Shown here: in pieces, positions 1-63,554 of the stretch | Numbering within the stretch: position 1 is the stretch's first letter | Layout of the letters: each line of letters begins with the position of its first letter | Source of the DNA: Gammaproteobacteria bacterium | GTDB taxonomy: Bacteria > Pseudomonadota > Gammaproteobacteria > Magnimaribacterales > D2472 | NCBI GenBank assembly: GCA_038108875.1 | Contig: JAYNII010000001.1 | Span: 101,450-165,003, forward strand | Reading direction: 5' to 3' | Length of the DNA stretch: 63,554 bases | The notes under the pieces: model-generated | Seen by the model: the letters and a program-made list of their open reading frames with translations, nothing else | Database searches by the model: none | What the model was told of the DNA's origin: nothing | Made by a program: the position numbers and the translations under genes

Positions 1-903
1 TTTTCCACCTGTTAGAGTAGAGGCAGCTAAATCAAAAAATATAGCTTCATCGGTTTCAGTTCCTGGAACATTCCAAACTTTATATATTCTTGATTGAGGG
101 ACGTTATCGGTCATTATTTCGCGCTTGGCTTCTTGTCTCTTTGCAACCCAGGTATCAGGTTTTGTCAGCGTAGGACCAGCAGGAATATCACCAAAGTATG
201 TTGTAACTTTTTCTTTGGCTGTTTCTAGATCTATGTCTCCGGCAAGAACTAGAACTGCGTTGTTAGGGCCATAGTAGGTCTTAAACCAATCCTGCACATC
301 TTCCATAGAAGCGGCATTCAAATCTTCCATATAGCCAATGGTTGACCAAGAATAGGGGTGTCCCTCAGGATAAGCTCCCTTTGCTATAGTAATGAATGCT
401 TTTCCATAAGGACTGTTTTCACCTTGTCTTTTTTCATTCTGAACAACCCCGCGTTGTTCATCTAGCTTCTCTTGATCAATAACTCCTAAGATATGACCCA
501 TTCTGTCTGATTCCATCCATAGTGCTAAATCAAGAGCATTGGTCGGGACATTTTGAAAATAATTTGTTCGATCGCTGTTAGTTGTACCGTTTTGATCAGT
601 AGAACCAATCTTTTCAAATGGCTCAAAGTACTCACTATTATAGTTTTCTGTTCCGTTGAACATTAAATGCTCAAATAAGTGTGCAAAACCTGTTTTGCCT
701 ATTTTTTCATTTTTAGATCCTACGTGATACCAAACATTAACTGCAACCATTGGGACTTTTCTATCCTCATGAACAATGACTGTTAAGCCGTTATCTAAGG
801 TAAAGGAATCGTATTGAATTTCAGGGATTTCATTAGCTAGAACCGAAAGATTAAAATTTAAAATTAAGCATAAGCTTAAAAGATTTAGTGAGTTTTTTTT
901 CAT
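1..903 (-). CDS. M16 (insulinase/PqqL-like) zinc protease, 3' end truncated by window edge
   Basis: Not in ORF track. Manual translation from ATG at 903: MKKNSLNLL...TLDNGLTVIVHEDRKVPMVAVNVWYHVGSKNE..GKTGFAHLFEHLMFNG (inverted zinc motif HxxEH). GGAGGT RBS upstream; signal-peptide-like N-terminus. Confidence 0.92.
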   Translation of the reverse strand, partial: MKKNSLNLLSLCLILNFNLSVLANEIPEIQYDSFTLDNGLTVIVHEDRKVPMVAVNVWYHVGSKNEKIGKTGFAHLFEHLMFNGTENYNSEYFEPFEKIGSTDQNGTTNSDRTNYFQNVPTNALDLALWMESDRMGHILGVIDQEKLDEQRGVVQNEKRQGENSPYGKAFITIAKGAYPEGHPYSWSTIGYMEDLNAASMEDVQDWFKTYYGPNNAVLVLAGDIDLETAKEKVTTYFGDIPAGPTLTKPDTWVAKRQEAKREIMTDNVPQSRIYKVWNVPGTETDEAIFFDLAASTLTGGK

Positions 904-981
904 ATGGGATACCTCCATTGGCTTCGACCGTTTATTATAGTAAAAGTTCTATATAAATGTTATTTCTCTGGAGATTTATAA

Positions 982-2610
982 ATGAGATTGTTTTTTCTAA
1001 TTGCGAGTTTACTTTTAATAGGTTGTAACAAAGATTCTGTAAAGTTTTTAGAATCCACTGATCAACGATTGCACAGTTGGATTAAAGACATATCCTCCGA
1101 TGAGTTTCAGGGTAGGGAACCAGGAACTTTAGGTGCACAGCTTGCTAAGAACTACATTGCTCAACAGCTCTCAAATTTAAATCTAACTCCATTATCTGGA
1201 GATTCATTTTTTTTAAAAGTGCCGACATCAAAGATTACCCTTAAAGAACAGTCCTACGCAACGATTACGTTTAGAAATCAAGACCGAAGACTTGAAACCG
1301 GTAAAGAAATTGTTTTTTGGACAAAGCATGCTGCTGAATATAAAAAAATAAGAGATAGTGAGCTGGTATTTGTAGGTTACGGAATTGTAGCTCCTGAGTA
1401 CAATTGGAATGATTACAAAGGGCTAGATGTTCGAGGCAAGACGGTTGTGATACTTATCAACGATCCAGGTTTTGAGACTGGAAATCTTCGTTTATTTAAT
1501 GGTAAATCAATGACTTATTACGGTAGATGGACTTATAAATTTGAAGAAGCTGCTCGCCAAGGCGCTGCTGCAGCTATTATTTTGCATGAAGAAGAACCTG
1601 CAGCTTATCCTTGGACAGTAGTTCAAAATAGTTGGCAAGGTCCGCAATTAGATTTATTAAGAGAGGATTTGGGAGCCTCTAGGGCAACTTTAGAAGGCTG
1701 GATTCCGCATGATGTATTTGATGGCATTATTCAATACACGGGTTTTAATTATTCATCATTAAAAGACATTGCTTTATCAGAAACATTTCAACCTTTTACC
1801 TTACGTGGTCTAAGTTTATCAACTGAAATCTACAACGAGGTTGAATACATCTCTTCTCACAATTTAGCTGCTGTTCAAAAAGGTGCTAAGTATCCAGATG
1901 AATATATTCTTTTCACTGCTCATTGGGATCATTTAGGAATTTTAGAAGGTGATTCTGCTGATGATTTGATAATGAATGGTGCGGTTGATAATGCTACTGG
2001 AGTTTCTTCAGTTCTAGAGTTTGCCTATAGATTTTCACAAAAACCCCCTGAAAGATCGATTATTTATTTATTTGTAACTTTGGAAGAATCTGGATTGTTG
2101 GGCTCGGAATATTTTGCTGCATATCCTCCAGTCCCTCTAAATCATATAGTTGCAGGATTTAACTTTGATGGCATACAGCCTACTGGTAAGACAAATGATA
2201 TGGTTGTAATTGGGTACGGAGCATCTGAATTGGAAGATTTGTTAGAGGAAGAGCTTTTAAAACAAGGAAGATACGTTAACCCTGATCCTAATCCAGAAAA
2301 AGGTTATTTTTACAGATCAGACCATATAAGTTTCGCAAAGCGCGGGGTTCCAATGTTATACGCTGACAGCGGGTCAGACCTAGAAAATGGAGGAAGACTT
2401 GCTGGGCTTAAGATGGAGGAAGAATACCGTCTAAATTATTATCATGCGGTAGGAGATGAATACGATCCTTCTTGGAATTTAGAAGGACTTACCCAATCGA
2501 TTGACACTGTGTATGCGATTTCATCTGAATTAGCAAATTCACAGGCTTGGCCAAATTGGTATGAAGGTAACGAATTTAGAGCAATAAGAGATAGTTCAAG
2601 AACTCAGTAA
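982..2610 (+). CDS. M28 family aminopeptidase with PA domain, probable lipoprotein
   Basis: AHWDHLG, GAVDNATG, EESGLLGS, RSDH and YH motifs; lipobox LLIGC. Confidence 0.9.
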   Translation: MRLFFLIASLLLIGCNKDSVKFLESTDQRLHSWIKDISSDEFQGREPGTLGAQLAKNYIAQQLSNLNLTPLSGDSFFLKVPTSKITLKEQSYATITFRNQDRRLETGKEIVFWTKHAAEYKKIRDSELVFVGYGIVAPEYNWNDYKGLDVRGKTVVILINDPGFETGNLRLFNGKSMTYYGRWTYKFEEAARQGAAAAIILHEEEPAAYPWTVVQNSWQGPQLDLLREDLGASRATLEGWIPHDVFDGIIQYTGFNYSSLKDIALSETFQPFTLRGLSLSTEIYNEVEYISSHNLAAVQKGAKYPDEYILFTAHWDHLGILEGDSADDLIMNGAVDNATGVSSVLEFAYRFSQKPPERSIIYLFVTLEESGLLGSEYFAAYPPVPLNHIVAGFNFDGIQPTGKTNDMVVIGYGASELEDLLEEELLKQGRYVNPDPNPEKGYFYRSDHISFAKRGVPMLYADSGSDLENGGRLAGLKMEEEYRLNYYHAVGDEYDPSWNLEGLTQSIDTVYAISSELANSQAWPNWYEGNEFRAIRDSSRTQ

Positions 2611-3473
2611 AGCTCTTGCACCATGCATCTTGCTGAACCGCCGCCTATTTTCTCGATATTGTCTAAGTCGACAACAAGTAATTTAGAGTAATATTCGTTT
2701 AGTATTAAAAGCTGTTCTTTTGATAGGACTGAATTGGCGCTTTTAGACATCAATAATAACAACTCATTGTTTTTATTTTGCACTTCAAGCATATTTCCAC
2801 AAAATGCTTCAAGCTGAGTTTTAGAAAAATTTATTATTCTTCTGTTTTGCTCAATTTTATTTTTAACTAAATTTAGATCTTGGGGATGAATTACGTCTAG
2901 GCAAATTCCAGCTATAGAAGTACCGATCCACATTACTACGTTGGTATGATAAATCGGCTTATCTGCAAAAGATGAGCTAAAGGAAACCAGTTCAAACCCC
3001 TTTTTCTTAGACCAATCTTTTGCTAGGTCAAGATTCGAGCGTGAGGATATTGAGCAATAGGCAATGTTGTTTATCCTATCCATAACCAAGGAGCTAGTAC
3101 TCTCAAGAGCAATCCCTTTTAACTCTTCTTCTGCAAAATCTATGTCTATATGGTATTTGCTTAGTAGCTTAGTTAAGCTTGGATTATTTCTTTCTATTTT
3201 TCTATTCGGGGCTTCCATTGCAAATAGATCTAAGGTTTTATCTCTGTAAGTGGTAAACCAATTCGGAAAAATTGCATCTGGAGCATTTTCGATAGCTTGA
3301 AATTCAACAATATCAACTCCTGAATCAGTTAATGTTTGTCTCATAGCATGCCATTCACTATGACAATTAGCTCGGTTTCCAGATTTTTTTTGAAATACAT
3401 TAGTTAGGGCAGTTTGATTATTGGGTCCAAAATAATCTGGCCTTACCATGACTAACTTTGAAGTAGATTGCAT
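2604..3473 (-). CDS. Amidinotransferase/pentein family protein (CtlX-like citrulline-utilisation hydrolase)
   Basis: VMVRP..F..N.QTA.TN.FQ, DAIFPNWF, IYHTNV and C-terminal GGGSARCM motifs. Confidence 0.85.
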   Translation of the reverse strand: MQSTSKLVMVRPDYFGPNNQTALTNVFQKKSGNRANCHSEWHAMRQTLTDSGVDIVEFQAIENAPDAIFPNWFTTYRDKTLDLFAMEAPNRKIERNNPSLTKLLSKYHIDIDFAEEELKGIALESTSSLVMDRINNIAYCSISSRSNLDLAKDWSKKKGFELVSFSSSFADKPIYHTNVVMWIGTSIAGICLDVIHPQDLNLVKNKIEQNRRIINFSKTQLEAFCGNMLEVQNKNNELLLLMSKSANSVLSKEQLLILNEYYSKLLVVDLDNIEKIGGGSARCMVQELY

Positions 3474-3487
3474 ACAGTTAATTTTAG

Positions 3488-3564
3488 TGGCGCGCCCGGA
3501 GAGGTTCGAACTCCCGACCCCCAGGTTCGTAGCCTGGTACTCTATCCAGCTGAGCTACGGGCGC
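3488..3564 (-). tRNA. tRNA-Arg (anticodon ACG)
   Basis: Reverse complement GCGCCCGTAGCTCAGCTGGATAGAGTACCAGGCTACGAACCTGGGGGTCGGGAGTTCGAACCTCTCCGGGCGCGCCA: cloverleaf, anticodon arm CCAGG-CT ACG AA-CCTGG, T-loop GTTCGAA, encoded CCA. Confidence 0.97.
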
Positions 3565-3625
3565 ATTAGGGTATTTTAATCAAAAGAATCCGTATAAGAT
3601 ATCTGTTGAGACCACTATAACCTTC

Positions 3626-4972
3626 ATGATTTCAAACGATAAGATCTCTAAACTTTCAAAGATTAGTTATATCTCACTTACTTTTCCATCTTCTGCAGCG
3701 GCAATGCCAATTGTTGTATATATCTTGCCATACTATGCAGATAACTTAGGTCTTGGGTTATCTATCGTTGGGTTAATTTTCTTTCTTGGTAGGATGCTGG
3801 ATGTTTTTACTGACCCTATTATGGGCTACTTAATTGATAAATATCCCTCTAGATGGGGTAAACACAAGCATTGGATTGCAGCCTCTATTCCTTTTTTAAT
3901 GATCTCAATATATTTAATATATTTACCAAACGAATCTTTGGTTAGTCCGACTTATCTTTTTTTGAGTTTATTCTTAGCCTATCTAGGATTTACTCTTTTG
4001 TTTGTAACTCAACTTTCTTGGTCTGTTGTTCTTGCTCCATCCTACGATGAGAGAACCCGATTACTGACTGCAAGAGAGTTGTTTTCTCTAATTTCCATGT
4101 TAATTATTATTGCTCTACCTGCATTAATTGAAATCTATACCTCTAGCCTTAATGCCAAAATTCAATCTATCGGTATAACATCATTATTACTCATTCCTAT
4201 TATTGTAATAGCTGCTTTATTTTTAGTTCCTGATAAGACTGATGCAATTACCGAGAGGGCTAGGGTAACTGCTGGAGAAATGCTTCGCACAGTTCTTAAT
4301 GATAAAAACCTTTCTAGGCTTGTATTTGCAAATCTCTTTTTAGCTTTCTCTCAAAGTCTTGTTGGCGCATTGTCCGTTATTGTATTCAACACTATTTTTG
4401 AATTACCAGAGTATTCTGCTCGAGCAACTTTGTTGTATTTCGTTATGGGTGCTGTGGGTCTTTTCTTTTTTAGAGGTTTAAGTCTTAAGACTTCTAAACA
4501 TTTTTCTGCCTCCGTCTGTCTTACGTATGGAGCAATTATAGTTTTGCTAGCTTGGATAATTTCTCCTTATGTTATTGGGACTAAATACTCAGTTTACTTA
4601 TTGTTTGCATTTACATTCTTTTACGGATTATCTTTTGCTGGAGCAACCCCATTGATCATGGCTATGGTTGGAGATGTATCTGAAATGCAAGAGAAAGCAA
4701 GTGGTTATAGTAAAAGTGGAGCTGTATATGCATACGTAACAACTATAGCAAAAATTGGTTTTTCGTTAGCTGCAGCAATACCTTATATTGTTTTGGAAAG
4801 GTTTGTTGGTTTTGAAGTTTCTTTAGGGGCAAATAACTCTGAATTCAGCAAAACTATTCTATGGAACATATACATGTTGGTTCCATTTTTTGGATACGCA
4901 CTCTCAGCATTTATGATTTATTCTCACCCCCATTCTCGAGATAAAGTTTCTCAGTTTAGAGGTACGCAATGA
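3626..4972 (+). CDS. MFS transporter, GPH/MelB-like family
   Basis: ~12 hydrophobic segments; [17 protein letters not shown] and YDERT motifs. Confidence 0.85.
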
Positions 4973-5139
4973 ATTACCGAAGATATGAGTGTGTAATCTG
5001 TGGGTATATTTATGATGAAGCACTTGGAATTCCTGAGGAGGGAATTAAACCCGGCACTCTTTGGCAAGATATTCCTGATGACTGGGTTTGTCCTGATTGC
5101 GGTGTAAGCAAGTATGATTTTGAACTCATAAATGACTAG
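4969..5139 (+). CDS. Rubredoxin (56 aa)
   Basis: Below ORF-track cut-off. Manual translation [56 protein letters not shown] with two CxxCG knuckles. ATGA overlap with the upstream gene and 8-nt overlap with the downstream gene. Confidence 0.95.
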
Positions 5140-6430
5140 AAAAAGCTACAGATCATTTGCTTTAATTTTATTAACCATTGTGTATGGCTTTAATTTTATT
5201 GATCGACAGATTATGGGAATACTTGCGCCTTTTATTCAAGAAGATTTAAATCTAACAAATACTCAACTGGGTTTATTAATTGGGTTTGCCTTTGCAGTAT
5301 TTTATACATTAACTGCTATACCAATTGCTTGGCTTGCTGACAAATTCAGTAGAGTAAATATCTTAGCCATTGCTCTAGCTACATGGAGTGGATTTACGGC
5401 ATTGACAGGTTTAGCCAATAACTTTATCCAAATTGGTCTTGCAAGAATGGGGGTTGGAATTGGAGAGGCTGGAGGCAGCCCGCCGTCCCATTCGATTATT
5501 TCAGATCTGTATTCAAAAGAAGAAAGAGCAAGCGCTCTTGGCGTATACTCTATGGGAATACCTTTTGGGATAATGGCAGCATTTTTTGCTACCGCAGCAA
5601 TTATGGGTCCTGGGAGCGAAGATGTAGATTGGAGAAGAATTTTTATCTTTTTAGGCATCGCAGGCTTAGTTTTAGCATTAATTGTTAAGTTAATTTTGCA
5701 AGAACCTATGAGAGGAGCCATGGAGTCTTCAAATAGATCATCAATGGAGAGGGCTCCTTTTATTGATTCTTTGAAAATACTTTTAAAGATACCATCATGG
5801 TGGGCCATGTGTTTTGGAATAGCATTTGGTTCGTTTGTTTCATATGCAAAGGGTGGATTTCAAACAAAATTTTTAGTAACACTTGATCCTGCATTTGACT
5901 TTCAAACCCTAGTTATATTGCTTGGAATAATTAACGGGACTACCTATGCAGGTGGTGCATTTTTTGGAGCTAGACTTGCAGATAAATGGGGCAGAAAAGA
6001 TGTCAGAGCATACGGATGGTTGCCTGCTATTTCAATTGCATTATGTTTACCAATTGGAGTTTTAGCCTGGTGGGCTCCTACAGTCCAAATGAATTTATTC
6101 TTTACTACTCTCTTTTTGCTCTTAATTGGAATCTACCTCGGACCATGTTTTGCAATAGCACAAACTCTCGCACCAATTCACATGAGAGCAATGTCGACTG
6201 CTTTATTCTTTTTTATTTTGAATATGATTGCTCTGGGCGGAGGTCCAACTTTTGCAGGTTGGCTGATTGATGAATTTGCAGTTTATTACAATGAGTTAGA
6301 TTCTATGAGATTTGCTATGTCAGCTACCGCATTAATTTTTATTTTATCTATTTTAAGTTTCGTGATAGTAAGCAAAACGTTACCTCAGGATTGGAGAGAG
6401 GCTGAATTGAGGAACTCTGATATTACATAA
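5132..6430 (+). CDS. MFS transporter, spinster family
   Basis: [14 protein letters not shown] and GVGIGEAG motifs; ~12 TM segments. Confidence 0.88.
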
Positions 6431-6450
6431 TAAAGTTTTTTCTCTATTCC

Positions 6451-7413
6451 TTAGCTAGTTTTATAAAAGCTGGAATAGTGCTTTCTAAATTGAGCAATAG
6501 GTCCATCTTTGTCGCATAGTACTGGTTTATCAGCATACTTCTTATGTTCCCAGATAGGAATATCCTCTTTAACTTGTTTATCAATATCAGCAATTATTGC
6601 AGCGGACACGCCTCCAACTGGAGTTTTACCATTAACTTTTTTTTGTAAAAAGAAGAATCTTGTAATGCATTTTTCTGACTCGACAGGAGTTGTCATTCCA
6701 AGGAGTAATGTATCGCAAATACCTTCAAATTTTGTAGCGCTATCACCTGGTCCATTTGAAAATGCAGTAATTTTACCCTTGATTGTGCCTCTGGGAGTTT
6801 CCATGTCAGCTCTCTGGATTGATGTTCTCTTCTGATCTTGATATGAAACTTCAAATTCAGGATAACTCACAACTCCATGGACGTATTTAAAATGTGCGGC
6901 ATCAACAGCATTTTCTGCCATATCTTGAATGTGACATTTAATATCGTATTCAAAGGCAACAAACTCATCTGCCCATTCAGGGTCATCGATTTCAGAGTGA
7001 ATCGTAACCTCATAGAGGGGATTTATACCATCAGGGTGATACCAGGCATAAATCAAATTATTAGCTTCAACAGTAGGGTACCTAAAAATTCTTACTTCCT
7101 GAGCTTTTGGAGGAATTTTGGTTGCATAAGGAATTTCACTAATGGTTCCATTCGTTTTCCATCTCCAGGCATGAAAAGGACATTCGATGCAATTGTCACG
7201 AACAATGCCTCCATGTCCCAAATGAGCACCAAGATGAGGACAGTATGCATCTAGCATGGCTACTTCACCATTTTCACCTCTAAAAAGTACTTGATCTTGT
7301 CCAAAATACCTAACTGCCTTCACTTGGCCCTTAGTTAAGTTAGCGCTGGTATCTACACAATACCAACCAAAAGGAATGGGTAACGGGTATCTTTTGTTTT
7401 CAAATTCGCTCAT
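6451..7413 (-). CDS. Rieske non-heme iron oxygenase of KshA (3-ketosteroid 9alpha-hydroxylase)/Neverland (cholesterol 7-desaturase) type
   Basis: Rieske CPHLG...CPFH; mononuclear Fe motif ENAVDAAHFKYVH; C-terminal D..IW..K....P.LC..DGPI..FR.....FY. Confidence 0.82.
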   Translation of the reverse strand: MSEFENKRYPLPIPFGWYCVDTSANLTKGQVKAVRYFGQDQVLFRGENGEVAMLDAYCPHLGAHLGHGGIVRDNCIECPFHAWRWKTNGTISEIPYATKIPPKAQEVRIFRYPTVEANNLIYAWYHPDGINPLYEVTIHSEIDDPEWADEFVAFEYDIKCHIQDMAENAVDAAHFKYVHGVVSYPEFEVSYQDQKRTSIQRADMETPRGTIKGKITAFSNGPGDSATKFEGICDTLLLGMTTPVESEKCITRFFFLQKKVNGKTPVGGVSAAIIADIDKQVKEDIPIWEHKKYADKPVLCDKDGPIAQFRKHYSSFYKTS

Positions 7414-8279
7414 AGTTTTAAAAGTTTTTTAGCATTTTCACCAAGGAATTTTGGCCAAACATCATGATTAAAATCTACTTTAGGAAGATCTTCAAATATT
7501 CTTTCAAGTGAAAGCCCCATGGGAAAATACCCAGCATAAAGAATTTTGTCTGAACCTCTTGTATTTGCATAGTTGATGATTGCTTTGGGGTAATGCTTTG
7601 GAGCAAATGCGCTAGTTGAGTAATATAAATTAGGATATTTGAGCATTAATTTTACTGCTAAATCTACCCACGGTTCTGCACCATGTCTCATAACAAATTT
7701 CAATTCAGGGAAGAACCAACAAACCTCATCAATTAACTCAACTTTTTGAGGAGCCATTGGAATTCTTGGTCCAGGAACTCCCACGCAGCAAAAGAAGGGA
7801 ATATCTAATTCTATGCATGTTTCATAAATGGGGTGCCATTTGGAATTGTTGATAGGGATTTGTGGATACATACCAGCTGGAAAGGCACTTACCGCTTTTA
7901 TGTTATATTTTTTATGTAGTTCTTTGATTCTAGAAGCTTCTTTGTCACTTTCATTAGGGTTTACAGGGAGATCAAAAATAAACCTGTCAGGGTGATTTTG
8001 CTGTGCATAAATTTTAGTTTCAGATGACTCATGAAATCCAACCATGGCAATGTCAATGAAATGTTTATCCATTTGATCTAAAGTGTATTTCACATAATCA
8101 TCATGTGAACCTGTTTCAGGAATATCTTTAAACATGTATTGTGCTGGCATTTTAAAAAGTTTCTTAGACTCTTCATCTCTAAGCAATGGTTCCATAAAGG
8201 AATACCACTCTGAACGATCCTCGCTTTCAGGAATACCTAACATTAGATCAACGGTAAAGATCTCTTTATTGAAACTCAT
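7410..8279 (-). CDS. Amidohydrolase_2 family protein
   Basis: PELKFVMRHGAEPW, YPNLYYSTSA and KILYA..FP motifs. Confidence 0.8.
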   Translation of the reverse strand: MSFNKEIFTVDLMLGIPESEDRSEWYSFMEPLLRDEESKKLFKMPAQYMFKDIPETGSHDDYVKYTLDQMDKHFIDIAMVGFHESSETKIYAQQNHPDRFIFDLPVNPNESDKEASRIKELHKKYNIKAVSAFPAGMYPQIPINNSKWHPIYETCIELDIPFFCCVGVPGPRIPMAPQKVELIDEVCWFFPELKFVMRHGAEPWVDLAVKLMLKYPNLYYSTSAFAPKHYPKAIINYANTRGSDKILYAGYFPMGLSLERIFEDLPKVDFNHDVWPKFLGENAKKLLKL

Positions 8280-8379
8280 ATATAGATTTTAACCATTTAA
8301 AGTTTAATATCAGTGAAATGAGAAAAAAAGATCAAAAAAATAATTGAAGAGTTGACGAAAGAAAATCTCACGTTACTCA

Positions 8380-9159
8380 TTAAGACATAAATTCTCCACC
8401 GTTTACATCTAAATTAGCACCAGTAATAACTTTTGCTAAGTCTGATGCAAAGAACAGAGCTGCGTTTGCACAATCTCTATCGTTGGGAATGAATCCAAGG
8501 GGTATATCTTTAGTGATGCCATTTATGATATTTTTTGGTTCAATCCCCATGGCTTGAGCAGTTTGATTAACATAAGTTTCTACAGGAGGTCCCCACATCC
8601 AGCCCATATAAACACTGTTTACACGAATTCCATATGGTCCCAGTTCTTTTGCAAGAATTTTAGTGCTAGCAGTAAGCGCTCCCTTGGATGCCGCATATCC
8701 ACCTTGGGTTTGCAGTGGCTTTTTTGTGATTAAACTATTAATCATTACTATGGAACCAGATGATTGTATTTTCATTTGTTTTACAGCCTCCAAAGTTAAT
8801 TGCATAGTTCCAAAATAATTTGTATTCATGGTTTCTTTCCAGTCTTCCATGCTACCTTGATCAAATTCTGTAAAATTTCCTGGCCTATAGGCGCTATTCA
8901 AGAGGCAATCTACTTTTCCAAATTTTGATACAGTCATTCTGATAAGGTTCTTGCATGATTCTAGGGATGTGATGTCGGTTATAACGCTCAGAACTTCATT
9001 TCCTTGAGAACTAATGTTTCGTTCTACTTCATTTAATTTGCTTTCAGTTCTGGCAGCTAGAACAACCTTTGCACCTTCTTCTGCTGCCCCATAAGCAAGC
9101 TCTTGACCTAATCCTGGTCCAATACCAGAAACTATTACCACCTTATCTTGTAAAATCAT
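8380..9159 (-). CDS. Short-chain dehydrogenase (resembles mycobacterial Rv3530c)
   Basis: SGIGPGLG glycine motif and YAASK catalytic motif; resemblance to Rv3530c is from memory. Confidence 0.85.
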   Translation of the reverse strand: MILQDKVVIVSGIGPGLGQELAYGAAEEGAKVVLAARTESKLNEVERNISSQGNEVLSVITDITSLESCKNLIRMTVSKFGKVDCLLNSAYRPGNFTEFDQGSMEDWKETMNTNYFGTMQLTLEAVKQMKIQSSGSIVMINSLITKKPLQTQGGYAASKGALTASTKILAKELGPYGIRVNSVYMGWMWGPPVETYVNQTAQAMGIEPKNIINGITKDIPLGFIPNDRDCANAALFFASDLAKVITGANLDVNGGEFMS

Positions 9160-10304
9160 AATTTCCCTATGTATGTATCTATGTATGTTTTAAATTTTTC
9201 TTGAATTTCACCTTTGGATAGGCCGTATTCTTCTAAGCTATATTTATGTGAGCCCATTTCATGCTTGTTTTCTTCTTGCCAAGCCTTCATGGCATTTTCT
9301 GTTTGATCAGCAAAATCTTCATTAATGAAAGAATAGATTTTTTTCATTTCATTGAGAGGTTCCTTAATCATATTTCTGAAATCTAAATGAATAAAACTTT
9401 CCTCATTGGCTTTACTTATTTCGTAACAGTGATGAAGAACATTGCAAAGCTTGTCTTGCCAATGGCGCGCTATTCTTTGTTTGTTAAAATCTGTAGTAAG
9501 TTGTTCAGAAAGATTTGCGCACATTGAACCAAAGGAAGGAACTGTATCAAGTGGAGTTCTATGAGTCTGTATTACTTTGGCGTCAGGGAATACTTCAAGG
9601 ACTTTATCAATAAAACCTAGATGATGAGGAGACTTTAAGATCCATCTCTTCTGATCTCTACCAGGTGTTTGCCATTGCAAGTATTGAAGTTGTTTTTTTA
9701 AAAACTCATAAACTACGAGATGATTCTGTTCTTCTATCCATGCTGAATATGATGGGAGGTGCATACATGATTCTGGAACAGTACTAAGAAATGTATGTTC
9801 AATTAATAATATTTCTTCATCAGCTCCATTAAAATCCCAAGGATGAATATTCAATGCTTCAGGAGATGCTGCTAAAACTGCTTCAACCTCAGCCTCGCCA
9901 AGTTTCATTCTTTCTGTAGGATGACCTTTTTTTTCATTAGGGAGAATAGCAGGATATCTTCCTTCCCACCAAAGCATAGCAGTATGATTTGGATCTGATG
10001 CTAATAGTCTATGCGTCATAGTAGACCCAGTCCTAGGAAGACCAACAATCACTATAGGTCTTAAAATTTTTTGATCTAGTATTTCTGGATTTTGTTTAAA
10101 AGCATCGATTGTCCGCAAGAGATTTGACAATAGTCCAATTATCCTGTGTTCTTGTGCTTGGAGGCCTATGTTATTAAGAGAAGCCTCAGTGTTGATGCTC
10201 TTAATGAGATTGTGGAAACCCTCCATGAATAAATTAGGACCAAAATCATTCTTGCCAGTTAATTCTTCTGCTCGTTTAATTAGATTTTTTGGATTAAGAG
10301 TCAT
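9156..10304 (-). CDS. Sulfotransferase family protein (Rv3529c-like)
   Basis: PAPS-loop GLPRTGST; WILKSPHHL, FPDAKVIQTHR and HKYSLEEYGL motifs. Confidence 0.85.
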   Translation of the reverse strand: MTLNPKNLIKRAEELTGKNDFGPNLFMEGFHNLIKSINTEASLNNIGLQAQEHRIIGLLSNLLRTIDAFKQNPEILDQKILRPIVIVGLPRTGSTMTHRLLASDPNHTAMLWWEGRYPAILPNEKKGHPTERMKLGEAEVEAVLAASPEALNIHPWDFNGADEEILLIEHTFLSTVPESCMHLPSYSAWIEEQNHLVVYEFLKKQLQYLQWQTPGRDQKRWILKSPHHLGFIDKVLEVFPDAKVIQTHRTPLDTVPSFGSMCANLSEQLTTDFNKQRIARHWQDKLCNVLHHCYEISKANEESFIHLDFRNMIKEPLNEMKKIYSFINEDFADQTENAMKAWQEENKHEMGSHKYSLEEYGLSKGEIQEKFKTYIDTYIGKL

Positions 10305-10308
10305 TTTT

Positions 10309-11364
10309 TTATTTTAGTTCGCTTAACTTTACTAGTGATACATTGGGTATAGAAGGACATTTACAATTTATCCACCTTAGCAACATCGCGCCTTCTGTGT
10401 GGTCTTGCGTAATAAGATTGTTTAATAGGTTCTCATCTCGATGAGTTACATGAATGACTAATTCTTTGTTGTTTAATTTTGCGTTGGAGTTATTAATGTG
10501 AATTTTATTAAACCTATAGTCTAAGGATTCCATCCAAAAATTTTCTAGTTGAAAGTTCCAAAGTTGACAGTCTGGGATTGTTGTTTTTATAACTAAGCAC
10601 TCATTTGGTTCGATTTTATAATAACCATGTAAGTAAATTATGCTTGGATCGCCACCCGCAGCCTGAAAAAATTCTTGATCGCCAAGAGGGAGAGCATTTA
10701 AGTGTCGTAATTTGAAATCTCCCGTCCATTTCAGAAATGTGCTGGCTGTTCCGGCAACAAAGTTCAAAGTCATTTTTAATTTATGATGTAAATCTTCATC
10801 ACTAAGTATTGGTAAATGAAAATCTGTATGAATTGCTTCTATGTTTATCGTGGCTCTTTTATCATTCATTTTCGATCTGTAAGTTTCTCTGACGATTAAC
10901 ATATTAGAATCTGGACGCATTCTCAAATCAGCATTTTTATCTTGACTTATTAAAACAGAAAAATTTCCATTTTGGTCTGTATCTCTCGATGTGATTTCTA
11001 ATTCAGCATGAGAAATCATAGTTCCATCAATGTGGTATCTATTTTGCTTAATTCCAATACTCAAATATTCAACTTCCCCAAAATTTCCGGAAATTTTGTA
11101 AGATTGAGCAGGGTTAAGATTTGCATTTAAATAGACATTATCTGGGTTATCACCTCCTATTTTTGCAGTTTCATTAGAGAGTGAGTAAAAAGAGGGGTGA
11201 TGGGGAAAACTATGCTCAAAATTCATTTCGCTGGACAGTCTCAATAATCTAAGTAAATACCTATACCCTTCATTTCTTGATAAATTATCTGGAGCATTTT
11301 TATCAATCATTCCGCCTAAGTTTTTTAACTCATCGCAGAATTCTTCCCATGCTTTAAGATTCAT
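10309..11364 (-). CDS. DUF1214-containing protein
   Basis: EGYRYLLRLL, GGDNPDNVY, WNFQL.NFWMESLDYR and LLRW motifs typical of this family. Confidence 0.75.
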   Translation of the reverse strand: MNLKAWEEFCDELKNLGGMIDKNAPDNLSRNEGYRYLLRLLRLSSEMNFEHSFPHHPSFYSLSNETAKIGGDNPDNVYLNANLNPAQSYKISGNFGEVEYLSIGIKQNRYHIDGTMISHAELEITSRDTDQNGNFSVLISQDKNADLRMRPDSNMLIVRETYRSKMNDKRATINIEAIHTDFHLPILSDEDLHHKLKMTLNFVAGTASTFLKWTGDFKLRHLNALPLGDQEFFQAAGGDPSIIYLHGYYKIEPNECLVIKTTIPDCQLWNFQLENFWMESLDYRFNKIHINNSNAKLNNKELVIHVTHRDENLLNNLITQDHTEGAMLLRWINCKCPSIPNVSLVKLSELK

Positions 11365-11421
11365 AAACAGCCGATTAATATTTGCAATATACTAAGTTAA
11401 CAGATATTTTTAAATCAGCAT

Positions 11422-12489
11422 ATGCCAGCACCACAAGAGAGAGATTTAGTAAAAACGGCTACTTCTTTAAAAGAATGGTTTATACATTCTCAAGGACTAG
11501 ACCCTGATATTAAAATTCAGATTAAAGGTGGACCTGAAAACACAGGTTTTTCAAATGAAACTCTGACTTTTAGCATTCAATTTAATAATGGTAAATCAGA
11601 TGGTTATGTAATTAGATTTACTCCAAAAGGATATAAAGTTTTTCCTGAGTATGATATTAAAAAACAGTACCAATTGATGCATTTCCTTGAAAAACATGGA
11701 GTAAAAGTTCCTCATGTAATTGCCTTCGAAGATGATACATCTATTCTTGACTCTAGCTTTTACTTAATGCGTGAATGCAGTGGACAGGCACCTTCTGATA
11801 ATCCGCCTTTTCATCAAGTTGGCTGGGTGTTTGATGCTTCTCCCGAAGTAAGATTAAGAATGTGGAAGAATTGGTTAGATGAGATGATTAAAGTTCATCA
11901 AATAAATATTGAAAACAATTGCGTTGACTTTCTTAATAGACCCAATTTGGCTAATAACCACTTGGATCAAGAATTAAATTTTTATTTTAACTTCCATGAT
12001 TGGGCCATGGATGGAGAAAGTCACCCAATAGCAGAAAGCGCTAAAGAGTTTCTTATTAAAAATAAACCTAAAACTGATAACCTCCAGTCAAGAATTGTCT
12101 GGGGAGATTGCAGGCTAGCTAATGTAATGTATTCATCAAATGGCGAATTATCTGCAGCCTTAGATTGGGAGATGGCAATTTTAGGAGATCCTTGCCTTGA
12201 TCTTGCTTGGGGTATTGCAATTGATGATTGTAATAGTTTGGGGTTAAACATTCCTAAATTACCGGGATTTATGAGCACAGAAGAAACTATCTCTTATTGG
12301 GAAAAACATAGCGGATTTAATGCAACTAACTATGATTATTTTTACATATTAGCTTTGTATAAATTTACTGTAATAATGACTAAAGTTGTTAAAAAACTTG
12401 AATATTATGAAATCCTCCCGAAAGGTCTCGGTGCTCATATTAATAATCATGCAAGTGGTATGTTAGCTAAGCATATGGAGTCACATTAA
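11422..12489 (+). CDS. APH/choline-kinase-like phosphotransferase (acyl-CoA kinase-like)
   Basis: GFSNET, WGDCRLAN (Brenner-type) and LDWEMAILGDP motifs. Confidence 0.82.
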   Translation: MPAPQERDLVKTATSLKEWFIHSQGLDPDIKIQIKGGPENTGFSNETLTFSIQFNNGKSDGYVIRFTPKGYKVFPEYDIKKQYQLMHFLEKHGVKVPHVIAFEDDTSILDSSFYLMRECSGQAPSDNPPFHQVGWVFDASPEVRLRMWKNWLDEMIKVHQINIENNCVDFLNRPNLANNHLDQELNFYFNFHDWAMDGESHPIAESAKEFLIKNKPKTDNLQSRIVWGDCRLANVMYSSNGELSAALDWEMAILGDPCLDLAWGIAIDDCNSLGLNIPKLPGFMSTEETISYWEKHSGFNATNYDYFYILALYKFTVIMTKVVKKLEYYEILPKGLGAHINNHASGMLAKHMESH

Positions 12490-14012
12490 TGGCCATCTTT
12501 ACTATTAAGAAAACTGAAAATAAGAAAATTCTTTGCACTCAAAGCCCTATAGACTTTTCTCCTCTAACCGAAATTGAATGCTCTTCTAAACAAGAGGTAA
12601 GTAATGCATTTCTAAATGCTAGAAAAGCTCAATCTGAGTGGAAAAATGTGGCAATTGAAAAAAGAATAGAGCTTCTAGATAAACTAGCGCTCATTATTTC
12701 ACAACAAAAAGAGAGAATAATTGAAGTAGTAATAAGCGAGACAGGTAAACCTCGACAAGAGGCTTTATCTATGGAAGTTTACTCTGCACTTGACTCTATA
12801 ATTTTCTATAGCAAACGTGCAAAGAAATGGCTTGCAGACGAGCCTGTCAAACTTCATGGACCAATGCGTTTTCTTAAAAAATGCAAAGTAATTTATAAAC
12901 CCAGAGGAGTAATTGGGATCATTACCCCATGGAATGGACCATTTATTTTGTCTATTAACCCCGTTATCCAATGTGTGCTTTCCGGAAACGCTGCCATCAT
13001 TAAGCCATCAGAAGTAACTCCACTTTCTGGTCAATTAGTAGAAGAGATGTTTGTGTTGGCTGGCGCTCCTAAACACTTAGTGCAAGTCTTGATAGGTGAT
13101 GGAGAGGTTGGGGAGGCTTTAATTGCAAATAAACCAGATAAATTATCTTTTACTGGTTCTGTTAATACTGGAAGAAAGGTCGCGGAGTTATGCGGAAAAC
13201 TCTTAATTCCCTTTAGCCTTGAACTAGGAGGAAAAGATGCCATGGTGGTTTGTGATGATTCAAATATCAAGGAAGCTGCCCAAGGAGCAGTCATGGGATC
13301 TTGTATGAATGCTGGGCAATACTGTTGCGGAACTGAAAGAATTTATGTATTACATTCGATTTATGATGAATTTGTTGAAGAGGTTTCAAAGATTACAGCA
13401 AATCTTATTCAATCAGATAAGGGATTTGTAGATATAGGAGCAACCTTCTGGGATAAACAATTAGAAATTATCGAGGATCATGTTCATGATGCTGTTTCCA
13501 AGGGCGCCAAAATACTGGTTGGAGGTATAAGGAATCCTAAGCTTTCTGGGCTATTTTATTTACCAACTGTTATGGTTGATGTTGATCACTCAATGAAAAT
13601 TATGCAAGAAGAAACTTTTGGTCCAATTATTTGCATAATGAAGGTTAAAGATGAAGAGGAGGCTATGCAACTAGCTAATGATTCGAAATATGGTTTAAAC
13701 GGTAATATTTGGACTCAAAATTTACAAAAAGGTGAAAAGCTTGCGCGTTCCCTGGAAACAGGAGCTTGCTCCATCAATGATATGGCGATGAGTTATGGTT
13801 TGAATGAGGTTCCATTTGGTGGTTTGAAAGAAAGTGGACTAGGATTTGTAAACGGCAAGGAAGGGTTTAGAAGTTATTGCCATGCAATGCCTATAGTAAT
13901 TGGTAAGAAGCCATCCTCTGTTTACCCTTATACAGAAAAGAGTTATCGACAGCTTGAACAAGCTATCAAAATATTTTTTGATAATAAATTTTTTAGAAAG
14001 TTATTTGGTTAA
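12489..14012 (+). CDS. Aldehyde dehydrogenase
   Basis: ITPWN, FTGS, LELGGKD, GQYCC and EETFGP motifs. Confidence 0.92.
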   Translation: MAIFTIKKTENKKILCTQSPIDFSPLTEIECSSKQEVSNAFLNARKAQSEWKNVAIEKRIELLDKLALIISQQKERIIEVVISETGKPRQEALSMEVYSALDSIIFYSKRAKKWLADEPVKLHGPMRFLKKCKVIYKPRGVIGIITPWNGPFILSINPVIQCVLSGNAAIIKPSEVTPLSGQLVEEMFVLAGAPKHLVQVLIGDGEVGEALIANKPDKLSFTGSVNTGRKVAELCGKLLIPFSLELGGKDAMVVCDDSNIKEAAQGAVMGSCMNAGQYCCGTERIYVLHSIYDEFVEEVSKITANLIQSDKGFVDIGATFWDKQLEIIEDHVHDAVSKGAKILVGGIRNPKLSGLFYLPTVMVDVDHSMKIMQEETFGPIICIMKVKDEEEAMQLANDSKYGLNGNIWTQNLQKGEKLARSLETGACSINDMAMSYGLNEVPFGGLKESGLGFVNGKEGFRSYCHAMPIVIGKKPSSVYPYTEKSYRQLEQAIKIFFDNKFFRKLFG

Positions 14013-14013
14013 A

Positions 14014-14439
14014 CTAAGAGTCTGATTCTTTTTCGATTTTAACTTTTACTTCTATTTTTGCATCCTCATCACCAATATTATTTTTTATTGTGTTCACTAT
14101 TTTCTCTATATCAATTTTAGTGATGCCCTCAGCAACTCCATCAATCTCAATTTTTTCAAGCGCTGCTTCAAGATCAGTGTCATCATCAAGTTTTAACATA
14201 ATTACTTTCTTTTCGGATGATGTATCACTTAACTCTATTTCTTCGCCATCTTTATCTTTCCAAACTCTTTTCTCTAGTATCTTTGGGTGGTGCATTTTTG
14301 GCATGTCTATTCCATCACCTTTAAACATCATTACGTGATCACCTCTGAAGTTAGGTTTGGGTTTTAAAAAGTCATCTAATATGATTGCGCCCCCAATTAA
14401 AGACCCAACAATTAGTGCTTGAATATATTTTTCATTCAT
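14014..14439 (-). CDS. Hypothetical membrane-anchored acidic protein
   Basis: N-terminal hydrophobic helix then D/E/K-rich region; AGGAG RBS upstream. Confidence 0.7.
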   Translation of the reverse strand: MNEKYIQALIVGSLIGGAIILDDFLKPKPNFRGDHVMMFKGDGIDMPKMHHPKILEKRVWKDKDGEEIELSDTSSEKKVIMLKLDDDTDLEAALEKIEIDGVAEGITKIDIEKIVNTIKNNIGDEDAKIEVKVKIEKESDS

Positions 14440-14485
14440 AAGTCTCTCCTGCGATCAATATTTGACAATTATAATTTAAATAAGT

Positions 14486-15247
14486 TCATTTAAGAGCGTT
14501 TAAATAAGCTGGATTTTCACCCCCTCCATGAACTTCAAGGGCTGCACCAGAAATCCAACTTGCATTATTGGAGCTTAAGAATAGGCAAGCATGTGCAATA
14601 TCTGATGGAGTTCCCATTCTCTTTAAGGGAATAGTTTTTGCAACTTTTTTCATTTGAGTTTTATTGCCGTAGTGAATGAGAGAATTTTCAGTTTCTATGT
14701 AGCCTGTAATAATTGCATTGACTCTAATCTTTGGCGCCCATTCAATTGCTAAAGTTTGAGTTAGATTTACTAACCCGCCTTTAGCAGCACCGTAGGCTGC
14801 ACTTCCTGGTGTTGGTCTATTAGCAGTTACACTTGAGATGTTAATGATGGATGAAACTGTTTTTTGCTTGAGCATTCTTTTTGCAATGAGCACGCTCATT
14901 TGTAACTGAGCTGTTAAGTTAAAATCAATTACAGACTTATGAAAATTTATTGACCCTTCTATCGCGTTAATTAGGGGAGAGCCACCAGCATTATTAATTA
15001 ATATATCAATGTTTTTTGTGTAGGTAAGTATTTCATTTATAGCATTTTCAATAGACACATTGTCTCTAATATCACACTTTATGAAGACAGCCTTATTGCC
15101 TTTTTTAATAATTTGCTTTTTGATTGGGTTTCTTGATAAAACAAAGACTTTTGAACCCTCAGCTAGATAAGATTCAGCTATGCCTTTGCCAATTCCTTTG
15201 GTACCTCCTGTAACAATAACAGATTTGTTTTTAAATTGATTGTTCAT
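14486..15247 (-). CDS. Short-chain dehydrogenase (Rv3549c-like, steroid C/D-ring catabolism neighbourhood)
   Basis: TGGTKGIG, NNAGGSP, RPTPGSAAYGAAK, EWAPKIRVN and LEVHGGGE.P.YL; recalled as near-signature matches to Rv3549c. Confidence 0.8.
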   Translation of the reverse strand: MNNQFKNKSVIVTGGTKGIGKGIAESYLAEGSKVFVLSRNPIKKQIIKKGNKAVFIKCDIRDNVSIENAINEILTYTKNIDILINNAGGSPLINAIEGSINFHKSVIDFNLTAQLQMSVLIAKRMLKQKTVSSIINISSVTANRPTPGSAAYGAAKGGLVNLTQTLAIEWAPKIRVNAIITGYIETENSLIHYGNKTQMKKVAKTIPLKRMGTPSDIAHACLFLSSNNASWISGAALEVHGGGENPAYLNALK

Positions 15248-15302
15248 CTTTAGTCTGCAGTTATTATAATGATGCTTCTAATTTTGTCATAACGGAGAAT
15301 AG

Positions 15303-15938
15303 ATGAAAATTGCCATTTTAGGAGGAACCGGTTCCCTTGGGACAGGACTTGCCCGACGTTGGATTAAAGCAGGTCATGAAATTATCATTGGCTCTCGTTC
15401 CAAAGATTCTGCACTAAAAGCAACCCAGGCTTTAGATTTACCTGATGCTAATGCATGTTTGAACGAGGAAGCAGCTAGAATAGGCGATATAGCGTGTTTA
15501 ACGGTTCCCTTTGCACATCAAGTTTCAACCTTAGAAACTGTAAAGGAAGAATTACGCTATAAGATACTTGTTGATGCAACTGTTCCGTTAGTTCCTCCAA
15601 AAGTAATGCGTGTTCAACTACCTGCAGGTGATGGATGCGCCGCTATGATTGCTCAAAGGATTTTAGGAGAGGAGGTGAGCGTCGTTTCAGCTTTTCAGAA
15701 TATTTCTGCTGAACTCTTACAATCTTCACACCCAATCAATTGTGATGTATTAGTATGTGGGGATAGAAGAGAAGACAGAGAAACTGTCATCAGTCTTATT
15801 TCAGATATGGGATTAAAAGGATGGCATGCAGGACCTTTGTGTAACTCAGCTGCCGCAGAGGCTTTGACCTCTGTGCTAATAGCAATAAATAAAAATCATG
15901 CTATCTCTCACTCAGGGATCGCTGTTACTGGAGTTTAG
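15303..15938 (+). CDS. npdG: NADPH-dependent F420 reductase (F420H2:NADP+ oxidoreductase, Fno)
   Basis: GGTGSLG, IIGSR, TVP, DATVPL, VSAFQN and DVLVCGD motifs; first gene of the cof operon. Confidence 0.9.
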   Translation: MKIAILGGTGSLGTGLARRWIKAGHEIIIGSRSKDSALKATQALDLPDANACLNEEAARIGDIACLTVPFAHQVSTLETVKEELRYKILVDATVPLVPPKVMRVQLPAGDGCAAMIAQRILGEEVSVVSAFQNISAELLQSSHPINCDVLVCGDRREDRETVISLISDMGLKGWHAGPLCNSAAAEALTSVLIAINKNHAISHSGIAVTGV

Positions 15939-15940
15939 CT

Positions 15941-16711
15941 ATAACTGGTTCTGCAGAATTAAACCTAATTGGTTTAAAAGATTTTCCACTAGTTTTTCCT
16001 GGCGATTCAATTCCAGAACTCATCATTGCTGCAGTTAAATCAAGTAAAAAAAAGATCCAAGATGGTGATATTTTTGCTATTGCTCAAAAAATTGTTTCAA
16101 AATCAGAAAATCGTTATAGGTTCCTGACAGATTACTCCCCCAGTAAAGAGGCCAAGGAAATTGCTAAAAAAATAGGAAAAGATGAAAGATTTGTTGAGGC
16201 TGTTTTACAAGAATCAAATAAAGTTGTTAGATATAGAAAAAATGTTCTAATTGTCGAACATAAACTTGGATTTATTCATGCTAATGCTGGTATAGACCGA
16301 TCTAACATAGATCAATCCAATGAAAGGATACTTCTCTTACCTCTTAATCCAGATAATTCTGCGAATAAAATAAGACTGAGCTTAAAAAGGTACTTTAAGG
16401 CTGACGTTGGTGTAATTATTACCGACACTATGGGAAGACCCTTTAGAAATGGCATTGTTGGTTTTGCGATTGGCGCAAGTAACATAAATTCGATTAGAGA
16501 CGAGAGGGGTAAAAAAGATTTATTTGGAAATGAACTCAAAGTTACTCAAATTGGTATAGCAGATGAGCTAGCTGCTGCAGCGTCCTTAGTAATGGGTCAG
16601 GCAGATCAAAGTATGCCAGTCGTTTTAATTCGGGGTCATCAAACAATAAAAAATGAAATTAGCAATGCTCAGGTCCTAATTAGAGAAGAAGAGGAAGACC
16701 TTTTTAGATGA
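15941..16711 (+). CDS. cofE: Coenzyme F420-0:L-glutamate ligase (probable AUA start; ORF track shows only the last 93 aa)
   Basis: Frame open from 15893 to 16711. Reads LIGLKDFPLVFPGD..GDIFAIAQKIVSKSENR..ANAGIDRSN..LLPLNPD.SA..GVIITDTMGRPFR..DELAAAASLVMGQ..EEDLFR. No in-frame ATG/GTG/TTG before 16430; GGAG lies 7 nt before ATA 15941. Confidence 0.88.
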   Translation: MTGSAELNLIGLKDFPLVFPGDSIPELIIAAVKSSKKKIQDGDIFAIAQKIVSKSENRYRFLTDYSPSKEAKEIAKKIGKDERFVEAVLQESNKVVRYRKNVLIVEHKLGFIHANAGIDRSNIDQSNERILLLPLNPDNSANKIRLSLKRYFKADVGVIITDTMGRPFRNGIVGFAIGASNINSIRDERGKKDLFGNELKVTQIGIADELAAAASLVMGQADQSMPVVLIRGHQTIKNEISNAQVLIREEEEDLFR

Positions 16712-17625
16712 AAACTCTACTCATTTGTGGTGGAGTTGGCGGAGCAAAGCTCGCCAAAGGTTTTTACCAAAGCAAACAAGATTTTGATGTGTTAGTGAAT
16801 ATCGGAGATGATTTTAATCATTTTGGGCTTCATATTTCTCCTGATTTAGATACTGTTATGTATACGTTGTCAGACAGAGTAAATACTTCGCAAGGGTGGG
16901 GTTTAGAGGACGATACATGGAAAACGCTAAAAAATATTGAATTAATTGGAGGAGATACTTGGTTTCAATTAGGGGATAAAGATCTTGCAACTCACATGGT
17001 AAGAACTCAATTATTAAAAACCCAAAACCTAACTCAAACCACTCAAAAAATTTGCCAAGCATTTAACCTTTCGATAAATTTGTTTCCTGCTTCAGAAGAT
17101 CTAATTCAGACAACAATTTATGAAGGCAACAATAGCTACTCTTTCCAAGAGTACTTTGTTAAACACAAGACCAATGTAGTTGTCAGCAGTATTGCATATC
17201 TTGGATTGGAACAGGCGTCTTTAAATCCAAATATAGATTTAGAGACTTATAACAAAATAATTATCTGTCCCTCTAATCCTTATCTGAGTATTGATCCTAT
17301 AGTTAAGATCAACGAGCTTTGGAATTTTCTAAATAAGAACAAAGAACGCGTTTTTGTTATATCACCGATTGTTGCAGACGCATCACTAAAAGGACCCACA
17401 GCAAAGATTATGCACTCCTTAGGAATTGATGTTAACGTTATTTCTATCGCAAAACACTATCGTGCTATAGCTGACAATATATTTATAGATGAAAGAGATA
17501 AACACTACGCTCAAGAGATTTCTAGTCTTGGAATGAATCCTTATCTGAGCAAACATCTAGTGATGACTTCAGACCAAGACAAGATTTCCTTGGCTGTTGA
17601 GATTCTAAAAGTCCTAAATGCATAG
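16708..17625 (+). CDS. cofD: 2-phospho-L-lactate/PEP transferase
   Basis: GGVGGAK, NIGDD, ISPDLDTVMYTL, WFQLGDKDLATH, FQEYFV, PSNPYLSIDPI and KGPTAK motifs. Confidence 0.95.
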   Translation: MKTLLICGGVGGAKLAKGFYQSKQDFDVLVNIGDDFNHFGLHISPDLDTVMYTLSDRVNTSQGWGLEDDTWKTLKNIELIGGDTWFQLGDKDLATHMVRTQLLKTQNLTQTTQKICQAFNLSINLFPASEDLIQTTIYEGNNSYSFQEYFVKHKTNVVVSSIAYLGLEQASLNPNIDLETYNKIIICPSNPYLSIDPIVKINELWNFLNKNKERVFVISPIVADASLKGPTAKIMHSLGIDVNVISIAKHYRAIADNIFIDERDKHYAQEISSLGMNPYLSKHLVMTSDQDKISLAVEILKVLNA

Positions 17626-18205
17626 CTTTCTTATACCTATTAAATTATCCGATAATCCAAAATCTCGGCTGAGTAAAGTATTGTCTCTAAACAAAAGAAT
17701 AGAATTTATGGAGTTTTGTTTGACTAATTTAATCAACTCTATATACGCAGTCATTCCCAACCCTGATATCCATCTTCTTATCAAAGGAATAAATGAAAAA
17801 GTATTTGCAGTTAATAAGCATTTTTCAGATCTGCCACTCAATCAGGCAATTCTATCCGTCACTAATAATCTTTTTGAATTTGGTCACCGCATAACAATTT
17901 TGCATGCAGATCTTCCTATATTGACAGAAGAATCAATAATCAGAATTAATCAAACAATACCCAAAAATGAAGCATATATTTATCCGGATGAATATCTCTC
18001 TGGCACAAATGGACTTACCTATACTCATGGTTCTATTAAAAAATTTGTTTTTGGGGATTCCAGCTACTCGAATTTTATTAATCTAGCCAAAATTGAAAAC
18101 ATAGAGATGATTTCTGTGAATGACCCTGGAATTGCATTTGATCTAGATGATGAAGAAGATTTTATTAAAGTTCCTCAAAATATACGTAACAAACTGTTAG
18201 ACTAG
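17618..18205 (+). CDS. cofC: 2-phospho-L-lactate/PEP guanylyltransferase (CofC/FbiD)
   Basis: IPIK....KSRLS, LNQA, ADLP, GTNGL and FDLD motifs; position between cofD and fbiC. Confidence 0.88.
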   Translation: MHSFLIPIKLSDNPKSRLSKVLSLNKRIEFMEFCLTNLINSIYAVIPNPDIHLLIKGINEKVFAVNKHFSDLPLNQAILSVTNNLFEFGHRITILHADLPILTEESIIRINQTIPKNEAYIYPDEYLSGTNGLTYTHGSIKKFVFGDSSYSNFINLAKIENIEMISVNDPGIAFDLDDEEDFIKVPQNIRNKLLD

Positions 18206-18221
18206 TTATGTTAGTAAATCT

Positions 18222-20630
18222 ATGGCAAACCACAACTTATCAAATCTTGTTGCTCAACCTAGTCAGTTAGCAGAACTAGCTGGATTATCACTTTCAATTC
18301 AATCCATTGCAACAATACCCTTAACTGAAAAACTTGTTTCTCAAGCTTTTAAGGTTAAACAAGAGTTTTATGGAAATCTCATTTCTTACTCTCCTAAAGT
18401 TTTTATTCCCTTAACTTTTCTATGCAGAGATGTTTGTCATTATTGTACTTTTGCAAAGACACCAAAAAAAATTACTTCAGCCTATTTATCCAATGAAAAA
18501 ATCTTAGAAATTTGCAAGGTTGGAAGCGCTCAGGGATGTTACGAAGCTCTTTTTACTCTTGGAGAGAAACCAGAATTAAGATATAAGACCGCAAGGGATT
18601 TTCTAACTCAACAAAACTTATCCTCTACAGTTCAATACTTACACCAGCAAGCAAAACAAGTATTTGATGAGACTGGGTTTATACCCCATATTAATGCTGG
18701 AAATTTATCCATTGAAGAGCTAATTCAATTCAAGCAAATATCTGGATCCGTTGGTCTCATGGTCGAATCTTCTTCAGATCGATTAACTCAAAAAGGCATG
18801 CCTCACTACGGTTCTCCCGATAAGAAACCATCAGCTCGCATAGAGACTTTAATTAACGCAGGTATAGCTAAAATTCCATTTACAACTGGAGTATTAATAG
18901 GTATTGGTGAAACCAAAGAAGAACTAGTTAAGACTTTATTAGAGATAGTCAAAGTGCATAAAAGCTATAACCATATACAAGAAGTAATCATACAAAACTT
19001 TGTGCCTAAACCTCAAACTCTTATGTTTGACCACCCACCTGCATCCACTGAATACCTCATTTGGGCCATTGCTATTGCTCGATTAATTCTTCCTATTGAT
19101 ATTAGTATCCAGGTACCGCCCAACTTGAATAAGGAAATTCTGAGCAAACTAATACTATCCGGTATTAATGATTTTGGCGGAGTTTCGCCGGTTACTATAG
19201 ATCATGTCAATCCTGAATCTTCGTGGCCAAATATTAAGCGTCTTGAAGAGCTTTGTAATAGGTTTGATATGCATTTAGTATCAAGATTGACCATCTACCC
19301 AAAATATCTTTCTGAAGAATTCAATTCTTACCTATCAAAATCTGTTAGATCAAAAGCAATTAAATTAGTCGATGCAAGTGGTTTTTTAAGAGAGGATGAT
19401 TGGAGGGCTGGCGAATCTCAATTAGTTCCTTCATTTTATTCAACACCTAAGCGACTCACAAACATTAAAATTGCACTCGATAACCTAGATAAAAATAAGT
19501 CAATTAAAAACATTTCAGCTTTATTTCAGGCACGTGGCAGTGAGGTTAAATTCCTTGGTGAAGCTGCTTTAGAAATAAAACAAACCCTTTATGGTAATAA
19601 ATTAACTTTTGTTAATAACCGAAATATTAATTACACAAATATTTGTAAATACAGTTGTAATTTTTGTGCTTTTTCTAAAGGGAGAGGTCATGATGATTTG
19701 AGAGGAAAACCATACGATATAAGTTTTGAAGAAATTCAGAGAAGGGTTTTAGAGGCTGAAAGAAGAGGGGCAACCGAAGTATGTCTTCAAGGCGGCATTC
19801 ATCCAAAATATACTGGGGAAACTTATCTTAAGATTCTTGATTCCATCAGAGAAGTTTCACCGACCATCCATATTCATGCATTTTCTCCTTTGGAAATTAA
19901 ACAAGGAAGCCGAACTTTAAATATGTCAATTCAAGACTATTTAAATCTACTTAAAAAAAGAGGTTTAAATTCAATACCGGGCACCGCTGCTGAAATCTTA
20001 CATGACCCAGTTAGAAATATTATTTGTCCAGATAAACTTACCTCAGCTGAATGGATTGAGGTTATAACTTCAGCTCATTCTCTGGGAATTCCCACTACAT
20101 CAACTATCATGTTTGGCCATGTTGAGACTTATCATGATATCGCTATTCATCTACTAAAGATTTTGAATATCCAAGAACAATACCAAGGTTTCACTGAATT
20201 TGTGCCTCTTCCATTTGTTTCACAGGAAGCTCCAATTTTTAGACGAGGATCTGCAAGACCTGGACCATCCTTTAGAGAAACTTTTTTGATGCACAGCATT
20301 GCTCGTCTGCTATTTAAAGAAAAACTTCCAAACATTCAGGGATCTTGGGTCAAAGCGGGTATTGAAGGTTTAATGGAGCTAACAAAGAGTGGTATCAATG
20401 ACATTGGTGGTATCTTAATGAATGAATCGATAACACGTGCAGCAGGGTCTGTGCATGGTCAAGAATTAGATATAAGGCTAATTACCAATAGATTAATGGA
20501 CAAAGGAATTGAGTTAGAGCAAAGAAATACCTTATACGCAAAGCTAAGCAACAGTATTGATGCATTGGTTTTTAAGTTAGCAATCCCTCTACAAGATATA
20601 TCCAGCCAATCAGAGCGGGTCTCAAAATAA
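18222..20630 (+). CDS. fbiC: Bifunctional FO synthase (CofG-CofH fusion)
   Basis: Two radical-SAM motifs (CRDVCHYC, CKYSCNFC); VFIPLT, GGVSPVT.DHVNPE, PGTAAEIL, TSTIMFGH and LMNESITRAAG motifs. Confidence 0.95.
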   Translation: MANHNLSNLVAQPSQLAELAGLSLSIQSIATIPLTEKLVSQAFKVKQEFYGNLISYSPKVFIPLTFLCRDVCHYCTFAKTPKKITSAYLSNEKILEICKVGSAQGCYEALFTLGEKPELRYKTARDFLTQQNLSSTVQYLHQQAKQVFDETGFIPHINAGNLSIEELIQFKQISGSVGLMVESSSDRLTQKGMPHYGSPDKKPSARIETLINAGIAKIPFTTGVLIGIGETKEELVKTLLEIVKVHKSYNHIQEVIIQNFVPKPQTLMFDHPPASTEYLIWAIAIARLILPIDISIQVPPNLNKEILSKLILSGINDFGGVSPVTIDHVNPESSWPNIKRLEELCNRFDMHLVSRLTIYPKYLSEEFNSYLSKSVRSKAIKLVDASGFLREDDWRAGESQLVPSFYSTPKRLTNIKIALDNLDKNKSIKNISALFQARGSEVKFLGEAALEIKQTLYGNKLTFVNNRNINYTNICKYSCNFCAFSKGRGHDDLRGKPYDISFEEIQRRVLEAERRGATEVCLQGGIHPKYTGETYLKILDSIREVSPTIHIHAFSPLEIKQGSRTLNMSIQDYLNLLKKRGLNSIPGTAAEILHDPVRNIICPDKLTSAEWIEVITSAHSLGIPTTSTIMFGHVETYHDIAIHLLKILNIQEQYQGFTEFVPLPFVSQEAPIFRRGSARPGPSFRETFLMHSIARLLFKEKLPNIQGSWVKAGIEGLMELTKSGINDIGGILMNESITRAAGSVHGQELDIRLITNRLMDKGIELEQRNTLYAKLSNSIDALVFKLAIPLQDISSQSERVSK

Positions 20631-21509
20631 ATGCCATTGAGGGATTTGTTTACAATTGCTATCGGTTATTTAGCAGTCATTTTCATCATGTCTTATCTTT
20701 TTGGTTTTTTTCTAGGCTATCCGATTTTTATTAACTTGTTGTTTGTGGATACGATTGGAACAATTTGTATTTTTGGTTTGAGTTTATTTTGGAGAAATTC
20801 AAGCTGGTACGATGCCTATTGGTCAGTCATTCCACCAGTGCTATTGTTATTGCCTTATTTTCATGGTTTTGAAATCAGTTCTTCTTCTAGAATGTTTCTA
20901 ATCATTGTAGCCACTTTGTTTTGGGCTATAAGATTAACCTTTAACTGGGTTCGAAATTGGAGCGGGTTTTCACATGAAGATTGGCGTTACATTAGTATGA
21001 AAAGCTCACAAAAAACTAAGCTTGGCAAAGTTACTATTGATTTTTTAGGTATTCATTTAATTCCAACTCTATGTGTATTTATTGGCTTAATACCGGCTGT
21101 TAATGCTTTGTATGCAAGTGAAACTCAAATTAATCCTATTGATCTAATAGCATTTGGAATAATATTTATTGGAGTGATGTTACAAATCGCATCCGATCAA
21201 CAGATGTTCAATTTTAGACAAGACTCTAGTAATAAGGGTAAAACTATGCAGTCAGGATTTTGGTTTTATTCAAGACATCCAAATTATTTCGGTGAACTTA
21301 TGTTTTGGCTAGGATTGTGTATTTTTGGATTTGCATCTCAGGATTTTGAATATATAAACTTTTTAGGAATTATTGTAATGTATTTGTTAATTGCAGTGGG
21401 ATCTGTAAAAATGATGGACGATCGATCGCTTAAATCAAGGGCTGATTTTGCATCTTATGCAGATTCTACACCAAAGATATGGATGAATTTATTTAAAAAA
21501 AGGTTTTAA
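20631..21509 (+). CDS. DUF1295 / steroid 5-alpha-reductase-like membrane protein
   Basis: NSSWYDAYWS, EDWRY and SRHPNYFGE motifs; multiple TM helices. Confidence 0.85.
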   Translation: MPLRDLFTIAIGYLAVIFIMSYLFGFFLGYPIFINLLFVDTIGTICIFGLSLFWRNSSWYDAYWSVIPPVLLLLPYFHGFEISSSSRMFLIIVATLFWAIRLTFNWVRNWSGFSHEDWRYISMKSSQKTKLGKVTIDFLGIHLIPTLCVFIGLIPAVNALYASETQINPIDLIAFGIIFIGVMLQIASDQQMFNFRQDSSNKGKTMQSGFWFYSRHPNYFGELMFWLGLCIFGFASQDFEYINFLGIIVMYLLIAVGSVKMMDDRSLKSRADFASYADSTPKIWMNLFKKRF

Positions 21510-21511
21510 CG

Positions 21512-22801
21512 ATGAAAAAAATTTTACTAGCTCTTATAGCGATTTCTGGATTTTCTAGTGGCCAATCCTTATCCGAACAACTTGATAAAGATATTAACGG
21601 TTTGATGAGTAAAGTAATCGAGTGGCGTCACCATTTTCATCAATATCCAGAATTATCTAATCGAGAATTTAAAACATCCGAGTATATTAAAAATGTTTTA
21701 GAGGATTTAGGTCTAGAAGTTCAAAGCAATATTGCACGCACAGGCTTGGTTGCAATGATACGGGGATCACAACCCGGTCCTCTAATAGCTCTTCGCGCTG
21801 ATATAGATGGTCTGCCTGTAACTGAAGAACTAGGTTTGCCATTTTCCTCAAAGGAAAGAACAACTTATCAGGGAAATGAAGTGGGTGTTATGCATGCATG
21901 TGGACACGATGCTCATATAGCAATCCTTCTAGGGGTTGCTGAATACTTGGTTAAGAATACCGATAAAATAAAGGGCGACATCATGTTAATCTTTCAACCT
22001 GCTGAGGAAGGCGCTCCAGAAGGAGAAGAGGGCGGAGCCTTTTTAATGCTTAAAGAAGGAATCTTTAATTTAGAGAAACCCGATGCCATTTTTGGTCTTC
22101 ACGTTACCAACGGTAAACATGGCTCAATATTTTTAAAACCTGGGCCAACCATGGCATCTGCTGAAGCTTTTAGAATTACTGTAGAAGGTAAGCAAACTCA
22201 CGGTTCTAGACCGTGGGCAGGGGTCGACCCTGTAGTTGCAGCTTTCAATATTGGTACTACCATGCAGACCATAGTCTCGAGGAGGTTAAATATCCTTGAT
22301 AGTCAGGCTGTAGTTTCGATTGGTATGGTAAAAGGGGGTACTCGTAACAATATCATCCCTCAACAAGTAGTATTAGAAGGAACTATCAGAACTTTTGAGA
22401 AAAGTTACTTGGATCAGATTCACAAAGAAATCAAAACAATAGCGACTAACATTGCAGAGGCTCATAATGCAACAGCAAAAGTTGAACTAGCCATTTACGG
22501 TAATTACCCAGTCACTTTTAACGATTTAAATCTTTCATCTCAACTTGAATCTTCACTGATCAAAGCCAGTGATAATAACTATATGAGAATGAATGTTCCA
22601 AGAACTGGAGCTGAAGATTTTTCATTCTTTGCTCAAGAGGTACCAGGTCTATATTTCTTTTTAGGAGTGAATCCTGAAAATCAAGAATCTAGTTTTACTA
22701 ATCACTCTCCGAGGTTTTATGTAGATGATGATGCTCTTGATACAGGAGTAAAGGCCTTTATCCAGTTAGTTGAAGATTTTAGCGAAAACTTTAATCAATA
22801 G
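21512..22801 (+). CDS. M20 amidohydrolase with signal peptide
   Basis: HQYPELS, RADIDGLP, MHACGHD, FQPAEEG, AEDF and HSP motifs. Confidence 0.9.
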   Translation: MKKILLALIAISGFSSGQSLSEQLDKDINGLMSKVIEWRHHFHQYPELSNREFKTSEYIKNVLEDLGLEVQSNIARTGLVAMIRGSQPGPLIALRADIDGLPVTEELGLPFSSKERTTYQGNEVGVMHACGHDAHIAILLGVAEYLVKNTDKIKGDIMLIFQPAEEGAPEGEEGGAFLMLKEGIFNLEKPDAIFGLHVTNGKHGSIFLKPGPTMASAEAFRITVEGKQTHGSRPWAGVDPVVAAFNIGTTMQTIVSRRLNILDSQAVVSIGMVKGGTRNNIIPQQVVLEGTIRTFEKSYLDQIHKEIKTIATNIAEAHNATAKVELAIYGNYPVTFNDLNLSSQLESSLIKASDNNYMRMNVPRTGAEDFSFFAQEVPGLYFFLGVNPENQESSFTNHSPRFYVDDDALDTGVKAFIQLVEDFSENFNQ

Positions 22802-23924
22802 TTGGAAGCATTTTATTAAGATTGTCTACAACATCTAAATACTCGTGTACTAACCTAGAGATAACATTTTTGGTTGATTCAATTTCGTTAAGCTGTCCAA
22901 TAACTTGACCTGCTGCGTTAAAGGAAACTTCCTGCGCTTTACCTTTATCGGCATATATTGAAGTTCTTCTAATGGCATCATAGGTAATCATGCCCTGTAA
23001 AGGCATGGGCAATGGTTTAGGATTGGCAGGGTTTTCCCAGGCATCTGTCCATGCATTTCTTAGCATGCGGGCAGGTTTTCCAGTCCATGATTTGCTTCTG
23101 ATAGTATCTTCGCTGGTAGCATTTAAATAAGATTTTTTTTGTGCAGGTTGAGTAAAAGCTTCTTCAACTGTTAACCATAAAGAACCAGTCCAAACTCCTT
23201 GAGCTCCCATTGCAAGCGCAGCAGCCATTTGCCTTCCGTTACCAATTCCCCCAGCAGCTAGAACTGGAAGATCTCCAACAGCATCTATTATCTGAGGCCA
23301 TAAAACTATGCTACCAATTTCACCAGTATGACCTCCGCCTTCACTCCCTTGAGCAACTATGAAATCTAGACCTGCTCTTTTATGTGCCAAAGCTTGTTTA
23401 ATTTTTCCACAGAGCGCTCCAATTAACACACCTTGTGATTTAACTTCCTTTATTACTTCCTTCGGAGGTGTTCCTAAAGCATTTGCAAAGAGTTTCACAT
23501 TTTTTCGTTTGAGAGCTTCCTCAACTTGAGGCTCAGCGGTTGCCTGAGTCCAACCTAACAGACCTCCTTTGGGACCATTGCTATTTTCAGCAATTGGAAC
23601 ACCATGATCAGATAATAATTTTTCAACGAATGCTCTATGCTCTTTCGGAATAGCTTTTTCTAAGCTCTCTAAAAGCTTCTGTGGATCAAGTTCATCCATA
23701 CCCTCATATTTTTGAGGTATAACAGTATCTACCCCGTATGGTCTGTCTCCTATATGAGCATCAATCCAATCAAGCTCCTCTTGAAGTTGTTCCAGCGAAA
23801 ATCCTACAGCGCCTAACACACCAATACCTCCAGCTTTGCTAACAGCAACAACTACGTCTCTGCAATGAGTGAAGGCAAAGATTGGGTATTCAATTCCCAG
23901 TTTTTTACATATTTCAGTTTGCAT
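22791..23924 (-). CDS. Nitronate monooxygenase/FabK-like flavoprotein (Rv1894c-like)
   Basis: Start moved to ATG 23924 (MQTEICKKLGIEYPIFAFTHCRDVV); AQGSEGGGH and AAGGIG motifs. Confidence 0.85.
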   Translation of the reverse strand: MQTEICKKLGIEYPIFAFTHCRDVVVAVSKAGGIGVLGAVGFSLEQLQEELDWIDAHIGDRPYGVDTVIPQKYEGMDELDPQKLLESLEKAIPKEHRAFVEKLLSDHGVPIAENSNGPKGGLLGWTQATAEPQVEEALKRKNVKLFANALGTPPKEVIKEVKSQGVLIGALCGKIKQALAHKRAGLDFIVAQGSEGGGHTGEIGSIVLWPQIIDAVGDLPVLAAGGIGNGRQMAAALAMGAQGVWTGSLWLTVEEAFTQPAQKKSYLNATSEDTIRSKSWTGKPARMLRNAWTDAWENPANPKPLPMPLQGMITYDAIRRTSIYADKGKAQEVSFNAAGQVIGQLNEIESTKNVISRLVHEYLDVVDNLNKMLPTID

Positions 23925-23982
23925 AATAAGGGTTATATAATCTAGATAATTCGAATTATAAAAAAATATAGGAAATACTACC

Positions 23983-25701
23983 ATGAATAAAAATTGGGAC
24001 TATGAGTATGATGTTGTTGTAGTGGGTTCTGGTAATGGTGCTCTTACAGCTGCACTGTGCTCCCATGATGGAGGAGCAAAAGTTTTAGTCATAGAGAAAA
24101 GCGCTCAATTGGGAGGAACTAGTGCGTCCTCAGGTGGAGGTGTATGGATTCCAAATAACAGATATGCAATTGCTGCTAATGCAGATGATAGTATACAAGA
24201 AGCAAGGGATTACATATCTAGCGTTTCCCCTGAAGGGAAAATAAATCCTGAACTTATTGAGACCTATATTCAAGAAGGTCCAAAAATGATTGATTACTTG
24301 CACAATAATTCAAGAGTAAAGTACTTAAATCTTCCTCATTATCCAGATTATTTTCCTGACAACCCAGGAGGCAAGGCTGGAAATAGATCTATGGAACCAG
24401 AGCCTGTTTTTGGAACTGAGCTTAAAGATGACCTAAGGCTCTTGAGAGATCAGCACCCACAAACTACATTTAGAATGGGTCCTATTACGATGAACTTTAC
24501 TCAAGTTGAGGGGCAACTCTTATTAGGAGCATTACCAGGATGGAAAAAATTATTTGCAAAACTTTTTTCCAAATATATTTTAGATATTCCCATGCGATGG
24601 AAATGGGGTTGGAAAGATAGAAGACTAACTATGGGTAATGCAGGGGTTGCAAGACTTTTACTTTCTCTTAAAGACAGAAATATTGCCATTTGGTGCAATA
24701 CTGCGTTCACTGATCTTATAACTAATGCTAAAAAAGAAGTAATTGGTATTAATGCATTGAAAGAGGGAAAGTCTATTTCAATAAAAGCACATAAAGCGGT
24801 TATTTTAGCATCTGGAGGGTTTGAAAAAGATCAAGCCCTAAGAGAAAAATATCTTCCAAAGCCTACAGATGCTTCTTGGAGTGCTGCTAATTCTTATAAT
24901 ACCGGTGACGCACTTAAAGCTGCTTTGAAACTTGGAGCACAAACGCATCAAATGGATTGGGGCTGGTGGTCAACTACAATGAAAGTTCCTGGAGTTGAAA
25001 AGGGCTGGTTATCAATGGTGGATAAGTCCATGCCTGGAAACTATACAGTTAACAAAAACGGCGAGAGATTTTCTAACGAATCCCAAAATTATGTCAGTTT
25101 TGTAAATGATATGTTTAGCGAATATTCAGCTGGGAATCCTTGTGCACCATGCTATATGATTTTTGATAGTAATTTTAGACAGAATAGGCCATGTGGGCCT
25201 TTATTACAGGCGAGCATGCAACCTGATAGTAGAGTCCCCAAAGAGTGGTGGACTCCATCTTTCTTAACTAAAGCAGAAACCCTAGAAGAGCTTGCAATCA
25301 AAGTTGGAATTAATGCTGAAGGTTTATTAGCCACACAGAAAAAAGTTAATGAATATTCAATAACTGGTATCGATCCAGATTTTAAAAGAGGCGACACTGT
25401 CTATGACAGATATTATGGGGACCCAACTGTAACTCCAAATCCCTGTTTAGCTCCTCTTCAAAAAGCTCCATTTTATTGTATGGTTTTGTATCCAGGAGAA
25501 ATGGGAACAGCAGGAGGTCTGGTTATTGATTCCAAAGCCAGAGTTCTTGATCAAGAATCTCAACCCATAAAGAATTTATATGCTTGTGGAAATTGCACAA
25601 CAGCATTGCTTCCAAAATATCCTGGTCCTGGATCGACATTAGGTCCTGCGATGACTTTTGGATATCTTGCAGCAAGAGATATAACTGGAGCTAACTTTTG
25701 A
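23983..25701 (+). CDS. kstD: 3-ketosteroid Delta1-dehydrogenase
   Basis: FAD motif VVGSG, GGTSA.SGGG.WIPNN; conserved tyrosine contexts YPDY, NE...Y and YPGPGSTLGPAMTFGY; adjacent KSI. Confidence 0.85.
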   Translation: MNKNWDYEYDVVVVGSGNGALTAALCSHDGGAKVLVIEKSAQLGGTSASSGGGVWIPNNRYAIAANADDSIQEARDYISSVSPEGKINPELIETYIQEGPKMIDYLHNNSRVKYLNLPHYPDYFPDNPGGKAGNRSMEPEPVFGTELKDDLRLLRDQHPQTTFRMGPITMNFTQVEGQLLLGALPGWKKLFAKLFSKYILDIPMRWKWGWKDRRLTMGNAGVARLLLSLKDRNIAIWCNTAFTDLITNAKKEVIGINALKEGKSISIKAHKAVILASGGFEKDQALREKYLPKPTDASWSAANSYNTGDALKAALKLGAQTHQMDWGWWSTTMKVPGVEKGWLSMVDKSMPGNYTVNKNGERFSNESQNYVSFVNDMFSEYSAGNPCAPCYMIFDSNFRQNRPCGPLLQASMQPDSRVPKEWWTPSFLTKAETLEELAIKVGINAEGLLATQKKVNEYSITGIDPDFKRGDTVYDRYYGDPTVTPNPCLAPLQKAPFYCMVLYPGEMGTAGGLVIDSKARVLDQESQPIKNLYACGNCTTALLPKYPGPGSTLGPAMTFGYLAARDITGANF

Positions 25702-26453
25702 ATTCACTAAAAAATAAAATAGCAGTTATTTCAGGATCAGGGCAGGGTGTCGGTGAAGGAATAGCCTTAGCACTTGCTTCCTACGGCGTGAAAGTAGCCC
25801 TCCTGGGCAGAACTTTTGCAAAAGTCGAGCAAGTTGCAATGAATATTAAGGAAAATGGTGGAAATGCTTTGCCTGTTGAATGTGATGTTAAAAATTTAAA
25901 CAGTATTACTGAAGCAGTTGATAAAGTAATTGCTGAATATGGGACTATAAATATTCTTGTTAACAATGCTCAGGAAGTTCCCCTTGGTTCGATTTTGGAT
26001 GTTACTGATGAAGCAGCTGAAAATGGTTGGAAATCAGGGCCCTTAGCATCTTTAAGATTTATGAGAACTTGTTATAAATATTTAAAAGGAAATGGCTCTG
26101 TTATTAATTTAGCGAGCTCGTCAGCCTTGAGACCGGATTCTGCTGGTTATGGCGTTTATGCTGCAGTTAAAGAAGCTATTAGATCTATTACCAGAACTGC
26201 TGCTGTTGAATGGGGTCCTGATAATATCAGGGTAAATGCAATCATGCCTCTTGCTATGTCCAAAGGTATGGAATGGTGGATGAAAGAGAGACCAGATGAA
26301 GCCAATGAATTTTTGAGAACTATACCTTTAGGTAGAGTTGGAGACTGTAAAGATGATATTGGGATGGCTGTTTGTAAACTTCTAACAGACGATATGAGCT
26401 ATATTACAGGAAGTACCATCATGCTTGATGGTGGACAAGCATTTTTAGGATAA
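25698..26453 (+). CDS. Short-chain dehydrogenase, possible hydroxysteroid dehydrogenase
   Basis: SGSGQGVG, NNA and YAAVK motifs; TTGA overlap with kstD. Confidence 0.85.
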   Translation: MNSLKNKIAVISGSGQGVGEGIALALASYGVKVALLGRTFAKVEQVAMNIKENGGNALPVECDVKNLNSITEAVDKVIAEYGTINILVNNAQEVPLGSILDVTDEAAENGWKSGPLASLRFMRTCYKYLKGNGSVINLASSSALRPDSAGYGVYAAVKEAIRSITRTAAVEWGPDNIRVNAIMPLAMSKGMEWWMKERPDEANEFLRTIPLGRVGDCKDDIGMAVCKLLTDDMSYITGSTIMLDGGQAFLG

Positions 26454-26455
26454 TT

Positions 26456-26941
26456 ATGGACACGCTGGAAAAACTATTTGCCATTGAAGAAATCAAACAA
26501 CTTAAACACAGATATTTTAGAGCTATAGATATGGCTGATTTTGATTTGTTAGATGAAATTTTTCATCCTGATATAAAAGTAGACTACAGAGGCGGAACTT
26601 ATAGATGGGAACAATCAGGCAAAGAAGCTATAATTAAAGCTCTAAAATATTCATTCCACAGTCAAGCCGCAGCTATGCACACTGGTCATCACCCTGAAAT
26701 ATCGATCGATTCCTCAATAACAGCGTCAGGCAAGTGGTACCTTCATGATATTTTTTTTAATTTTAATGAAAAAATTGTTACTCAGGGGACTGCGCTCTAT
26801 GAAGATGAGTATATGCACGATGGGGTCTCTTGGAAAATTATTTCTTCTCAATACGACAGAATTGTAGAGTCTATATCACCTATTGATGAAAATATGAAAT
26901 TTACAAAATTCATGCTTAAAGATAAAGGAATAAAGTTATAA
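26456..26941 (+). CDS. SnoaL/NTF2 protein, BaiE (bile-acid 7alpha-dehydratase)-like
   Basis: IEEIKQLKHRYFRAID, HTGHHPEI, ASGKWYL and YEDEY...W.I motifs. Confidence 0.78.
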   Translation: MDTLEKLFAIEEIKQLKHRYFRAIDMADFDLLDEIFHPDIKVDYRGGTYRWEQSGKEAIIKALKYSFHSQAAAMHTGHHPEISIDSSITASGKWYLHDIFFNFNEKIVTQGTALYEDEYMHDGVSWKIISSQYDRIVESISPIDENMKFTKFMLKDKGIKL

Positions 26942-26942
26942 C

Positions 26943-27314
26943 ATGAAAGATGTGTTACAGGTTATGCAAAGCTATGTAAAGGCTTACAGAGATAATGATA
27001 AAAACTTATTCTTAAATCTTTGGGATGAAAATGCAATTTTTGAGGATCCTGTAGGTACAGAGCCAATGGTAGGAATAACTAAAATCTCAGATTTTTGGGA
27101 TTTTGGTCATACAGGTTTTTCTATTATGCCAGTAGGTGAGTCATTCCTTGTATGCGGTGAAGAGGGGATATTGCAGGCTCTTATGCAAGTTAGGAATCTT
27201 GATGATGCTTCAGGTATGGATATAAAAATTGTTGATCACTTTCAAGTAACAATTGAGAACAAAATAAAACACCTTAGAGCTTTTTGGGATCAGTCCTCAA
27301 TTACCTCTGCTTAA
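26943..27314 (+). CDS. ksi: Ketosteroid (Delta5-3-ketosteroid) isomerase-like NTF2 protein
   Basis: Catalytic-type Tyr (SYVKAY), Asp in FEDPVG, Asp in IVDHF; C-terminal LRAFW. Confidence 0.75.
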   Translation: MKDVLQVMQSYVKAYRDNDKNLFLNLWDENAIFEDPVGTEPMVGITKISDFWDFGHTGFSIMPVGESFLVCGEEGILQALMQVRNLDDASGMDIKIVDHFQVTIENKIKHLRAFWDQSSITSA

Positions 27315-27320
27315 GTATTA

Positions 27321-28070
27321 ATGAATTTAAGCATCAATTTAAATAAAATCTCTTTACTCAGAAATTCTAGAGGCGGTGATTATCCATCAGTGTCAGAATT
27401 TGCAGAGCTTCTCCTAGATCTTGGGGTTGATGGAATTACCCTTCATCCCCGTCCCGATTTAAGACATGCAACTCCTTCAGATTGCATCCTCATAAGAAAT
27501 ATTTGTCACAAGAGAGGAAAAGAATTTAATATGGAGGGCAACCCATATTGCTATGAAAATAAAGTCTATCCAGGATTTATTAAGTTAGTTGATTCTGTAA
27601 AGCCAACTCAAACAACATTAGTTCCAGATGATGAGTATCAAATTACTTCTGACCATGGTTACTCTGTTGATCAACTTACAAGTTCCTTGGAAGAAATAAT
27701 TCATCGCCTAAAGCTATCAACCAAAAGAATAAGCTTATTTATTGATGCAGGATTTGAAGAGTTTGAGCTCATTAAACACAAAAGTGTTGATTGTGTAGAG
27801 ATTTATACAGGACCATTTGCAAATGCAGTAATTTCTAAAAATGATCTTTCTATTGAAAACGAGCTTTTTAAAATAAAGAAAACCTATTTGGCAGCAAAAT
27901 TGTATGATTTACGTGTGCATATTGGTCATGATCTGAATCTAGATAACCTTAAAATAGTAAAGCAAGTTGGAGATTTTGATGAGGCTTCCATTGGGCATGC
28001 ATTTGTAGTAGATTGCATCCGTTATGGCATTGAGGGCGCTACAGAAAAATACTTAAAGGAGATAAAATAA
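27321..28070 (+). CDS. pdxJ: Pyridoxine 5'-phosphate synthase
   Basis: LRNSRG, GITLHPRPDLRH, NMEG, TLVPD, TSDHG, EIYTG, GHDLN and SIGHA motifs. Confidence 0.92.
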   Translation: MNLSINLNKISLLRNSRGGDYPSVSEFAELLLDLGVDGITLHPRPDLRHATPSDCILIRNICHKRGKEFNMEGNPYCYENKVYPGFIKLVDSVKPTQTTLVPDDEYQITSDHGYSVDQLTSSLEEIIHRLKLSTKRISLFIDAGFEEFELIKHKSVDCVEIYTGPFANAVISKNDLSIENELFKIKKTYLAAKLYDLRVHIGHDLNLDNLKIVKQVGDFDEASIGHAFVVDCIRYGIEGATEKYLKEIK

Positions 28071-28074
28071 GACC

Positions 28075-28395
28075 ATGGATGGCAATGAAATTCAATTAAA
28101 AATTAAAGATCAAATTAAAGATAACAAGATTTTGATTTATATGAAGGGTTCTCCTTACGCACCACAATGTGGATTTTCTGCAAGAACCGTCCAAGCTCTT
28201 ATCGAATGTGAAGCAGAGTTTTCTTATGTAGACGTTTTATCTAATCCAGACGTTAGACAATATTTACCTAAGGTAAGTGATTGGCCAACTTTTCCACAAT
28301 TATTTATTGCTGGGGAATTAATAGGGGGTTGTGATATTGTCACTCAGTTACATGCTAATGGTGAGCTAAAAAAGTTAATTGATTCTTCTATTTAA
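28075..28395 (+). CDS. grxD: Monothiol glutaredoxin Grx4
   Basis: PQCGFS, WPTFPQL and GGCDI motifs. Confidence 0.95.
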
Positions 28396-28856
28396 ACTTG
28401 GTTTTGTAAGTAGTTTTGTTCGCCAAGTTTTTGGTATAGATTAATATTAGTTTCTAGCCAATCCACATGGTCTTCTTCGCTATCTAAAATTTTTTGAAGC
28501 AAATCTCTGCTTATAAAATCTTTGATTGACTCACAATACAGGATAGCTTCCCTTAAGTCAGGGATTGCTTTGTTTTCAAGTTTTAAATCATTTTCAAGCA
28601 TTTCCAGAACACTCTCACCTATATTTAATGATCCTAATTTTTGTAAATTGGGAAGTCCTTCCAAAAATAGGATTCGTTGAATTAATTCATCAGCGTGTTT
28701 CATTTCATCAATGGATTCATGATATTCATAATCGCTAAGCTTGCTAAAGCCCCAGTCTTTTAGCATTCTTGAATGAAGAAAATACTGGTTTATGGCTACC
28801 AGTTCATTGCCAAGTATTGTATTTAAATGAGCTAGTACTTGTTTATCTCCTTTCAT
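28392..28856 (-). CDS. bfr: Bacterioferritin
   Basis: MKGD...[21 protein letters not shown] (heme Met) and EEDHVDWLE motifs. Confidence 0.97.
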
Positions 28857-28925
28857 ATTTAATTCCTTAAAAAACCAATTTTAGCATTGATTATTTTATT
28901 GTAAAGTATTGATATTAAGTACTTT

Positions 28926-28944
28926 TTAAATGATTATCATTATC
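28926..28944. promoter_or_regulatory. Fur box between bfr and the MBL hydrolase gene
   Basis: Minus strand GATAATGATAATCATTTAA, 16/19 match to GATAATGATAATCATTATC; a weaker second site at ~28950-28968. Confidence 0.75.
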
Positions 28945-28982
28945 ATATTGGTAATGCTTCTCATTTATGTAAAGATAGCCAA

Positions 28983-29711
28983 ATGCAAATAATTAAGGCA
29001 GATGATTATCAAGGTTGGTTGTATATAACAAAAGGTGAGTACATAGCAGTAGACCCTTGGTTAACGGAATATCAAAAATTTCCAAAGAATGGTTTGTTAC
29101 TTAATCGAAAATCTGAACATCAACATTTCTTAAATACCCACAACAATACCCAAAAAGTTACTCATTTAATAATTACTGCCCACTTTTCGGATCATCTTGA
29201 TCCAGATTCATTGAGTAGGTTAAATAAAAATACCCCAATCTATACAACCCAATTAGCAAAAAAAATTCTTGTAAAATTAGGTTTTGACAATGTTACTGTG
29301 GTAAAACCTAATTGTAACTATAAGCTTGGTCAATCAAACTTACATGTAATGCAATCTGGTAAACCTTATCAATCAACAAGTTTTGCATATGTCTTAGAAA
29401 ATAATCTTTCAACTATTTTTCATGAAGCGCATATCTTCAACCCAGCTTTATCTCAAAAATTAAAAGAATTTAAGTTAGATTTACTAATTCTTACTGGTGA
29501 TCTTGTTAAAGTTTTTGGATTAATAAAAGTTTCAATGCATATAACTGATGCAATGAAGATTCAGAAAACGGTTTTAGCTAAATACCTCGCAGTAACAGGT
29601 AATTCTCCAGAAAAATTTAGAGGTTTAATACCAAAGTTTCTCAAATACCAAAAGCTTAGCGAGGAGACCAATTTAATTCTAAGACGACCTTGGCAGTCAT
29701 TAAATATATAG
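28983..29711 (+). CDS. Metallo-beta-lactamase-fold protein
   Basis: VDPWL and TAHFSDHL (variant HxHxDH) motifs. Confidence 0.7.
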   Translation: MQIIKADDYQGWLYITKGEYIAVDPWLTEYQKFPKNGLLLNRKSEHQHFLNTHNNTQKVTHLIITAHFSDHLDPDSLSRLNKNTPIYTTQLAKKILVKLGFDNVTVVKPNCNYKLGQSNLHVMQSGKPYQSTSFAYVLENNLSTIFHEAHIFNPALSQKLKEFKLDLLILTGDLVKVFGLIKVSMHITDAMKIQKTVLAKYLAVTGNSPEKFRGLIPKFLKYQKLSEETNLILRRPWQSLNI

Positions 29712-29721
29712 TGCAGGTACC

Positions 29722-29916
29722 CTAAACAAGGGCAGTCATTAATAAAGGTTTGTTATTAACCTCAAAGAAGTTTTGATATTCTTTCAGGGCAATTAGGCAA
29801 GACCCACACTCTTGAGTTATATCTGTTTCTTTAATTATCTCATCCAAAGTGTAGCCTTTGTGAAAATAGCTTTCTAAGGTTTTTGAGTTTATATTTTGAC
29901 AACTGCAAATTATCAT
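29722..29916 (-). CDS. bfd: Bacterioferritin-associated ferredoxin
   Basis: MIICSC...CGSC [2Fe-2S] motif; near bfr; Fur box upstream. Confidence 0.9.
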   Translation of the reverse strand: MIICSCQNINSKTLESYFHKGYTLDEIIKETDITQECGSCLIALKEYQNFFEVNNKPLLMTALV

Positions 29917-29931
29917 CAAATAATTTTAAAT

Positions 29932-29950
29932 GAGAATGAGAATCATTGTC
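29932..29950. promoter_or_regulatory. Fur box upstream of bfd
   Basis: GAGAATGAGAATCATTGTC, 16/19 match to the Fur consensus, 15 nt upstream of the bfd ATG. Confidence 0.8.
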
Positions 29951-30539
29951 AATTGGAATCAATTTTATTCATAATTAGACAAAAGATTTGAGCAGTAATT
30001 TCCGCATCGTAAGATGCTGAATGAGCTAAAGCGTTATCGTATGGAATATTCAATTCCTTAGCAATGCGTGCAAGAACAGTTTGACCGGTAAAGGCAGCAC
30101 CAAGACTAACTGTATCGATTACTGAAAATGGATGGAAGGGAGAATTACTAATCTGATATCTACTCAGATTAGCTTGCAGAAAAGATAAATCAAAATGTGC
30201 ATTATGACCTACTAAGATTGCCCTAGAACATTCATTATCACTTTTCTTTTTGTTCACAATTTTAACGATATTTTTAAGAGCCTGATCAGTTGGTATGGCA
30301 TTTCTGAGGGGGTGATTTAAGTCTATTTTAGTAAATTCTAGAGCTTCTTTGTTTAGTAAAAGATCGTTAGGTGGCTCTAAATGGTATCTAATAGATTCTC
30401 CGAGGACAAAGCGATTGTCTTTAATATCTATGAAATTTAATGCTATTTCTAAAATAGGGTTAAGAATGGGATCAAACCCGCCCGTTTCAAGATCTACCAC
30501 GACCGGTAAATATTTTCTGAATCTATTTTTAAGCAACAT
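29949..30539 (-). CDS. rnt: Ribonuclease T
   Basis: RFRKYLPVVVDLETGGF, LVGHNAHFD, PFHPFS, GQTVLA and AHSASYD motifs. Confidence 0.95.
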   Translation of the reverse strand: MLLKNRFRKYLPVVVDLETGGFDPILNPILEIALNFIDIKDNRFVLGESIRYHLEPPNDLLLNKEALEFTKIDLNHPLRNAIPTDQALKNIVKIVNKKKSDNECSRAILVGHNAHFDLSFLQANLSRYQISNSPFHPFSVIDTVSLGAAFTGQTVLARIAKELNIPYDNALAHSASYDAEITAQIFCLIMNKIDSN

Positions 30540-30578
30540 TTTTATTGCACTATAATACGCTTCAAAAAGAAGAAAACG

Positions 30579-31601
30579 ATGATTTTTGAAGAAATATCAA
30601 ACAAACAGATTAATGGTACAGCTGTAAAAAATCATCCAGAATTTAATCATGAAAAAGTCTTCTATTATGAAGATTTAAGTCTCAATCTAAAATCAATAGT
30701 GGCAATTCACTCTACTAAAGCTGGGCCTGCAATGGGTGGATGTAGATTTAAGACTTATGATAATTTTTCAGATGGATTAAATGACGTGTTAAGACTTTCA
30801 AGAGGTATGACTGAAAAAAATATTGCTGCCAATGTTCCCTTTGGTGGAGGAAAAGCAATTATTTTTGCAAATAATGTCAAAAAGACACCAGATTTGTTTA
30901 AGTCATTTGGAAATTTTTTAAACCTGATAAAAGGAGAATATATATCTGCAGAGGATATTGGAATAACACTAGAAGATATTCAATTAGTGAGTCAATTTAC
31001 TCCTCATGTATTTAGTAATGTAGATCCGTCTCCGTATACTGCTAAGGGTATTTTTTATTCCATTGAACATGTTCTTAATCTATTTAATAGATCTTTAGAC
31101 AAATCTTCTATTGCTATTCAGGGTGCAGGCAATGTTGGGTTGAAATTAGCAAAACTATTACTCGATCAAGGTTCTAGAGTTATTGTTGCTGACACAGATT
31201 CTAATAAGCTGGTTCAAGCTCAAAAATTGGGTTGCCAAGTCTCAGAGGATATTTTTTTAGAAAGAGTCGATGTATTTTCACCTTGCGCGATTGGAGGAAT
31301 ATTAAATAAAACGAATATCTCTAAACTTGTTACTAATTTCATAATTGGTGGTGCAAACAATCAACTCTTAAATCCTGAAATGGATAAGCTTATTTCTGCA
31401 AAAAATATAATCTATATTCCTGATGCCATGATAAATGCTGGTGGAGTTATTGGCCTAACGAAAGACGTTCTTAAGAGAGATGAAGATGCAATTGACATCG
31501 AGTTACGTGAAATAGCTATAAGGGTAGGCGCTTTACTAAAACGCTCTGCTGATGCGGGGAAAACTCCTTACGAAATTTTTGTAAGTGAAATTATTAGCTA
31601 A
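30579..31601 (+). CDS. Leu/Phe/Val dehydrogenase
   Basis: GPAMGGCR, LSRGMT.K, GGGKA, AEDIG, QGAGNVG and GGANNQL motifs. Confidence 0.9.
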   Translation: MIFEEISNKQINGTAVKNHPEFNHEKVFYYEDLSLNLKSIVAIHSTKAGPAMGGCRFKTYDNFSDGLNDVLRLSRGMTEKNIAANVPFGGGKAIIFANNVKKTPDLFKSFGNFLNLIKGEYISAEDIGITLEDIQLVSQFTPHVFSNVDPSPYTAKGIFYSIEHVLNLFNRSLDKSSIAIQGAGNVGLKLAKLLLDQGSRVIVADTDSNKLVQAQKLGCQVSEDIFLERVDVFSPCAIGGILNKTNISKLVTNFIIGGANNQLLNPEMDKLISAKNIIYIPDAMINAGGVIGLTKDVLKRDEDAIDIELREIAIRVGALLKRSADAGKTPYEIFVSEIIS

Positions 31602-32218
31602 TCTTTTTTATTGAGTAGTCTTTCTCTAATTAATTTTAAATTATCTTCTTTGCTAATATTTCTTTTTTTAATTTTGTTATTTATCTCTTGTGCAATCTCA
31701 ATATTTTTTTCATTTGAGTGTTTGATTTTAATTCTGGCTTTCTGACTAATTTCTTCCCGTATTTCATAAAGTTCAGATGATATTTTTTTAGCTTTTTGGA
31801 TTTGATCTTCCGTTACTCCTAGTAGTTCTATGCAATCTACAGGACAAGGAGGAATGCATAATTCGCATCCAGTGCAATAATCTTGAATAACACTATGCAT
31901 TAAATTTGGTGCTCCATGAATGGCGTTTACTGGACAGACTTCAATACATTTTTTGCAACCTATACACTCTTCTTCAATTATATGTGCAACTTGGTTTGGT
32001 ATGGCTGGTCCAAAATCATGATCTAAGGATAGCTTTTTATCTGGCTTAATAAGGTCAATTATTTTTATGAGAGTTTCGTCGCCACCAGGAACGCATCTGT
32101 TGTATGGTTTTCCTGATGCGATTTCTATTGCATAGTCTCTACATCCTGGTGTATCACATCTTCCGCATTGATATTGAGGAAGCAACTGTTCAATTTTCTT
32201 TGAAAGTTCTTTGCTTAT
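31598..32218 (-). CDS. rnfB: Stand-alone RnfB/RsxB-like iron-sulfur protein (probable AUA start at 32218; first TTG at 32185)
   Basis: IEQLLPQYQCGRCDTPGC..YA..CVPGG domain plus two 4Fe-4S motifs (CIGCKKC..CP, CTGCELC..CP); no N-terminal TM helix. Confidence 0.8.
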   Translation of the reverse strand: MSKELSKKIEQLLPQYQCGRCDTPGCRDYAIEIASGKPYNRCVPGGDETLIKIIDLIKPDKKLSLDHDFGPAIPNQVAHIIEEECIGCKKCIEVCPVNAIHGAPNLMHSVIQDYCTGCELCIPPCPVDCIELLGVTEDQIQKAKKISSELYEIREEISQKARIKIKHSNEKNIEIAQEINNKIKKRNISKEDNLKLIRERLLNKKD

Positions 32219-33255
32219 TCTGATACTCCAAGCTTTCTTTGTAATTTTGTGTTTGATGTTGTGTAACCAAATGGCACTCTTTCACCAGGATTGATTCGTC
32301 TATAGGCTTCTTGAACAGCAAGAGTTGTTTCATGAAATCCACATAAAATAAGATCAAGTTTTCCAGGGTAATGATTAATATCACCTACTGCAAAAATACC
32401 ATTTTTATTTGTTTGAAAATTTTCAGTATTCACAAGAATTTTTTTCTCATGCAATGCTAATTCCCACTCCAGTATCGGTCCTAATTTTTTGTTTAACCCA
32501 AATAGAAATAAGAGTTCGTCTGCTTTAAATTCTAGTATTTCTTTGGTATCAAAGTTCTTAAGAGTAACACCTGTGACAGTTTCAGTTCCTAATATTGATT
32601 CAATTTGAAAGGGGGTTAATAAATCAATCTGTCCTTTAACAACAAGTTCACGCATTTGTATCTCAGTGTGTTGCGCACCTCTAAAGGCGTCCCTTCTATG
32701 GACTAAATAAATCTTTCTTGCAACGGAAGCTAATTCTACTGACCAATCGAGCGCTGAATCTCCACCCCCAAAGATGAAAACATTTTTATCTTTATAAATA
32801 GATTTATCTTTGACAGCATAAGTCACACCCTTATTAAGGAATTTATCAGGATTTTCTATGTTTGGAGGTCTTCGTGGTTCGAAAGATCCTGCTCCGGCAG
32901 CTATGAATATATTTTTAGTTTTAAATTCAGTCCCTTCATGAGTTTTTAAATACCATGAGGAAATTTTATCTTTAGATGATATTTCTTCTATAGTGTCTAT
33001 TCGCTCGGAAAGGGTAAGACCATATTCAAAAGGTTTAATTTGCTCAAGTAGGGCATCAATATGGTCTTGAGCAGTTTGAAACGGTACTCCAGGAATGTCG
33101 TAGATAGGTTTTTCTGGGTACAACTCTGTGCATTGGCCTCCAACTCTGTCCAGATTGTCAATTAGATGACAATTTAGACCAAGAAGGCCTGCTTCAAAAA
33201 CTGTAAACAGGCCAACCGGTCCTGCTCCAATAACCACTATGTCTTTTTCAATCAT
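32215..33255 (-). CDS. TrxB-type ferredoxin/flavodoxin-NADP+ reductase
   Basis: GAGPVG, GGQC.ELYPEKPIYDIPG, GGGDSALDW, HRR and YPGKL motifs; lacks CxxC. Confidence 0.9.
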   Translation of the reverse strand: MIEKDIVVIGAGPVGLFTVFEAGLLGLNCHLIDNLDRVGGQCTELYPEKPIYDIPGVPFQTAQDHIDALLEQIKPFEYGLTLSERIDTIEEISSKDKISSWYLKTHEGTEFKTKNIFIAAGAGSFEPRRPPNIENPDKFLNKGVTYAVKDKSIYKDKNVFIFGGGDSALDWSVELASVARKIYLVHRRDAFRGAQHTEIQMRELVVKGQIDLLTPFQIESILGTETVTGVTLKNFDTKEILEFKADELLFLFGLNKKLGPILEWELALHEKKILVNTENFQTNKNGIFAVGDINHYPGKLDLILCGFHETTLAVQEAYRRINPGERVPFGYTTSNTKLQRKLGVSE

Positions 33256-35213
33256 TATTTAACTTTTTGACCTGGTTTGGCTCCAATATCTGGCGAAATT
33301 ATGAATATTCCTCCATCATCACCGCTTGCTGCCAATACCATGCCCTCAGACACCCCAAATCTCATTTTTCTAGGTGCCAAATTAAACACTAAGACAACGA
33401 GCTTATCAATAAGAGACTCTGGGGCATACCTAGACTTAATTCCTGCAAACACAGTTTTTTTACCTAGTTCACCAACATCTAAGGTTAATTTTATCAACTT
33501 GTCAGCATCTACTATTTCAGTTGCCTCAATTACCCTTGCAACTCTTAGATCAATTTTTAAAAAATCATCTATAGTTGAATAAGTTAATTCATTCTGTTTA
33601 GTTATATCATTCATTATTTTAAATCCTTGGTCATCAATTCTTGACATAAGCGGTTCATAATTTACTAAATTAAGCTGAAAAACTTTAGCTTTGAAATCTG
33701 CATAATCAAACTTTCCAACAATTTTAAAGATTCTGCTTGTAAGTTTTGGCATCACAGGCATTATTGCCAGAGATAAATTTTTGAAAGCATTTATAGCTGT
33801 TAAAGCTATAGAGGCAGCGATATCTTCATCATTTTTCCATGGCTCTTTAATATTAATATAGGAATTGACTTCATCTGAAAGTTCCATAATAAGTTTTATT
33901 GCTTTAGAGAATTCTTTAGCTTCATATAGAGAGCTTATCTTATCAAGCTTGGTTAATTGAGTTTCTAAAAAGGCATCATCAATGGGTATTTTTTTTAAAT
34001 CTAATTTTTGATTCCTGATGAACGGAATTGATCTGGATAAAATATTTAAGAATTTTCCCACTACATCAGTGTTAATTTTTTGAGCAAACTCCTGGGTATC
34101 AAAATTGATATCCTCTATCTTGTTGTTGAGTTTTGATGCAAAAAAATATCTTAATAGTTCAGGATCATATTTGTCTGCAAAATCGTCAGCTGTTATGAAT
34201 GTCCCTTTTGACTTAGACATTTTTTCACCATTTACAGATAGAAACCCATGAACATGAATATGGGAGGGTAATAGAAGCGGAGATTGATTGAGCAATGCTG
34301 GCCAGAAGAGACCATGAAAATAGATAATATCTTTGCCAATAAAGTGATGAAGTTCACTGTTCGCATTTTTGCTACACAATTCTTCAAAATTGTAAGTGTT
34401 TGTTTTAGACCAGTGTTTTATGCTGGCAAAATAACCTATTGGGGCATCGACCCACACATAGAAAAATTTATTGTTTTCACCGGGTATTTCGAAACCAAAA
34501 TAGGGTGCATCTCTTGAGATATTCCAACTCTGAATGTCACCTTCTACCCATTCTTTAAGTTTGTTTTTTACTGCCTCTTGGAACGTACATGTGTTTAGAA
34601 AGTTAGCAAGAAAATTTTTAGAGGCTCTAAGATCAAAAAATATCTGTTCCGTATCTTTTAAGACCGGTTTTGAGTCAGTATATTTAGAAACAGGATTAAT
34701 TAAATCTGTTGGTGAATAGGTTGCGCCACAAACTTCACAGTTATCACCTTGTTGGTTAGCGGCTTCGCATTTAGGGCAGGTTCCTGATATAAAACGATCA
34801 GCAAGAAACATCTTTTTTGTTTCGTCATAAAATTGTTGTATGGTCGACTTATAAATTAATCCTGCTTCTTTAGCATCCCTATATATTTGATTACATAAGT
34901 CTTGGTTTTCCTCTGAATGGGTTGAGTAGTAATTATCATAGGAAATATTAAATTTATTAAAGGAAGCGATATGATTGAGTTTATCTTCTTTAATAAGGTC
35001 TTCTGGAGATTTATTTTCTTTCTCAGCTCTAATCATTGTTGCTGTACCGTGCGTATCATCTGCACAGAAGAAATAAATAGCTTTACCTTGTAATCTTAAA
35101 TTTCTTACCCAAATATCAGCTTGAATATGCTCTAACATGTGTCCAATGTGAATCGGTCCATTTGTATAGGGGAGCGCACATGTAACAAGGATATTTTTAG
35201 ATGGTGTCTTCAA
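33255..35213 (-). CDS. metG: Methionyl-tRNA synthetase with C-terminal tRNA-binding domain
   Basis: HIGH and KMSKS motifs, Zn knuckles CPKC/CEVC; start taken as TTG 35213 (ORF track extends to GTG 35255). Confidence 0.95.
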
Positions 35214-35260
35214 TTTTTTTACTCTAGAGAATGCTATTATATGGAATTTCTTCACGCATA

Positions 35261-35977
35261 ATGAATATTAAACATATTTTAGCGATTGGGTCAGCAAAAG
35301 GTGGTGTTGGTAAGTCTACTATTTGTGCAAACTTAGCTCTTGCGATGTCTGATAATTATCGGGTTGGTATCCTTGATGCAGATATATATGGTCCAAGCCA
35401 ACATCTATTATTTCAAACGGAATCGTCTAAACCTGAAATCATTGAGCGTGAAGGTAAGAAAAGACTCAAGCCCATATCAGCTCAAGGAATTGTATTAAAT
35501 TCAATGGGATTTGTGATGTCATCAGAGGAAGCAGTAATTTGGAGAGGTCCCATGTTAAGCAATGCCCTCAAGCAGTTGATTGAAGCTACGGATTGGGGTG
35601 ATTTAGATATTCTAATCGTAGATATGCCTCCAGGCACGGGCGATCCATATTTAACTATTGCCAAAGAGATTAAACCCACTGCATCGATTCTTGTTACTAC
35701 AAATCACATTCTTTCTTTGAGCGATACTGAAAAGTCTAAGATAGCTCTTCAAAAATTAGGTATTCCAATTATTGGCTACATAAATAATATGTCTGCTGAA
35801 ACTTGTCCTCATTGCAACGAACTTTTACATTCAAGTCATCCCATAAGTGATAAATTCTTAAAGGGAATACCTTGCATTGGTTCAATTATTAGACACAGTG
35901 CATTACAATTAGCACCATCAATTGATTCTGCAAAATTCTTTGAAGAAATTAAAGCTAATGTTGTTAAATATTTATAG
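35261..35977 (+). CDS. apbC: Mrp/ApbC Fe-S cluster carrier ATPase (short form)
   Basis: [28 protein letters not shown] and CPHC motifs; divergent from metG. Confidence 0.9.
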
Positions 35978-36686
35978 AAAAATTTTTACAGTTTTATTGT
36001 TTCTAGTTTTTTTACCACTTGAGGCTAATAATGATCCATTTGAAGAAATTAATAGAACCATTTGGAAAATCAATGAAACTTTAGACGATAACTTTGCTAA
36101 GCCCATTGCAGAAGTATACGAGACGGTTACGCCAACCTTTGTTCAATCAGGCATCACCAATTTTTTTAAAAACATAAATGAAGTTGATAATACTATAAAC
36201 CAACTTCTTCAAGGGAAACCCGCTTTAGCCATAAATGACTTTACCAGGTTTGTCATTAATTCAACCATAGGATTAGCAGGTTTTATAGATGTAGCTTCAT
36301 CTATAGGACTTGAGAGGCATAGGGAAGATTTCGGGCAAACACTCGCTGTTTGGGGTTTTTCTCAGGGACCATATTTAATGCTGCCAATATTGGGGCCAAG
36401 CACCCCAAGAGACTTAATGAGTCGCCCCATAACTTCATTCTTATCGGGAACTTTTGCAATAGAAGATACAGAAGTGCGTTTAGGGTTAACTGCGTTAGAT
36501 GCTTTAGAAACTAGAGCGAGGTTATTACACGTAGAAACATTGATAATTGGCGACAAGTACTCATTTGTAAGAGACTCCTATCTTCAAGCTTCTGAATTTG
36601 AAGCAAAAGACGGATTACTAGAAGGAGATGATTTTCTTGATGATATGGATGAATTTTTTATTGATGATCTTGAGATTGCTCCTTGA
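35958..36686 (+). CDS. mlaA: MlaA/VacJ phospholipid-asymmetry protein
   Basis: DPFE.INR, NSTIG.AG.ID, EDFGQTL and GPYLMLP.LGPST motifs. Confidence 0.9.
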   Translation: MLLNIYRKIFTVLLFLVFLPLEANNDPFEEINRTIWKINETLDDNFAKPIAEVYETVTPTFVQSGITNFFKNINEVDNTINQLLQGKPALAINDFTRFVINSTIGLAGFIDVASSIGLERHREDFGQTLAVWGFSQGPYLMLPILGPSTPRDLMSRPITSFLSGTFAIEDTEVRLGLTALDALETRARLLHVETLIIGDKYSFVRDSYLQASEFEAKDGLLEGDDFLDDMDEFFIDDLEIAP

Positions 36687-37629
36687 GAAAGTCTCTAATA
36701 GGCAAGCTAGATAGACTTTGCATTGATTCATTAACTATTGCGCGAAAAGTCCTTGCATTGTGTTCTGATTTATAAATTCCAAAGATATGTTTGAGCATTA
36801 TTTTATATTCGCTAGCATTTCTTTTGCTGCTGTCTAGATAATCTAAGTACCAAAGTAATAACTCGTTTCTTAGCAAATTGCTTGCAATATCTCCAAAAAT
36901 TTTTTCATCTACGGACTTTAAAAACATGGGATTATCGTATGCTTCTCTTCCAACCATTACTCCATCTACATAATTGAGATGAAGAATGCATTCATCAATA
37001 GTGGTAATACCTCCGTTTAAAATGATATTTAATTTTGGAAATTCATTCTTTAGTTTATATACATAATGATATTTAAGAGGAGGGATAGTTCTGTTCTGCC
37101 TTGGGCTTAATCCACTCAAGATTGCATTTCTAGCATGAATAATAAAAGTATCTATACCGGCGTTCGATATTTCTTCGACAAAGTTTGCTATAAACTCATA
37201 ACTTTCTTCTTTATCAATACCAATTCTGCATTTGATTGTTAAAGGCGTCTTAGTAACACTTTGAATTGCAGCTATGCATTTTTTTACTAGATTAATCTCA
37301 AGCATCAGGGCGGCACCAAATGAGCCTTTTTGAACTCTTTCAGAAGGACAACCTAGATTTAGATTTATTTCGTCGTATCCATATTGGTCACATAATATTG
37401 CGGCTTTAGAAAGCAACTCTGGTTCAGAACCGCCTAGCTGAATTGCTACTGGATGTTCTTCGCTTCCAAACTCTAGTTTGTGGGTTAGGTTGCCATGAAT
37501 TAAAGCATTTACCGCAATCATCTCAGTATAAAGCAAAGCATTTTTAGTGATTCTTCGATGCAATCTCCTGTTGTGCGTATCTGTGCATTGCATCATAGGT
37601 GCAATGCAAAACTTATGATTGAGGGACAT
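36658..37629 (-). CDS. dusA: tRNA dihydrouridine synthase A
   Basis: APMM, QLGGS, EINLNLGCPS.RVQ.G.FGA, HARNAILSGLSP and PPLKY motifs. Confidence 0.93.
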   Translation of the reverse strand: MSLNHKFCIAPMMQCTDTHNRRLHRRITKNALLYTEMIAVNALIHGNLTHKLEFGSEEHPVAIQLGGSEPELLSKAAILCDQYGYDEINLNLGCPSERVQKGSFGAALMLEINLVKKCIAAIQSVTKTPLTIKCRIGIDKEESYEFIANFVEEISNAGIDTFIIHARNAILSGLSPRQNRTIPPLKYHYVYKLKNEFPKLNIILNGGITTIDECILHLNYVDGVMVGREAYDNPMFLKSVDEKIFGDIASNLLRNELLLWYLDYLDSSKRNASEYKIMLKHIFGIYKSEHNARTFRAIVNESMQSLSSLPIRDFLKEQSQDHQ

Positions 37630-39147
37630 CTAGAACATCGCGGAGACGGCTATAAAGCCAACAATAGTTAAAACCACTGTATAGGGCAAAGCCATATAAA
37701 CCATTCTCATATAAGAGAGATTGATTAAGGGAGCTGCTGAGGATGTCAATAAAAATAAGAAGGCAGCCTGACCATTTGGGGTCGCAACACTAGGTATATT
37801 GGTACCCGTATTAACTGCTATAGCTAAATGATCAAAATGCTCACGAGTAATTAACCCGCTATCAAGGGCATCCTTTATTTCACTTATATAAACAGTTGCA
37901 ACAAACACGTTATCACTTATTGCTGATAAAACTCCATTTGCTAAATAAAACATAGGAGCTTGAACTTCTATTGGATGAGCAAAAACAAAGTTTACAACTG
38001 GTATGAATAAATTTTGTTCATGAATTACACTAACAATAGCAAAAAAAACAACCAATAATGCAGTAAAAGGAAGCGCTTCATTGAAAGCTGGTCCAATATC
38101 ATGTTCATCGGTAATGCCTTTGAAAGCAGTTAAGAGAACGATTACACCTAGTCCAATAATGCCTACTTCCGCTACATGGAAAGCTAACGCAAGAATTAAT
38201 AAGAGCCCAACTATAATTTCTATATATAGTCTTGTCTGATATTGTGGAGTTTGTCTTGCTTCTTCGTATTTATCAAATGCTAAAAATATTTCTTTGATTT
38301 CAGTTGGCAGATGAGTTCCATATGAAAATAGTCTTAATTTCTCTAAAGTTACGCATAAAGCTAAACCTGTTATAAAGACGGGAACGGTAACAGGAGACAT
38401 TTTATGAAGAAAATCCATAAATTCCCATCCAGCTACATGGGCAATCAATAAATTCTGAGGCTCGCCAACAATCGTACAAACTCCGCCCAGTGCGGTACCA
38501 ACTACGCCATGCATTACTAAATCTCTAAGAAAAGATTTAAAGTTATCTAATTCTTCTAATCCTTTATTTGAAAGATAAGTGTCATCAGAAATATTGTGAT
38601 CTACCTTATCAAAGCCAAAATTGGACATTGCTAAATGAAATACTCTATAAAATCCAATAATTACAGTGATCAACACAGCTGTAACTGTAAGCGCATCTAA
38701 GAAAGCAGAGAGAAAAGCTGCAACAAAGCAGAATAATAAAGACAGTTTTGTTTTAGAGTGGACCTTTAAGAGTAATTTGGTAAATATTACCAGCATAAGG
38801 TTTTTCATGAAATAAATCCCTGCAACCATGAATACAAGAAGCAAGACTACCTGCAAATTATGTTCCACTTCATAATAAATTGAATCCGGATTGGTAAGAC
38901 CCATGAGAATAGCTTGAATTGCCAGAAGTCCCCCAGGTTGCAGCGGATAACACTTAAGGGCAAGAGCGAGAGTAAAAATAAACTCAAGTAGTAAGATCCA
39001 GCCCACAATAAAACTTCCATTTGCACCTATTCCATTTAAGAAATAGAGAAGAATTGGATTTATTAGTAAACAACCAATAATAGTTTTTTTATACCATTCT
39101 GGAGACGATCCGAGGAAAAGACCATAGAAGTTACTTATAATAGTCAT
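37630..39147 (-). CDS. nhaB: Na+/H+ antiporter NhaB
   Basis: FLG.SP.WYK, EFIFTLA.ALKCYPLQPGG, AFLDALTV, GEPQN and TPNGQAAFLFLLTS motifs. Confidence 0.95.
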   Translation of the reverse strand: MTIISNFYGLFLGSSPEWYKKTIIGCLLINPILLYFLNGIGANGSFIVGWILLLEFIFTLALALKCYPLQPGGLLAIQAILMGLTNPDSIYYEVEHNLQVVLLLVFMVAGIYFMKNLMLVIFTKLLLKVHSKTKLSLLFCFVAAFLSAFLDALTVTAVLITVIIGFYRVFHLAMSNFGFDKVDHNISDDTYLSNKGLEELDNFKSFLRDLVMHGVVGTALGGVCTIVGEPQNLLIAHVAGWEFMDFLHKMSPVTVPVFITGLALCVTLEKLRLFSYGTHLPTEIKEIFLAFDKYEEARQTPQYQTRLYIEIIVGLLLILALAFHVAEVGIIGLGVIVLLTAFKGITDEHDIGPAFNEALPFTALLVVFFAIVSVIHEQNLFIPVVNFVFAHPIEVQAPMFYLANGVLSAISDNVFVATVYISEIKDALDSGLITREHFDHLAIAVNTGTNIPSVATPNGQAAFLFLLTSSAAPLINLSYMRMVYMALPYTVVLTIVGFIAVSAMF

Positions 39148-39972
39148 ATGTTGTTAATCCGGGAAATATACGAGTCTATACCACCAAACTCAAAAATAAT
39201 ATTAAGTTGTAATCATAAGATAATATTTAATACAGAGCAAAATTCTTATTGTTTTTATGATGATCTGACTAGCCAATCATTTAACAATAAAAAATTTCTA
39301 GCGATTGCTCGTGATAATTCTGAATACATATGCACTGTTCATTTAGATGATTCTGGTTTGAATGAAATATTAAGTTTAAATAATCATTTAGAAGTTCATG
39401 ATTTAAGGCGTTCATTCAATATGCTTGATGAAAACCTTTTTAAGCTTATATCAAGAGCTGTAGAACTTTCAATTTGGCTTAATGAGTCGAACTACTGCGG
39501 TATTTGTGGCTCCTCAACCTTTTTTAACAATGTTGAAAAGGCATTTGGATGCAGTTGTTCAAAAAAGATACTCTATCCAAATATTTCCCCTTGTATCATC
39601 ACTTTAATTACAAATGAGGATATGGTACTTCTCGGAAGAGCTAAATTCTTTCCTGCTGGACTATTTAGTACTTTAGCTGGATTCATAGAAGCGGGAGAGT
39701 CTGCTGAGGATGCTCTACATCGAGAGGTTGAGGAGGAAGTTGGGCTTCGAGTAACTAATATCCAATATTATGGAAGCCAGTCTTGGCCATTTCCAAGTCA
39801 GATAATGTTAGGATTTTATTGTCAGTACCTGAGTGGTTCAATAAGGGTGAATCCTGATGAGTTAGAGGCTGCACAATGGTTTCACATTAGTGAGCTACCA
39901 CAGGTGCCTCCAACTACTTCAATTTCAGGTAAGCTTATTCACTCTTATATCTTGGATCGTTCAAAGCCCTAA
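39148..39972 (+). CDS. nudC: NADH pyrophosphatase / NAD-cap decapping enzyme
   Basis: Nudix box GFIEAGE...REVEEEVG; SQSWPFP motif; Zn-ribbon CGIC. Confidence 0.9.
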   Translation: MLLIREIYESIPPNSKIILSCNHKIIFNTEQNSYCFYDDLTSQSFNNKKFLAIARDNSEYICTVHLDDSGLNEILSLNNHLEVHDLRRSFNMLDENLFKLISRAVELSIWLNESNYCGICGSSTFFNNVEKAFGCSCSKKILYPNISPCIITLITNEDMVLLGRAKFFPAGLFSTLAGFIEAGESAEDALHREVEEEVGLRVTNIQYYGSQSWPFPSQIMLGFYCQYLSGSIRVNPDELEAAQWFHISELPQVPPTTSISGKLIHSYILDRSKP

Positions 39973-41923
39973 TAGGTTTCTCAGTTTTAACTGAAGTTTG
40001 TTCATTAACTTCAACAGCAACTTGATTATTTATGGGTTTATTATTTTCTAGAGCCTCAGGGATATTATTGTTTATTTCTAAAGCGGCAGTGGTGTTTGAA
40101 CTTTCGTTAGCTTTAGCAGGAGATTTCCTCTGAACACTTCTAGGATTCTTTCGAGGCCTTCTTGTTGAGTTATTTTCATTTTTTCTATTATCAGGTTTAT
40201 TCGATCTATTATTTTCAGTAATGTTTTTATTATTTTTTTGTTTATTGAAATTTCTCTTTTTTCTAACAACAGGTTTATCTGATTTTTTTTCTTCTTTCTT
40301 CTTAGATTTAAATAGAGAAGTTATAGAAGATAGTAAGCCTCCAGTTTTTTTTGGTCTTTTTGGTGGTTTTGATACTTTTACCAATGGATCAGCTATTGTT
40401 TTAGATGAAGTAGTGTTTCTCCATTCAATTTTTGGATCTGGACTTGATGGAGCTAGATCAAATGAATACCTAGCTTTAGTTTCAGTATCTTTTATTCTAA
40501 TAACTTTGTAATAGGGTCGTGATCTATAGGGATCAGCAATAATCACTATATTTACTCTTGTTTGATCTTCAATTTTGATTATTTCTCTTCTCTTTTCATT
40601 TAAAAGATAGCTTGCTACATCTGAAGGCAAAAAAGCATGAACTTCAGCTGTATTTTCCTTCATGGTATCCTCACTAATAATTCTAAGAATCGAATCACCT
40701 AATGATTTTGGACCTCTTACCATAACATGCTGAATATCGTAAGTTTCATTTAGAGAAGGTCTTAATCTTTGTCTGGACAACTCTAATAGGCCAAATTTAG
40801 ATATATCGCTAATTTGTATCCTCGCTCTATCTGAATGAACTGCATGTCTCATTGCTTGCTCGACCTTCTTCTGGTTCTCCTCAGTAACCATATCTATGAA
40901 GTCTATAACTATTAATCCTCCCAGATCACGCAACCTTAGTTGTCTTGCAATTTCATGAGCTGCTTCGAGATTAGTTGCTAATGCAGTCTCCTCTATATCC
41001 CTTCCTTTAGTGGCTCTTGCAGAGTTCACATCAATAGTAACCATAGCTTCCGTTGGGTCTATAACTAGTGCACCACCTGAAGGAAGTGTAATCTCTCTAT
41101 TAAAGGCAGATTCTATTTGAGACTCAACTTGGTATCTATTAAACAGAGGAATATCTTCATCATAAAACTTAACTTTCTGAGCATGATCAGGAATCACAGC
41201 TTCGGCAAAAGCCAAGGCTTCTTGATATACATTTTTATCATCTATTAATATTTCTTCTATATCCTCCCTGTAATAATCTCTAAAAACTCTTAAGAGTAAA
41301 TTGTCATCTTTGTAAATAAGGGTAGGGCAGGATGTATTGCCAAAATTTTTACTTATCTCTTCCCATAAAGATATTAGGTAATTAAGATCCCATTGAAGTT
41401 CATTCTTATTTCTTCCCAAACCTGCTGTTCTTACAATCACACTCATTCCTTCAGGGATATTTAGATCTTGAAGGATTGTCTTGACTTGGTCTCGCTCTTC
41501 ACCAGAGATTCTTCTAGAGACCCCGCCGGCTTTTTCAGAATTTGGAATTAATACTAGAAATCTTCCTGCAAGAGAAAGTTGAGTTGATAAAGCGGCCCCT
41601 TTAGTTCCTCTTTCTTCTTTGAGTATTTGTACTATGATTTCATCGCCATCTTTGAGTGTACATGACTTCTTGCCACTATGATCCTTAATATAAAAACTTT
41701 CTGTAAGTTCTTTTAAGGGTAAAAAACCATGCTTCTCTGATCCAAAATCTACAAATGCAGCATCAAGACTTGATTCAATTCTTGATACTTTTGCCTTAAA
41801 GATACTTCCTTTAAGTAACGATTGTGAGTCAGAATCGCTGTCCAGATCATATAACTTAGAACCTTCTATTAGAGCAATACGCAACTCATTGTTATATGAA
41901 TTATTCATTAAAATTCTTTTCAT
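39935..41923 (-). CDS. rne: Ribonuclease E (short, 662 aa)
   Basis: MKRILMN, S1 domain AAFVDFG, IDVNS, RDLGGLIVIDFIDM; amphipathic GLLSSITSLFK; R/N/K-rich tail ending NDPR. Confidence 0.95.
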   Translation of the reverse strand: MKRILMNNSYNNELRIALIEGSKLYDLDSDSDSQSLLKGSIFKAKVSRIESSLDAAFVDFGSEKHGFLPLKELTESFYIKDHSGKKSCTLKDGDEIIVQILKEERGTKGAALSTQLSLAGRFLVLIPNSEKAGGVSRRISGEERDQVKTILQDLNIPEGMSVIVRTAGLGRNKNELQWDLNYLISLWEEISKNFGNTSCPTLIYKDDNLLLRVFRDYYREDIEEILIDDKNVYQEALAFAEAVIPDHAQKVKFYDEDIPLFNRYQVESQIESAFNREITLPSGGALVIDPTEAMVTIDVNSARATKGRDIEETALATNLEAAHEIARQLRLRDLGGLIVIDFIDMVTEENQKKVEQAMRHAVHSDRARIQISDISKFGLLELSRQRLRPSLNETYDIQHVMVRGPKSLGDSILRIISEDTMKENTAEVHAFLPSDVASYLLNEKRREIIKIEDQTRVNIVIIADPYRSRPYYKVIRIKDTETKARYSFDLAPSSPDPKIEWRNTTSSKTIADPLVKVSKPPKRPKKTGGLLSSITSLFKSKKKEEKKSDKPVVRKKRNFNKQKNNKNITENNRSNKPDNRKNENNSTRRPRKNPRSVQRKSPAKANESSNTTAALEINNNIPEALENNKPINNQVAVEVNEQTSVKTEKPIRALNDPRYKSE

Positions 41924-41939
41924 TTTTTTTCCTTATATG

Positions 41940-42108
41940 AAGAAAGACAAGTAACTTCGTTACTTTAATGAACGCATTAAGTCTTACGTTTACATTGCTT
42001 AATGCGTGAGCCTTTAAGTTAAAGGCTTGGGTATAAACTTTTCTTGTCTTATTCTTTTAAAATAAAATATATCAGCTATTTTTTTTCTTCTAAAATAGCG
42101 CTTAAGCG
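41940..42108 (-). promoter_or_regulatory. Structured rne 5' leader (candidate autoregulatory element)
   Basis: Inverted repeats: AAGACAAG 41944-51 / CTTGTCTT 42043-50; AAGTAAC/GTTACTT 41949-65; ACGCATTAAG 41972-81 / CTTAATGCGT 41998-42007; AGCCTTTAA/TTAAAGGCT 42009-27. Confidence 0.65.
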
Positions 42109-43022
42109 TGCATTCTACCAAAATGAGCGAAAATTTACTAAAAATTAATCAACATCACCAAAATCAAAGAGTAGATAACTACTTATTCTCTGTTTTTAAA
42201 TTCATTCCTAAGACAAAAATTTACTCATGTATAAGAAAGGGTGAGATTAGAATTAATTCAAAACGTGTAAAGCCATCCACAAAACTATGTATAAATGATC
42301 TTTTAAGAGTTCCTCCCTATTTTCTGACACAAACTCATCCAAAAATTCAAAGTGTTATCAGCAAAGCCCAATATCTTCCCATAATTTTTGAAGATGAGGA
42401 TTTTATTGTAGTTGATAAGCCCCCAGGTTTAAGTTCACATAGTGGGACTAAGAATTCTTATGGGGTTATAGAAATATGTAGGGAGCAATTTAAAGGAAGT
42501 GACTTAGATTTGTGTCACAGGATCGATAAAAACACTTCTGGTGTGATACTTCTTTCAAAGAATAAATCTTTTTTAAGATACTTTCATAACCAACTAAGAA
42601 CATTTGCTGTGCATAAGGAATATTTGGCAATAGTTCATGGAGATAGAAAGGATAAACAATTCACTGTTAAAAATGAAATTGAGCTTAAGGGAGGGATTAA
42701 TAAAGATGCTGATAGTGAATTTAGGTTAATGGGAAAAAATAAGAAGTATACTTTTTACTCAATTAAGATAAATACTGGCAGAATGCACCAAATTAGGATT
42801 CATTGTTCAGGAATAGAAATGCCTATTATTAACGATAAGAAATACGGCAATTTCAAATTAGACAAAAAGTTAAAACTTAACCATGAGTTTAACCAGATGG
42901 CTTTGCATTCCCATCAATTAATATTTTTAGATAGATCAGGTAAAGAAAATGCTTTTTATGCGCCCTTGCCTCAGACTTGGAAGACTTTTTTAAACTTGGA
43001 AAATATTGTTGTAAATGTATGA
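42108..43022 (+). CDS. rluC: 23S rRNA pseudouridine synthase C
   Basis: S4 domain QRVDNYL..IRKGEIR, HRIDKNTSG, TGRMHQIR; divergent from rne; alternative start ATG 42123. Confidence 0.9.
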   Translation: MHSTKMSENLLKINQHHQNQRVDNYLFSVFKFIPKTKIYSCIRKGEIRINSKRVKPSTKLCINDLLRVPPYFLTQTHPKIQSVISKAQYLPIIFEDEDFIVVDKPPGLSSHSGTKNSYGVIEICREQFKGSDLDLCHRIDKNTSGVILLSKNKSFLRYFHNQLRTFAVHKEYLAIVHGDRKDKQFTVKNEIELKGGINKDADSEFRLMGKNKKYTFYSIKINTGRMHQIRIHCSGIEMPIINDKKYGNFKLDKKLKLNHEFNQMALHSHQLIFLDRSGKENAFYAPLPQTWKTFLNLENIVVNV

Positions 43023-43059
43023 TATATTCTGATAGCATACGCGTTTTTTAGGCATTATT

Positions 43060-43266
43060 ATGGCTGTTCAAAAGAGTAGAAAAACCAGATCACGAATAGG
43101 TATGCGTCGTTCACACGACTCTATTTCAGGTAAAACTTTGTCAACAGATCCCGTAACCGGAGAGAGGCATCTTCGCCATCAAATGACTGCAGATGGCTTC
43201 TATAAAGGAAGATTAGTCAAAGATTTAAGAAAACCTATCAAAGAAGGTTCTGAAGAAACAGAATAG
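43060..43266 (+). CDS. rpmF: 50S ribosomal protein L32 (Cys-free form)
   Basis: [18 protein letters not shown]...GERHLRH. Confidence 0.95.
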
Positions 43267-43272
43267 ATTTTT

Positions 43273-44178
43273 ATGTCCCAAACTAAGGCCCTTTTATTTC
43301 CTGGCCAAGGTTCTCAATTTACAGGTATGTTAAGTCAACTTGGCTTATCGAATAGCAGTATTCTAAATAAATATCAGACTGTTATTGATTCATTTTCTAA
43401 TTTAATTGGTATGGATTTGATTTCTCTAATTGAAGATGCAAACCTCGAAGACAAATTAAACCAAACTCAATATACACAGCCTGCTATTTTATTTACTTCT
43501 TATGTAGTCTACAGAGAGTTGATTTATTCTAAATATGATTTCTCTTATTTCGCAGGTCATTCATTGGGAGAATATTCTGCCTTAGTTTGTGCAAACTCTA
43601 TTGAAATTCTTGACGGTTTAAATTTGGTTTATCAAAGAGGACAACTAATGACCACAGCAGATAAGGGGGCAATGTCTGCAATCATTGGAATTAACACTGA
43701 AACCATTGATGAAGTCTGCGAGTCAATAACAGCTTCTGGCTTTCCTGTTCAGAGTGCCAACAAGAATTCTCCTCTTCAAACTGTTATCTCAGGTTCATTA
43801 GAAGGTATTGAAAAAGCTGAACTTCGCTTAAAAGAGTTAGGAGCTAAGCGTGCTATTCGTCTTAATGTGAGTGTTGCTTCCCACTCGCAAATTATGAAAT
43901 CTATTACTTCTAAGTTTTCTGAGGCCCTGGATAATTTAGAAATATCCATGCCGGAAATTCCTATTCTCCAAAATGTATCAGCTTCAGTTCCCAAAGATTT
44001 GGAAGAATTAAAAACCAACCTAATCAATCAATTATACTCACCAGTTAATTGGGTTGATACTATGAACAAGCTTTCTACTTTTGATCAAGTGATTGAATGT
44101 GGTCCAGGGAAAGTCTTGACAGGTCTTGGAAAACAAAACAATCTCTCTGTATGTGATATATTGAGTTTAGAAGGTTAA
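43273..44178 (+). CDS. fabD: Malonyl-CoA:ACP transacylase
   Basis: FPGQGSQ, GHSLGEY and ASH motifs. Confidence 0.95.
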   Translation: MSQTKALLFPGQGSQFTGMLSQLGLSNSSILNKYQTVIDSFSNLIGMDLISLIEDANLEDKLNQTQYTQPAILFTSYVVYRELIYSKYDFSYFAGHSLGEYSALVCANSIEILDGLNLVYQRGQLMTTADKGAMSAIIGINTETIDEVCESITASGFPVQSANKNSPLQTVISGSLEGIEKAELRLKELGAKRAIRLNVSVASHSQIMKSITSKFSEALDNLEISMPEIPILQNVSASVPKDLEELKTNLINQLYSPVNWVDTMNKLSTFDQVIECGPGKVLTGLGKQNNLSVCDILSLEG

Positions 44179-44179
44179 C

Positions 44180-44899
44180 ATGGATAAAAAAAATGTTTTA
44201 GTAACTGGTTGCTCTCGAGGAATTGGTTTAGCAATTGCAAAACAGTTAATAGGGGATAATTATTTTGTTATTGGGACATCTAGATCTAAAATTGATTTAT
44301 CAACCCTGCTAGGTTCTGATGCATGCATTCATATAGCTGTAGACCTGGCCAAGGAAGATGAAATCTCATCCATGGTGGATGAATTAAATAATCGAGCCAT
44401 ACATGTTCATTGCCTAGTTAATAATGCTGGTATTACTAGAGATCAATTATTTATGCGAATGAGTTCTGATGACTGGAACAGCGTTATTCATACTAATTTA
44501 AATGCTGTGTTTTATTTAACCAAAGCTTTAATCAAAGGGATGGTAAAAAATAGATACGGAAGAATAATTAATATTTCTAGTGTTGCTGGCTTAATGGGAA
44601 ATCCTGGACAAGTTAATTACTCGGCTTCTAAAGCTGCTCTTTCTGGTTTTACTAAATCTCTTGCCAAAGAATTAGCTTCAAGAAATATAACAGTTAACAA
44701 CGTATGTCCTGGTTTTATTGAAAGTGACATGACTAAAGAATTATCGGATTCGCAGATAGAAAATGCACTGCAACAAATACCTTTACAAAGATTTGGTAAA
44801 GCTGAAGAGGTTGCTTCGTTGGTTTCATATCTACTAAGCAGTGCTGCTGATTATATTACTGGTCAAGAGCTGTCAATAGATGGCGGTATGTACATTTAA
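44180..44899 (+). CDS. fabG: 3-oxoacyl-ACP reductase
   Basis: NNAGITRD, GNPGQ.NYSASK motifs; fab operon context. Confidence 0.95.
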   Translation: MDKKNVLVTGCSRGIGLAIAKQLIGDNYFVIGTSRSKIDLSTLLGSDACIHIAVDLAKEDEISSMVDELNNRAIHVHCLVNNAGITRDQLFMRMSSDDWNSVIHTNLNAVFYLTKALIKGMVKNRYGRIINISSVAGLMGNPGQVNYSASKAALSGFTKSLAKELASRNITVNNVCPGFIESDMTKELSDSQIENALQQIPLQRFGKAEEVASLVSYLLSSAADYITGQELSIDGGMYI

Positions 44900-44958
44900 A
44901 TTTTTTAAGCCAATTATAAATTTTGATGTAAAATAAAAATTCATTCGGAGGAAAACTA

Positions 44959-45189
44959 GTGGGAATAGAAGAAAGAGTCACAAAAATAGTCTGCGAACAA
45001 CTTGGCGTTAGTGAAGATGAAGTTAATCTAACTTCATCATTTGTTGATGATCTCGGTGCAGACTCTCTTGATACAGTTGAATTAGTTATGGCTTTAGAAG
45101 AAGAATTTGATCTAGAGATTGCTGACGAAGAAGCTGAAAAAATAACAACCGTTCAAGACGCTGTAAACTATATAAATTCAAATAGCTAG
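44959..45189 (+). CDS. acpP: Acyl carrier protein
   Basis: [20 protein letters not shown]; GTG start with GGAGG RBS. Confidence 0.97.
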
Positions 45190-45201
45190 ATATCTCATTC
45201 C

Positions 45202-46431
45202 ATGCAACTACAAAGACGTGTTGTAGTTACTGGGCTAGGAATTCTCTCACCTTCGGGTAACACAGTTTCAGAAGCATGGTCTGCATGTGTTGCAGGAAGA
45301 TCAAGCATTTCAATAATAGAACCGACTTTTCCAGATTCACCAATATCTATTGGCGGCAGAATCAAAAATTTAAATCCTGATTTATATTTAGACCCTAAAG
45401 ACAAAAGAAGGCTTGATCTGTTTGTTCAATATGGTGTTATTGCCGCTGAGCAAGCCATACTAGATTCTAATATTTTGGATTCCAATATTGATAAACAGAT
45501 GGTTGGAGTTAACTTTGGCTCTGGTATTGGTGGTTTAGCAAGTATAGAAACTAATCACTCAGCTCTTATCGGTTCAAGTTACAAAAAAGTTTCACCATTT
45601 TTTGTTCCAGGATCTATAGTTAATATGATTTCTGGTTTAGTCTCAATCAAGCACGGTTTTATGGGCCCTAACTATTCTATGGTAACTGCATGCTCGACTG
45701 GAAATCATTGTATTGGCAGTGCAGCTAGATCCATAGCTTATGGTGAAGCTGATATTATGATAGCTGGGGGAGCAGAAGCTGCATCTTCACCTCTAGGGAT
45801 TGCAGGCTTTATTGCATCTAGGGCATTAAGCAGCAACTCTAATCCACAAGAAGCTTCTAGACCTTGGGATAAAAATAGAGATGGTTTTGTTTTATCAGAT
45901 GGTGCGGGAGCTTTGGTCTTAGAAGAACTCGAACATGCAAAAGAAAGAAATGCAAAAATCTATGCTGAAGTTCTTGGTTTTGGAATGAGTTCCGATGCAT
46001 ATCATATGACGGCTCCCCCTGAAGATGGCAGGGGAGCTGCGCTGGCTATGAAAAATGCTCTTAAGGATGCAAATATTTCTCCTTCTGCTATCGATTACAT
46101 TAATGCTCATGGTACTTCGACACCTTTGGGGGACATAGCTGAAACTAAAGCCATTAAATCAGTATTTACCGATTCTATTCCTGCAATTAGTTCAACAAAG
46201 TCAATGATAGGTCATACTCTTGGGGCTGCTGGAGCAATAGAAAGTATTTTTTCAATCATGAGTATTCAAGATGGAATCATCCCGCCCACAATTAATCTTT
46301 ATAATCCAGATCCTGAATGCGACCTTGACTACACGCCGCATAGTGCTAGAGATGCTTCTATAAAAATTGCTATGAATAATTCATTTGGTTTTGGTGGAAC
46401 TAATTCTTCTCTTGTTTTCAGCAAAATATAA
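45202..46431 (+). CDS. fabF: Beta-ketoacyl-ACP synthase II
   Basis: TACSTG, NAHGTST, KSMIGH and NSFGFGG motifs. Confidence 0.95.
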   Translation: MQLQRRVVVTGLGILSPSGNTVSEAWSACVAGRSSISIIEPTFPDSPISIGGRIKNLNPDLYLDPKDKRRLDLFVQYGVIAAEQAILDSNILDSNIDKQMVGVNFGSGIGGLASIETNHSALIGSSYKKVSPFFVPGSIVNMISGLVSIKHGFMGPNYSMVTACSTGNHCIGSAARSIAYGEADIMIAGGAEAASSPLGIAGFIASRALSSNSNPQEASRPWDKNRDGFVLSDGAGALVLEELEHAKERNAKIYAEVLGFGMSSDAYHMTAPPEDGRGAALAMKNALKDANISPSAIDYINAHGTSTPLGDIAETKAIKSVFTDSIPAISSTKSMIGHTLGAAGAIESIFSIMSIQDGIIPPTINLYNPDPECDLDYTPHSARDASIKIAMNNSFGFGGTNSSLVFSKI

Positions 46432-47371
46432 TTTTTTATTAATTGTTTTATTTGTTACTTTTATTTTAAGTATCATTTTTCTTGGTTCTGTCTTTTCAGT
46501 CTTAAGTAGGCCTTCTCAGCTAACTCATGTTGAAATAGTCAAAGGAGACACCCTTTATCAAAATATAAATAAACTCAATTTGAATTCTTATGATCAATTT
46601 GTTGTTAAGGTCTTTTTTTCAATTTTTTCAAGTAAACAAATCTATCCAGGAATATATGATGCATCGGATATGTCTCTCCAGCAATTTTTCAAAGCTATCC
46701 TATCTGGAGAACTTAAAAAGTTTAAACTTCAAATTATTGAAGGAGATAACGTATTTAATATTGCTAGTAAAATTCAGAAACTCTTACCTAATAATGACTG
46801 TCCAGATTTAGGTTGCTTAGATAACGCTTCGTTTCCCTTTGTAGAAGGCACTTTATTTCCAGACACTTATTTTCTAACTTCTACTGATAGCGTTAGAGAT
46901 ATGCTAATTAATTCCCAGCTCAGATTAAGTAAGTTACTTGATGGGTACTGGAACGTCAGTGAATCAAGGCTAGACAGCAAATACCAAGCACTGATTTTGG
47001 CTTCTCTAATTGAAAAAGAAGCTGGTACTAAAGCAGAAATGCCAGTCATTGCAAGCGTCTTTTATAACCGAATCAAAATTGGTATGAAATTACAATCCGA
47101 TCCCACAATCATTTACGGTTTATTACCAAATTTCGATGGAGATATTAAGAAAACCGACATCATTGATAAAAATAACATTTTTAATACTTACGCTATTAAG
47201 GGTTTGCCTCCAACTCCTATTTCAATGGTTAGTAAACTTTCGCTTGATGCTGTATTTAATCCAGCTAACACAGATTTTTATTATTTTGTTTCAAAAGGCA
47301 ATGGCGAACACTACTTTTCAAAAACTTTAGATGAACATCAGGCAGCTGTAAGGAAATTTCAGTTACAATAA
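46385..47371 (+). CDS. mltG: Endolytic transglycosylase MltG (start uncertain)
   Basis: EGTLFPDTY, LASLIEKE, LQSDPT and NTY..GLPPTPI motifs. Confidence 0.9.
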   Translation: MVLVELILLLFSAKYNFLLIVLFVTFILSIIFLGSVFSVLSRPSQLTHVEIVKGDTLYQNINKLNLNSYDQFVVKVFFSIFSSKQIYPGIYDASDMSLQQFFKAILSGELKKFKLQIIEGDNVFNIASKIQKLLPNNDCPDLGCLDNASFPFVEGTLFPDTYFLTSTDSVRDMLINSQLRLSKLLDGYWNVSESRLDSKYQALILASLIEKEAGTKAEMPVIASVFYNRIKIGMKLQSDPTIIYGLLPNFDGDIKKTDIIDKNNIFNTYAIKGLPPTPISMVSKLSLDAVFNPANTDFYYFVSKGNGEHYFSKTLDEHQAAVRKFQLQ

Positions 47372-47378
47372 TTTTTCT

Positions 47379-47966
47379 ATGTTAATAACTTTTGAAGGTA
47401 TCGAAGGTTCTGGTAAGTCTACTCAAATCAAACTGTTAGAGAAATTTTTTATTGATCGTGGAGAAGATGTAATTTTATTAAGAGAGCCTGGATCTACGAA
47501 TCTTGGAGAAGAAATTCGCAACATATTACTAAATTCATCTAATGATATTTCTAACAACACTGAATTGTTATTGATGTTTGCTGCTAGAGCTCAACTCATT
47601 GATCAAATTATTCGTAAAAATTTAAATAAAATAATTCTAATCGATAGATACTTTCATGCATCGATAGCCTATCAAGGCTTCGGTAGGGGCATTGATTTAG
47701 ATAAGATAGATAAATTAAAAAATGTTACAGAATGCGTTGATCCGGATTATACATTTTTACTAGATATATCTCCTGAAGATGGTTTTAAAAGAAAATCAGG
47801 CGATCAAATGGACCGTATTGAGTCATCAGGCATGGAATTTTTTAATAGAGTAAGGGATGGCTATTTAACAATTGCAGATCAACACGACTATATGCATGTG
47901 ATATCTAGCATGCAAAGTCCAGAAGATATTCATCATCAGATTGTTTCCATAATCAATGAATCATGA
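47379..47966 (+). CDS. tmk: Thymidylate kinase
   Basis: EGIEGSGKST, REPG, DRY..S.AYQG motifs. Confidence 0.95.
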   Translation: MLITFEGIEGSGKSTQIKLLEKFFIDRGEDVILLREPGSTNLGEEIRNILLNSSNDISNNTELLLMFAARAQLIDQIIRKNLNKIILIDRYFHASIAYQGFGRGIDLDKIDKLKNVTECVDPDYTFLLDISPEDGFKRKSGDQMDRIESSGMEFFNRVRDGYLTIADQHDYMHVISSMQSPEDIHHQIVSIINES

Positions 47967-48913
47967 AATCAACAGATTTATATCCATGGCTTAAAAAAAT
48001 AAGTAAGGAATTATTGTTGATGCCATCTCTTCCAAATACTTTAATATTGGAAGGCAACCCTGGTCTCGGTAAAGCAGAATTAGCTCTAGATCTCATTCAA
48101 AGACTATTGTGCCAAAAAAATTCGGGTTGCGAAGATTGCCAGAGCTGTTTACTTTTTAAAGAAAATACTCACCCAGAGTTTCATTTGGTTGATCTAGAGG
48201 AGAACAAATCTTTTATTTCCATTGATCAGATAAGGAAAGTGATAGATTTTATGAATCTAACTGTATCCCCTCAGGCTGCAAGAGTTGTATTAATTTTGAA
48301 TGCAGACAGATTAAATAAACAGGCTCAAAATGGGCTCCTCAAAACATTAGAAGAAAGCTCATTGAAAAAGTATATATACTTAGTTGCTAACTCAAGGAAT
48401 GCTTTGCTTCCAACCATATACAGCAGATGTTTTGTAAGAAGAATTCCATCTCCAAACACCAGTTCTATTGACGCATGGTTAAGTCAGCAAGGAATAATCA
48501 ACATTTCTGCTAATGATTTTCCTAGTTTTTACTCCCCAAAGCTCATGAAAACAATGGTTGAGTCAGGTAAATCAGAGTTATTTCGAAATGTATTAAGTAG
48601 TCTCGACGATCTAATTTGTGGAAGAGTAGGAATAATATCCGTTCAACAATTCTTTAAAGATTTGGATATTAGTTTTCCTGAAAAAATAGATCTACTTGTT
48701 CAGTATCTTCTTTTAAAAATTGGCACTGAAACAGACTTTTACAAGCCTCATACTAAATTTGATTCTCTTAAAAAATCCGGATCATTAACTTTAACTACTT
48801 CAAGCTTTGTTCATGAATTGCTTGATTACAAAGCAACATTGTTAAAAATTCCTGGCTTAAATGAACAAATCGGTATGAGTTATTTCTTAAATAAGATAAC
48901 AAGAGTTACCTAA
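47963..48913 (+). CDS. holB: DNA polymerase III delta' subunit
   Basis: Zn motif C..GCEDCQSC, HPEF, ISIDQIR, NGLLKTLEE and TIYSRC; follows tmk. Confidence 0.9.
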   Translation: MKSTDLYPWLKKISKELLLMPSLPNTLILEGNPGLGKAELALDLIQRLLCQKNSGCEDCQSCLLFKENTHPEFHLVDLEENKSFISIDQIRKVIDFMNLTVSPQAARVVLILNADRLNKQAQNGLLKTLEESSLKKYIYLVANSRNALLPTIYSRCFVRRIPSPNTSSIDAWLSQQGIINISANDFPSFYSPKLMKTMVESGKSELFRNVLSSLDDLICGRVGIISVQQFFKDLDISFPEKIDLLVQYLLLKIGTETDFYKPHTKFDSLKKSGSLTLTTSSFVHELLDYKATLLKIPGLNEQIGMSYFLNKITRVT

Positions 48914-48914
48914 G

Positions 48915-49688
48915 TTAGATAATTGTTGATCCTCCATCAACTACTATGGTTTCTCCATTTACGTAACCACCAGCCTTTGAGGCTAACATCACTGCAATGC
49001 CAGCTATCTCGACAGGGTCGCCAATCCTTCTTAAAGGATTTGTAGATGTGACTGTCTTGAGAATGCTTGGATTTTCCCAGAGAGCTTTTGCCATATCTGT
49101 TTTAATTAACCCGGGTGCGATTGCATTAGCTCTGATATTGAATGGTCCAAATTCAGCTGCAATATTTTTTACCATAGCTATATCTGCAGCTTTGCTCATA
49201 TTGTAGGTTCCTAGGATAGAACTTCCTCTAAGTCCGCCAATACTTGAGATAATTATAATAGAACCTTCTTTTCTTGCCTTCATCTGAGGTAGAACGAGGT
49301 TTGTAAGTATATGGTTTGATCTTACGTTATTGGACATGATTTTATCAAACATTTCTAAGGGTATATCTTCCATGCCTCCCATGTAGGGATTAGTTGCTGC
49401 ATTACAGATAAGTGTATCTATTTTTCCAAGTTGCTGATTGGTTTGGGTGATCAGATTTTGGAGATCTTCAGGATTTGAAATATTTGCAGCTATTGGAATG
49501 GCTACCTTTTTATTAAGAGCATCATTAATCTCATTTGCTGTTTCTTTGCAAGCTTCTATTTTACGACTTGAAATTACAACTTCTGCTCCAAAGATTGCAC
49601 ATTGTTCAGCAATAGCTTTACCTATGCCTTTTGACGAACCAGTAATAACAATAACCTTATTTTTTAGGCTAAATATATTATTTTCCAT
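48915..49688 (-). CDS. Short-chain dehydrogenase (DHRS4-like)
   Basis: TGSSKGIG, NAATNP, YNMSK and APGLIKT motifs. Confidence 0.88.
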   Translation of the reverse strand: MENNIFSLKNKVIVITGSSKGIGKAIAEQCAIFGAEVVISSRKIEACKETANEINDALNKKVAIPIAANISNPEDLQNLITQTNQQLGKIDTLICNAATNPYMGGMEDIPLEMFDKIMSNNVRSNHILTNLVLPQMKARKEGSIIIISSIGGLRGSSILGTYNMSKAADIAMVKNIAAEFGPFNIRANAIAPGLIKTDMAKALWENPSILKTVTSTNPLRRIGDPVEIAGIAVMLASKAGGYVNGETIVVDGGSTII

Positions 49689-49701
49689 TTATAATTCCCT
49701 T

Positions 49702-49935
49702 ATGTTTGAAAATGTAGAGATATACTCAAAAAGTATTTGTCCTTATTGTGATAAAGCTAAGTTTTATTTTAATTCTAAAGGAGTTGAATATAAAGAATAC
49801 AATGTCGAGGATCCTGTGCATATGCAAACAATGTTGCAAAGAAATCCCTCTGCAAGAACTGTCCCCCAAATATTTATTAATAATGAGCTTATTGGCGGTT
49901 ACACAGATCTAATAGAAAAATTTGAAACCAAATAG
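49702..49935 (+). CDS. grxC: Glutaredoxin 3 (dithiol)
   Basis: True start ATG 49702 inside the 49438 ORF-track call; CPYC, TVPQIF and GGYTD motifs. Confidence 0.9.
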   Translation: MFENVEIYSKSICPYCDKAKFYFNSKGVEYKEYNVEDPVHMQTMLQRNPSARTVPQIFINNELIGGYTDLIEKFETK

Positions 49936-49944
49936 GTACTAATT

Positions 49945-51615
49945 ATGGCTGAATTTAATAATTTTCTTATTACTCTTGATAGTTATTTATCAGGTTCTTG
50001 GTGGTTTCCTGCTCTTCTGATCGGGACAGGCTTATTTTTTACTGTGTATCTTGGGTTTCCCCAGTTTAGATTTTTTGGCCAATCACTAAAACTACTTTCT
50101 GGTAAGAATAATAAATCAAGTGGAGAGGGCGATACTACTGGATTTGAGTCATTAACCACTGCAATGTCTGGTGCTGTTGGCACAGGAAATATTGGAGGAG
50201 TAGCCTTGGCAATATGGACTGGAGGCCCTGCTGCTATTTTTTGGATGTGGATTACTGCAATCTTCGGTATGACTACCAAAATGGTAGAAGTTACTTTAGG
50301 ACATAAATATAGAACAAAGCTTGAAGATGGATCTATTTCAGGTGGACCTATGTACTATATTGAGCATGCTTTGAAGATGAAATGGGTGGCAATCTTGTTC
50401 GCATTCTTTATGATTCTCACTGCTATCGGATCAGGAAATATGCCGCAAATCAATAATATAGCGGTAGTTATGGACACAGAGTTTTCAATTCCTAAACTTA
50501 TAACTGGTTTATTCTTAGGTATATTACTTTGGATAATAATAGTTGGAGGAATCACAAGAATAGCATCAGTAGCTAGCAAACTTATTCCGCTGATGGGTTT
50601 AATCTATTTAGGAGGAGCTTTCGTTGTCTTGGTGGAAAATTACCAAAATATAATTCCTTCCTTTAATGCTATTTTTGCACAAGTTTTTACTGGGTCAGCA
50701 GCTGTAGGTGGATTTTTAGGAGCAAGTTTTGCTCTAAGTCTAAAATACGGCGTTGCTAGAGGTCTATTTTCTAATGAAGCTGGTCAGGGCTCTTCTCCAA
50801 TTGCCCACGCTGCTTCTAAGAATAAATCTATTGAACAAGGGATTGTGTCAATTTTAGAACCTTTCATTGACACCATTGTCGTTTGTAGCGTTACCGCTCT
50901 AGTAATTCTTTCCAGCGGTGTTTGGACGGAGAAATTCGATACTTCATTTGCTAAAACAGATATGATAATTCTTGATGGACAATACAGCGATCAAAAAAAT
51001 GAAAATGGAAAGTATATTTATCCAGATCAAGTGAGCCAATTAACCAGTTATGTTCAATCCATAAATTCAAATGTAAATGAATTCTCTGGTTCCATAGAGG
51101 TTATCGATGGACAGATAATTACTGAGAACCTAACCATTCTTCATTCTAGGTCTGTAGGAGAAAATGTTAAGGTATATGCTAACAACGGAGGAGATTTATA
51201 TAATGGAGTTTTAGTGGTTGAAGACGGAAAAGTTCAAGACTCAGTATCTTTTAAAGGTAAATCTTTAGTCAGTTCAGCTGAACTGACCGCCAAAGCTTTT
51301 TCACAGGGTTTATTTGGAGATTTCGGGGGTAAATTGGTTGCTATTTCACTTCTATTGTTTGCTTTTTCAACTGCCATTACCTGGTGTTATTATGGAGATA
51401 GATCTACCGCCTATATTTTTGGTGAAAAGGGTGTTTTTTGGTATAGAAATTTTTATGTTCTATGTTTCATACTGGCTGCAATAATTGATACTACAATAGT
51501 TTGGAATATTGCATATGTAGTTGTTGCGTTAGTTACTATACCCAATCTAATCGCATTGTTTGTTCTACGCAAAGATTTAAAAGAAGAGTTAGACAAGTTT
51601 GAACCAGTTAATTAA
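49945..51615 (+). CDS. Alanine/glycine:Na+ symporter (AgcS/AlsT family)
   Basis: VGTGNI.GV, GGP.AIFWMW, GGPMYYI, RGLFSNEAG and FIDT motifs; large soluble insertion. Confidence 0.9.
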   Translation: MAEFNNFLITLDSYLSGSWWFPALLIGTGLFFTVYLGFPQFRFFGQSLKLLSGKNNKSSGEGDTTGFESLTTAMSGAVGTGNIGGVALAIWTGGPAAIFWMWITAIFGMTTKMVEVTLGHKYRTKLEDGSISGGPMYYIEHALKMKWVAILFAFFMILTAIGSGNMPQINNIAVVMDTEFSIPKLITGLFLGILLWIIIVGGITRIASVASKLIPLMGLIYLGGAFVVLVENYQNIIPSFNAIFAQVFTGSAAVGGFLGASFALSLKYGVARGLFSNEAGQGSSPIAHAASKNKSIEQGIVSILEPFIDTIVVCSVTALVILSSGVWTEKFDTSFAKTDMIILDGQYSDQKNENGKYIYPDQVSQLTSYVQSINSNVNEFSGSIEVIDGQIITENLTILHSRSVGENVKVYANNGGDLYNGVLVVEDGKVQDSVSFKGKSLVSSAELTAKAFSQGLFGDFGGKLVAISLLLFAFSTAITWCYYGDRSTAYIFGEKGVFWYRNFYVLCFILAAIIDTTIVWNIAYVVVALVTIPNLIALFVLRKDLKEELDKFEPVN

Positions 51616-51629
51616 AGGAGATTATTAAA

Positions 51630-52106
51630 ATGGCTATATCTGAAAATTCTGCAATACCAAGTGTTGATGTTGCAATTATTCAAAACGCTGAAAAATTAAA
51701 CATCAATACCAATACTTATTTCTCAACTGGAAAATTTGTATTGGTAGGGGTTCCAGGGGCTTTTACCCCAACGTGTCATTTACAGCATTTTCCAGGTTAT
51801 GTTGAAAGCAATAAAGAATTTCTAAACAAGGGATACAAAGTGGTGTTTATGTCGGTAAACGATCCTTTTGTAATGAAAGCTTGGTCCGAGGCTGTGAAGA
51901 ATTCTGATATAGATTGCATAGCAGATGGAAATTGTTCATTTACAGAATCGTTGGATTTGGTTATGGATGGTTCAGCTTTTGGCCTTGGCAAAAGGTGTAA
52001 AAGGTTTGCTATGGTAATAGAAAATGGCATCATTAAAAGTATCTATGTAGAGGAAGCAGGGAAATTAGATGTTTCCGCAGCTGTAAACGTACTTGCTCAA
52101 ATCTGA
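51630..52106 (+). CDS. Peroxiredoxin, Prx5 subfamily
   Basis: PGAFTPTC...H.PG and SVNDPFVM.AW motifs. Confidence 0.92.
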   Translation: MAISENSAIPSVDVAIIQNAEKLNINTNTYFSTGKFVLVGVPGAFTPTCHLQHFPGYVESNKEFLNKGYKVVFMSVNDPFVMKAWSEAVKNSDIDCIADGNCSFTESLDLVMDGSAFGLGKRCKRFAMVIENGIIKSIYVEEAGKLDVSAAVNVLAQI

Positions 52107-52979
52107 GTGAAATCAGTCTTATTTATTGGTTTAGGTACCATGGGCTTTCCCATGGCAACCCATATTCATAATAAAACACACCATAAGCTTTATGTTTTTA
52201 ATCGAACTGAAACAAAAGAGAAGGAATTTATCTCTCAGGTTGGTGGACAATCTTTTAGAGAGCTGACCAGACCTTCTGAGATTTTTGATTATGCAATTAT
52301 TTGTTTGAAGGACGATGATGCAATACTAGATACCCTAGAGACTTATAAAGTCATGGATTATCTTAAAAAAGATGCAGTGATAATTGATCACTCTACGACT
52401 TCTTTAAATTTAGTTGATCGTATTCTTTCTAATAAAAAGTTTATTCAAAAGAGGATTGGTTTTTTAGACGCTCCGGTCTCAGGAGGAGAATCTGGAGCCA
52501 TTAAGGGTGTTCTTACAACTATGGTTGGAGGCAATGAGGATAATTTAAAAATTGCAACAGAAGTAATCTTTGCTTATACAAAATCAATTGTTCATATAGG
52601 TAAAAATGGTCATGGACAGATTGCAAAAATGATTAATCAGATTTGTATTGCAGGAATTTTACAAGGTCTAGCAGAAGCTCTTGTATTTGGACGCTCACAA
52701 AATGTAGATATGCAAAAAGTTATTAAAGCTATTTCTGGGGGAGCGGCTCAATCTTGGCAATTAGACAACAGAGCCTTAACCATGCTCAGTGAGGAATTTA
52801 ACTTTGGCTTTGCAATCGATTTAATGATAAAAGATCTAGAAATTATTAAGCAATCTCAACCAAAAGACATATCCAGTCTTAAACTCACTTTAGATGTCCT
52901 TTCTAAATACAAAGATTTATCTAGAAAAGGTATGGGAAGACTTGATACCTCTGTACTAATAAAGTCTCTGCAATCTTAA
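52107..52979 (+). CDS. 3-hydroxyisobutyrate/2-hydroxy-3-oxopropionate dehydrogenase family
   Basis: FIGLGTMG, DAPVSGG, KMINQ and KDL motifs. Confidence 0.88.
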   Translation: MKSVLFIGLGTMGFPMATHIHNKTHHKLYVFNRTETKEKEFISQVGGQSFRELTRPSEIFDYAIICLKDDDAILDTLETYKVMDYLKKDAVIIDHSTTSLNLVDRILSNKKFIQKRIGFLDAPVSGGESGAIKGVLTTMVGGNEDNLKIATEVIFAYTKSIVHIGKNGHGQIAKMINQICIAGILQGLAEALVFGRSQNVDMQKVIKAISGGAAQSWQLDNRALTMLSEEFNFGFAIDLMIKDLEIIKQSQPKDISSLKLTLDVLSKYKDLSRKGMGRLDTSVLIKSLQS

Positions 52980-55066
52980 TCAATTAAGTTAAGTAGAAAA
53001 TTATATTCTTCAGCCTTTTCTTCGAATGAGTTAATAATACCGCTCTTGCCTCCATGTCCTCCAGCAAGATTCATTTTTAGAAGAATGGGTTGTTCAGAAG
53101 TAGTATATTCTCTGAGTTTTGGAACATATTTTGCAGGTTCAAAATATTGAACTTGCGAGTCATATAAGCTGGAAGTTACAAATACTGCGGGGTAGGGTAA
53201 TGCAGAGATATTGTCGTAAGGTGAATATCTGCTCATATATTCATATTCTTCTTTAATTCCAGGGTTACCCCACTCATCGTACTCAAACGTTGTTAATGGA
53301 ATTGAGGGATCTGACATGGTTGTCAGGACATCTACAAAGGGAACACCTGAGAGAATTCCCTTATACAATGTAGGCTCAAGATTTATAACGGCTCCCATTA
53401 ATAACCCTCCGGCACTTCCTCCTTGGGCGAATACATTTTGATTATCTCCTAAGCCATTTTCAAGGATAGCATGGACAGCATCATTAAAATCATAAAATGT
53501 ATTCATCTTATTTTGCATTCTGCCAGCATCGTACCAATGTTTACCCATTTCACCGCCACCTCTGATATTTACCATTACATAAATAAAACCTCTATCAAGA
53601 AGGGGTAAAAGCATCTTTCTAAAGTTAGCTTCAGTGTTAATACCGTAGGAGCCATATCCATAAAATAAGATTGGCGAATTCTTTGGAGTAGTTTTTTTCT
53701 TAACTACAGATAGTGGAATATTCGTGCCGTCTCTTGACTTGATAAAATGTCTAGAAGTTTCATACTGGTCTTTAAGATAACCAGTAACTTCGGTTTCCCA
53801 GACTACCCGTTTGGTTAAACTAAGGAAGTCAACTTCTATAATCTGAGAAGGACTTATAAGAGAAGAATACTCAAAGTAAAAATTAGCATCTTGATTTTGA
53901 TATTTTGAGGGCAACAGAGAGGAAGCATAACTCTCTTCAGGTTGTTTAATAATGTCTATCTTCTCAGATGAATTTCGAAGAATGCCTATTTCTGGTAAAC
54001 CATTAACTCTAATACTTAAGGCAACAAAGTTCTTATGGGGTTGCATATCTTCAATAAAAGTATTTGTGTCATGGTTAAGGATTAAGTTTTCTTGATTAAA
54101 GAAATTTTGAGCATCTTTCAAAAGAACTTTATAAACTGCAAAATTTGGAGCACTTCTATTTGATCGAATAAATAAATCCTGATCTAAAGCATCCGCATAA
54201 TATAAATGGTCAGTTTCTCTTGGATGAATAATATTGAGGTCTTGAGTTCCTTTTACTAAGTACCTAATTTCATTTGAATTTGTTGATTCGATATTAACAA
54301 ATGCAATATGACTATCAATTGATTGATATAAATTCATATTAAACTCTGGATTTTGTTCTTGATAAATTAACTTATCTCTATCTTGTGAATCGCCAAGCGT
54401 GTGGATATAAAGCTTATTGGCAATTAAGGTGATTGGATCTTTTTGAAGGTATAACACCGATTTTTGATCAAGCCAAACAATATTTCCAGTAGTCAATCTC
54501 AAAACATCTTCAACAACTTCTTGAGTTTGTAAATTAATAAATTTAACCAGGTATTCTCTTCTACCCGTTGTATCTTCAGCAAATGCCAACAGAGCATTAT
54601 TTGGAGATGGATTTAAGAAAGCGACATTGTAATAGTCAAACTCAGTAAATTTTTTATTTGGATCTAGCACTACTTCATCAACATTATTTAGAGATCGATA
54701 ATAGATTGGTAGTTGTTGATCTTTTTGTTGAATTGAAAAATATTTAAATTCACCATTTTGATAGGTGAATGACTTTTCTGCTTCAGGTAAGTAAGAGAGC
54801 AGCTCGCTAACAATTTCTTTTTTATAGTCTGTTTTGGAGGCAAACCACTTTGATGTGTATAAGTTTTCGCTTTTTAAATACTCTATAACCACTGGATCAG
54901 ATCTTGAGTCGTCTCTTAACCAATAATATTCATCTATTCGAGTATAGTCATGCGCTTTAAGCTCGTAAGGTATTTTTTTGGGAATTGGTGCAATATTATT
55001 CATAAGATCGTTTTTCTCACATGAGAGTGTAAGTAAGAGTGATAGGATTAATAAGATTCGGTTCAT
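52976..55066 (-). CDS. ptrB: Oligopeptidase B (S9A), probable lipoprotein
   Basis: GGSAGG nucleophile, YGYGSYG, DSQV and GH motifs; start ATG 55066 with lipobox LTLSC. Confidence 0.9.
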   Translation of the reverse strand: MNRILLILSLLLTLSCEKNDLMNNIAPIPKKIPYELKAHDYTRIDEYYWLRDDSRSDPVVIEYLKSENLYTSKWFASKTDYKKEIVSELLSYLPEAEKSFTYQNGEFKYFSIQQKDQQLPIYYRSLNNVDEVVLDPNKKFTEFDYYNVAFLNPSPNNALLAFAEDTTGRREYLVKFINLQTQEVVEDVLRLTTGNIVWLDQKSVLYLQKDPITLIANKLYIHTLGDSQDRDKLIYQEQNPEFNMNLYQSIDSHIAFVNIESTNSNEIRYLVKGTQDLNIIHPRETDHLYYADALDQDLFIRSNRSAPNFAVYKVLLKDAQNFFNQENLILNHDTNTFIEDMQPHKNFVALSIRVNGLPEIGILRNSSEKIDIIKQPEESYASSLLPSKYQNQDANFYFEYSSLISPSQIIEVDFLSLTKRVVWETEVTGYLKDQYETSRHFIKSRDGTNIPLSVVKKKTTPKNSPILFYGYGSYGINTEANFRKMLLPLLDRGFIYVMVNIRGGGEMGKHWYDAGRMQNKMNTFYDFNDAVHAILENGLGDNQNVFAQGGSAGGLLMGAVINLEPTLYKGILSGVPFVDVLTTMSDPSIPLTTFEYDEWGNPGIKEEYEYMSRYSPYDNISALPYPAVFVTSSLYDSQVQYFEPAKYVPKLREYTTSEQPILLKMNLAGGHGGKSGIINSFEEKAEEYNFLLNLID

Positions 55067-55135
55067 ACATAATAATTTTATCTGCAAAACAAGTTGCTGT
55101 GTAAATAAGATAGAATAGCCTATAACTAGGAGCCT

Positions 55136-55726
55136 ATGAATTTACCAGAAATAGTTATACCAAAAAATTTCTTAGCCAAAAGACCAAAATCTCTTAGTTT
55201 TTTGTGTAGAAAAATATTTAAATTAATTGGCTGGAAAGCCCTAGGAACTATTCCTGAAAACAAAAATTTAATGGTTGCTGTAGGACCGCATACCTCGAAC
55301 TGGGATTTTGTCGTTGGCATGCTTTTTGTCATAGGTTGGGATGCAAGAATTAATTGGATAGGTAAACACTCAATTTTTAAACCAGGCCTAAGTAAATTAT
55401 TTAGAGGATTTGGAGGAATTCCAGTAAATAGGGAAAATTCTGAAAACTTAATGGAAGAAATTCATCAGGTAATTAATCAACATAAACATTACATTATTGC
55501 AATTGCTCCGGAGGGAACAAGAAAGAAGGTTGAAAAGTTAAAGTCCGGATTCATTAGAATTTCAAATCAATTGCAGTGCGATATTATGCTTGCTGGTTTA
55601 GATTTCAAAAGGAAGATGATAATCATCAATGATTTCTTTCAACCTTGCGGAGACCTAGAATTGGATTTAGCCGCAGTTAAAAGTTACTTCGCTAACTTTG
55701 GTGCAAAGAGGAAAAATAATTTTTGA
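55136..55726 (+). CDS. PlsC-family acyltransferase
   Basis: PHTSNWD and APEGTR motifs. Confidence 0.88.
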   Translation: MNLPEIVIPKNFLAKRPKSLSFLCRKIFKLIGWKALGTIPENKNLMVAVGPHTSNWDFVVGMLFVIGWDARINWIGKHSIFKPGLSKLFRGFGGIPVNRENSENLMEEIHQVINQHKHYIIAIAPEGTRKKVEKLKSGFIRISNQLQCDIMLAGLDFKRKMIIINDFFQPCGDLELDLAAVKSYFANFGAKRKNNF

Positions 55727-57300
55727 CTGTGAGAAAAATTCTAATTTTATTAAGTTTCGTTCTGGTAGGTTGTTCAAACCAGGAATTTGATTTGGTTATC
55801 ATTAATGGGCTTGTTATAGATGGTTCAGGTCAACCTGGTATTTATCAAGACATTGGAATTGTAGACGATAAGATTGTGTATATTGGCAATCAATTACCTT
55901 TCAAAGCAAAGAAAACAATCAATGCAGAGGGTTTGGTTGTATCACCAGGATTCATTGACCCTCACACACATGCTGTGAGAGGGATCTATGATGTACCTAC
56001 TGCAGATAGTTCCTTACTTCAAGGCATCACAACTTTAACTGAAGGAAACGATGGAACTTCACCATTTCCAATCGCAGAACACTATAACCTCATCGAACAA
56101 ACCAAAATCAGTCCAAATTGGGCTGTTTTTGTTGGCCAAGGAACTATTAGAGAGCAAGTTATGGGTCTAGAAAATAGGCCTGCTACAAGCGAAGAACTAT
56201 CTTTAATGAAGGACTTAGTGCAAGAGGCAATGGTACAAGGAGCGCTTGGTCTATCTACAGGTCTTTTTTATGTTCCAGGAAATTTTACTCCGACTACTGA
56301 AATCATTGAACTTGCCAAAGTGGCAGCTTCTTATGGAGGAATTTACATTTCCCACATGAGAGAGGAAGCATCTGCCATCATAGATTCTGTGCAAGAAACT
56401 ATAGAGATTGGAAAAAAAGCAAATATACCTGTGCAGATTACGCATCATAAAGTCATTGGTAAAAAAAATTGGGGCCTTTCAAGAGAGACGCTTAAATTGG
56501 TTGATGATGCTTCACATGAGGGATTGAAAGTAACTTTGGATCAATACCCTTACACTGCTTCGCAGACCTCTATAAGAGCTTTAATTCCTCAATGGGCTCA
56601 GGAAGGGGGAACACTAGAATTAATCGCAAGAATCGATAATCCTGAAATTAACACTCAATTGATTGTTGAAGTTGTCGATAAAATTCTGAACGATCGAGGT
56701 GGAGGACACCCTAAAAATGTATATATTTCTAAATGCTCATGGAATACGGCATTTGAAGGAAAAAGCCTTGCTGATATTTTAGTTTCAAGAAGCTTGGATC
56801 CTACTCCAGAAAATGCTGCTCTTTTAGTATTTGAAATTGTTAAGGGTGGAGGTGCCTCAGCTGTTTTTCATGCAATCTCTGAAGATGATGTGCTAAATAT
56901 TATGAAACACCCATTAGCAGCAATAGGATCTGATGGCCCAATAACTATATTTAACGAGGGCGCTCCTCATCCTAGGACATATGGTACGTTTGCAAGGGTA
57001 TTAGGGAAGTATGTCAGAGAAGATAAGGTAATTAGTCTCGAAGAAGCTATTCGAAAGATGACCTCCTTAACTGCAACTACTTTTAATATTAAACAACGAG
57101 GCTTACTAAAGAGAGATTATTTTGCCGATATAACTATATTCAACCCTAATACAGTGGTTGATAATGCAACCTTTGCTAACCCACATCAATATGCTTCTGG
57201 AGTTATCTACGTTTTAGTTAACGGTCAAGTTGTCGTAGAAAATGGAAAGCACAATGGTAAAAGACCTGGCAGAATTTTAAGAGGCCCAGGGTTTAATTAG
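55723..57300 (+). CDS. N-acyl-D-amino-acid deacylase (D-aminoacylase), probable lipoprotein
   Basis: PGFIDPHTH, STGL.Y.PG, SHMR, DQYPY, GSDG and PHPR.YGTF motifs; lipobox LVGC. Confidence 0.88.
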   Translation: MTVRKILILLSFVLVGCSNQEFDLVIINGLVIDGSGQPGIYQDIGIVDDKIVYIGNQLPFKAKKTINAEGLVVSPGFIDPHTHAVRGIYDVPTADSSLLQGITTLTEGNDGTSPFPIAEHYNLIEQTKISPNWAVFVGQGTIREQVMGLENRPATSEELSLMKDLVQEAMVQGALGLSTGLFYVPGNFTPTTEIIELAKVAASYGGIYISHMREEASAIIDSVQETIEIGKKANIPVQITHHKVIGKKNWGLSRETLKLVDDASHEGLKVTLDQYPYTASQTSIRALIPQWAQEGGTLELIARIDNPEINTQLIVEVVDKILNDRGGGHPKNVYISKCSWNTAFEGKSLADILVSRSLDPTPENAALLVFEIVKGGGASAVFHAISEDDVLNIMKHPLAAIGSDGPITIFNEGAPHPRTYGTFARVLGKYVREDKVISLEEAIRKMTSLTATTFNIKQRGLLKRDYFADITIFNPNTVVDNATFANPHQYASGVIYVLVNGQVVVENGKHNGKRPGRILRGPGFN

Positions 57301-57302
57301 GA

Positions 57303-58358
57303 TTATCTAAAACTAGCGTTAACTGCTTTAAGATTTTGTCTACTTGGCAACAATTCCTTACTCCCCATCGAGTTTAGTGGAGTATCCGTGACATTCATAA
57401 TATTACAATGCTCCCTTACTTTTTCATTTATGTATAAGAGACCGGTTAGAATATTACCTTGGTCTTCTGCCTTATAGATTTTATCTAAAACCATATTTTT
57501 ATTAGTTGGATTAAATTTTTTATCTATCTTTTTTAATGATATATAAGCACCACTGTGAAGTTTTACATTGGTTCGTTGGCCAGATTTATATTTAGTTGTA
57601 ATTTCTTTCTTAGAGGGGACAAAATCTAGCAATGATACAGATTCATTGTGTTCTCTTACATAATCGTAACTTTTTGTAGAACCAGCATGGTTATTAAAAG
57701 CTACACAAGGAGAGATAATATCTACTAAAGCAAAACCATTAAATTCTATTGCCGCTTTTAAAATTGGAATAAGTTGATCTTTATCACCAGAAAAACTCCT
57801 TGCCACAAATCCTGCTCCCAATTGAATAGCCATTTTGGCTAAATCAATTGGTTCAAATAAATTTTCATCACCGTACTTATTTTTGGAATTTAAATCATTA
57901 GTTGCAGAAAACTGACCTTTGGTGAGACCGTATGTGCCATTATTTTCCACAATATAAACCATGTTCACTTGTCTTCTCACAGCATGCATAAATTGACCTA
58001 TGCCAATTGAAGCTGTATCGCCGTCACCTGATACTCCCATGTAGATTAGATTTTTATTAGCTAGATTTGCTCCGGTTGCAACCGAGGGCATTCTTCCATG
58101 AACAGAATTAAAACCATGAGCTTGATTTAAGAAATAAGAAGGAGATTTAGATGAACAACCTATACCAGATAGCTTAGCAACTTTATGTGCTGAAATATTT
58201 AATTGAAAGCAAGCATCAACTATTGCTGCACTAATAGAATCATGACCACACCCAGCACAGAGGGTTGAAATAGTACCCTCATAATCTCTTCTAGTGAGTC
58301 CAATTTTATTTCTCTCAAGAGCGGGGTGGTGGTTTTTAGGTTTTCCTATATAGGTCAT
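57303..58358 (-). CDS. korB: 2-oxoacid:ferredoxin oxidoreductase beta subunit
   Basis: CAGCG, SGIGCS, VHGR, TPP motif GDGD...NNGTYGLTKGQ, SPC. Confidence 0.92.
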   Translation of the reverse strand: MTYIGKPKNHHPALERNKIGLTRRDYEGTISTLCAGCGHDSISAAIVDACFQLNISAHKVAKLSGIGCSSKSPSYFLNQAHGFNSVHGRMPSVATGANLANKNLIYMGVSGDGDTASIGIGQFMHAVRRQVNMVYIVENNGTYGLTKGQFSATNDLNSKNKYGDENLFEPIDLAKMAIQLGAGFVARSFSGDKDQLIPILKAAIEFNGFALVDIISPCVAFNNHAGSTKSYDYVREHNESVSLLDFVPSKKEITTKYKSGQRTNVKLHSGAYISLKKIDKKFNPTNKNMVLDKIYKAEDQGNILTGLLYINEKVREHCNIMNVTDTPLNSMGSKELLPSRQNLKAVNASFR

Positions 58359-60181
58359 TTTCTGGCTACCTTTTTGAGCGTCTTATTACCTAAGTGTTGC
58401 TTTATTGAAAGAGATATGAAATTTGCTGTAATAGGTGATCCATCAAAACAAAGAATAGATTTCAGCTTCTTATGATTGGTTTTACATTCAGCGAGAATAA
58501 GGGTTTTTAGTTGAGCATCTCTGTTTTGTTCAACTATAAAAATAGTTTTATGCGCATCTATAAAGTTCCAAACTTCCTCACCAAAAGGGAAAGATCTTAT
58601 TCGCATAGCATCACAAGGCTTATTATCTTTGGCAAGTAAATCTAGTGATTCTTGCATAGCAACCTCTGTACTTCCGAAATATAAGATTCCTATTTCACTG
58701 AAATTTCTGTCTTGCTTGGTTAAAGCTTTAGGTAAGTAATTGGGGGATAAATCAATTTTCTTCTTAATCCTAGATAAATTTTCTGCGTTTACAACACCAT
58801 CTTCTGTATATGCTGCAAAAGCATCGTGCGAGCTTCCTCTAGTAAAGAAAGCACCTTTTTTAGGATGTGTCCCAGGGTATGTGCGATAAGGTATGCCATC
58901 ATTGTCTACATCCTGGTAACGTCCAAATTTATCAATTTTATCTAAAGCCTTGGCATCTAGAACTTTACCTCTATCAAACTCATCAAAATTATCCCAGTTT
59001 AGTTCTGGAACCATCCAGTCGTTCATTCCTATATCTAAATCTGAAAGAATAAAAAGGGGAGTTTGTAATCTGTCTGCTAAATTAAAAGCTAAAGCAGCAA
59101 ATTCAAAACATTCTTTAGGATCGGCTGGAAACAAGAGTGGATGTTTGGTATCTCCGTGAGATGCATAGGCGCATAAAAGCACATCAGATTGTTGCGTTCT
59201 AGTTGGCATACCGGTGCTCGGACCTCCTCGTTGGATATCAAAAATTACCACTGGAACCTCTGCAAAATAAGCTAATCCAATAAATTCATTCATAAGTGAA
59301 ATTCCTGGACCGCTGGTTGCAGTAAAGGCTCTGGCACCGTTCCAATTTGCACCAATTGCCATTCCTAGAGCGGCAAGCTCATCCTCTGCTTGCACAATTG
59401 CAAAATTATTTTTACCTGTAACTTGATCTACTCTGAATTGGTTACAGTATCTGGTAAATCCCTCAGCAAGAGAAGTGGATGGAGTAATTGGGTACCATGC
59501 GCATACAGTGGCACCTCCAAAGACACAGCCCAGACCGGCTGCTTCATTACCATTGATAAGTATTTTATTTTTGGTTAAGTTAGATTTTTTAACTTTAATA
59601 TCGCACAAACCCTGAAAGTGTTTTTTTGCGTAACTAAAACCTATGTTAAATGCTTTAACATTAGGGGCTATAAGTTTTTCTTTTCCAATAAATTGTTCTT
59701 TAATTAATTTTATGTAGATCTCTTTTGGAATATCTAGTAAGTAGGCTAGGGCACCAACATAAACAAGATTCTTAAATAATTGTCTTTGTTTTGGATTAGT
59801 AAATTCAGCAATACACAAAGAGGTTATGGGTAACTCTATGATTGTAATATCGTTTCGATTAAAGTTTCTTTTCCAAGAAGAATCATACAGAACATAGCCT
59901 CCAGCATTTACTTCTGCTATATCTTTGTTGTAACTCTGAGGATTCATAGGCACTGCGATATCAATACCTGCACGCCTACCTAAATAACCTTTGTCATTGA
60001 CTCTAACTTCGAACCAGGTTGGTAAACCCTGAATATTAGATGGAAAAATATTTTTCGGACTTACTGGGACACCATATCTAAATATGCCCTTGGCGAACAT
60101 TTGGTTGGCGCTTGCGGAGCCTGATCCATTAACGTTGGCAAATTTTATGACAAAGTCATTAACGGATGTAATTTTCTTCAT
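58355..60181 (-). CDS. korA: 2-oxoacid:ferredoxin oxidoreductase alpha(-gamma) subunit
   Basis: YPITP, QAEDE, TSGPG and QRGGPSTGMPTR motifs; start ATG 60181 in an ATGA overlap. Confidence 0.92.
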   Translation of the reverse strand: MKKITSVNDFVIKFANVNGSGSASANQMFAKGIFRYGVPVSPKNIFPSNIQGLPTWFEVRVNDKGYLGRRAGIDIAVPMNPQSYNKDIAEVNAGGYVLYDSSWKRNFNRNDITIIELPITSLCIAEFTNPKQRQLFKNLVYVGALAYLLDIPKEIYIKLIKEQFIGKEKLIAPNVKAFNIGFSYAKKHFQGLCDIKVKKSNLTKNKILINGNEAAGLGCVFGGATVCAWYPITPSTSLAEGFTRYCNQFRVDQVTGKNNFAIVQAEDELAALGMAIGANWNGARAFTATSGPGISLMNEFIGLAYFAEVPVVIFDIQRGGPSTGMPTRTQQSDVLLCAYASHGDTKHPLLFPADPKECFEFAALAFNLADRLQTPLFILSDLDIGMNDWMVPELNWDNFDEFDRGKVLDAKALDKIDKFGRYQDVDNDGIPYRTYPGTHPKKGAFFTRGSSHDAFAAYTEDGVVNAENLSRIKKKIDLSPNYLPKALTKQDRNFSEIGILYFGSTEVAMQESLDLLAKDNKPCDAMRIRSFPFGEEVWNFIDAHKTIFIVEQNRDAQLKTLILAECKTNHKKLKSILCFDGSPITANFISLSIKQHLGNKTLKKVARK

Positions 60182-61950
60182 GAATATACTTTTGCTTCGT
60201 TGTAGAGATATTTTTGCATGTCCCATGCACCGGTGGGACATCTCTCAGCACAAAGACCGCAATGCAGACAAACATCTTCATCTTTAAATAACTTTCGATT
60301 GGTTGGTAGTGTATCTGAAACGTATATATCTTGATCAAGATTTAGAGCAGGGATTCTTAGACTTTTTCTAATTAGCTCCTCAGGTCCATCTGGAATAAAG
60401 CTGATGCAATCAGTTGGACATATATCCATACAAGCATCGCATTCGATACAAAGATTTTCTGTAAATATGGTTTGGACATCGCAATTAAGACAGCGTTGAG
60501 CTTCAAAATAGCCATCAAGAGGATCAAAGCCTTTTTCTACTTCTACCTTTAAATCGTTAAGAGAAATAGAGTGGTCTTGTTTGGGGACTACATAGCGAAG
60601 GTCTTGAGAGATATTATTATCATAGGACCACTCATGAATACCCATTTTTTGACTAAAGACTTTGACACCTGGTGCTGGTCTATCATTGAGACTTTCACCT
60701 CGACAATATTTATCTATGGAGATAGCAGCTTGATGAGCATGTGCGACAGCGGTAATAATATTTTCTGGTCCCCAAGCAGCATCGCCTCCAAAGAAAACTC
60801 CTAGCATTGAAGATTGAAAAGTTGTTTTATTTACAACCGGCATATCCCATTCACCAAATTCAATTCCAATATCTTTTTCGATCCATTCAAAGGAGTTGTC
60901 TTGACCAATAGCAATTAAGACATCATCGCATTCGAAAAAAACTGGTTTCTCACCGGTTGGCACCAGAGATCTTTTACCTTTTTTATCGAATACTGCTTTG
61001 ACTTTTTCAAATTCCATACCTATGAGTTTGCCGTCTTGATGTACAAATTTTTTAGGGACATGATTCTCATAAATCGGGATATTTTCTTCTAGAGCATCTT
61101 CAATTTCCCATTCAGAAGCTTTCATTTGAGAAAATGGGCTTCTTACAAGGACTTTCACATCTTCTGCTCCTAGGCGTAAGGAAGATCTGCAACAATCCAT
61201 AGCAGTATTACCTCCGCCCAAAACAATAACTTTCTTACCAATCTTATCGATGTGTTCAAAAGCTATGCCGGTTAGGAATTCTATTCCAATTTGAATGTTT
61301 GCAGCTGCTTCTTTTCTGCCCTCGATAAACAAGTCTCTCCCTTTGGGTGCCCCAGTTCCCACAAAAACAGCATCATATCCCTTGGTTAAAAATTCCTTCA
61401 TACTTTTAATGGGGGAGTTAAATTTTCTTTTAACACCCATATCTAAAATATAATTTACTTCTTCATCCAACACGCTCTCAGGCAGTCTGAAGGAGGGAAT
61501 ATTTGTCCTCATCAAGCCTCCAGCTTTAGGATCTTTTTCGTAGATCGTGCACTCGTAGCCTATGAGTAACAGATCTCGAGCTACAGCAAGTGATGCAGGT
61601 CCACCGCCAATTAGGCCTACTTTGAAACCATTTTTCTTTTTAGGTGTTTTGGGAATTAGGGAAGATATATCATCTTTATAATCTGCTGCTACTCGTTTAA
61701 GTCGACAAATCGCAACGGCTTTTTCATGGGTCCTTGTTCTCCTGCATGCAGGCTCGCATGGTCTGTCGCAAGTTCTTCCGAGAATTCCTGGAAAAACATT
61801 TGAATCCCAGTTAATCATATATGCGCCTGTGTAATCTTTTTGGGAAATCTTTCTGATGTACTCAGGAACTGGTGTATGCGCAGGACAAGCGTATTGGCAA
61901 TCAACTACTTTATGAAAATATTGGGGGTTTGCTATGTTAGTTTTTTCCAT
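60178..61950 (-). CDS. GltD/SudA-like FAD/NAD(P) oxidoreductase with C-terminal 2[4Fe-4S] domain (KorC-like)
   Basis: CQYACP, GRTCDRPCEPAC, GGGPA, GGGNTAMD, RCLNC, CIECDAC..CP and CLHCGLC..CP motifs. Confidence 0.88.
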   Translation of the reverse strand: MEKTNIANPQYFHKVVDCQYACPAHTPVPEYIRKISQKDYTGAYMINWDSNVFPGILGRTCDRPCEPACRRTRTHEKAVAICRLKRVAADYKDDISSLIPKTPKKKNGFKVGLIGGGPASLAVARDLLLIGYECTIYEKDPKAGGLMRTNIPSFRLPESVLDEEVNYILDMGVKRKFNSPIKSMKEFLTKGYDAVFVGTGAPKGRDLFIEGRKEAAANIQIGIEFLTGIAFEHIDKIGKKVIVLGGGNTAMDCCRSSLRLGAEDVKVLVRSPFSQMKASEWEIEDALEENIPIYENHVPKKFVHQDGKLIGMEFEKVKAVFDKKGKRSLVPTGEKPVFFECDDVLIAIGQDNSFEWIEKDIGIEFGEWDMPVVNKTTFQSSMLGVFFGGDAAWGPENIITAVAHAHQAAISIDKYCRGESLNDRPAPGVKVFSQKMGIHEWSYDNNISQDLRYVVPKQDHSISLNDLKVEVEKGFDPLDGYFEAQRCLNCDVQTIFTENLCIECDACMDICPTDCISFIPDGPEELIRKSLRIPALNLDQDIYVSDTLPTNRKLFKDEDVCLHCGLCAERCPTGAWDMQKYLYNEAKVYS

Positions 61951-62095
61951 GAATTTTTAATTATATAAATCCCCTTTAATGATCAAGATATATGGTGTTT
62001 AAGCATTTATCAACTATAAAATTTAGAACATAAATAAGGTTGGAGTGTTAGTATTATATGGTTATAAATTACTTATAAATAAGTAAGGAGGAAAA

Positions 62096-62779
62096 TTGAA
62101 ATTATTAAAAATAAGCGGTTCAATGATGTTGATTTCGCTTTTTGCTATATGTATTAGCGCTGCTCCTGAGGGTGCATTCACAACCTTGCATGTAAAAGCA
62201 AAGGATGTAGATAAATACGTTAATTTTATGAAAGAAAATACTGCTCCATTTCAAGCATTAGGAGCGGATGTAGCTGGAGTCTGTGTAACAAGATCTGGAA
62301 ATCAATATCCAGGAGAAATGTTTGTATGGAGTGCTTATCCAAGTATAGAGGCTGCATATGAAGCATCTAGAAAATATGATCCTTTGAAGCCAAGCCCAGC
62401 TTTTGAAGAATTAAGAACTGTGCTTTATTCGGTTACTTGGAAGCCAGTGAAAGAATTTGCACTTAAACCGGGTTACGAAAGACTTTGGAGATTAAGATTA
62501 AATGATTGGAGAAAGTTTGCCTCCGAAATGGAAAAACTTGAAACTGCACTTAGTGATGCTGGTCACGACATGAGATTAGGTGTTTTTTATCCTTTGGGAG
62601 GAGGTACTGAGGTATTTCATCTCAGGGCAGTAACTGATACTCCTGCGCAATCTGGAAAAATAGCTGATGAATATTTTGCAGGTGCTTCATATGGAAAAAT
62701 ATGGGATAACGCTTTTAAGTATGTCGATGAAATAGTTATGGAAACTGTAGAAGAATGCGAGGTTATTTATACTAAATAA
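62096..62779 (+). CDS. Hypothetical exported protein
   Basis: Strong AGGAGG RBS with TTG start; signal peptide ending ISA-A; followed by a terminator. Confidence 0.75.
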   Translation: MKLLKISGSMMLISLFAICISAAPEGAFTTLHVKAKDVDKYVNFMKENTAPFQALGADVAGVCVTRSGNQYPGEMFVWSAYPSIEAAYEASRKYDPLKPSPAFEELRTVLYSVTWKPVKEFALKPGYERLWRLRLNDWRKFASEMEKLETALSDAGHDMRLGVFYPLGGGTEVFHLRAVTDTPAQSGKIADEYFAGASYGKIWDNAFKYVDEIVMETVEECEVIYTK

Positions 62780-62799
62780 TTTGTTTTTTTAGTAAATTC

Positions 62800-62827
62800 A
62801 AAACCCACCTACTTGGTGGGTTTTTTT
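62800..62827 (+). terminator. Rho-independent terminator
   Basis: AAAACCCACC-TACTT-GGTGGG followed by T7. Confidence 0.85.
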
Positions 62828-62854
62828 ATCTATAATTTATGAAAGGAGATAAAT

Positions 62855-63373
62855 ATGCCAGAAAATATTAACTTAATCATTCAAATTATTGCTGCAAGTG
62901 GAGTAATAGTTTCTGTGGTTTACTTAGGAATACAAATTCATCAACAAAATAATATCACTAGGGCTCAATTTGGACATTCATTAACCCAGAGACTTTATGA
63001 ACGATACTTTCAAACAACAAAGGATGCTGAATTTTCTAAATTTTTAGCTAAAGATTGGTCCTCATCCGATTTAGATAATACTGAAAAGTGGAGGGTAAAC
63101 CATTTTCTATTAATGTGTTTAGTAGATATTTTTGATGTTTATGACAAAGTTCAAAATAACTTTGTTGATCGAATCCATTTAGATATGAGAATGAATTCGC
63201 TTCGTTTAGGTGTTATCAAAACAAAGCTCGGCAAAAATGTTTGGAATTTTATGAAAACAACTAGATCTGAGGAATTTGTAACATGGTTTGAATCAGAGAT
63301 ATTTGATAAAGACCAAGATTCTTTTGATGAAGTGAGTAGGGAAGAACTCAAAGATCTTAATATAATAAGATAG
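62855..63373 (+). CDS. Hypothetical protein with N-terminal membrane anchor
   Basis: AAGGAG RBS; hydrophobic IIAASGVIVSVVYLGIQI segment. Confidence 0.72.
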   Translation: MPENINLIIQIIAASGVIVSVVYLGIQIHQQNNITRAQFGHSLTQRLYERYFQTTKDAEFSKFLAKDWSSSDLDNTEKWRVNHFLLMCLVDIFDVYDKVQNNFVDRIHLDMRMNSLRLGVIKTKLGKNVWNFMKTTRSEEFVTWFESEIFDKDQDSFDEVSREELKDLNIIR

Positions 63374-63397
63374 TTTGTTTAATATAAATTCATCATT

Positions 63398-63554
63398 ATG
63401 AAAAATTATTTTTATATATTGATACCATTATTATTATTTAGTTTGATCCTAAGTTCTGATGATAATCACACATCTCATCTAGAAAAAATTGTATTGGGGT
63501 CAGGTTGCTTTTGGGGAGCAGAGAAGGGCTATGAAGGCCTTCAAGGTGTTGAAG
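63398..63554 (+). CDS. msrA: Peptide methionine sulfoxide reductase MsrA, exported, truncated by window end
   Basis: Manual translation MKNYFYILIPLLLFSLILSS...IVLGSGCFWGAEKGYEGLQGVE; GCFWG motif. Confidence 0.85.
   Translation, partial: MKNYFYILIPLLLFSLILSSDDNHTSHLEKIVLGSGCFWGAEKGYEGLQGVE

Follow-up and report, generated by a model that had tools for sequence, protein, structure and literature searches.

Gene content of the island

The window analyzed here is a stretch of 63,554 nucleotides from a gammaproteobacterial assembly (GCA_038108875.1, contig JAYNII010000001.1), and positions 3626–27314 within it form a conserved accessory island, ∼24 kb in length, of a steroid-degrading SAR86 (Magnimaribacterales) sublineage. 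The host genome (89.7% complete) is 1.24 Mb at ∼35% GC and the loci of its relatives carry the title "SAR86 cluster bacterium", in line with the sequence-only reading, which had labeled the organism as streamlined and SAR86-like. As Table 1 shows, Pfam and NCBIfam profile matches recovered every gene named in that reading at its coordinates.

The core of the island is fno-cofE-cofD-cofC-fbiC, a complete gene set for the synthesis and reduction of coenzyme F420 in one operon. The plus-strand run extends past fbiC through a DUF1295 membrane protein and then an M20 amidohydrolase; the latter, located between the DUF1295 and NMO genes, was absent from the earlier account. The right arm is a predicted steroid A/B-ring activation module consisting of an SDR, KSI, KstD, a BaiE-like dehydratase, and an NMO/FabK-like enoyl reductase, while the left arm carries a KshA-family oxygenase paralogue, candidate tailoring enzymes, and two MFS carriers. 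A further correction concerns both MFS genes, which are found at the far left end rather than adjoining the operon.

Table 1. Features of the island, with strand and supporting matches
Feature	Position	Strand	Evidence
MFS_2 transporter	3626–4972	+	PF13347 174.5 bits; kept at block's left edge in relatives
MFS_1 transporter	5132–6430	+	PF07690 135.8 bits
KshA-family Rieske oxygenase paralogue, 320 aa	6451–7413	-	Rieske 73.5 bits; KshA_C 106.3 bits; KshA 4qdf 148 bits
Amidohydro_2 family hydrolase/decarboxylase	7410–8279	-	PF04909 72.2 bits
SDR oxidoreductase (SDR1)	8380–9159	-	adh_short_C2 158.5 bits
Sulfotransfer_3 family protein	9156–10304	-	PF13469 129.2 bits
DUF1214-like protein	10309–11364	-	PDB 6ans "uncharacterized protein" 235.8 bits; Atlas match with DUF1214 clusters, feature score 0.97 (lead only)
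APH-family phosphotransferase	11422–12489	+	PF01636 73 bits
Aldehyde dehydrogenase (ALDH)	12489–14012	+	PF00171 427.8 bits
Hypothetical ORF, 141 aa	14014–14439	-	Present in genus g1 only (two same-genus relatives)
SDR2, divergent from fno	14486–15247	-	adh_short_C2 174.4 bits
Promoter-like site, best of region	15290–15263	-	11/12 matches
fno (npdG), F420:NADP+ oxidoreductase	15303–15938	+	TIGR01915 184.9 bits (cut-off 149.8)
cofE, F420-0:gamma-glutamyl ligase	15941–16711	+	TIGR01916 285.6 bits (cut-off 180.65); open frame 15893–16711
cofD, 2-phospho-L-lactate transferase	16708–17625	+	PF01933 122.4 bits
cofC/fbiD guanylyltransferase	17618–18205	+	PF01983 47.2 bits (cut-off 22)
fbiC (fused CofG-CofH), FO synthase	18222–20630	+	TIGR03550 481 bits; TIGR03551 488.9 bits (each over its cut-off)
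DUF1295 membrane protein (steroid 5-alpha-reductase/ICMT superfamily)	20631–21509	+	PF06966 153.2 bits; PF02544 Steroid_dh 31.1 bits
M20 family amidohydrolase/peptidase	21512–22801	+	PF01546 132.9 bits; M20_dimer 41 bits
NMO/FabK-like FMN enzyme, family of IpdC-type enoyl reductases	22791–23984	-	PF03060 160.2 bits; FabK 5gvj 116 bits
KstD-family 3-ketosteroid delta1-dehydrogenase	23983–25701	+	PDB 7p18 "3-oxosteroid 1-dehydrogenase" 475.6 bits
SDR3, candidate hydroxysteroid dehydrogenase	25698–26453	+	adh_short_C2 159.8 bits
BaiE-like SnoaL_4 protein, candidate steroid dehydratase	26456–26941	+	PF13577 81 bits; bile acid 7-alpha-dehydratase 4l8o 77.5 bits
Ketosteroid isomerase (KSI)-like protein	26943–27314	+	Comamonas testosteroni KSI 1ocv, full length, E = 4.2e-6

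Within the operon, both CxxxCxxC radical-SAM motifs of FbiC are invariant in six orthologues. CofC evolves quickly, with an identity of only 29–33% between genera, and scores 85.5 bits against TIGR03552, which is under the cut-off of 105. The frame of cofE is open from 15893 but contains no ATG, GTG, or TTG start ahead of 16430, and the ATA at 15941 is likely a non-canonical start. The DUF1295 gene begins one base past the fbiC stop, and this order is seen in 7/9 relatives for which downstream sequence was fetched, including G024 and, from the steroid-negative genus g14, G028; no DUF1295 match was found downstream of fbiC in G040 (also g14) or at the left locus of G016.

On the left arm, the Rieske paralogue is shorter than KshA, and g1, g9, and g10 have orthologues of it (73–90% identity) at the equivalent position. 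The Amidohydro_2 protein has no NCBIfam match. For SDR3, on the right arm, a steroid substrate is suggested by gene position only. The DUF1214 gene is present as described, although its label lacks Pfam support even at E ≤ 0.05 and comes from the PDB and Atlas matches in Table 1. The 141-aa ORF, with no match in Pfam or NCBIfam and no useful one in the Atlas, may lie outside the system.

Genes for BaiE-like, KSI, KstD, and SDR proteins together are the customary A-ring module, and the right arm encodes all four. The KstD alignment to 7p18, its best solved match and a sterol-specific enzyme, is full length (residues 8–568). The catalytic residues of the Comamonas enzyme 1ocv, Tyr14, Asp38, and Asp99, have counterparts in the KSI-like protein at Y11, D35, and the aspartate of "VDHF". 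The A-ring module, the KstD match, and the KSI residues argue against the notion that the substrates of the island are non-steroid alicyclic or isoprenoid compounds, or conjugated or sulfated bile-salt-like ones, rather than algal sterols, its steroid look-alikes being paralogues of other specificity and F420 being perhaps involved, perhaps not. There are, however, data that favor such substrates. KstD falls under every NCBIfam KstD equivalog cut-off (507.8 bits against NF005882, cut-off 788) and also matches the cyclohexanone-carboxylate desaturases ChcC1 (357 bits) and ChcC2 (299 bits), and the sulfotransferase, M20 amidohydrolase, Amidohydro_2, APH, and ALDH proteins are outside the textbook steroid pathway.

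The remaining steroid pathway and LLM oxidoreductases

The sequence-only reading had pointed to the rest of the genome as the place to look for the rest of the steroid pathway and for F420-dependent enzymes, and both searches were productive. The remaining 9,10-seco genes are found in an operon unlinked to the island, in the order hsaC, ipdAB, echA20, and ipdC (ipdC-like), followed by hsaD/E/G/F, a luciferase-like (LLM) oxidoreductase, a split kshA, and a fadD3-like gene. It encodes the predicted ring-opening and C/D-ring steps. Thiolase, hsaA-like, and hsaB-like genes complete the set, and reductase partners are encoded as well. In the closed genome G010, the 9,10-seco genes are collinear in one operon with the LLM between hsaF and kshA; the two genera share 58% identity in this LLM. 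A second cluster brings together kstD2, hsaA, a pair of kshA paralogues, a P450, and TonB-dependent receptors, and an F420-type LLM and a SnoaL_4 gene are situated 6–14 kb from kshA2, kstD2, and hsaA.

The presence of ring-cleavage and HIP genes in the same genome is further evidence against non-steroid substrates for the island. On the other side, the genome has two KstD and at least four KshA-type genes, and the split KshA of the hsa operon reaches 193 bits against KshA_C as compared with 106 bits for the short paralogue in the window. FMN/F420-type LLMs of SAR202 have also been proposed, in a passage of PMC5395668, to act on alicyclic dissolved organic matter. Overall, we consider non-steroid substrates unlikely.

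Five LLMs, as predicted F420-dependent enzymes, are encoded in the genome, four of which exceed the NCBIfam cut-offs for F420-LLMs: two with TIGR03617 (385 and 404 bits, cut-off 278) and two with TIGR03619 (195 bits each, cut-off 167). The LLM of the hsa operon reaches only 97 bits against TIGR03619, and its PDB matches include both F420-dependent (Mer) and FMN-dependent (RutA) enzymes. Both TIGR03617 LLMs adjoin genes for acyl-CoA synthetase, acyl-CoA dehydrogenase, and acyltransferase, with no steroid markers beside them. Among 40 relatives, LLM genes are present in 10/10 that are fbiC-positive and in 0/30 that are fbiC-negative.

While fbiC alone is sufficient for the photolyase antenna role in some bacteria, the four LLMs above cut-off make it very improbable that the operon yields only that pigment, FO (8-hydroxy-5-deazaflavin), and not redox F420. 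Moreover, the operon has conserved cofC, cofD, cofE, and fno genes, and the PF00875 photolyase domain was not found in the 89.7%-complete genome.

Linkage and co-occurrence within SAR86

Across 250 other SAR86 genomes from 22 genera, fbiC is present in 6 genera and KstD in 5, and these 5 are also the ones with the unlinked ipdA-like marker. No genus carries steroid markers without fbiC (5/5 steroid genera are fbiC-positive); cof genes occur alone in 1 genus, and neither trait is present in 16. The whole block is collinear in g1, g9, and g10, three genera of one family, at an FbiC identity of 54–75%. In g11 and g19 the block has been rearranged, yet KstD is 1–7 kb from fbiC. In a second family, KstD and fbiC are close together in two genera. 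The usual distance between the two genes is 1–6 kb, and it is under 10 kb in 8/10 named SAR86 island loci. The proposed linkage of cof and steroid genes thus extends to relatives.

These observations must be weighed against the phylogeny. In an RpoB tree, one clade unites those steroid genera with fbiC that belong to the window's family, and a minimum of 3 changes for cof and 2 for the steroid genes is required, with only 2 independent pairs; the co-occurrence in SAR86 therefore carries no statistical weight. Likewise, conserved gene order alone is weak evidence, since synteny is equally strong for unrelated genes on the flanks, pdxJ and grx among them. Genus g14 has fbiC in 7/8 genomes, along with cof genes and LLMs, while KstD and ipdA are each found in 0/8. 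F420 therefore has steroid-independent uses. In this genus, pdxJ-grx comes immediately after the cof genes (in G028, after DUF1295), and the vicinity is free of steroid genes. G003 and G006, closed genomes that lack fbiC, have a full-length orphan cofE directly upstream of pdxJ, indicating that this site is the ancestral cof locus.

A possible alternative, which we regard as less likely than functional coupling, is that the two gene sets adjoin for historical reasons, without functional meaning: a general cofactor operon, ancestrally upstream of pdxJ, beside which steroid-type genes gathered or stayed in one lineage of very compact, highly syntenic genomes, with F420 serving non-steroid LLMs. 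The g14 and orphan cofE loci, the 2–3 independent changes, and the acyl-CoA and acyltransferase neighbors of the TIGR03617 LLMs are consistent with this account, as is the retention of a C10-type LLM in G028. Furthermore, the profile search of 3626–27314 with Pfam and NCBIfam revealed no recognizable F420-dependent enzyme. Against it are the LLM within the hsa operon in two genera, the F420-type LLM and SnoaL_4 gene of the second cluster, an unlinked ipdA operon that is distributed like the island, and a KstD that remains close to fbiC in the rearranged blocks of g11 and g19.

Functional coupling of F420 and steroid catabolism is, in our view, plausible, with an even chance of being correct. 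Fno would charge F420 from NADPH, and the F420H2/F420 couple may then serve LLM oxidoreductases whose substrates would be steroid or steroid-derived alicyclic intermediates. Candidates for this role are the hsa-operon LLM and, in the second cluster, the LLM linked to SnoaL_4. F420 would not be exclusive to the steroid pathway, as other LLMs may use it too. Against coupling, the canonical 9,10-seco pathway, to our knowledge, requires no F420, and the genome supplies HsaB-like and reductase partners. Considering the lack of an F420 enzyme in the island, the score of the hsa-operon LLM, the situation in g14, and the 2–3 independent changes, the earlier suggestion of F420-linked steroid utilization is supported in part, with regard to linkage, pathway genes, and LLMs, and that F420H2 from Fno drives reductive steps can only be inferred. 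F420 genes amid steroid-breakdown genes in a tiny-genome marine SAR86 nevertheless hint at a role for F420 in marine sterol degradation.

Distribution outside SAR86 and relation to known systems

When 399 genomes were sampled across the class, fbiC is found in 2/3 genomes positive for the ipdA-like marker as compared with 16/399 overall (one-sided Fisher p = 0.0044), which also argues against historical adjacency; the remaining ipdA-positive genome, G583, does not contain fbiC. A similar neighborhood is seen in G454, a member of another family, where the cof operon is flanked by an NMO orthologue (62.5% identity), SDR2, a P450, a KSI-like gene, and an LLM. Among 70 fbiC loci that are not of the SAR86 island type, 66 lack steroid-like genes within 10 kb, as the historical account would have it; 3 of the 4 that do are from one family, and in the Zhongshania locus, pyruvate kinase and globin genes intervene between fbiC and the steroid-like gene. 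The divergent SDR2-fno pair is present in 18 of the 70.

Steroid catabolism in SAR86 (PMC4810484, PMC11582366) and, separately, F420 in Proteobacteria have both been published, and to call the system undescribed, as the sequence-only reading did, was too strong. The one published trace of a linkage between the two that we found is an uncommented figure legend (PMC6678751, Figure 11): in Sterolibacterium denitrificans, cofC, cofD, and cofE (SEDNCHOL_10763-10765) directly adjoin ACS3, steroid delta-isomerase, enoyl-CoA hydratase, SDR, and acyl-CoA dehydrogenase genes. Together with G454, this neighborhood appears to have arisen independently of the SAR86 island, which favors coupling over chance adjacency. 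In mycobacteria, the enzymes of cholesterol degradation, as given in a passage of PMC12855090, include the F420-dependent oxidoreductase Rv3520c.

F420 Operon and Its Immediate Neighbors

The window covers positions 101450-165003 of contig C1 in a SAR86 genome that measures 1.24 Mb in 34 contigs and is 89.7% complete, with ∼35% GC. It was analyzed by ORF listing and by Pfam and NCBIfam profile scans, and every gene named in the sequence-only reading is confirmed by these analyses. FbiC contains both radical-SAM domains, with 481 bits to the CofG model TIGR03550 (cut-off 213) and 488.9 bits to the CofH model TIGR03551 (cut-off 374), and both of its CxxxCxxC motifs are invariant in six orthologues; its score against the model of the fused protein, NF006687, is 927, below the cut-off of 1018. 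Fno (TIGR01915, 184.9 bits, cut-off 149.8), CofE (TIGR01916, 285.6 bits, cut-off 180.65) and CofD (PF01933, 122 bits) all score above their cut-offs. CofC, encoded by the fastest-evolving gene of the operon, passes the Pfam cut-off alone, with 47.2 bits to PF01983 (cut-off 22) and 85.5 bits to TIGR03552 (cut-off 105). From these profile matches the host is predicted to be an F420 producer. Synthesis of FO solely for a photolyase is rejected, since cofCDE and fno are complete and no match to the photolyase domain PF00875 is found in the 89.7%-complete genome.

The 272-aa CofE frame carries no FbiB-type C-terminal (dehydro-F420 reductase) domain, and the genome contains one stand-alone nitroreductase gene, which, like SDR2, is a candidate for a separate dehydro-F420 reductase. 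In SAR86, Halieaceae and Spongiibacteraceae alike, the gene next to fno and divergent from it encodes SDR2, an enoyl-reductase-type SDR, with 45–48% identity (for example, at loci L048, L081 and L104). Because CofE here is without the fused reductase domain, we speculate that SDR2 may belong to F420 biosynthesis. A promoter and terminator scan gave no excess over shuffled sequence (43 found versus 72 expected; 10 versus 12.5), and the sole notable site is the one facing SDR2. A search for matching sequencing runs gave 5 of DNA, from 2 studies, and none of RNA. The 141-aa ORF beside SDR2 was considered as a hidden small F420 reductase and dropped, as it is confined to the window's genus, g1, and has no Pfam, NCBIfam or useful Atlas match; its Atlas model has a pLDDT of 0.47.

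In g1 and in two further genera of the order Magnimaribacterales, g9 and g10, ATG, GTG and TTG are absent near the expected N-terminus of cofE (the window and loci L006, L008, L010 and L016). The start codons in these three genera are likely the conserved ATA or ATT codons directly 3′ of the fno stop. An ATG or TTG start is present in the g11 and g14 orthologues. Automatic gene callers would cut cofE to 93 aa. The M20 amidohydrolase downstream may trim the F420 glutamyl tail, deconjugate bile-salt-like substrates, or do something unrelated.

Steroid-Type Arms of the Island

To the left of fno lie, in order, SDR2, the 141-aa ORF, and genes for an ALDH, an APH, a DUF1214-like protein, a sulfotransferase, SDR1, an Amidohydro_2 protein, a KshA-type Rieske oxygenase and two MFS carriers. 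The right arm encodes an NMO/FabK-like flavoprotein on the minus strand, followed by KstD, an SDR, a SnoaL_4 protein and a SnoaL_2 protein.

The steroid calls were checked by comparison with solved structures in the PDB. The solved structure most similar to the window KstD is 7p18, "3-oxosteroid 1-dehydrogenase" (475.6 bits; query residues 8–568 versus 7–558 of 561), which we take to be a protein from Sterolibacterium denitrificans. The FAD_binding_2 domain is evident (PF00890, 239.5 bits), and the scores against two NCBIfam equivalog models fall below the cut-offs (NF005882, 507.8 versus 788; NF009478, 501.7 versus 789). These matches point to a KstD-family enzyme, and probably to KstD itself. 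The BaiE-like SnoaL_4 protein (PF13577, 81 bits) gives 77.5 bits to the bile-acid 7-alpha-dehydratase BaiE (4l8o) over residues 4–156. The match of the KSI-like SnoaL_2 protein to Comamonas KSI (1ocv) is weak but end-to-end (E = 4.2e-6), with 25.3 bits to Pfam SnoaL_2 (cut-off 27) and 16.7 to TIGR02096. Its Y11, its D35 and the D of a VDHF motif align at Tyr14, Asp38 and Asp99 of 1ocv, which we take to be the catalytic residues of KSI in the Comamonas testosteroni numbering. Because KstD and the BaiE-like and KSI-like proteins match solved steroid enzymes, the right arm looks like the usual A-ring module of a hydroxysteroid dehydrogenase, an isomerase, a delta1-dehydrogenase and a dehydratase.

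The KshA-type protein of the left arm has both a Rieske domain (PF00355, 73.5 bits) and a KshA C-terminal domain (PF19298, 106.3 bits), and it matches solved KshA chains with 117–148 bits (148.4 to 4qdf). At 320 aa it is ∼70 residues shorter than those chains (386–394 aa), and the split gene of the hsa operon described below is the better KshA_C match, with 193.2 bits.

As annotated, the start codons of the divergent NMO-like and KstD genes share 2 bases, and one start or both have thus probably been called too far upstream. The 3′ end of the NMO-like gene overlaps that of the M20 gene by 11 bases. The ORF listing gives 33 ORFs of ≥100 aa between 29000 and the window end at 63554.

Coordinates of features of the island and of related loci. 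Positions without a prefix refer to the window; G and C numbers denote genomes (G000, the window genome) and contigs, and L numbers individual loci.
Feature	Position	Strand	Remarks
141-aa ORF	14014-14439		
SDR2	14486-15247	-	divergent from fno
fno, cofE, cofD, cofC, fbiC	15303-20630	+	neighbor overlaps or gaps ≤16 bases; fno ends at 15938
cofE	15893-16711	+	
DUF1295 gene	first base after fbiC stop	+	continues cof strand
M20 amidohydrolase	21512-22801	+	last gene of the cof-DUF1295 run in g1, g9 and g10; missed by the sequence-only reading
NMO-like gene	22791-23984	-	
KstD	23983-25701	+	
pdxJ, glutaredoxin, ferritin-like and MBL-fold genes	27321-29711		
Second steroid-like cluster	G000:C1:31544-64821 (L025, L026)		upstream of window
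SnoaL_4-linked LLM	G000:C1:37806-38702		
LLM of hsa operon	G000:C23:923-1777		
Split KshA of hsa operon	G000:C23:1828-3117 (L028)		143-aa Rieske gene and 281-aa KshA_C gene
Split KshA, second genus	G010:C1:900507-901759		
Stand-alone nitroreductase	G000:C10:42739-43296		
PF01243 match	G000:C11:42418		
Orphan CofE homologue (G006)	L120:15598-16347		49-50% identical
Orphan CofE homologue (G003)	L122:3203-3940		49-50% identical
cof operon of G454	G454:C1:283001-318000 (L161, L162)		stretch with operon and flanks

Predicted Steroid Pathway in the Rest of the Genome

The ORFs of the whole genome were called crudely (1225 in total) and searched for paralogues and for missing parts of the pathway. 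A second KstD, 45% identical to the first, and three further KshA-type genes are present. On contig C13, a single-strand run of genes begins with an hsaC-like dioxygenase, an ipdA-like CoA-transferase subunit and a 245-aa gene, which has no family match and is taken to be ipdB from its position. The same run contains an echA20-like enoyl-CoA hydratase of the PRK08290 type that scores above cut-off, an ipdC-like gene of the NMO family, more hydratase and acyl-CoA dehydrogenase genes, one of them IpdE2-like, a thiolase and an SDR that both score above cut-off, a P450, an hsaD-like hydrolase, and hsaE- and hsaG-like genes. The first gene on contig C23 encodes an hsaF-like aldolase, and after it come a luciferase-like oxidoreductase (LLM), the split KshA (193 bits for its KshA_C part), regulators of the AsnC type and a fadD3-like ligase. 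G010, a closed genome from another genus, has the content of C13 and C23 as one unbroken collinear operon; its LLM has the same position, between hsaF and kshA, and shares 58% identity with that of the window genome. The KshA split is kept in both genera, as two ORFs that may be true separate genes or the result of a frameshift.

A second steroid-like cluster lies upstream of the window. It encodes three TonB-dependent receptors, a SnoaL_4 protein whose gene adjoins a TIGR03619-type LLM, an OYE-type reductase, KshA2, an ADC-family protein, a P450, KstD2, KshA3 and an HsaA-like oxygenase. An acyl-CoA synthetase, a hydratase and two acyl-CoA dehydrogenases are encoded there too, as is a MacAB-type exporter. 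The genome also has an HsaB-like flavin reductase and a single gene of the ferredoxin-reductase type. As a set, homologues of hsaA/B/C/D, hsaEFG, ipdAB, echA20, ipdC, fadD3 and the thiolase of the 9,10-seco pathway are all present, assigned by the family to which each belongs and by gene order. For hsaC and hsaD, the models used were BphC and BphD, whose own cut-offs are not reached, as expected of non-biphenyl orthologues. The sequence-only reading had envisaged steroid utilization by this bacterium, and the remaining pathway is indeed found, as hsa-, ipd- and fadD3-like genes on C13, C23 and C1. The genome is predicted to be that of a steroid degrader.

Candidate F420-Dependent Enzymes

Five LLM genes are found in the genome, none of them within the window. 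Two, on C2 and C10, score 385.4 and 403.7 bits against TIGR03617 (cut-off 278), and two more, on C4 and C1, score 195.4 and 195.3 bits against TIGR03619 (cut-off 167); both models describe F420-dependent LLM subfamilies in NCBIfam. The LLM of the hsa operon scores best against TIGR03619, at 97.2 bits, which is below the same cut-off, and its PDB matches are mixed: the top ones are to the F420-dependent Mer (55.9 bits), followed by the FMN-dependent RutA (47.5 bits). A search with PF04075 (FDOR-A) gave no match in the genome, and control genomes were equally silent. PF01243 gave one match, of 32 bits on C11, which is probably an ordinary PNP oxidase.

Distribution and Synteny within the Order

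Among 40 relatives, fbiC is present in 10. An LLM of any kind occurs in exactly these 10 and in 0 of the other 30, and KstD occurs in 8 of the 10 and in 0 of the 30. In a wider survey of 250 other genomes of the order, spanning 22 genera and 4 families, fbiC is found in six genera: g1 (2/2), g9 (6/7), g10 (21/25), g11 (1/1), g14 (7/8) and g19 (3/3). KstD occurs in five of the six, with g14 lacking it (0/8); an unlinked ipdA-like marker is present in the same five and likewise in 0/8 of g14. Neither KstD nor this marker was found in the 16 fbiC-negative genera.

The sequence-only reading had placed the F420 operon inside a steroid-catabolic neighborhood, and this linkage is kept in relatives. 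In g1, g9 and g10, collinearity extends over the entire block, from the KshA-like gene through KSI, with FbiC identities of 54–75%. In g11 the block is rearranged, and KstD, the KshA-like gene, the SDRs, ALDH, APH and Amidohydro_2 are still at most ∼15 kb away from the cof operon; the KstD gene of g19 is 1–2 kb from fbiC. KstD lies within 10 kb in 8 of the 10 named SAR86 island loci, one of the other two being cut by a contig end and one having no KstD in range. In one g10 genome (G130), KstD is ∼50 kb from fbiC. The F420 and steroid gene sets are physically interleaved and the arrangement is conserved, a conclusion that is well supported. The cof genes of g14 (with DUF1295 after them in G028) directly abut pdxJ-grx. 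G028 has the orthologue of the C10-type LLM alone, and orthologues of the steroid-cluster LLMs are absent.

The evolutionary weight of this co-occurrence was judged on an RpoB tree of 36 genomes, from which G002 (no RpoB match), four genomes of families f3 and f4, and g19 were left out. The three genera of the window's family with both fbiC and steroid genes form a single clade (SH-aLRT 99). The minimum number of changes on the tree is 3 for the cof genes and 2 for the steroid genes, with 2 independent pairs. We therefore dropped the genus table (5 genera with both, 1 with cof genes only, 0 with steroid genes only and 16 with neither; Fisher p = 0.0002) as statistical proof and give it no statistical weight. 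In addition, unrelated flanking genes are as syntenic as the island genes, so conserved order alone is weak evidence. The fbiC-negative closed genomes G003 and G006, from the sister clade, each carry a full-length orphan cofE directly upstream of pdxJ, and no fno, cofD, cofC or fbiC was found near it. The position of these orphans suggests that the cof operon is ancestral at the site and that the pattern arose by joint loss. The orphan gene itself may be a relic of a lost operon or a gamma-glutamyl ligase in other use.

These few independent evolutionary events and the generally high synteny of these genomes weaken the case for functional coupling of F420 to steroid catabolism, as do the absence of an F420 enzyme from the island and the retention of F420 genes without steroid genes in g14. 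A purely historical linkage, in which the two gene sets share a location and nothing more, is a possibility that we take seriously and yet consider somewhat unlikely. Independent hints of coupling come in turn from the LLM inside the hsa operon, from the F420-type LLM in the second cluster, and from unlinked loci with the same distribution.

Loci outside SAR86

The nearest relatives of FbiC are found in Pseudohongiellaceae, Halieaceae, Porticoccaceae, Spongiibacteraceae and similar marine groups. At 70 fbiC loci outside SAR86, fno-cofE-cofD adjoins fbiC in 41, the divergent SDR2 is present in 18, and an LLM in 7. Steroid-like genes occur within 10 kb of fbiC at 4 of the 70, of which 3 are from Spongiibacteraceae. 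At these three, kshA-hsaC-hsaA lies upstream of the cof operon with pyruvate kinase and a globin gene between; because of these intervening genes, we regard the adjacency as weak evidence for coupling.

Of 399 other genomes sampled across the class, 16 have fbiC, 3 have the ipdA-like marker, and 2, which belong to different families, have both (one-sided Fisher p = 0.0044, with very small numbers and ecology as a possible confounder). One of the two, G454, is a closed 1.7 Mb genome from another gammaproteobacterial family. Its cof operon is flanked by an NMO orthologue with 62.5% identity, SDR2, a P450, a KSI-like gene and an LLM. The recurrence of this neighborhood in G454 and, according to the figure legend discussed below, in Sterolibacterium denitrificans (PMC6678751) is a further hint of coupling. 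Cultured relatives (Zhongshania, Halieaceae) have fbiC and, in part, neighboring steroid genes, so the hypothesis is open to bench test.

Proposed Role and Significance

With these observations on both sides, we consider functional coupling of F420 to steroid catabolism an evenly balanced proposition. More specifically, and only tentatively, since we think it somewhat unlikely, marine oligotrophic Gammaproteobacteria (SAR86 sublineages and probably others) may use a variant of steroid catabolism with at least one F420-dependent step. F420H2 from Fno would then serve the LLM of the hsa operon, the SnoaL_4-linked LLM, or both, and the DUF1295 protein, a member of the steroid 5-alpha-reductase superfamily, might use it as well.

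An F420-dependent step would constitute the first defined physiological role of F420 in Proteobacteria and would tie the cofactor to sterol turnover in the surface ocean, where SAR86 is among the most abundant bacterial groups (PMC11582366). If F420 is wired into the pathway, a textbook catabolic route would gain a new cofactor requirement, the scattered persistence of a costly cofactor pathway among genomes of 1.2–1.5 Mb would be explained, and candidate F420-dependent steroid-transforming enzymes of biocatalytic interest would be at hand. If the linkage is merely historical, the annotation is still useful, as SAR86 sublineages are predicted F420 makers.

Comparison with Known Systems

Bergstrand et al. 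2016 (PMC4810484) and Freel et al. 2024 (PMC11582366) predicted for SAR86 the aerobic 9,10-seco pathway of Proteobacteria, of the Comamonas testosteroni type, and the steroid side of the present genome resembles it. According to these papers, a few SAR86 genera carry tesI, hsaA, hsaC, hsaD, fadD3, kshA and kstD and some are predicted sterol-ring degraders, and the steroid catabolism predicted here agrees with this. The likeness comprises KstD, KSI and KshA-type oxygenases, and extends to hsaA/B/C/D/E/F/G, ipdAB, echA20, ipdC-like, thiolase and fadD3-like genes. In contrast to the described pathway, this genome places an F420 operon amid its steroid genes and an LLM within the hsa operon, and the kshA of that operon is split. 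Neither SAR86 steroid paper names F420 in its main text (0 occurrences), and it is likewise absent from that of the first SAR86 genome paper.

The F420 side resembles bacterial F420 biosynthesis as reviewed by Grinter and Greening 2021 (PMC8498797), with respect to the gene set, an FbiC that is fused as in Proteobacteria, a single-domain CofE, and an Fno that reduces with NADPH. It differs in its 1.24 Mb SAR86 host, in a cofE without canonical start, and in the DUF1295 and M20 genes appended to the operon. The main text of the review has 0 occurrences of Gammaproteobacteria, steroid or cholesterol, and its Outlook names the reason why Proteobacteria make F420 as an open question. A literature search exclusive of supplements found no paper on a functional link of F420 to steroid catabolism or on F420 genes in SAR86. 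The sequence-only reading had put the island forward as an undescribed system. F420 synthesis and steroid catabolism are each of a known kind, and to that extent the claim goes too far; their combination would be new and would bear on the open question about F420.

A precedent for the arrangement is in Sterolibacterium denitrificans, where cofC, cofD and cofE (SEDNCHOL_10763-10765) directly adjoin steroid genes, as given in the Figure 11 legend of Olivera and Luengo 2019 (PMC6678751). The neighbors there are ACS3 (a steroid acyl-CoA synthetase), a steroid delta-isomerase, an enoyl-CoA hydratase, an SDR and acyl-CoA dehydrogenases; the article names F420 once, in this legend, without functional comment. 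This organism differs in its use of the oxygen-independent 2,3-seco route. In mycobacteria, the LLM-class protein Rv3520c, a predicted F420-dependent oxidoreductase, is counted among the cholesterol-degradation enzymes in PMC12855090. The five LLMs of the present genome all fall outside the family of this protein from the mycobacterial cholesterol catabolic region, as evidenced by 45–77 bits to TIGR03559 (cut-off 335). To our knowledge, the role of Rv3520c is uncharacterized. Finally, Landry et al. 2017 (PMC5395668) proposed that FMN/F420-type LLM paralogues of SAR202 oxidize alicyclic dissolved organic matter. The likeness lies in marine bacterioplankton LLMs accompanied by SDRs, P450s and CoA-dependent enzymes for sterol- or hopanoid-like rings. 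However, SAR202 (Chloroflexi) has very many LLM paralogues, whereas the genome studied here has five, together with a canonical seco pathway and a cofactor operon placed inside the steroid genes.
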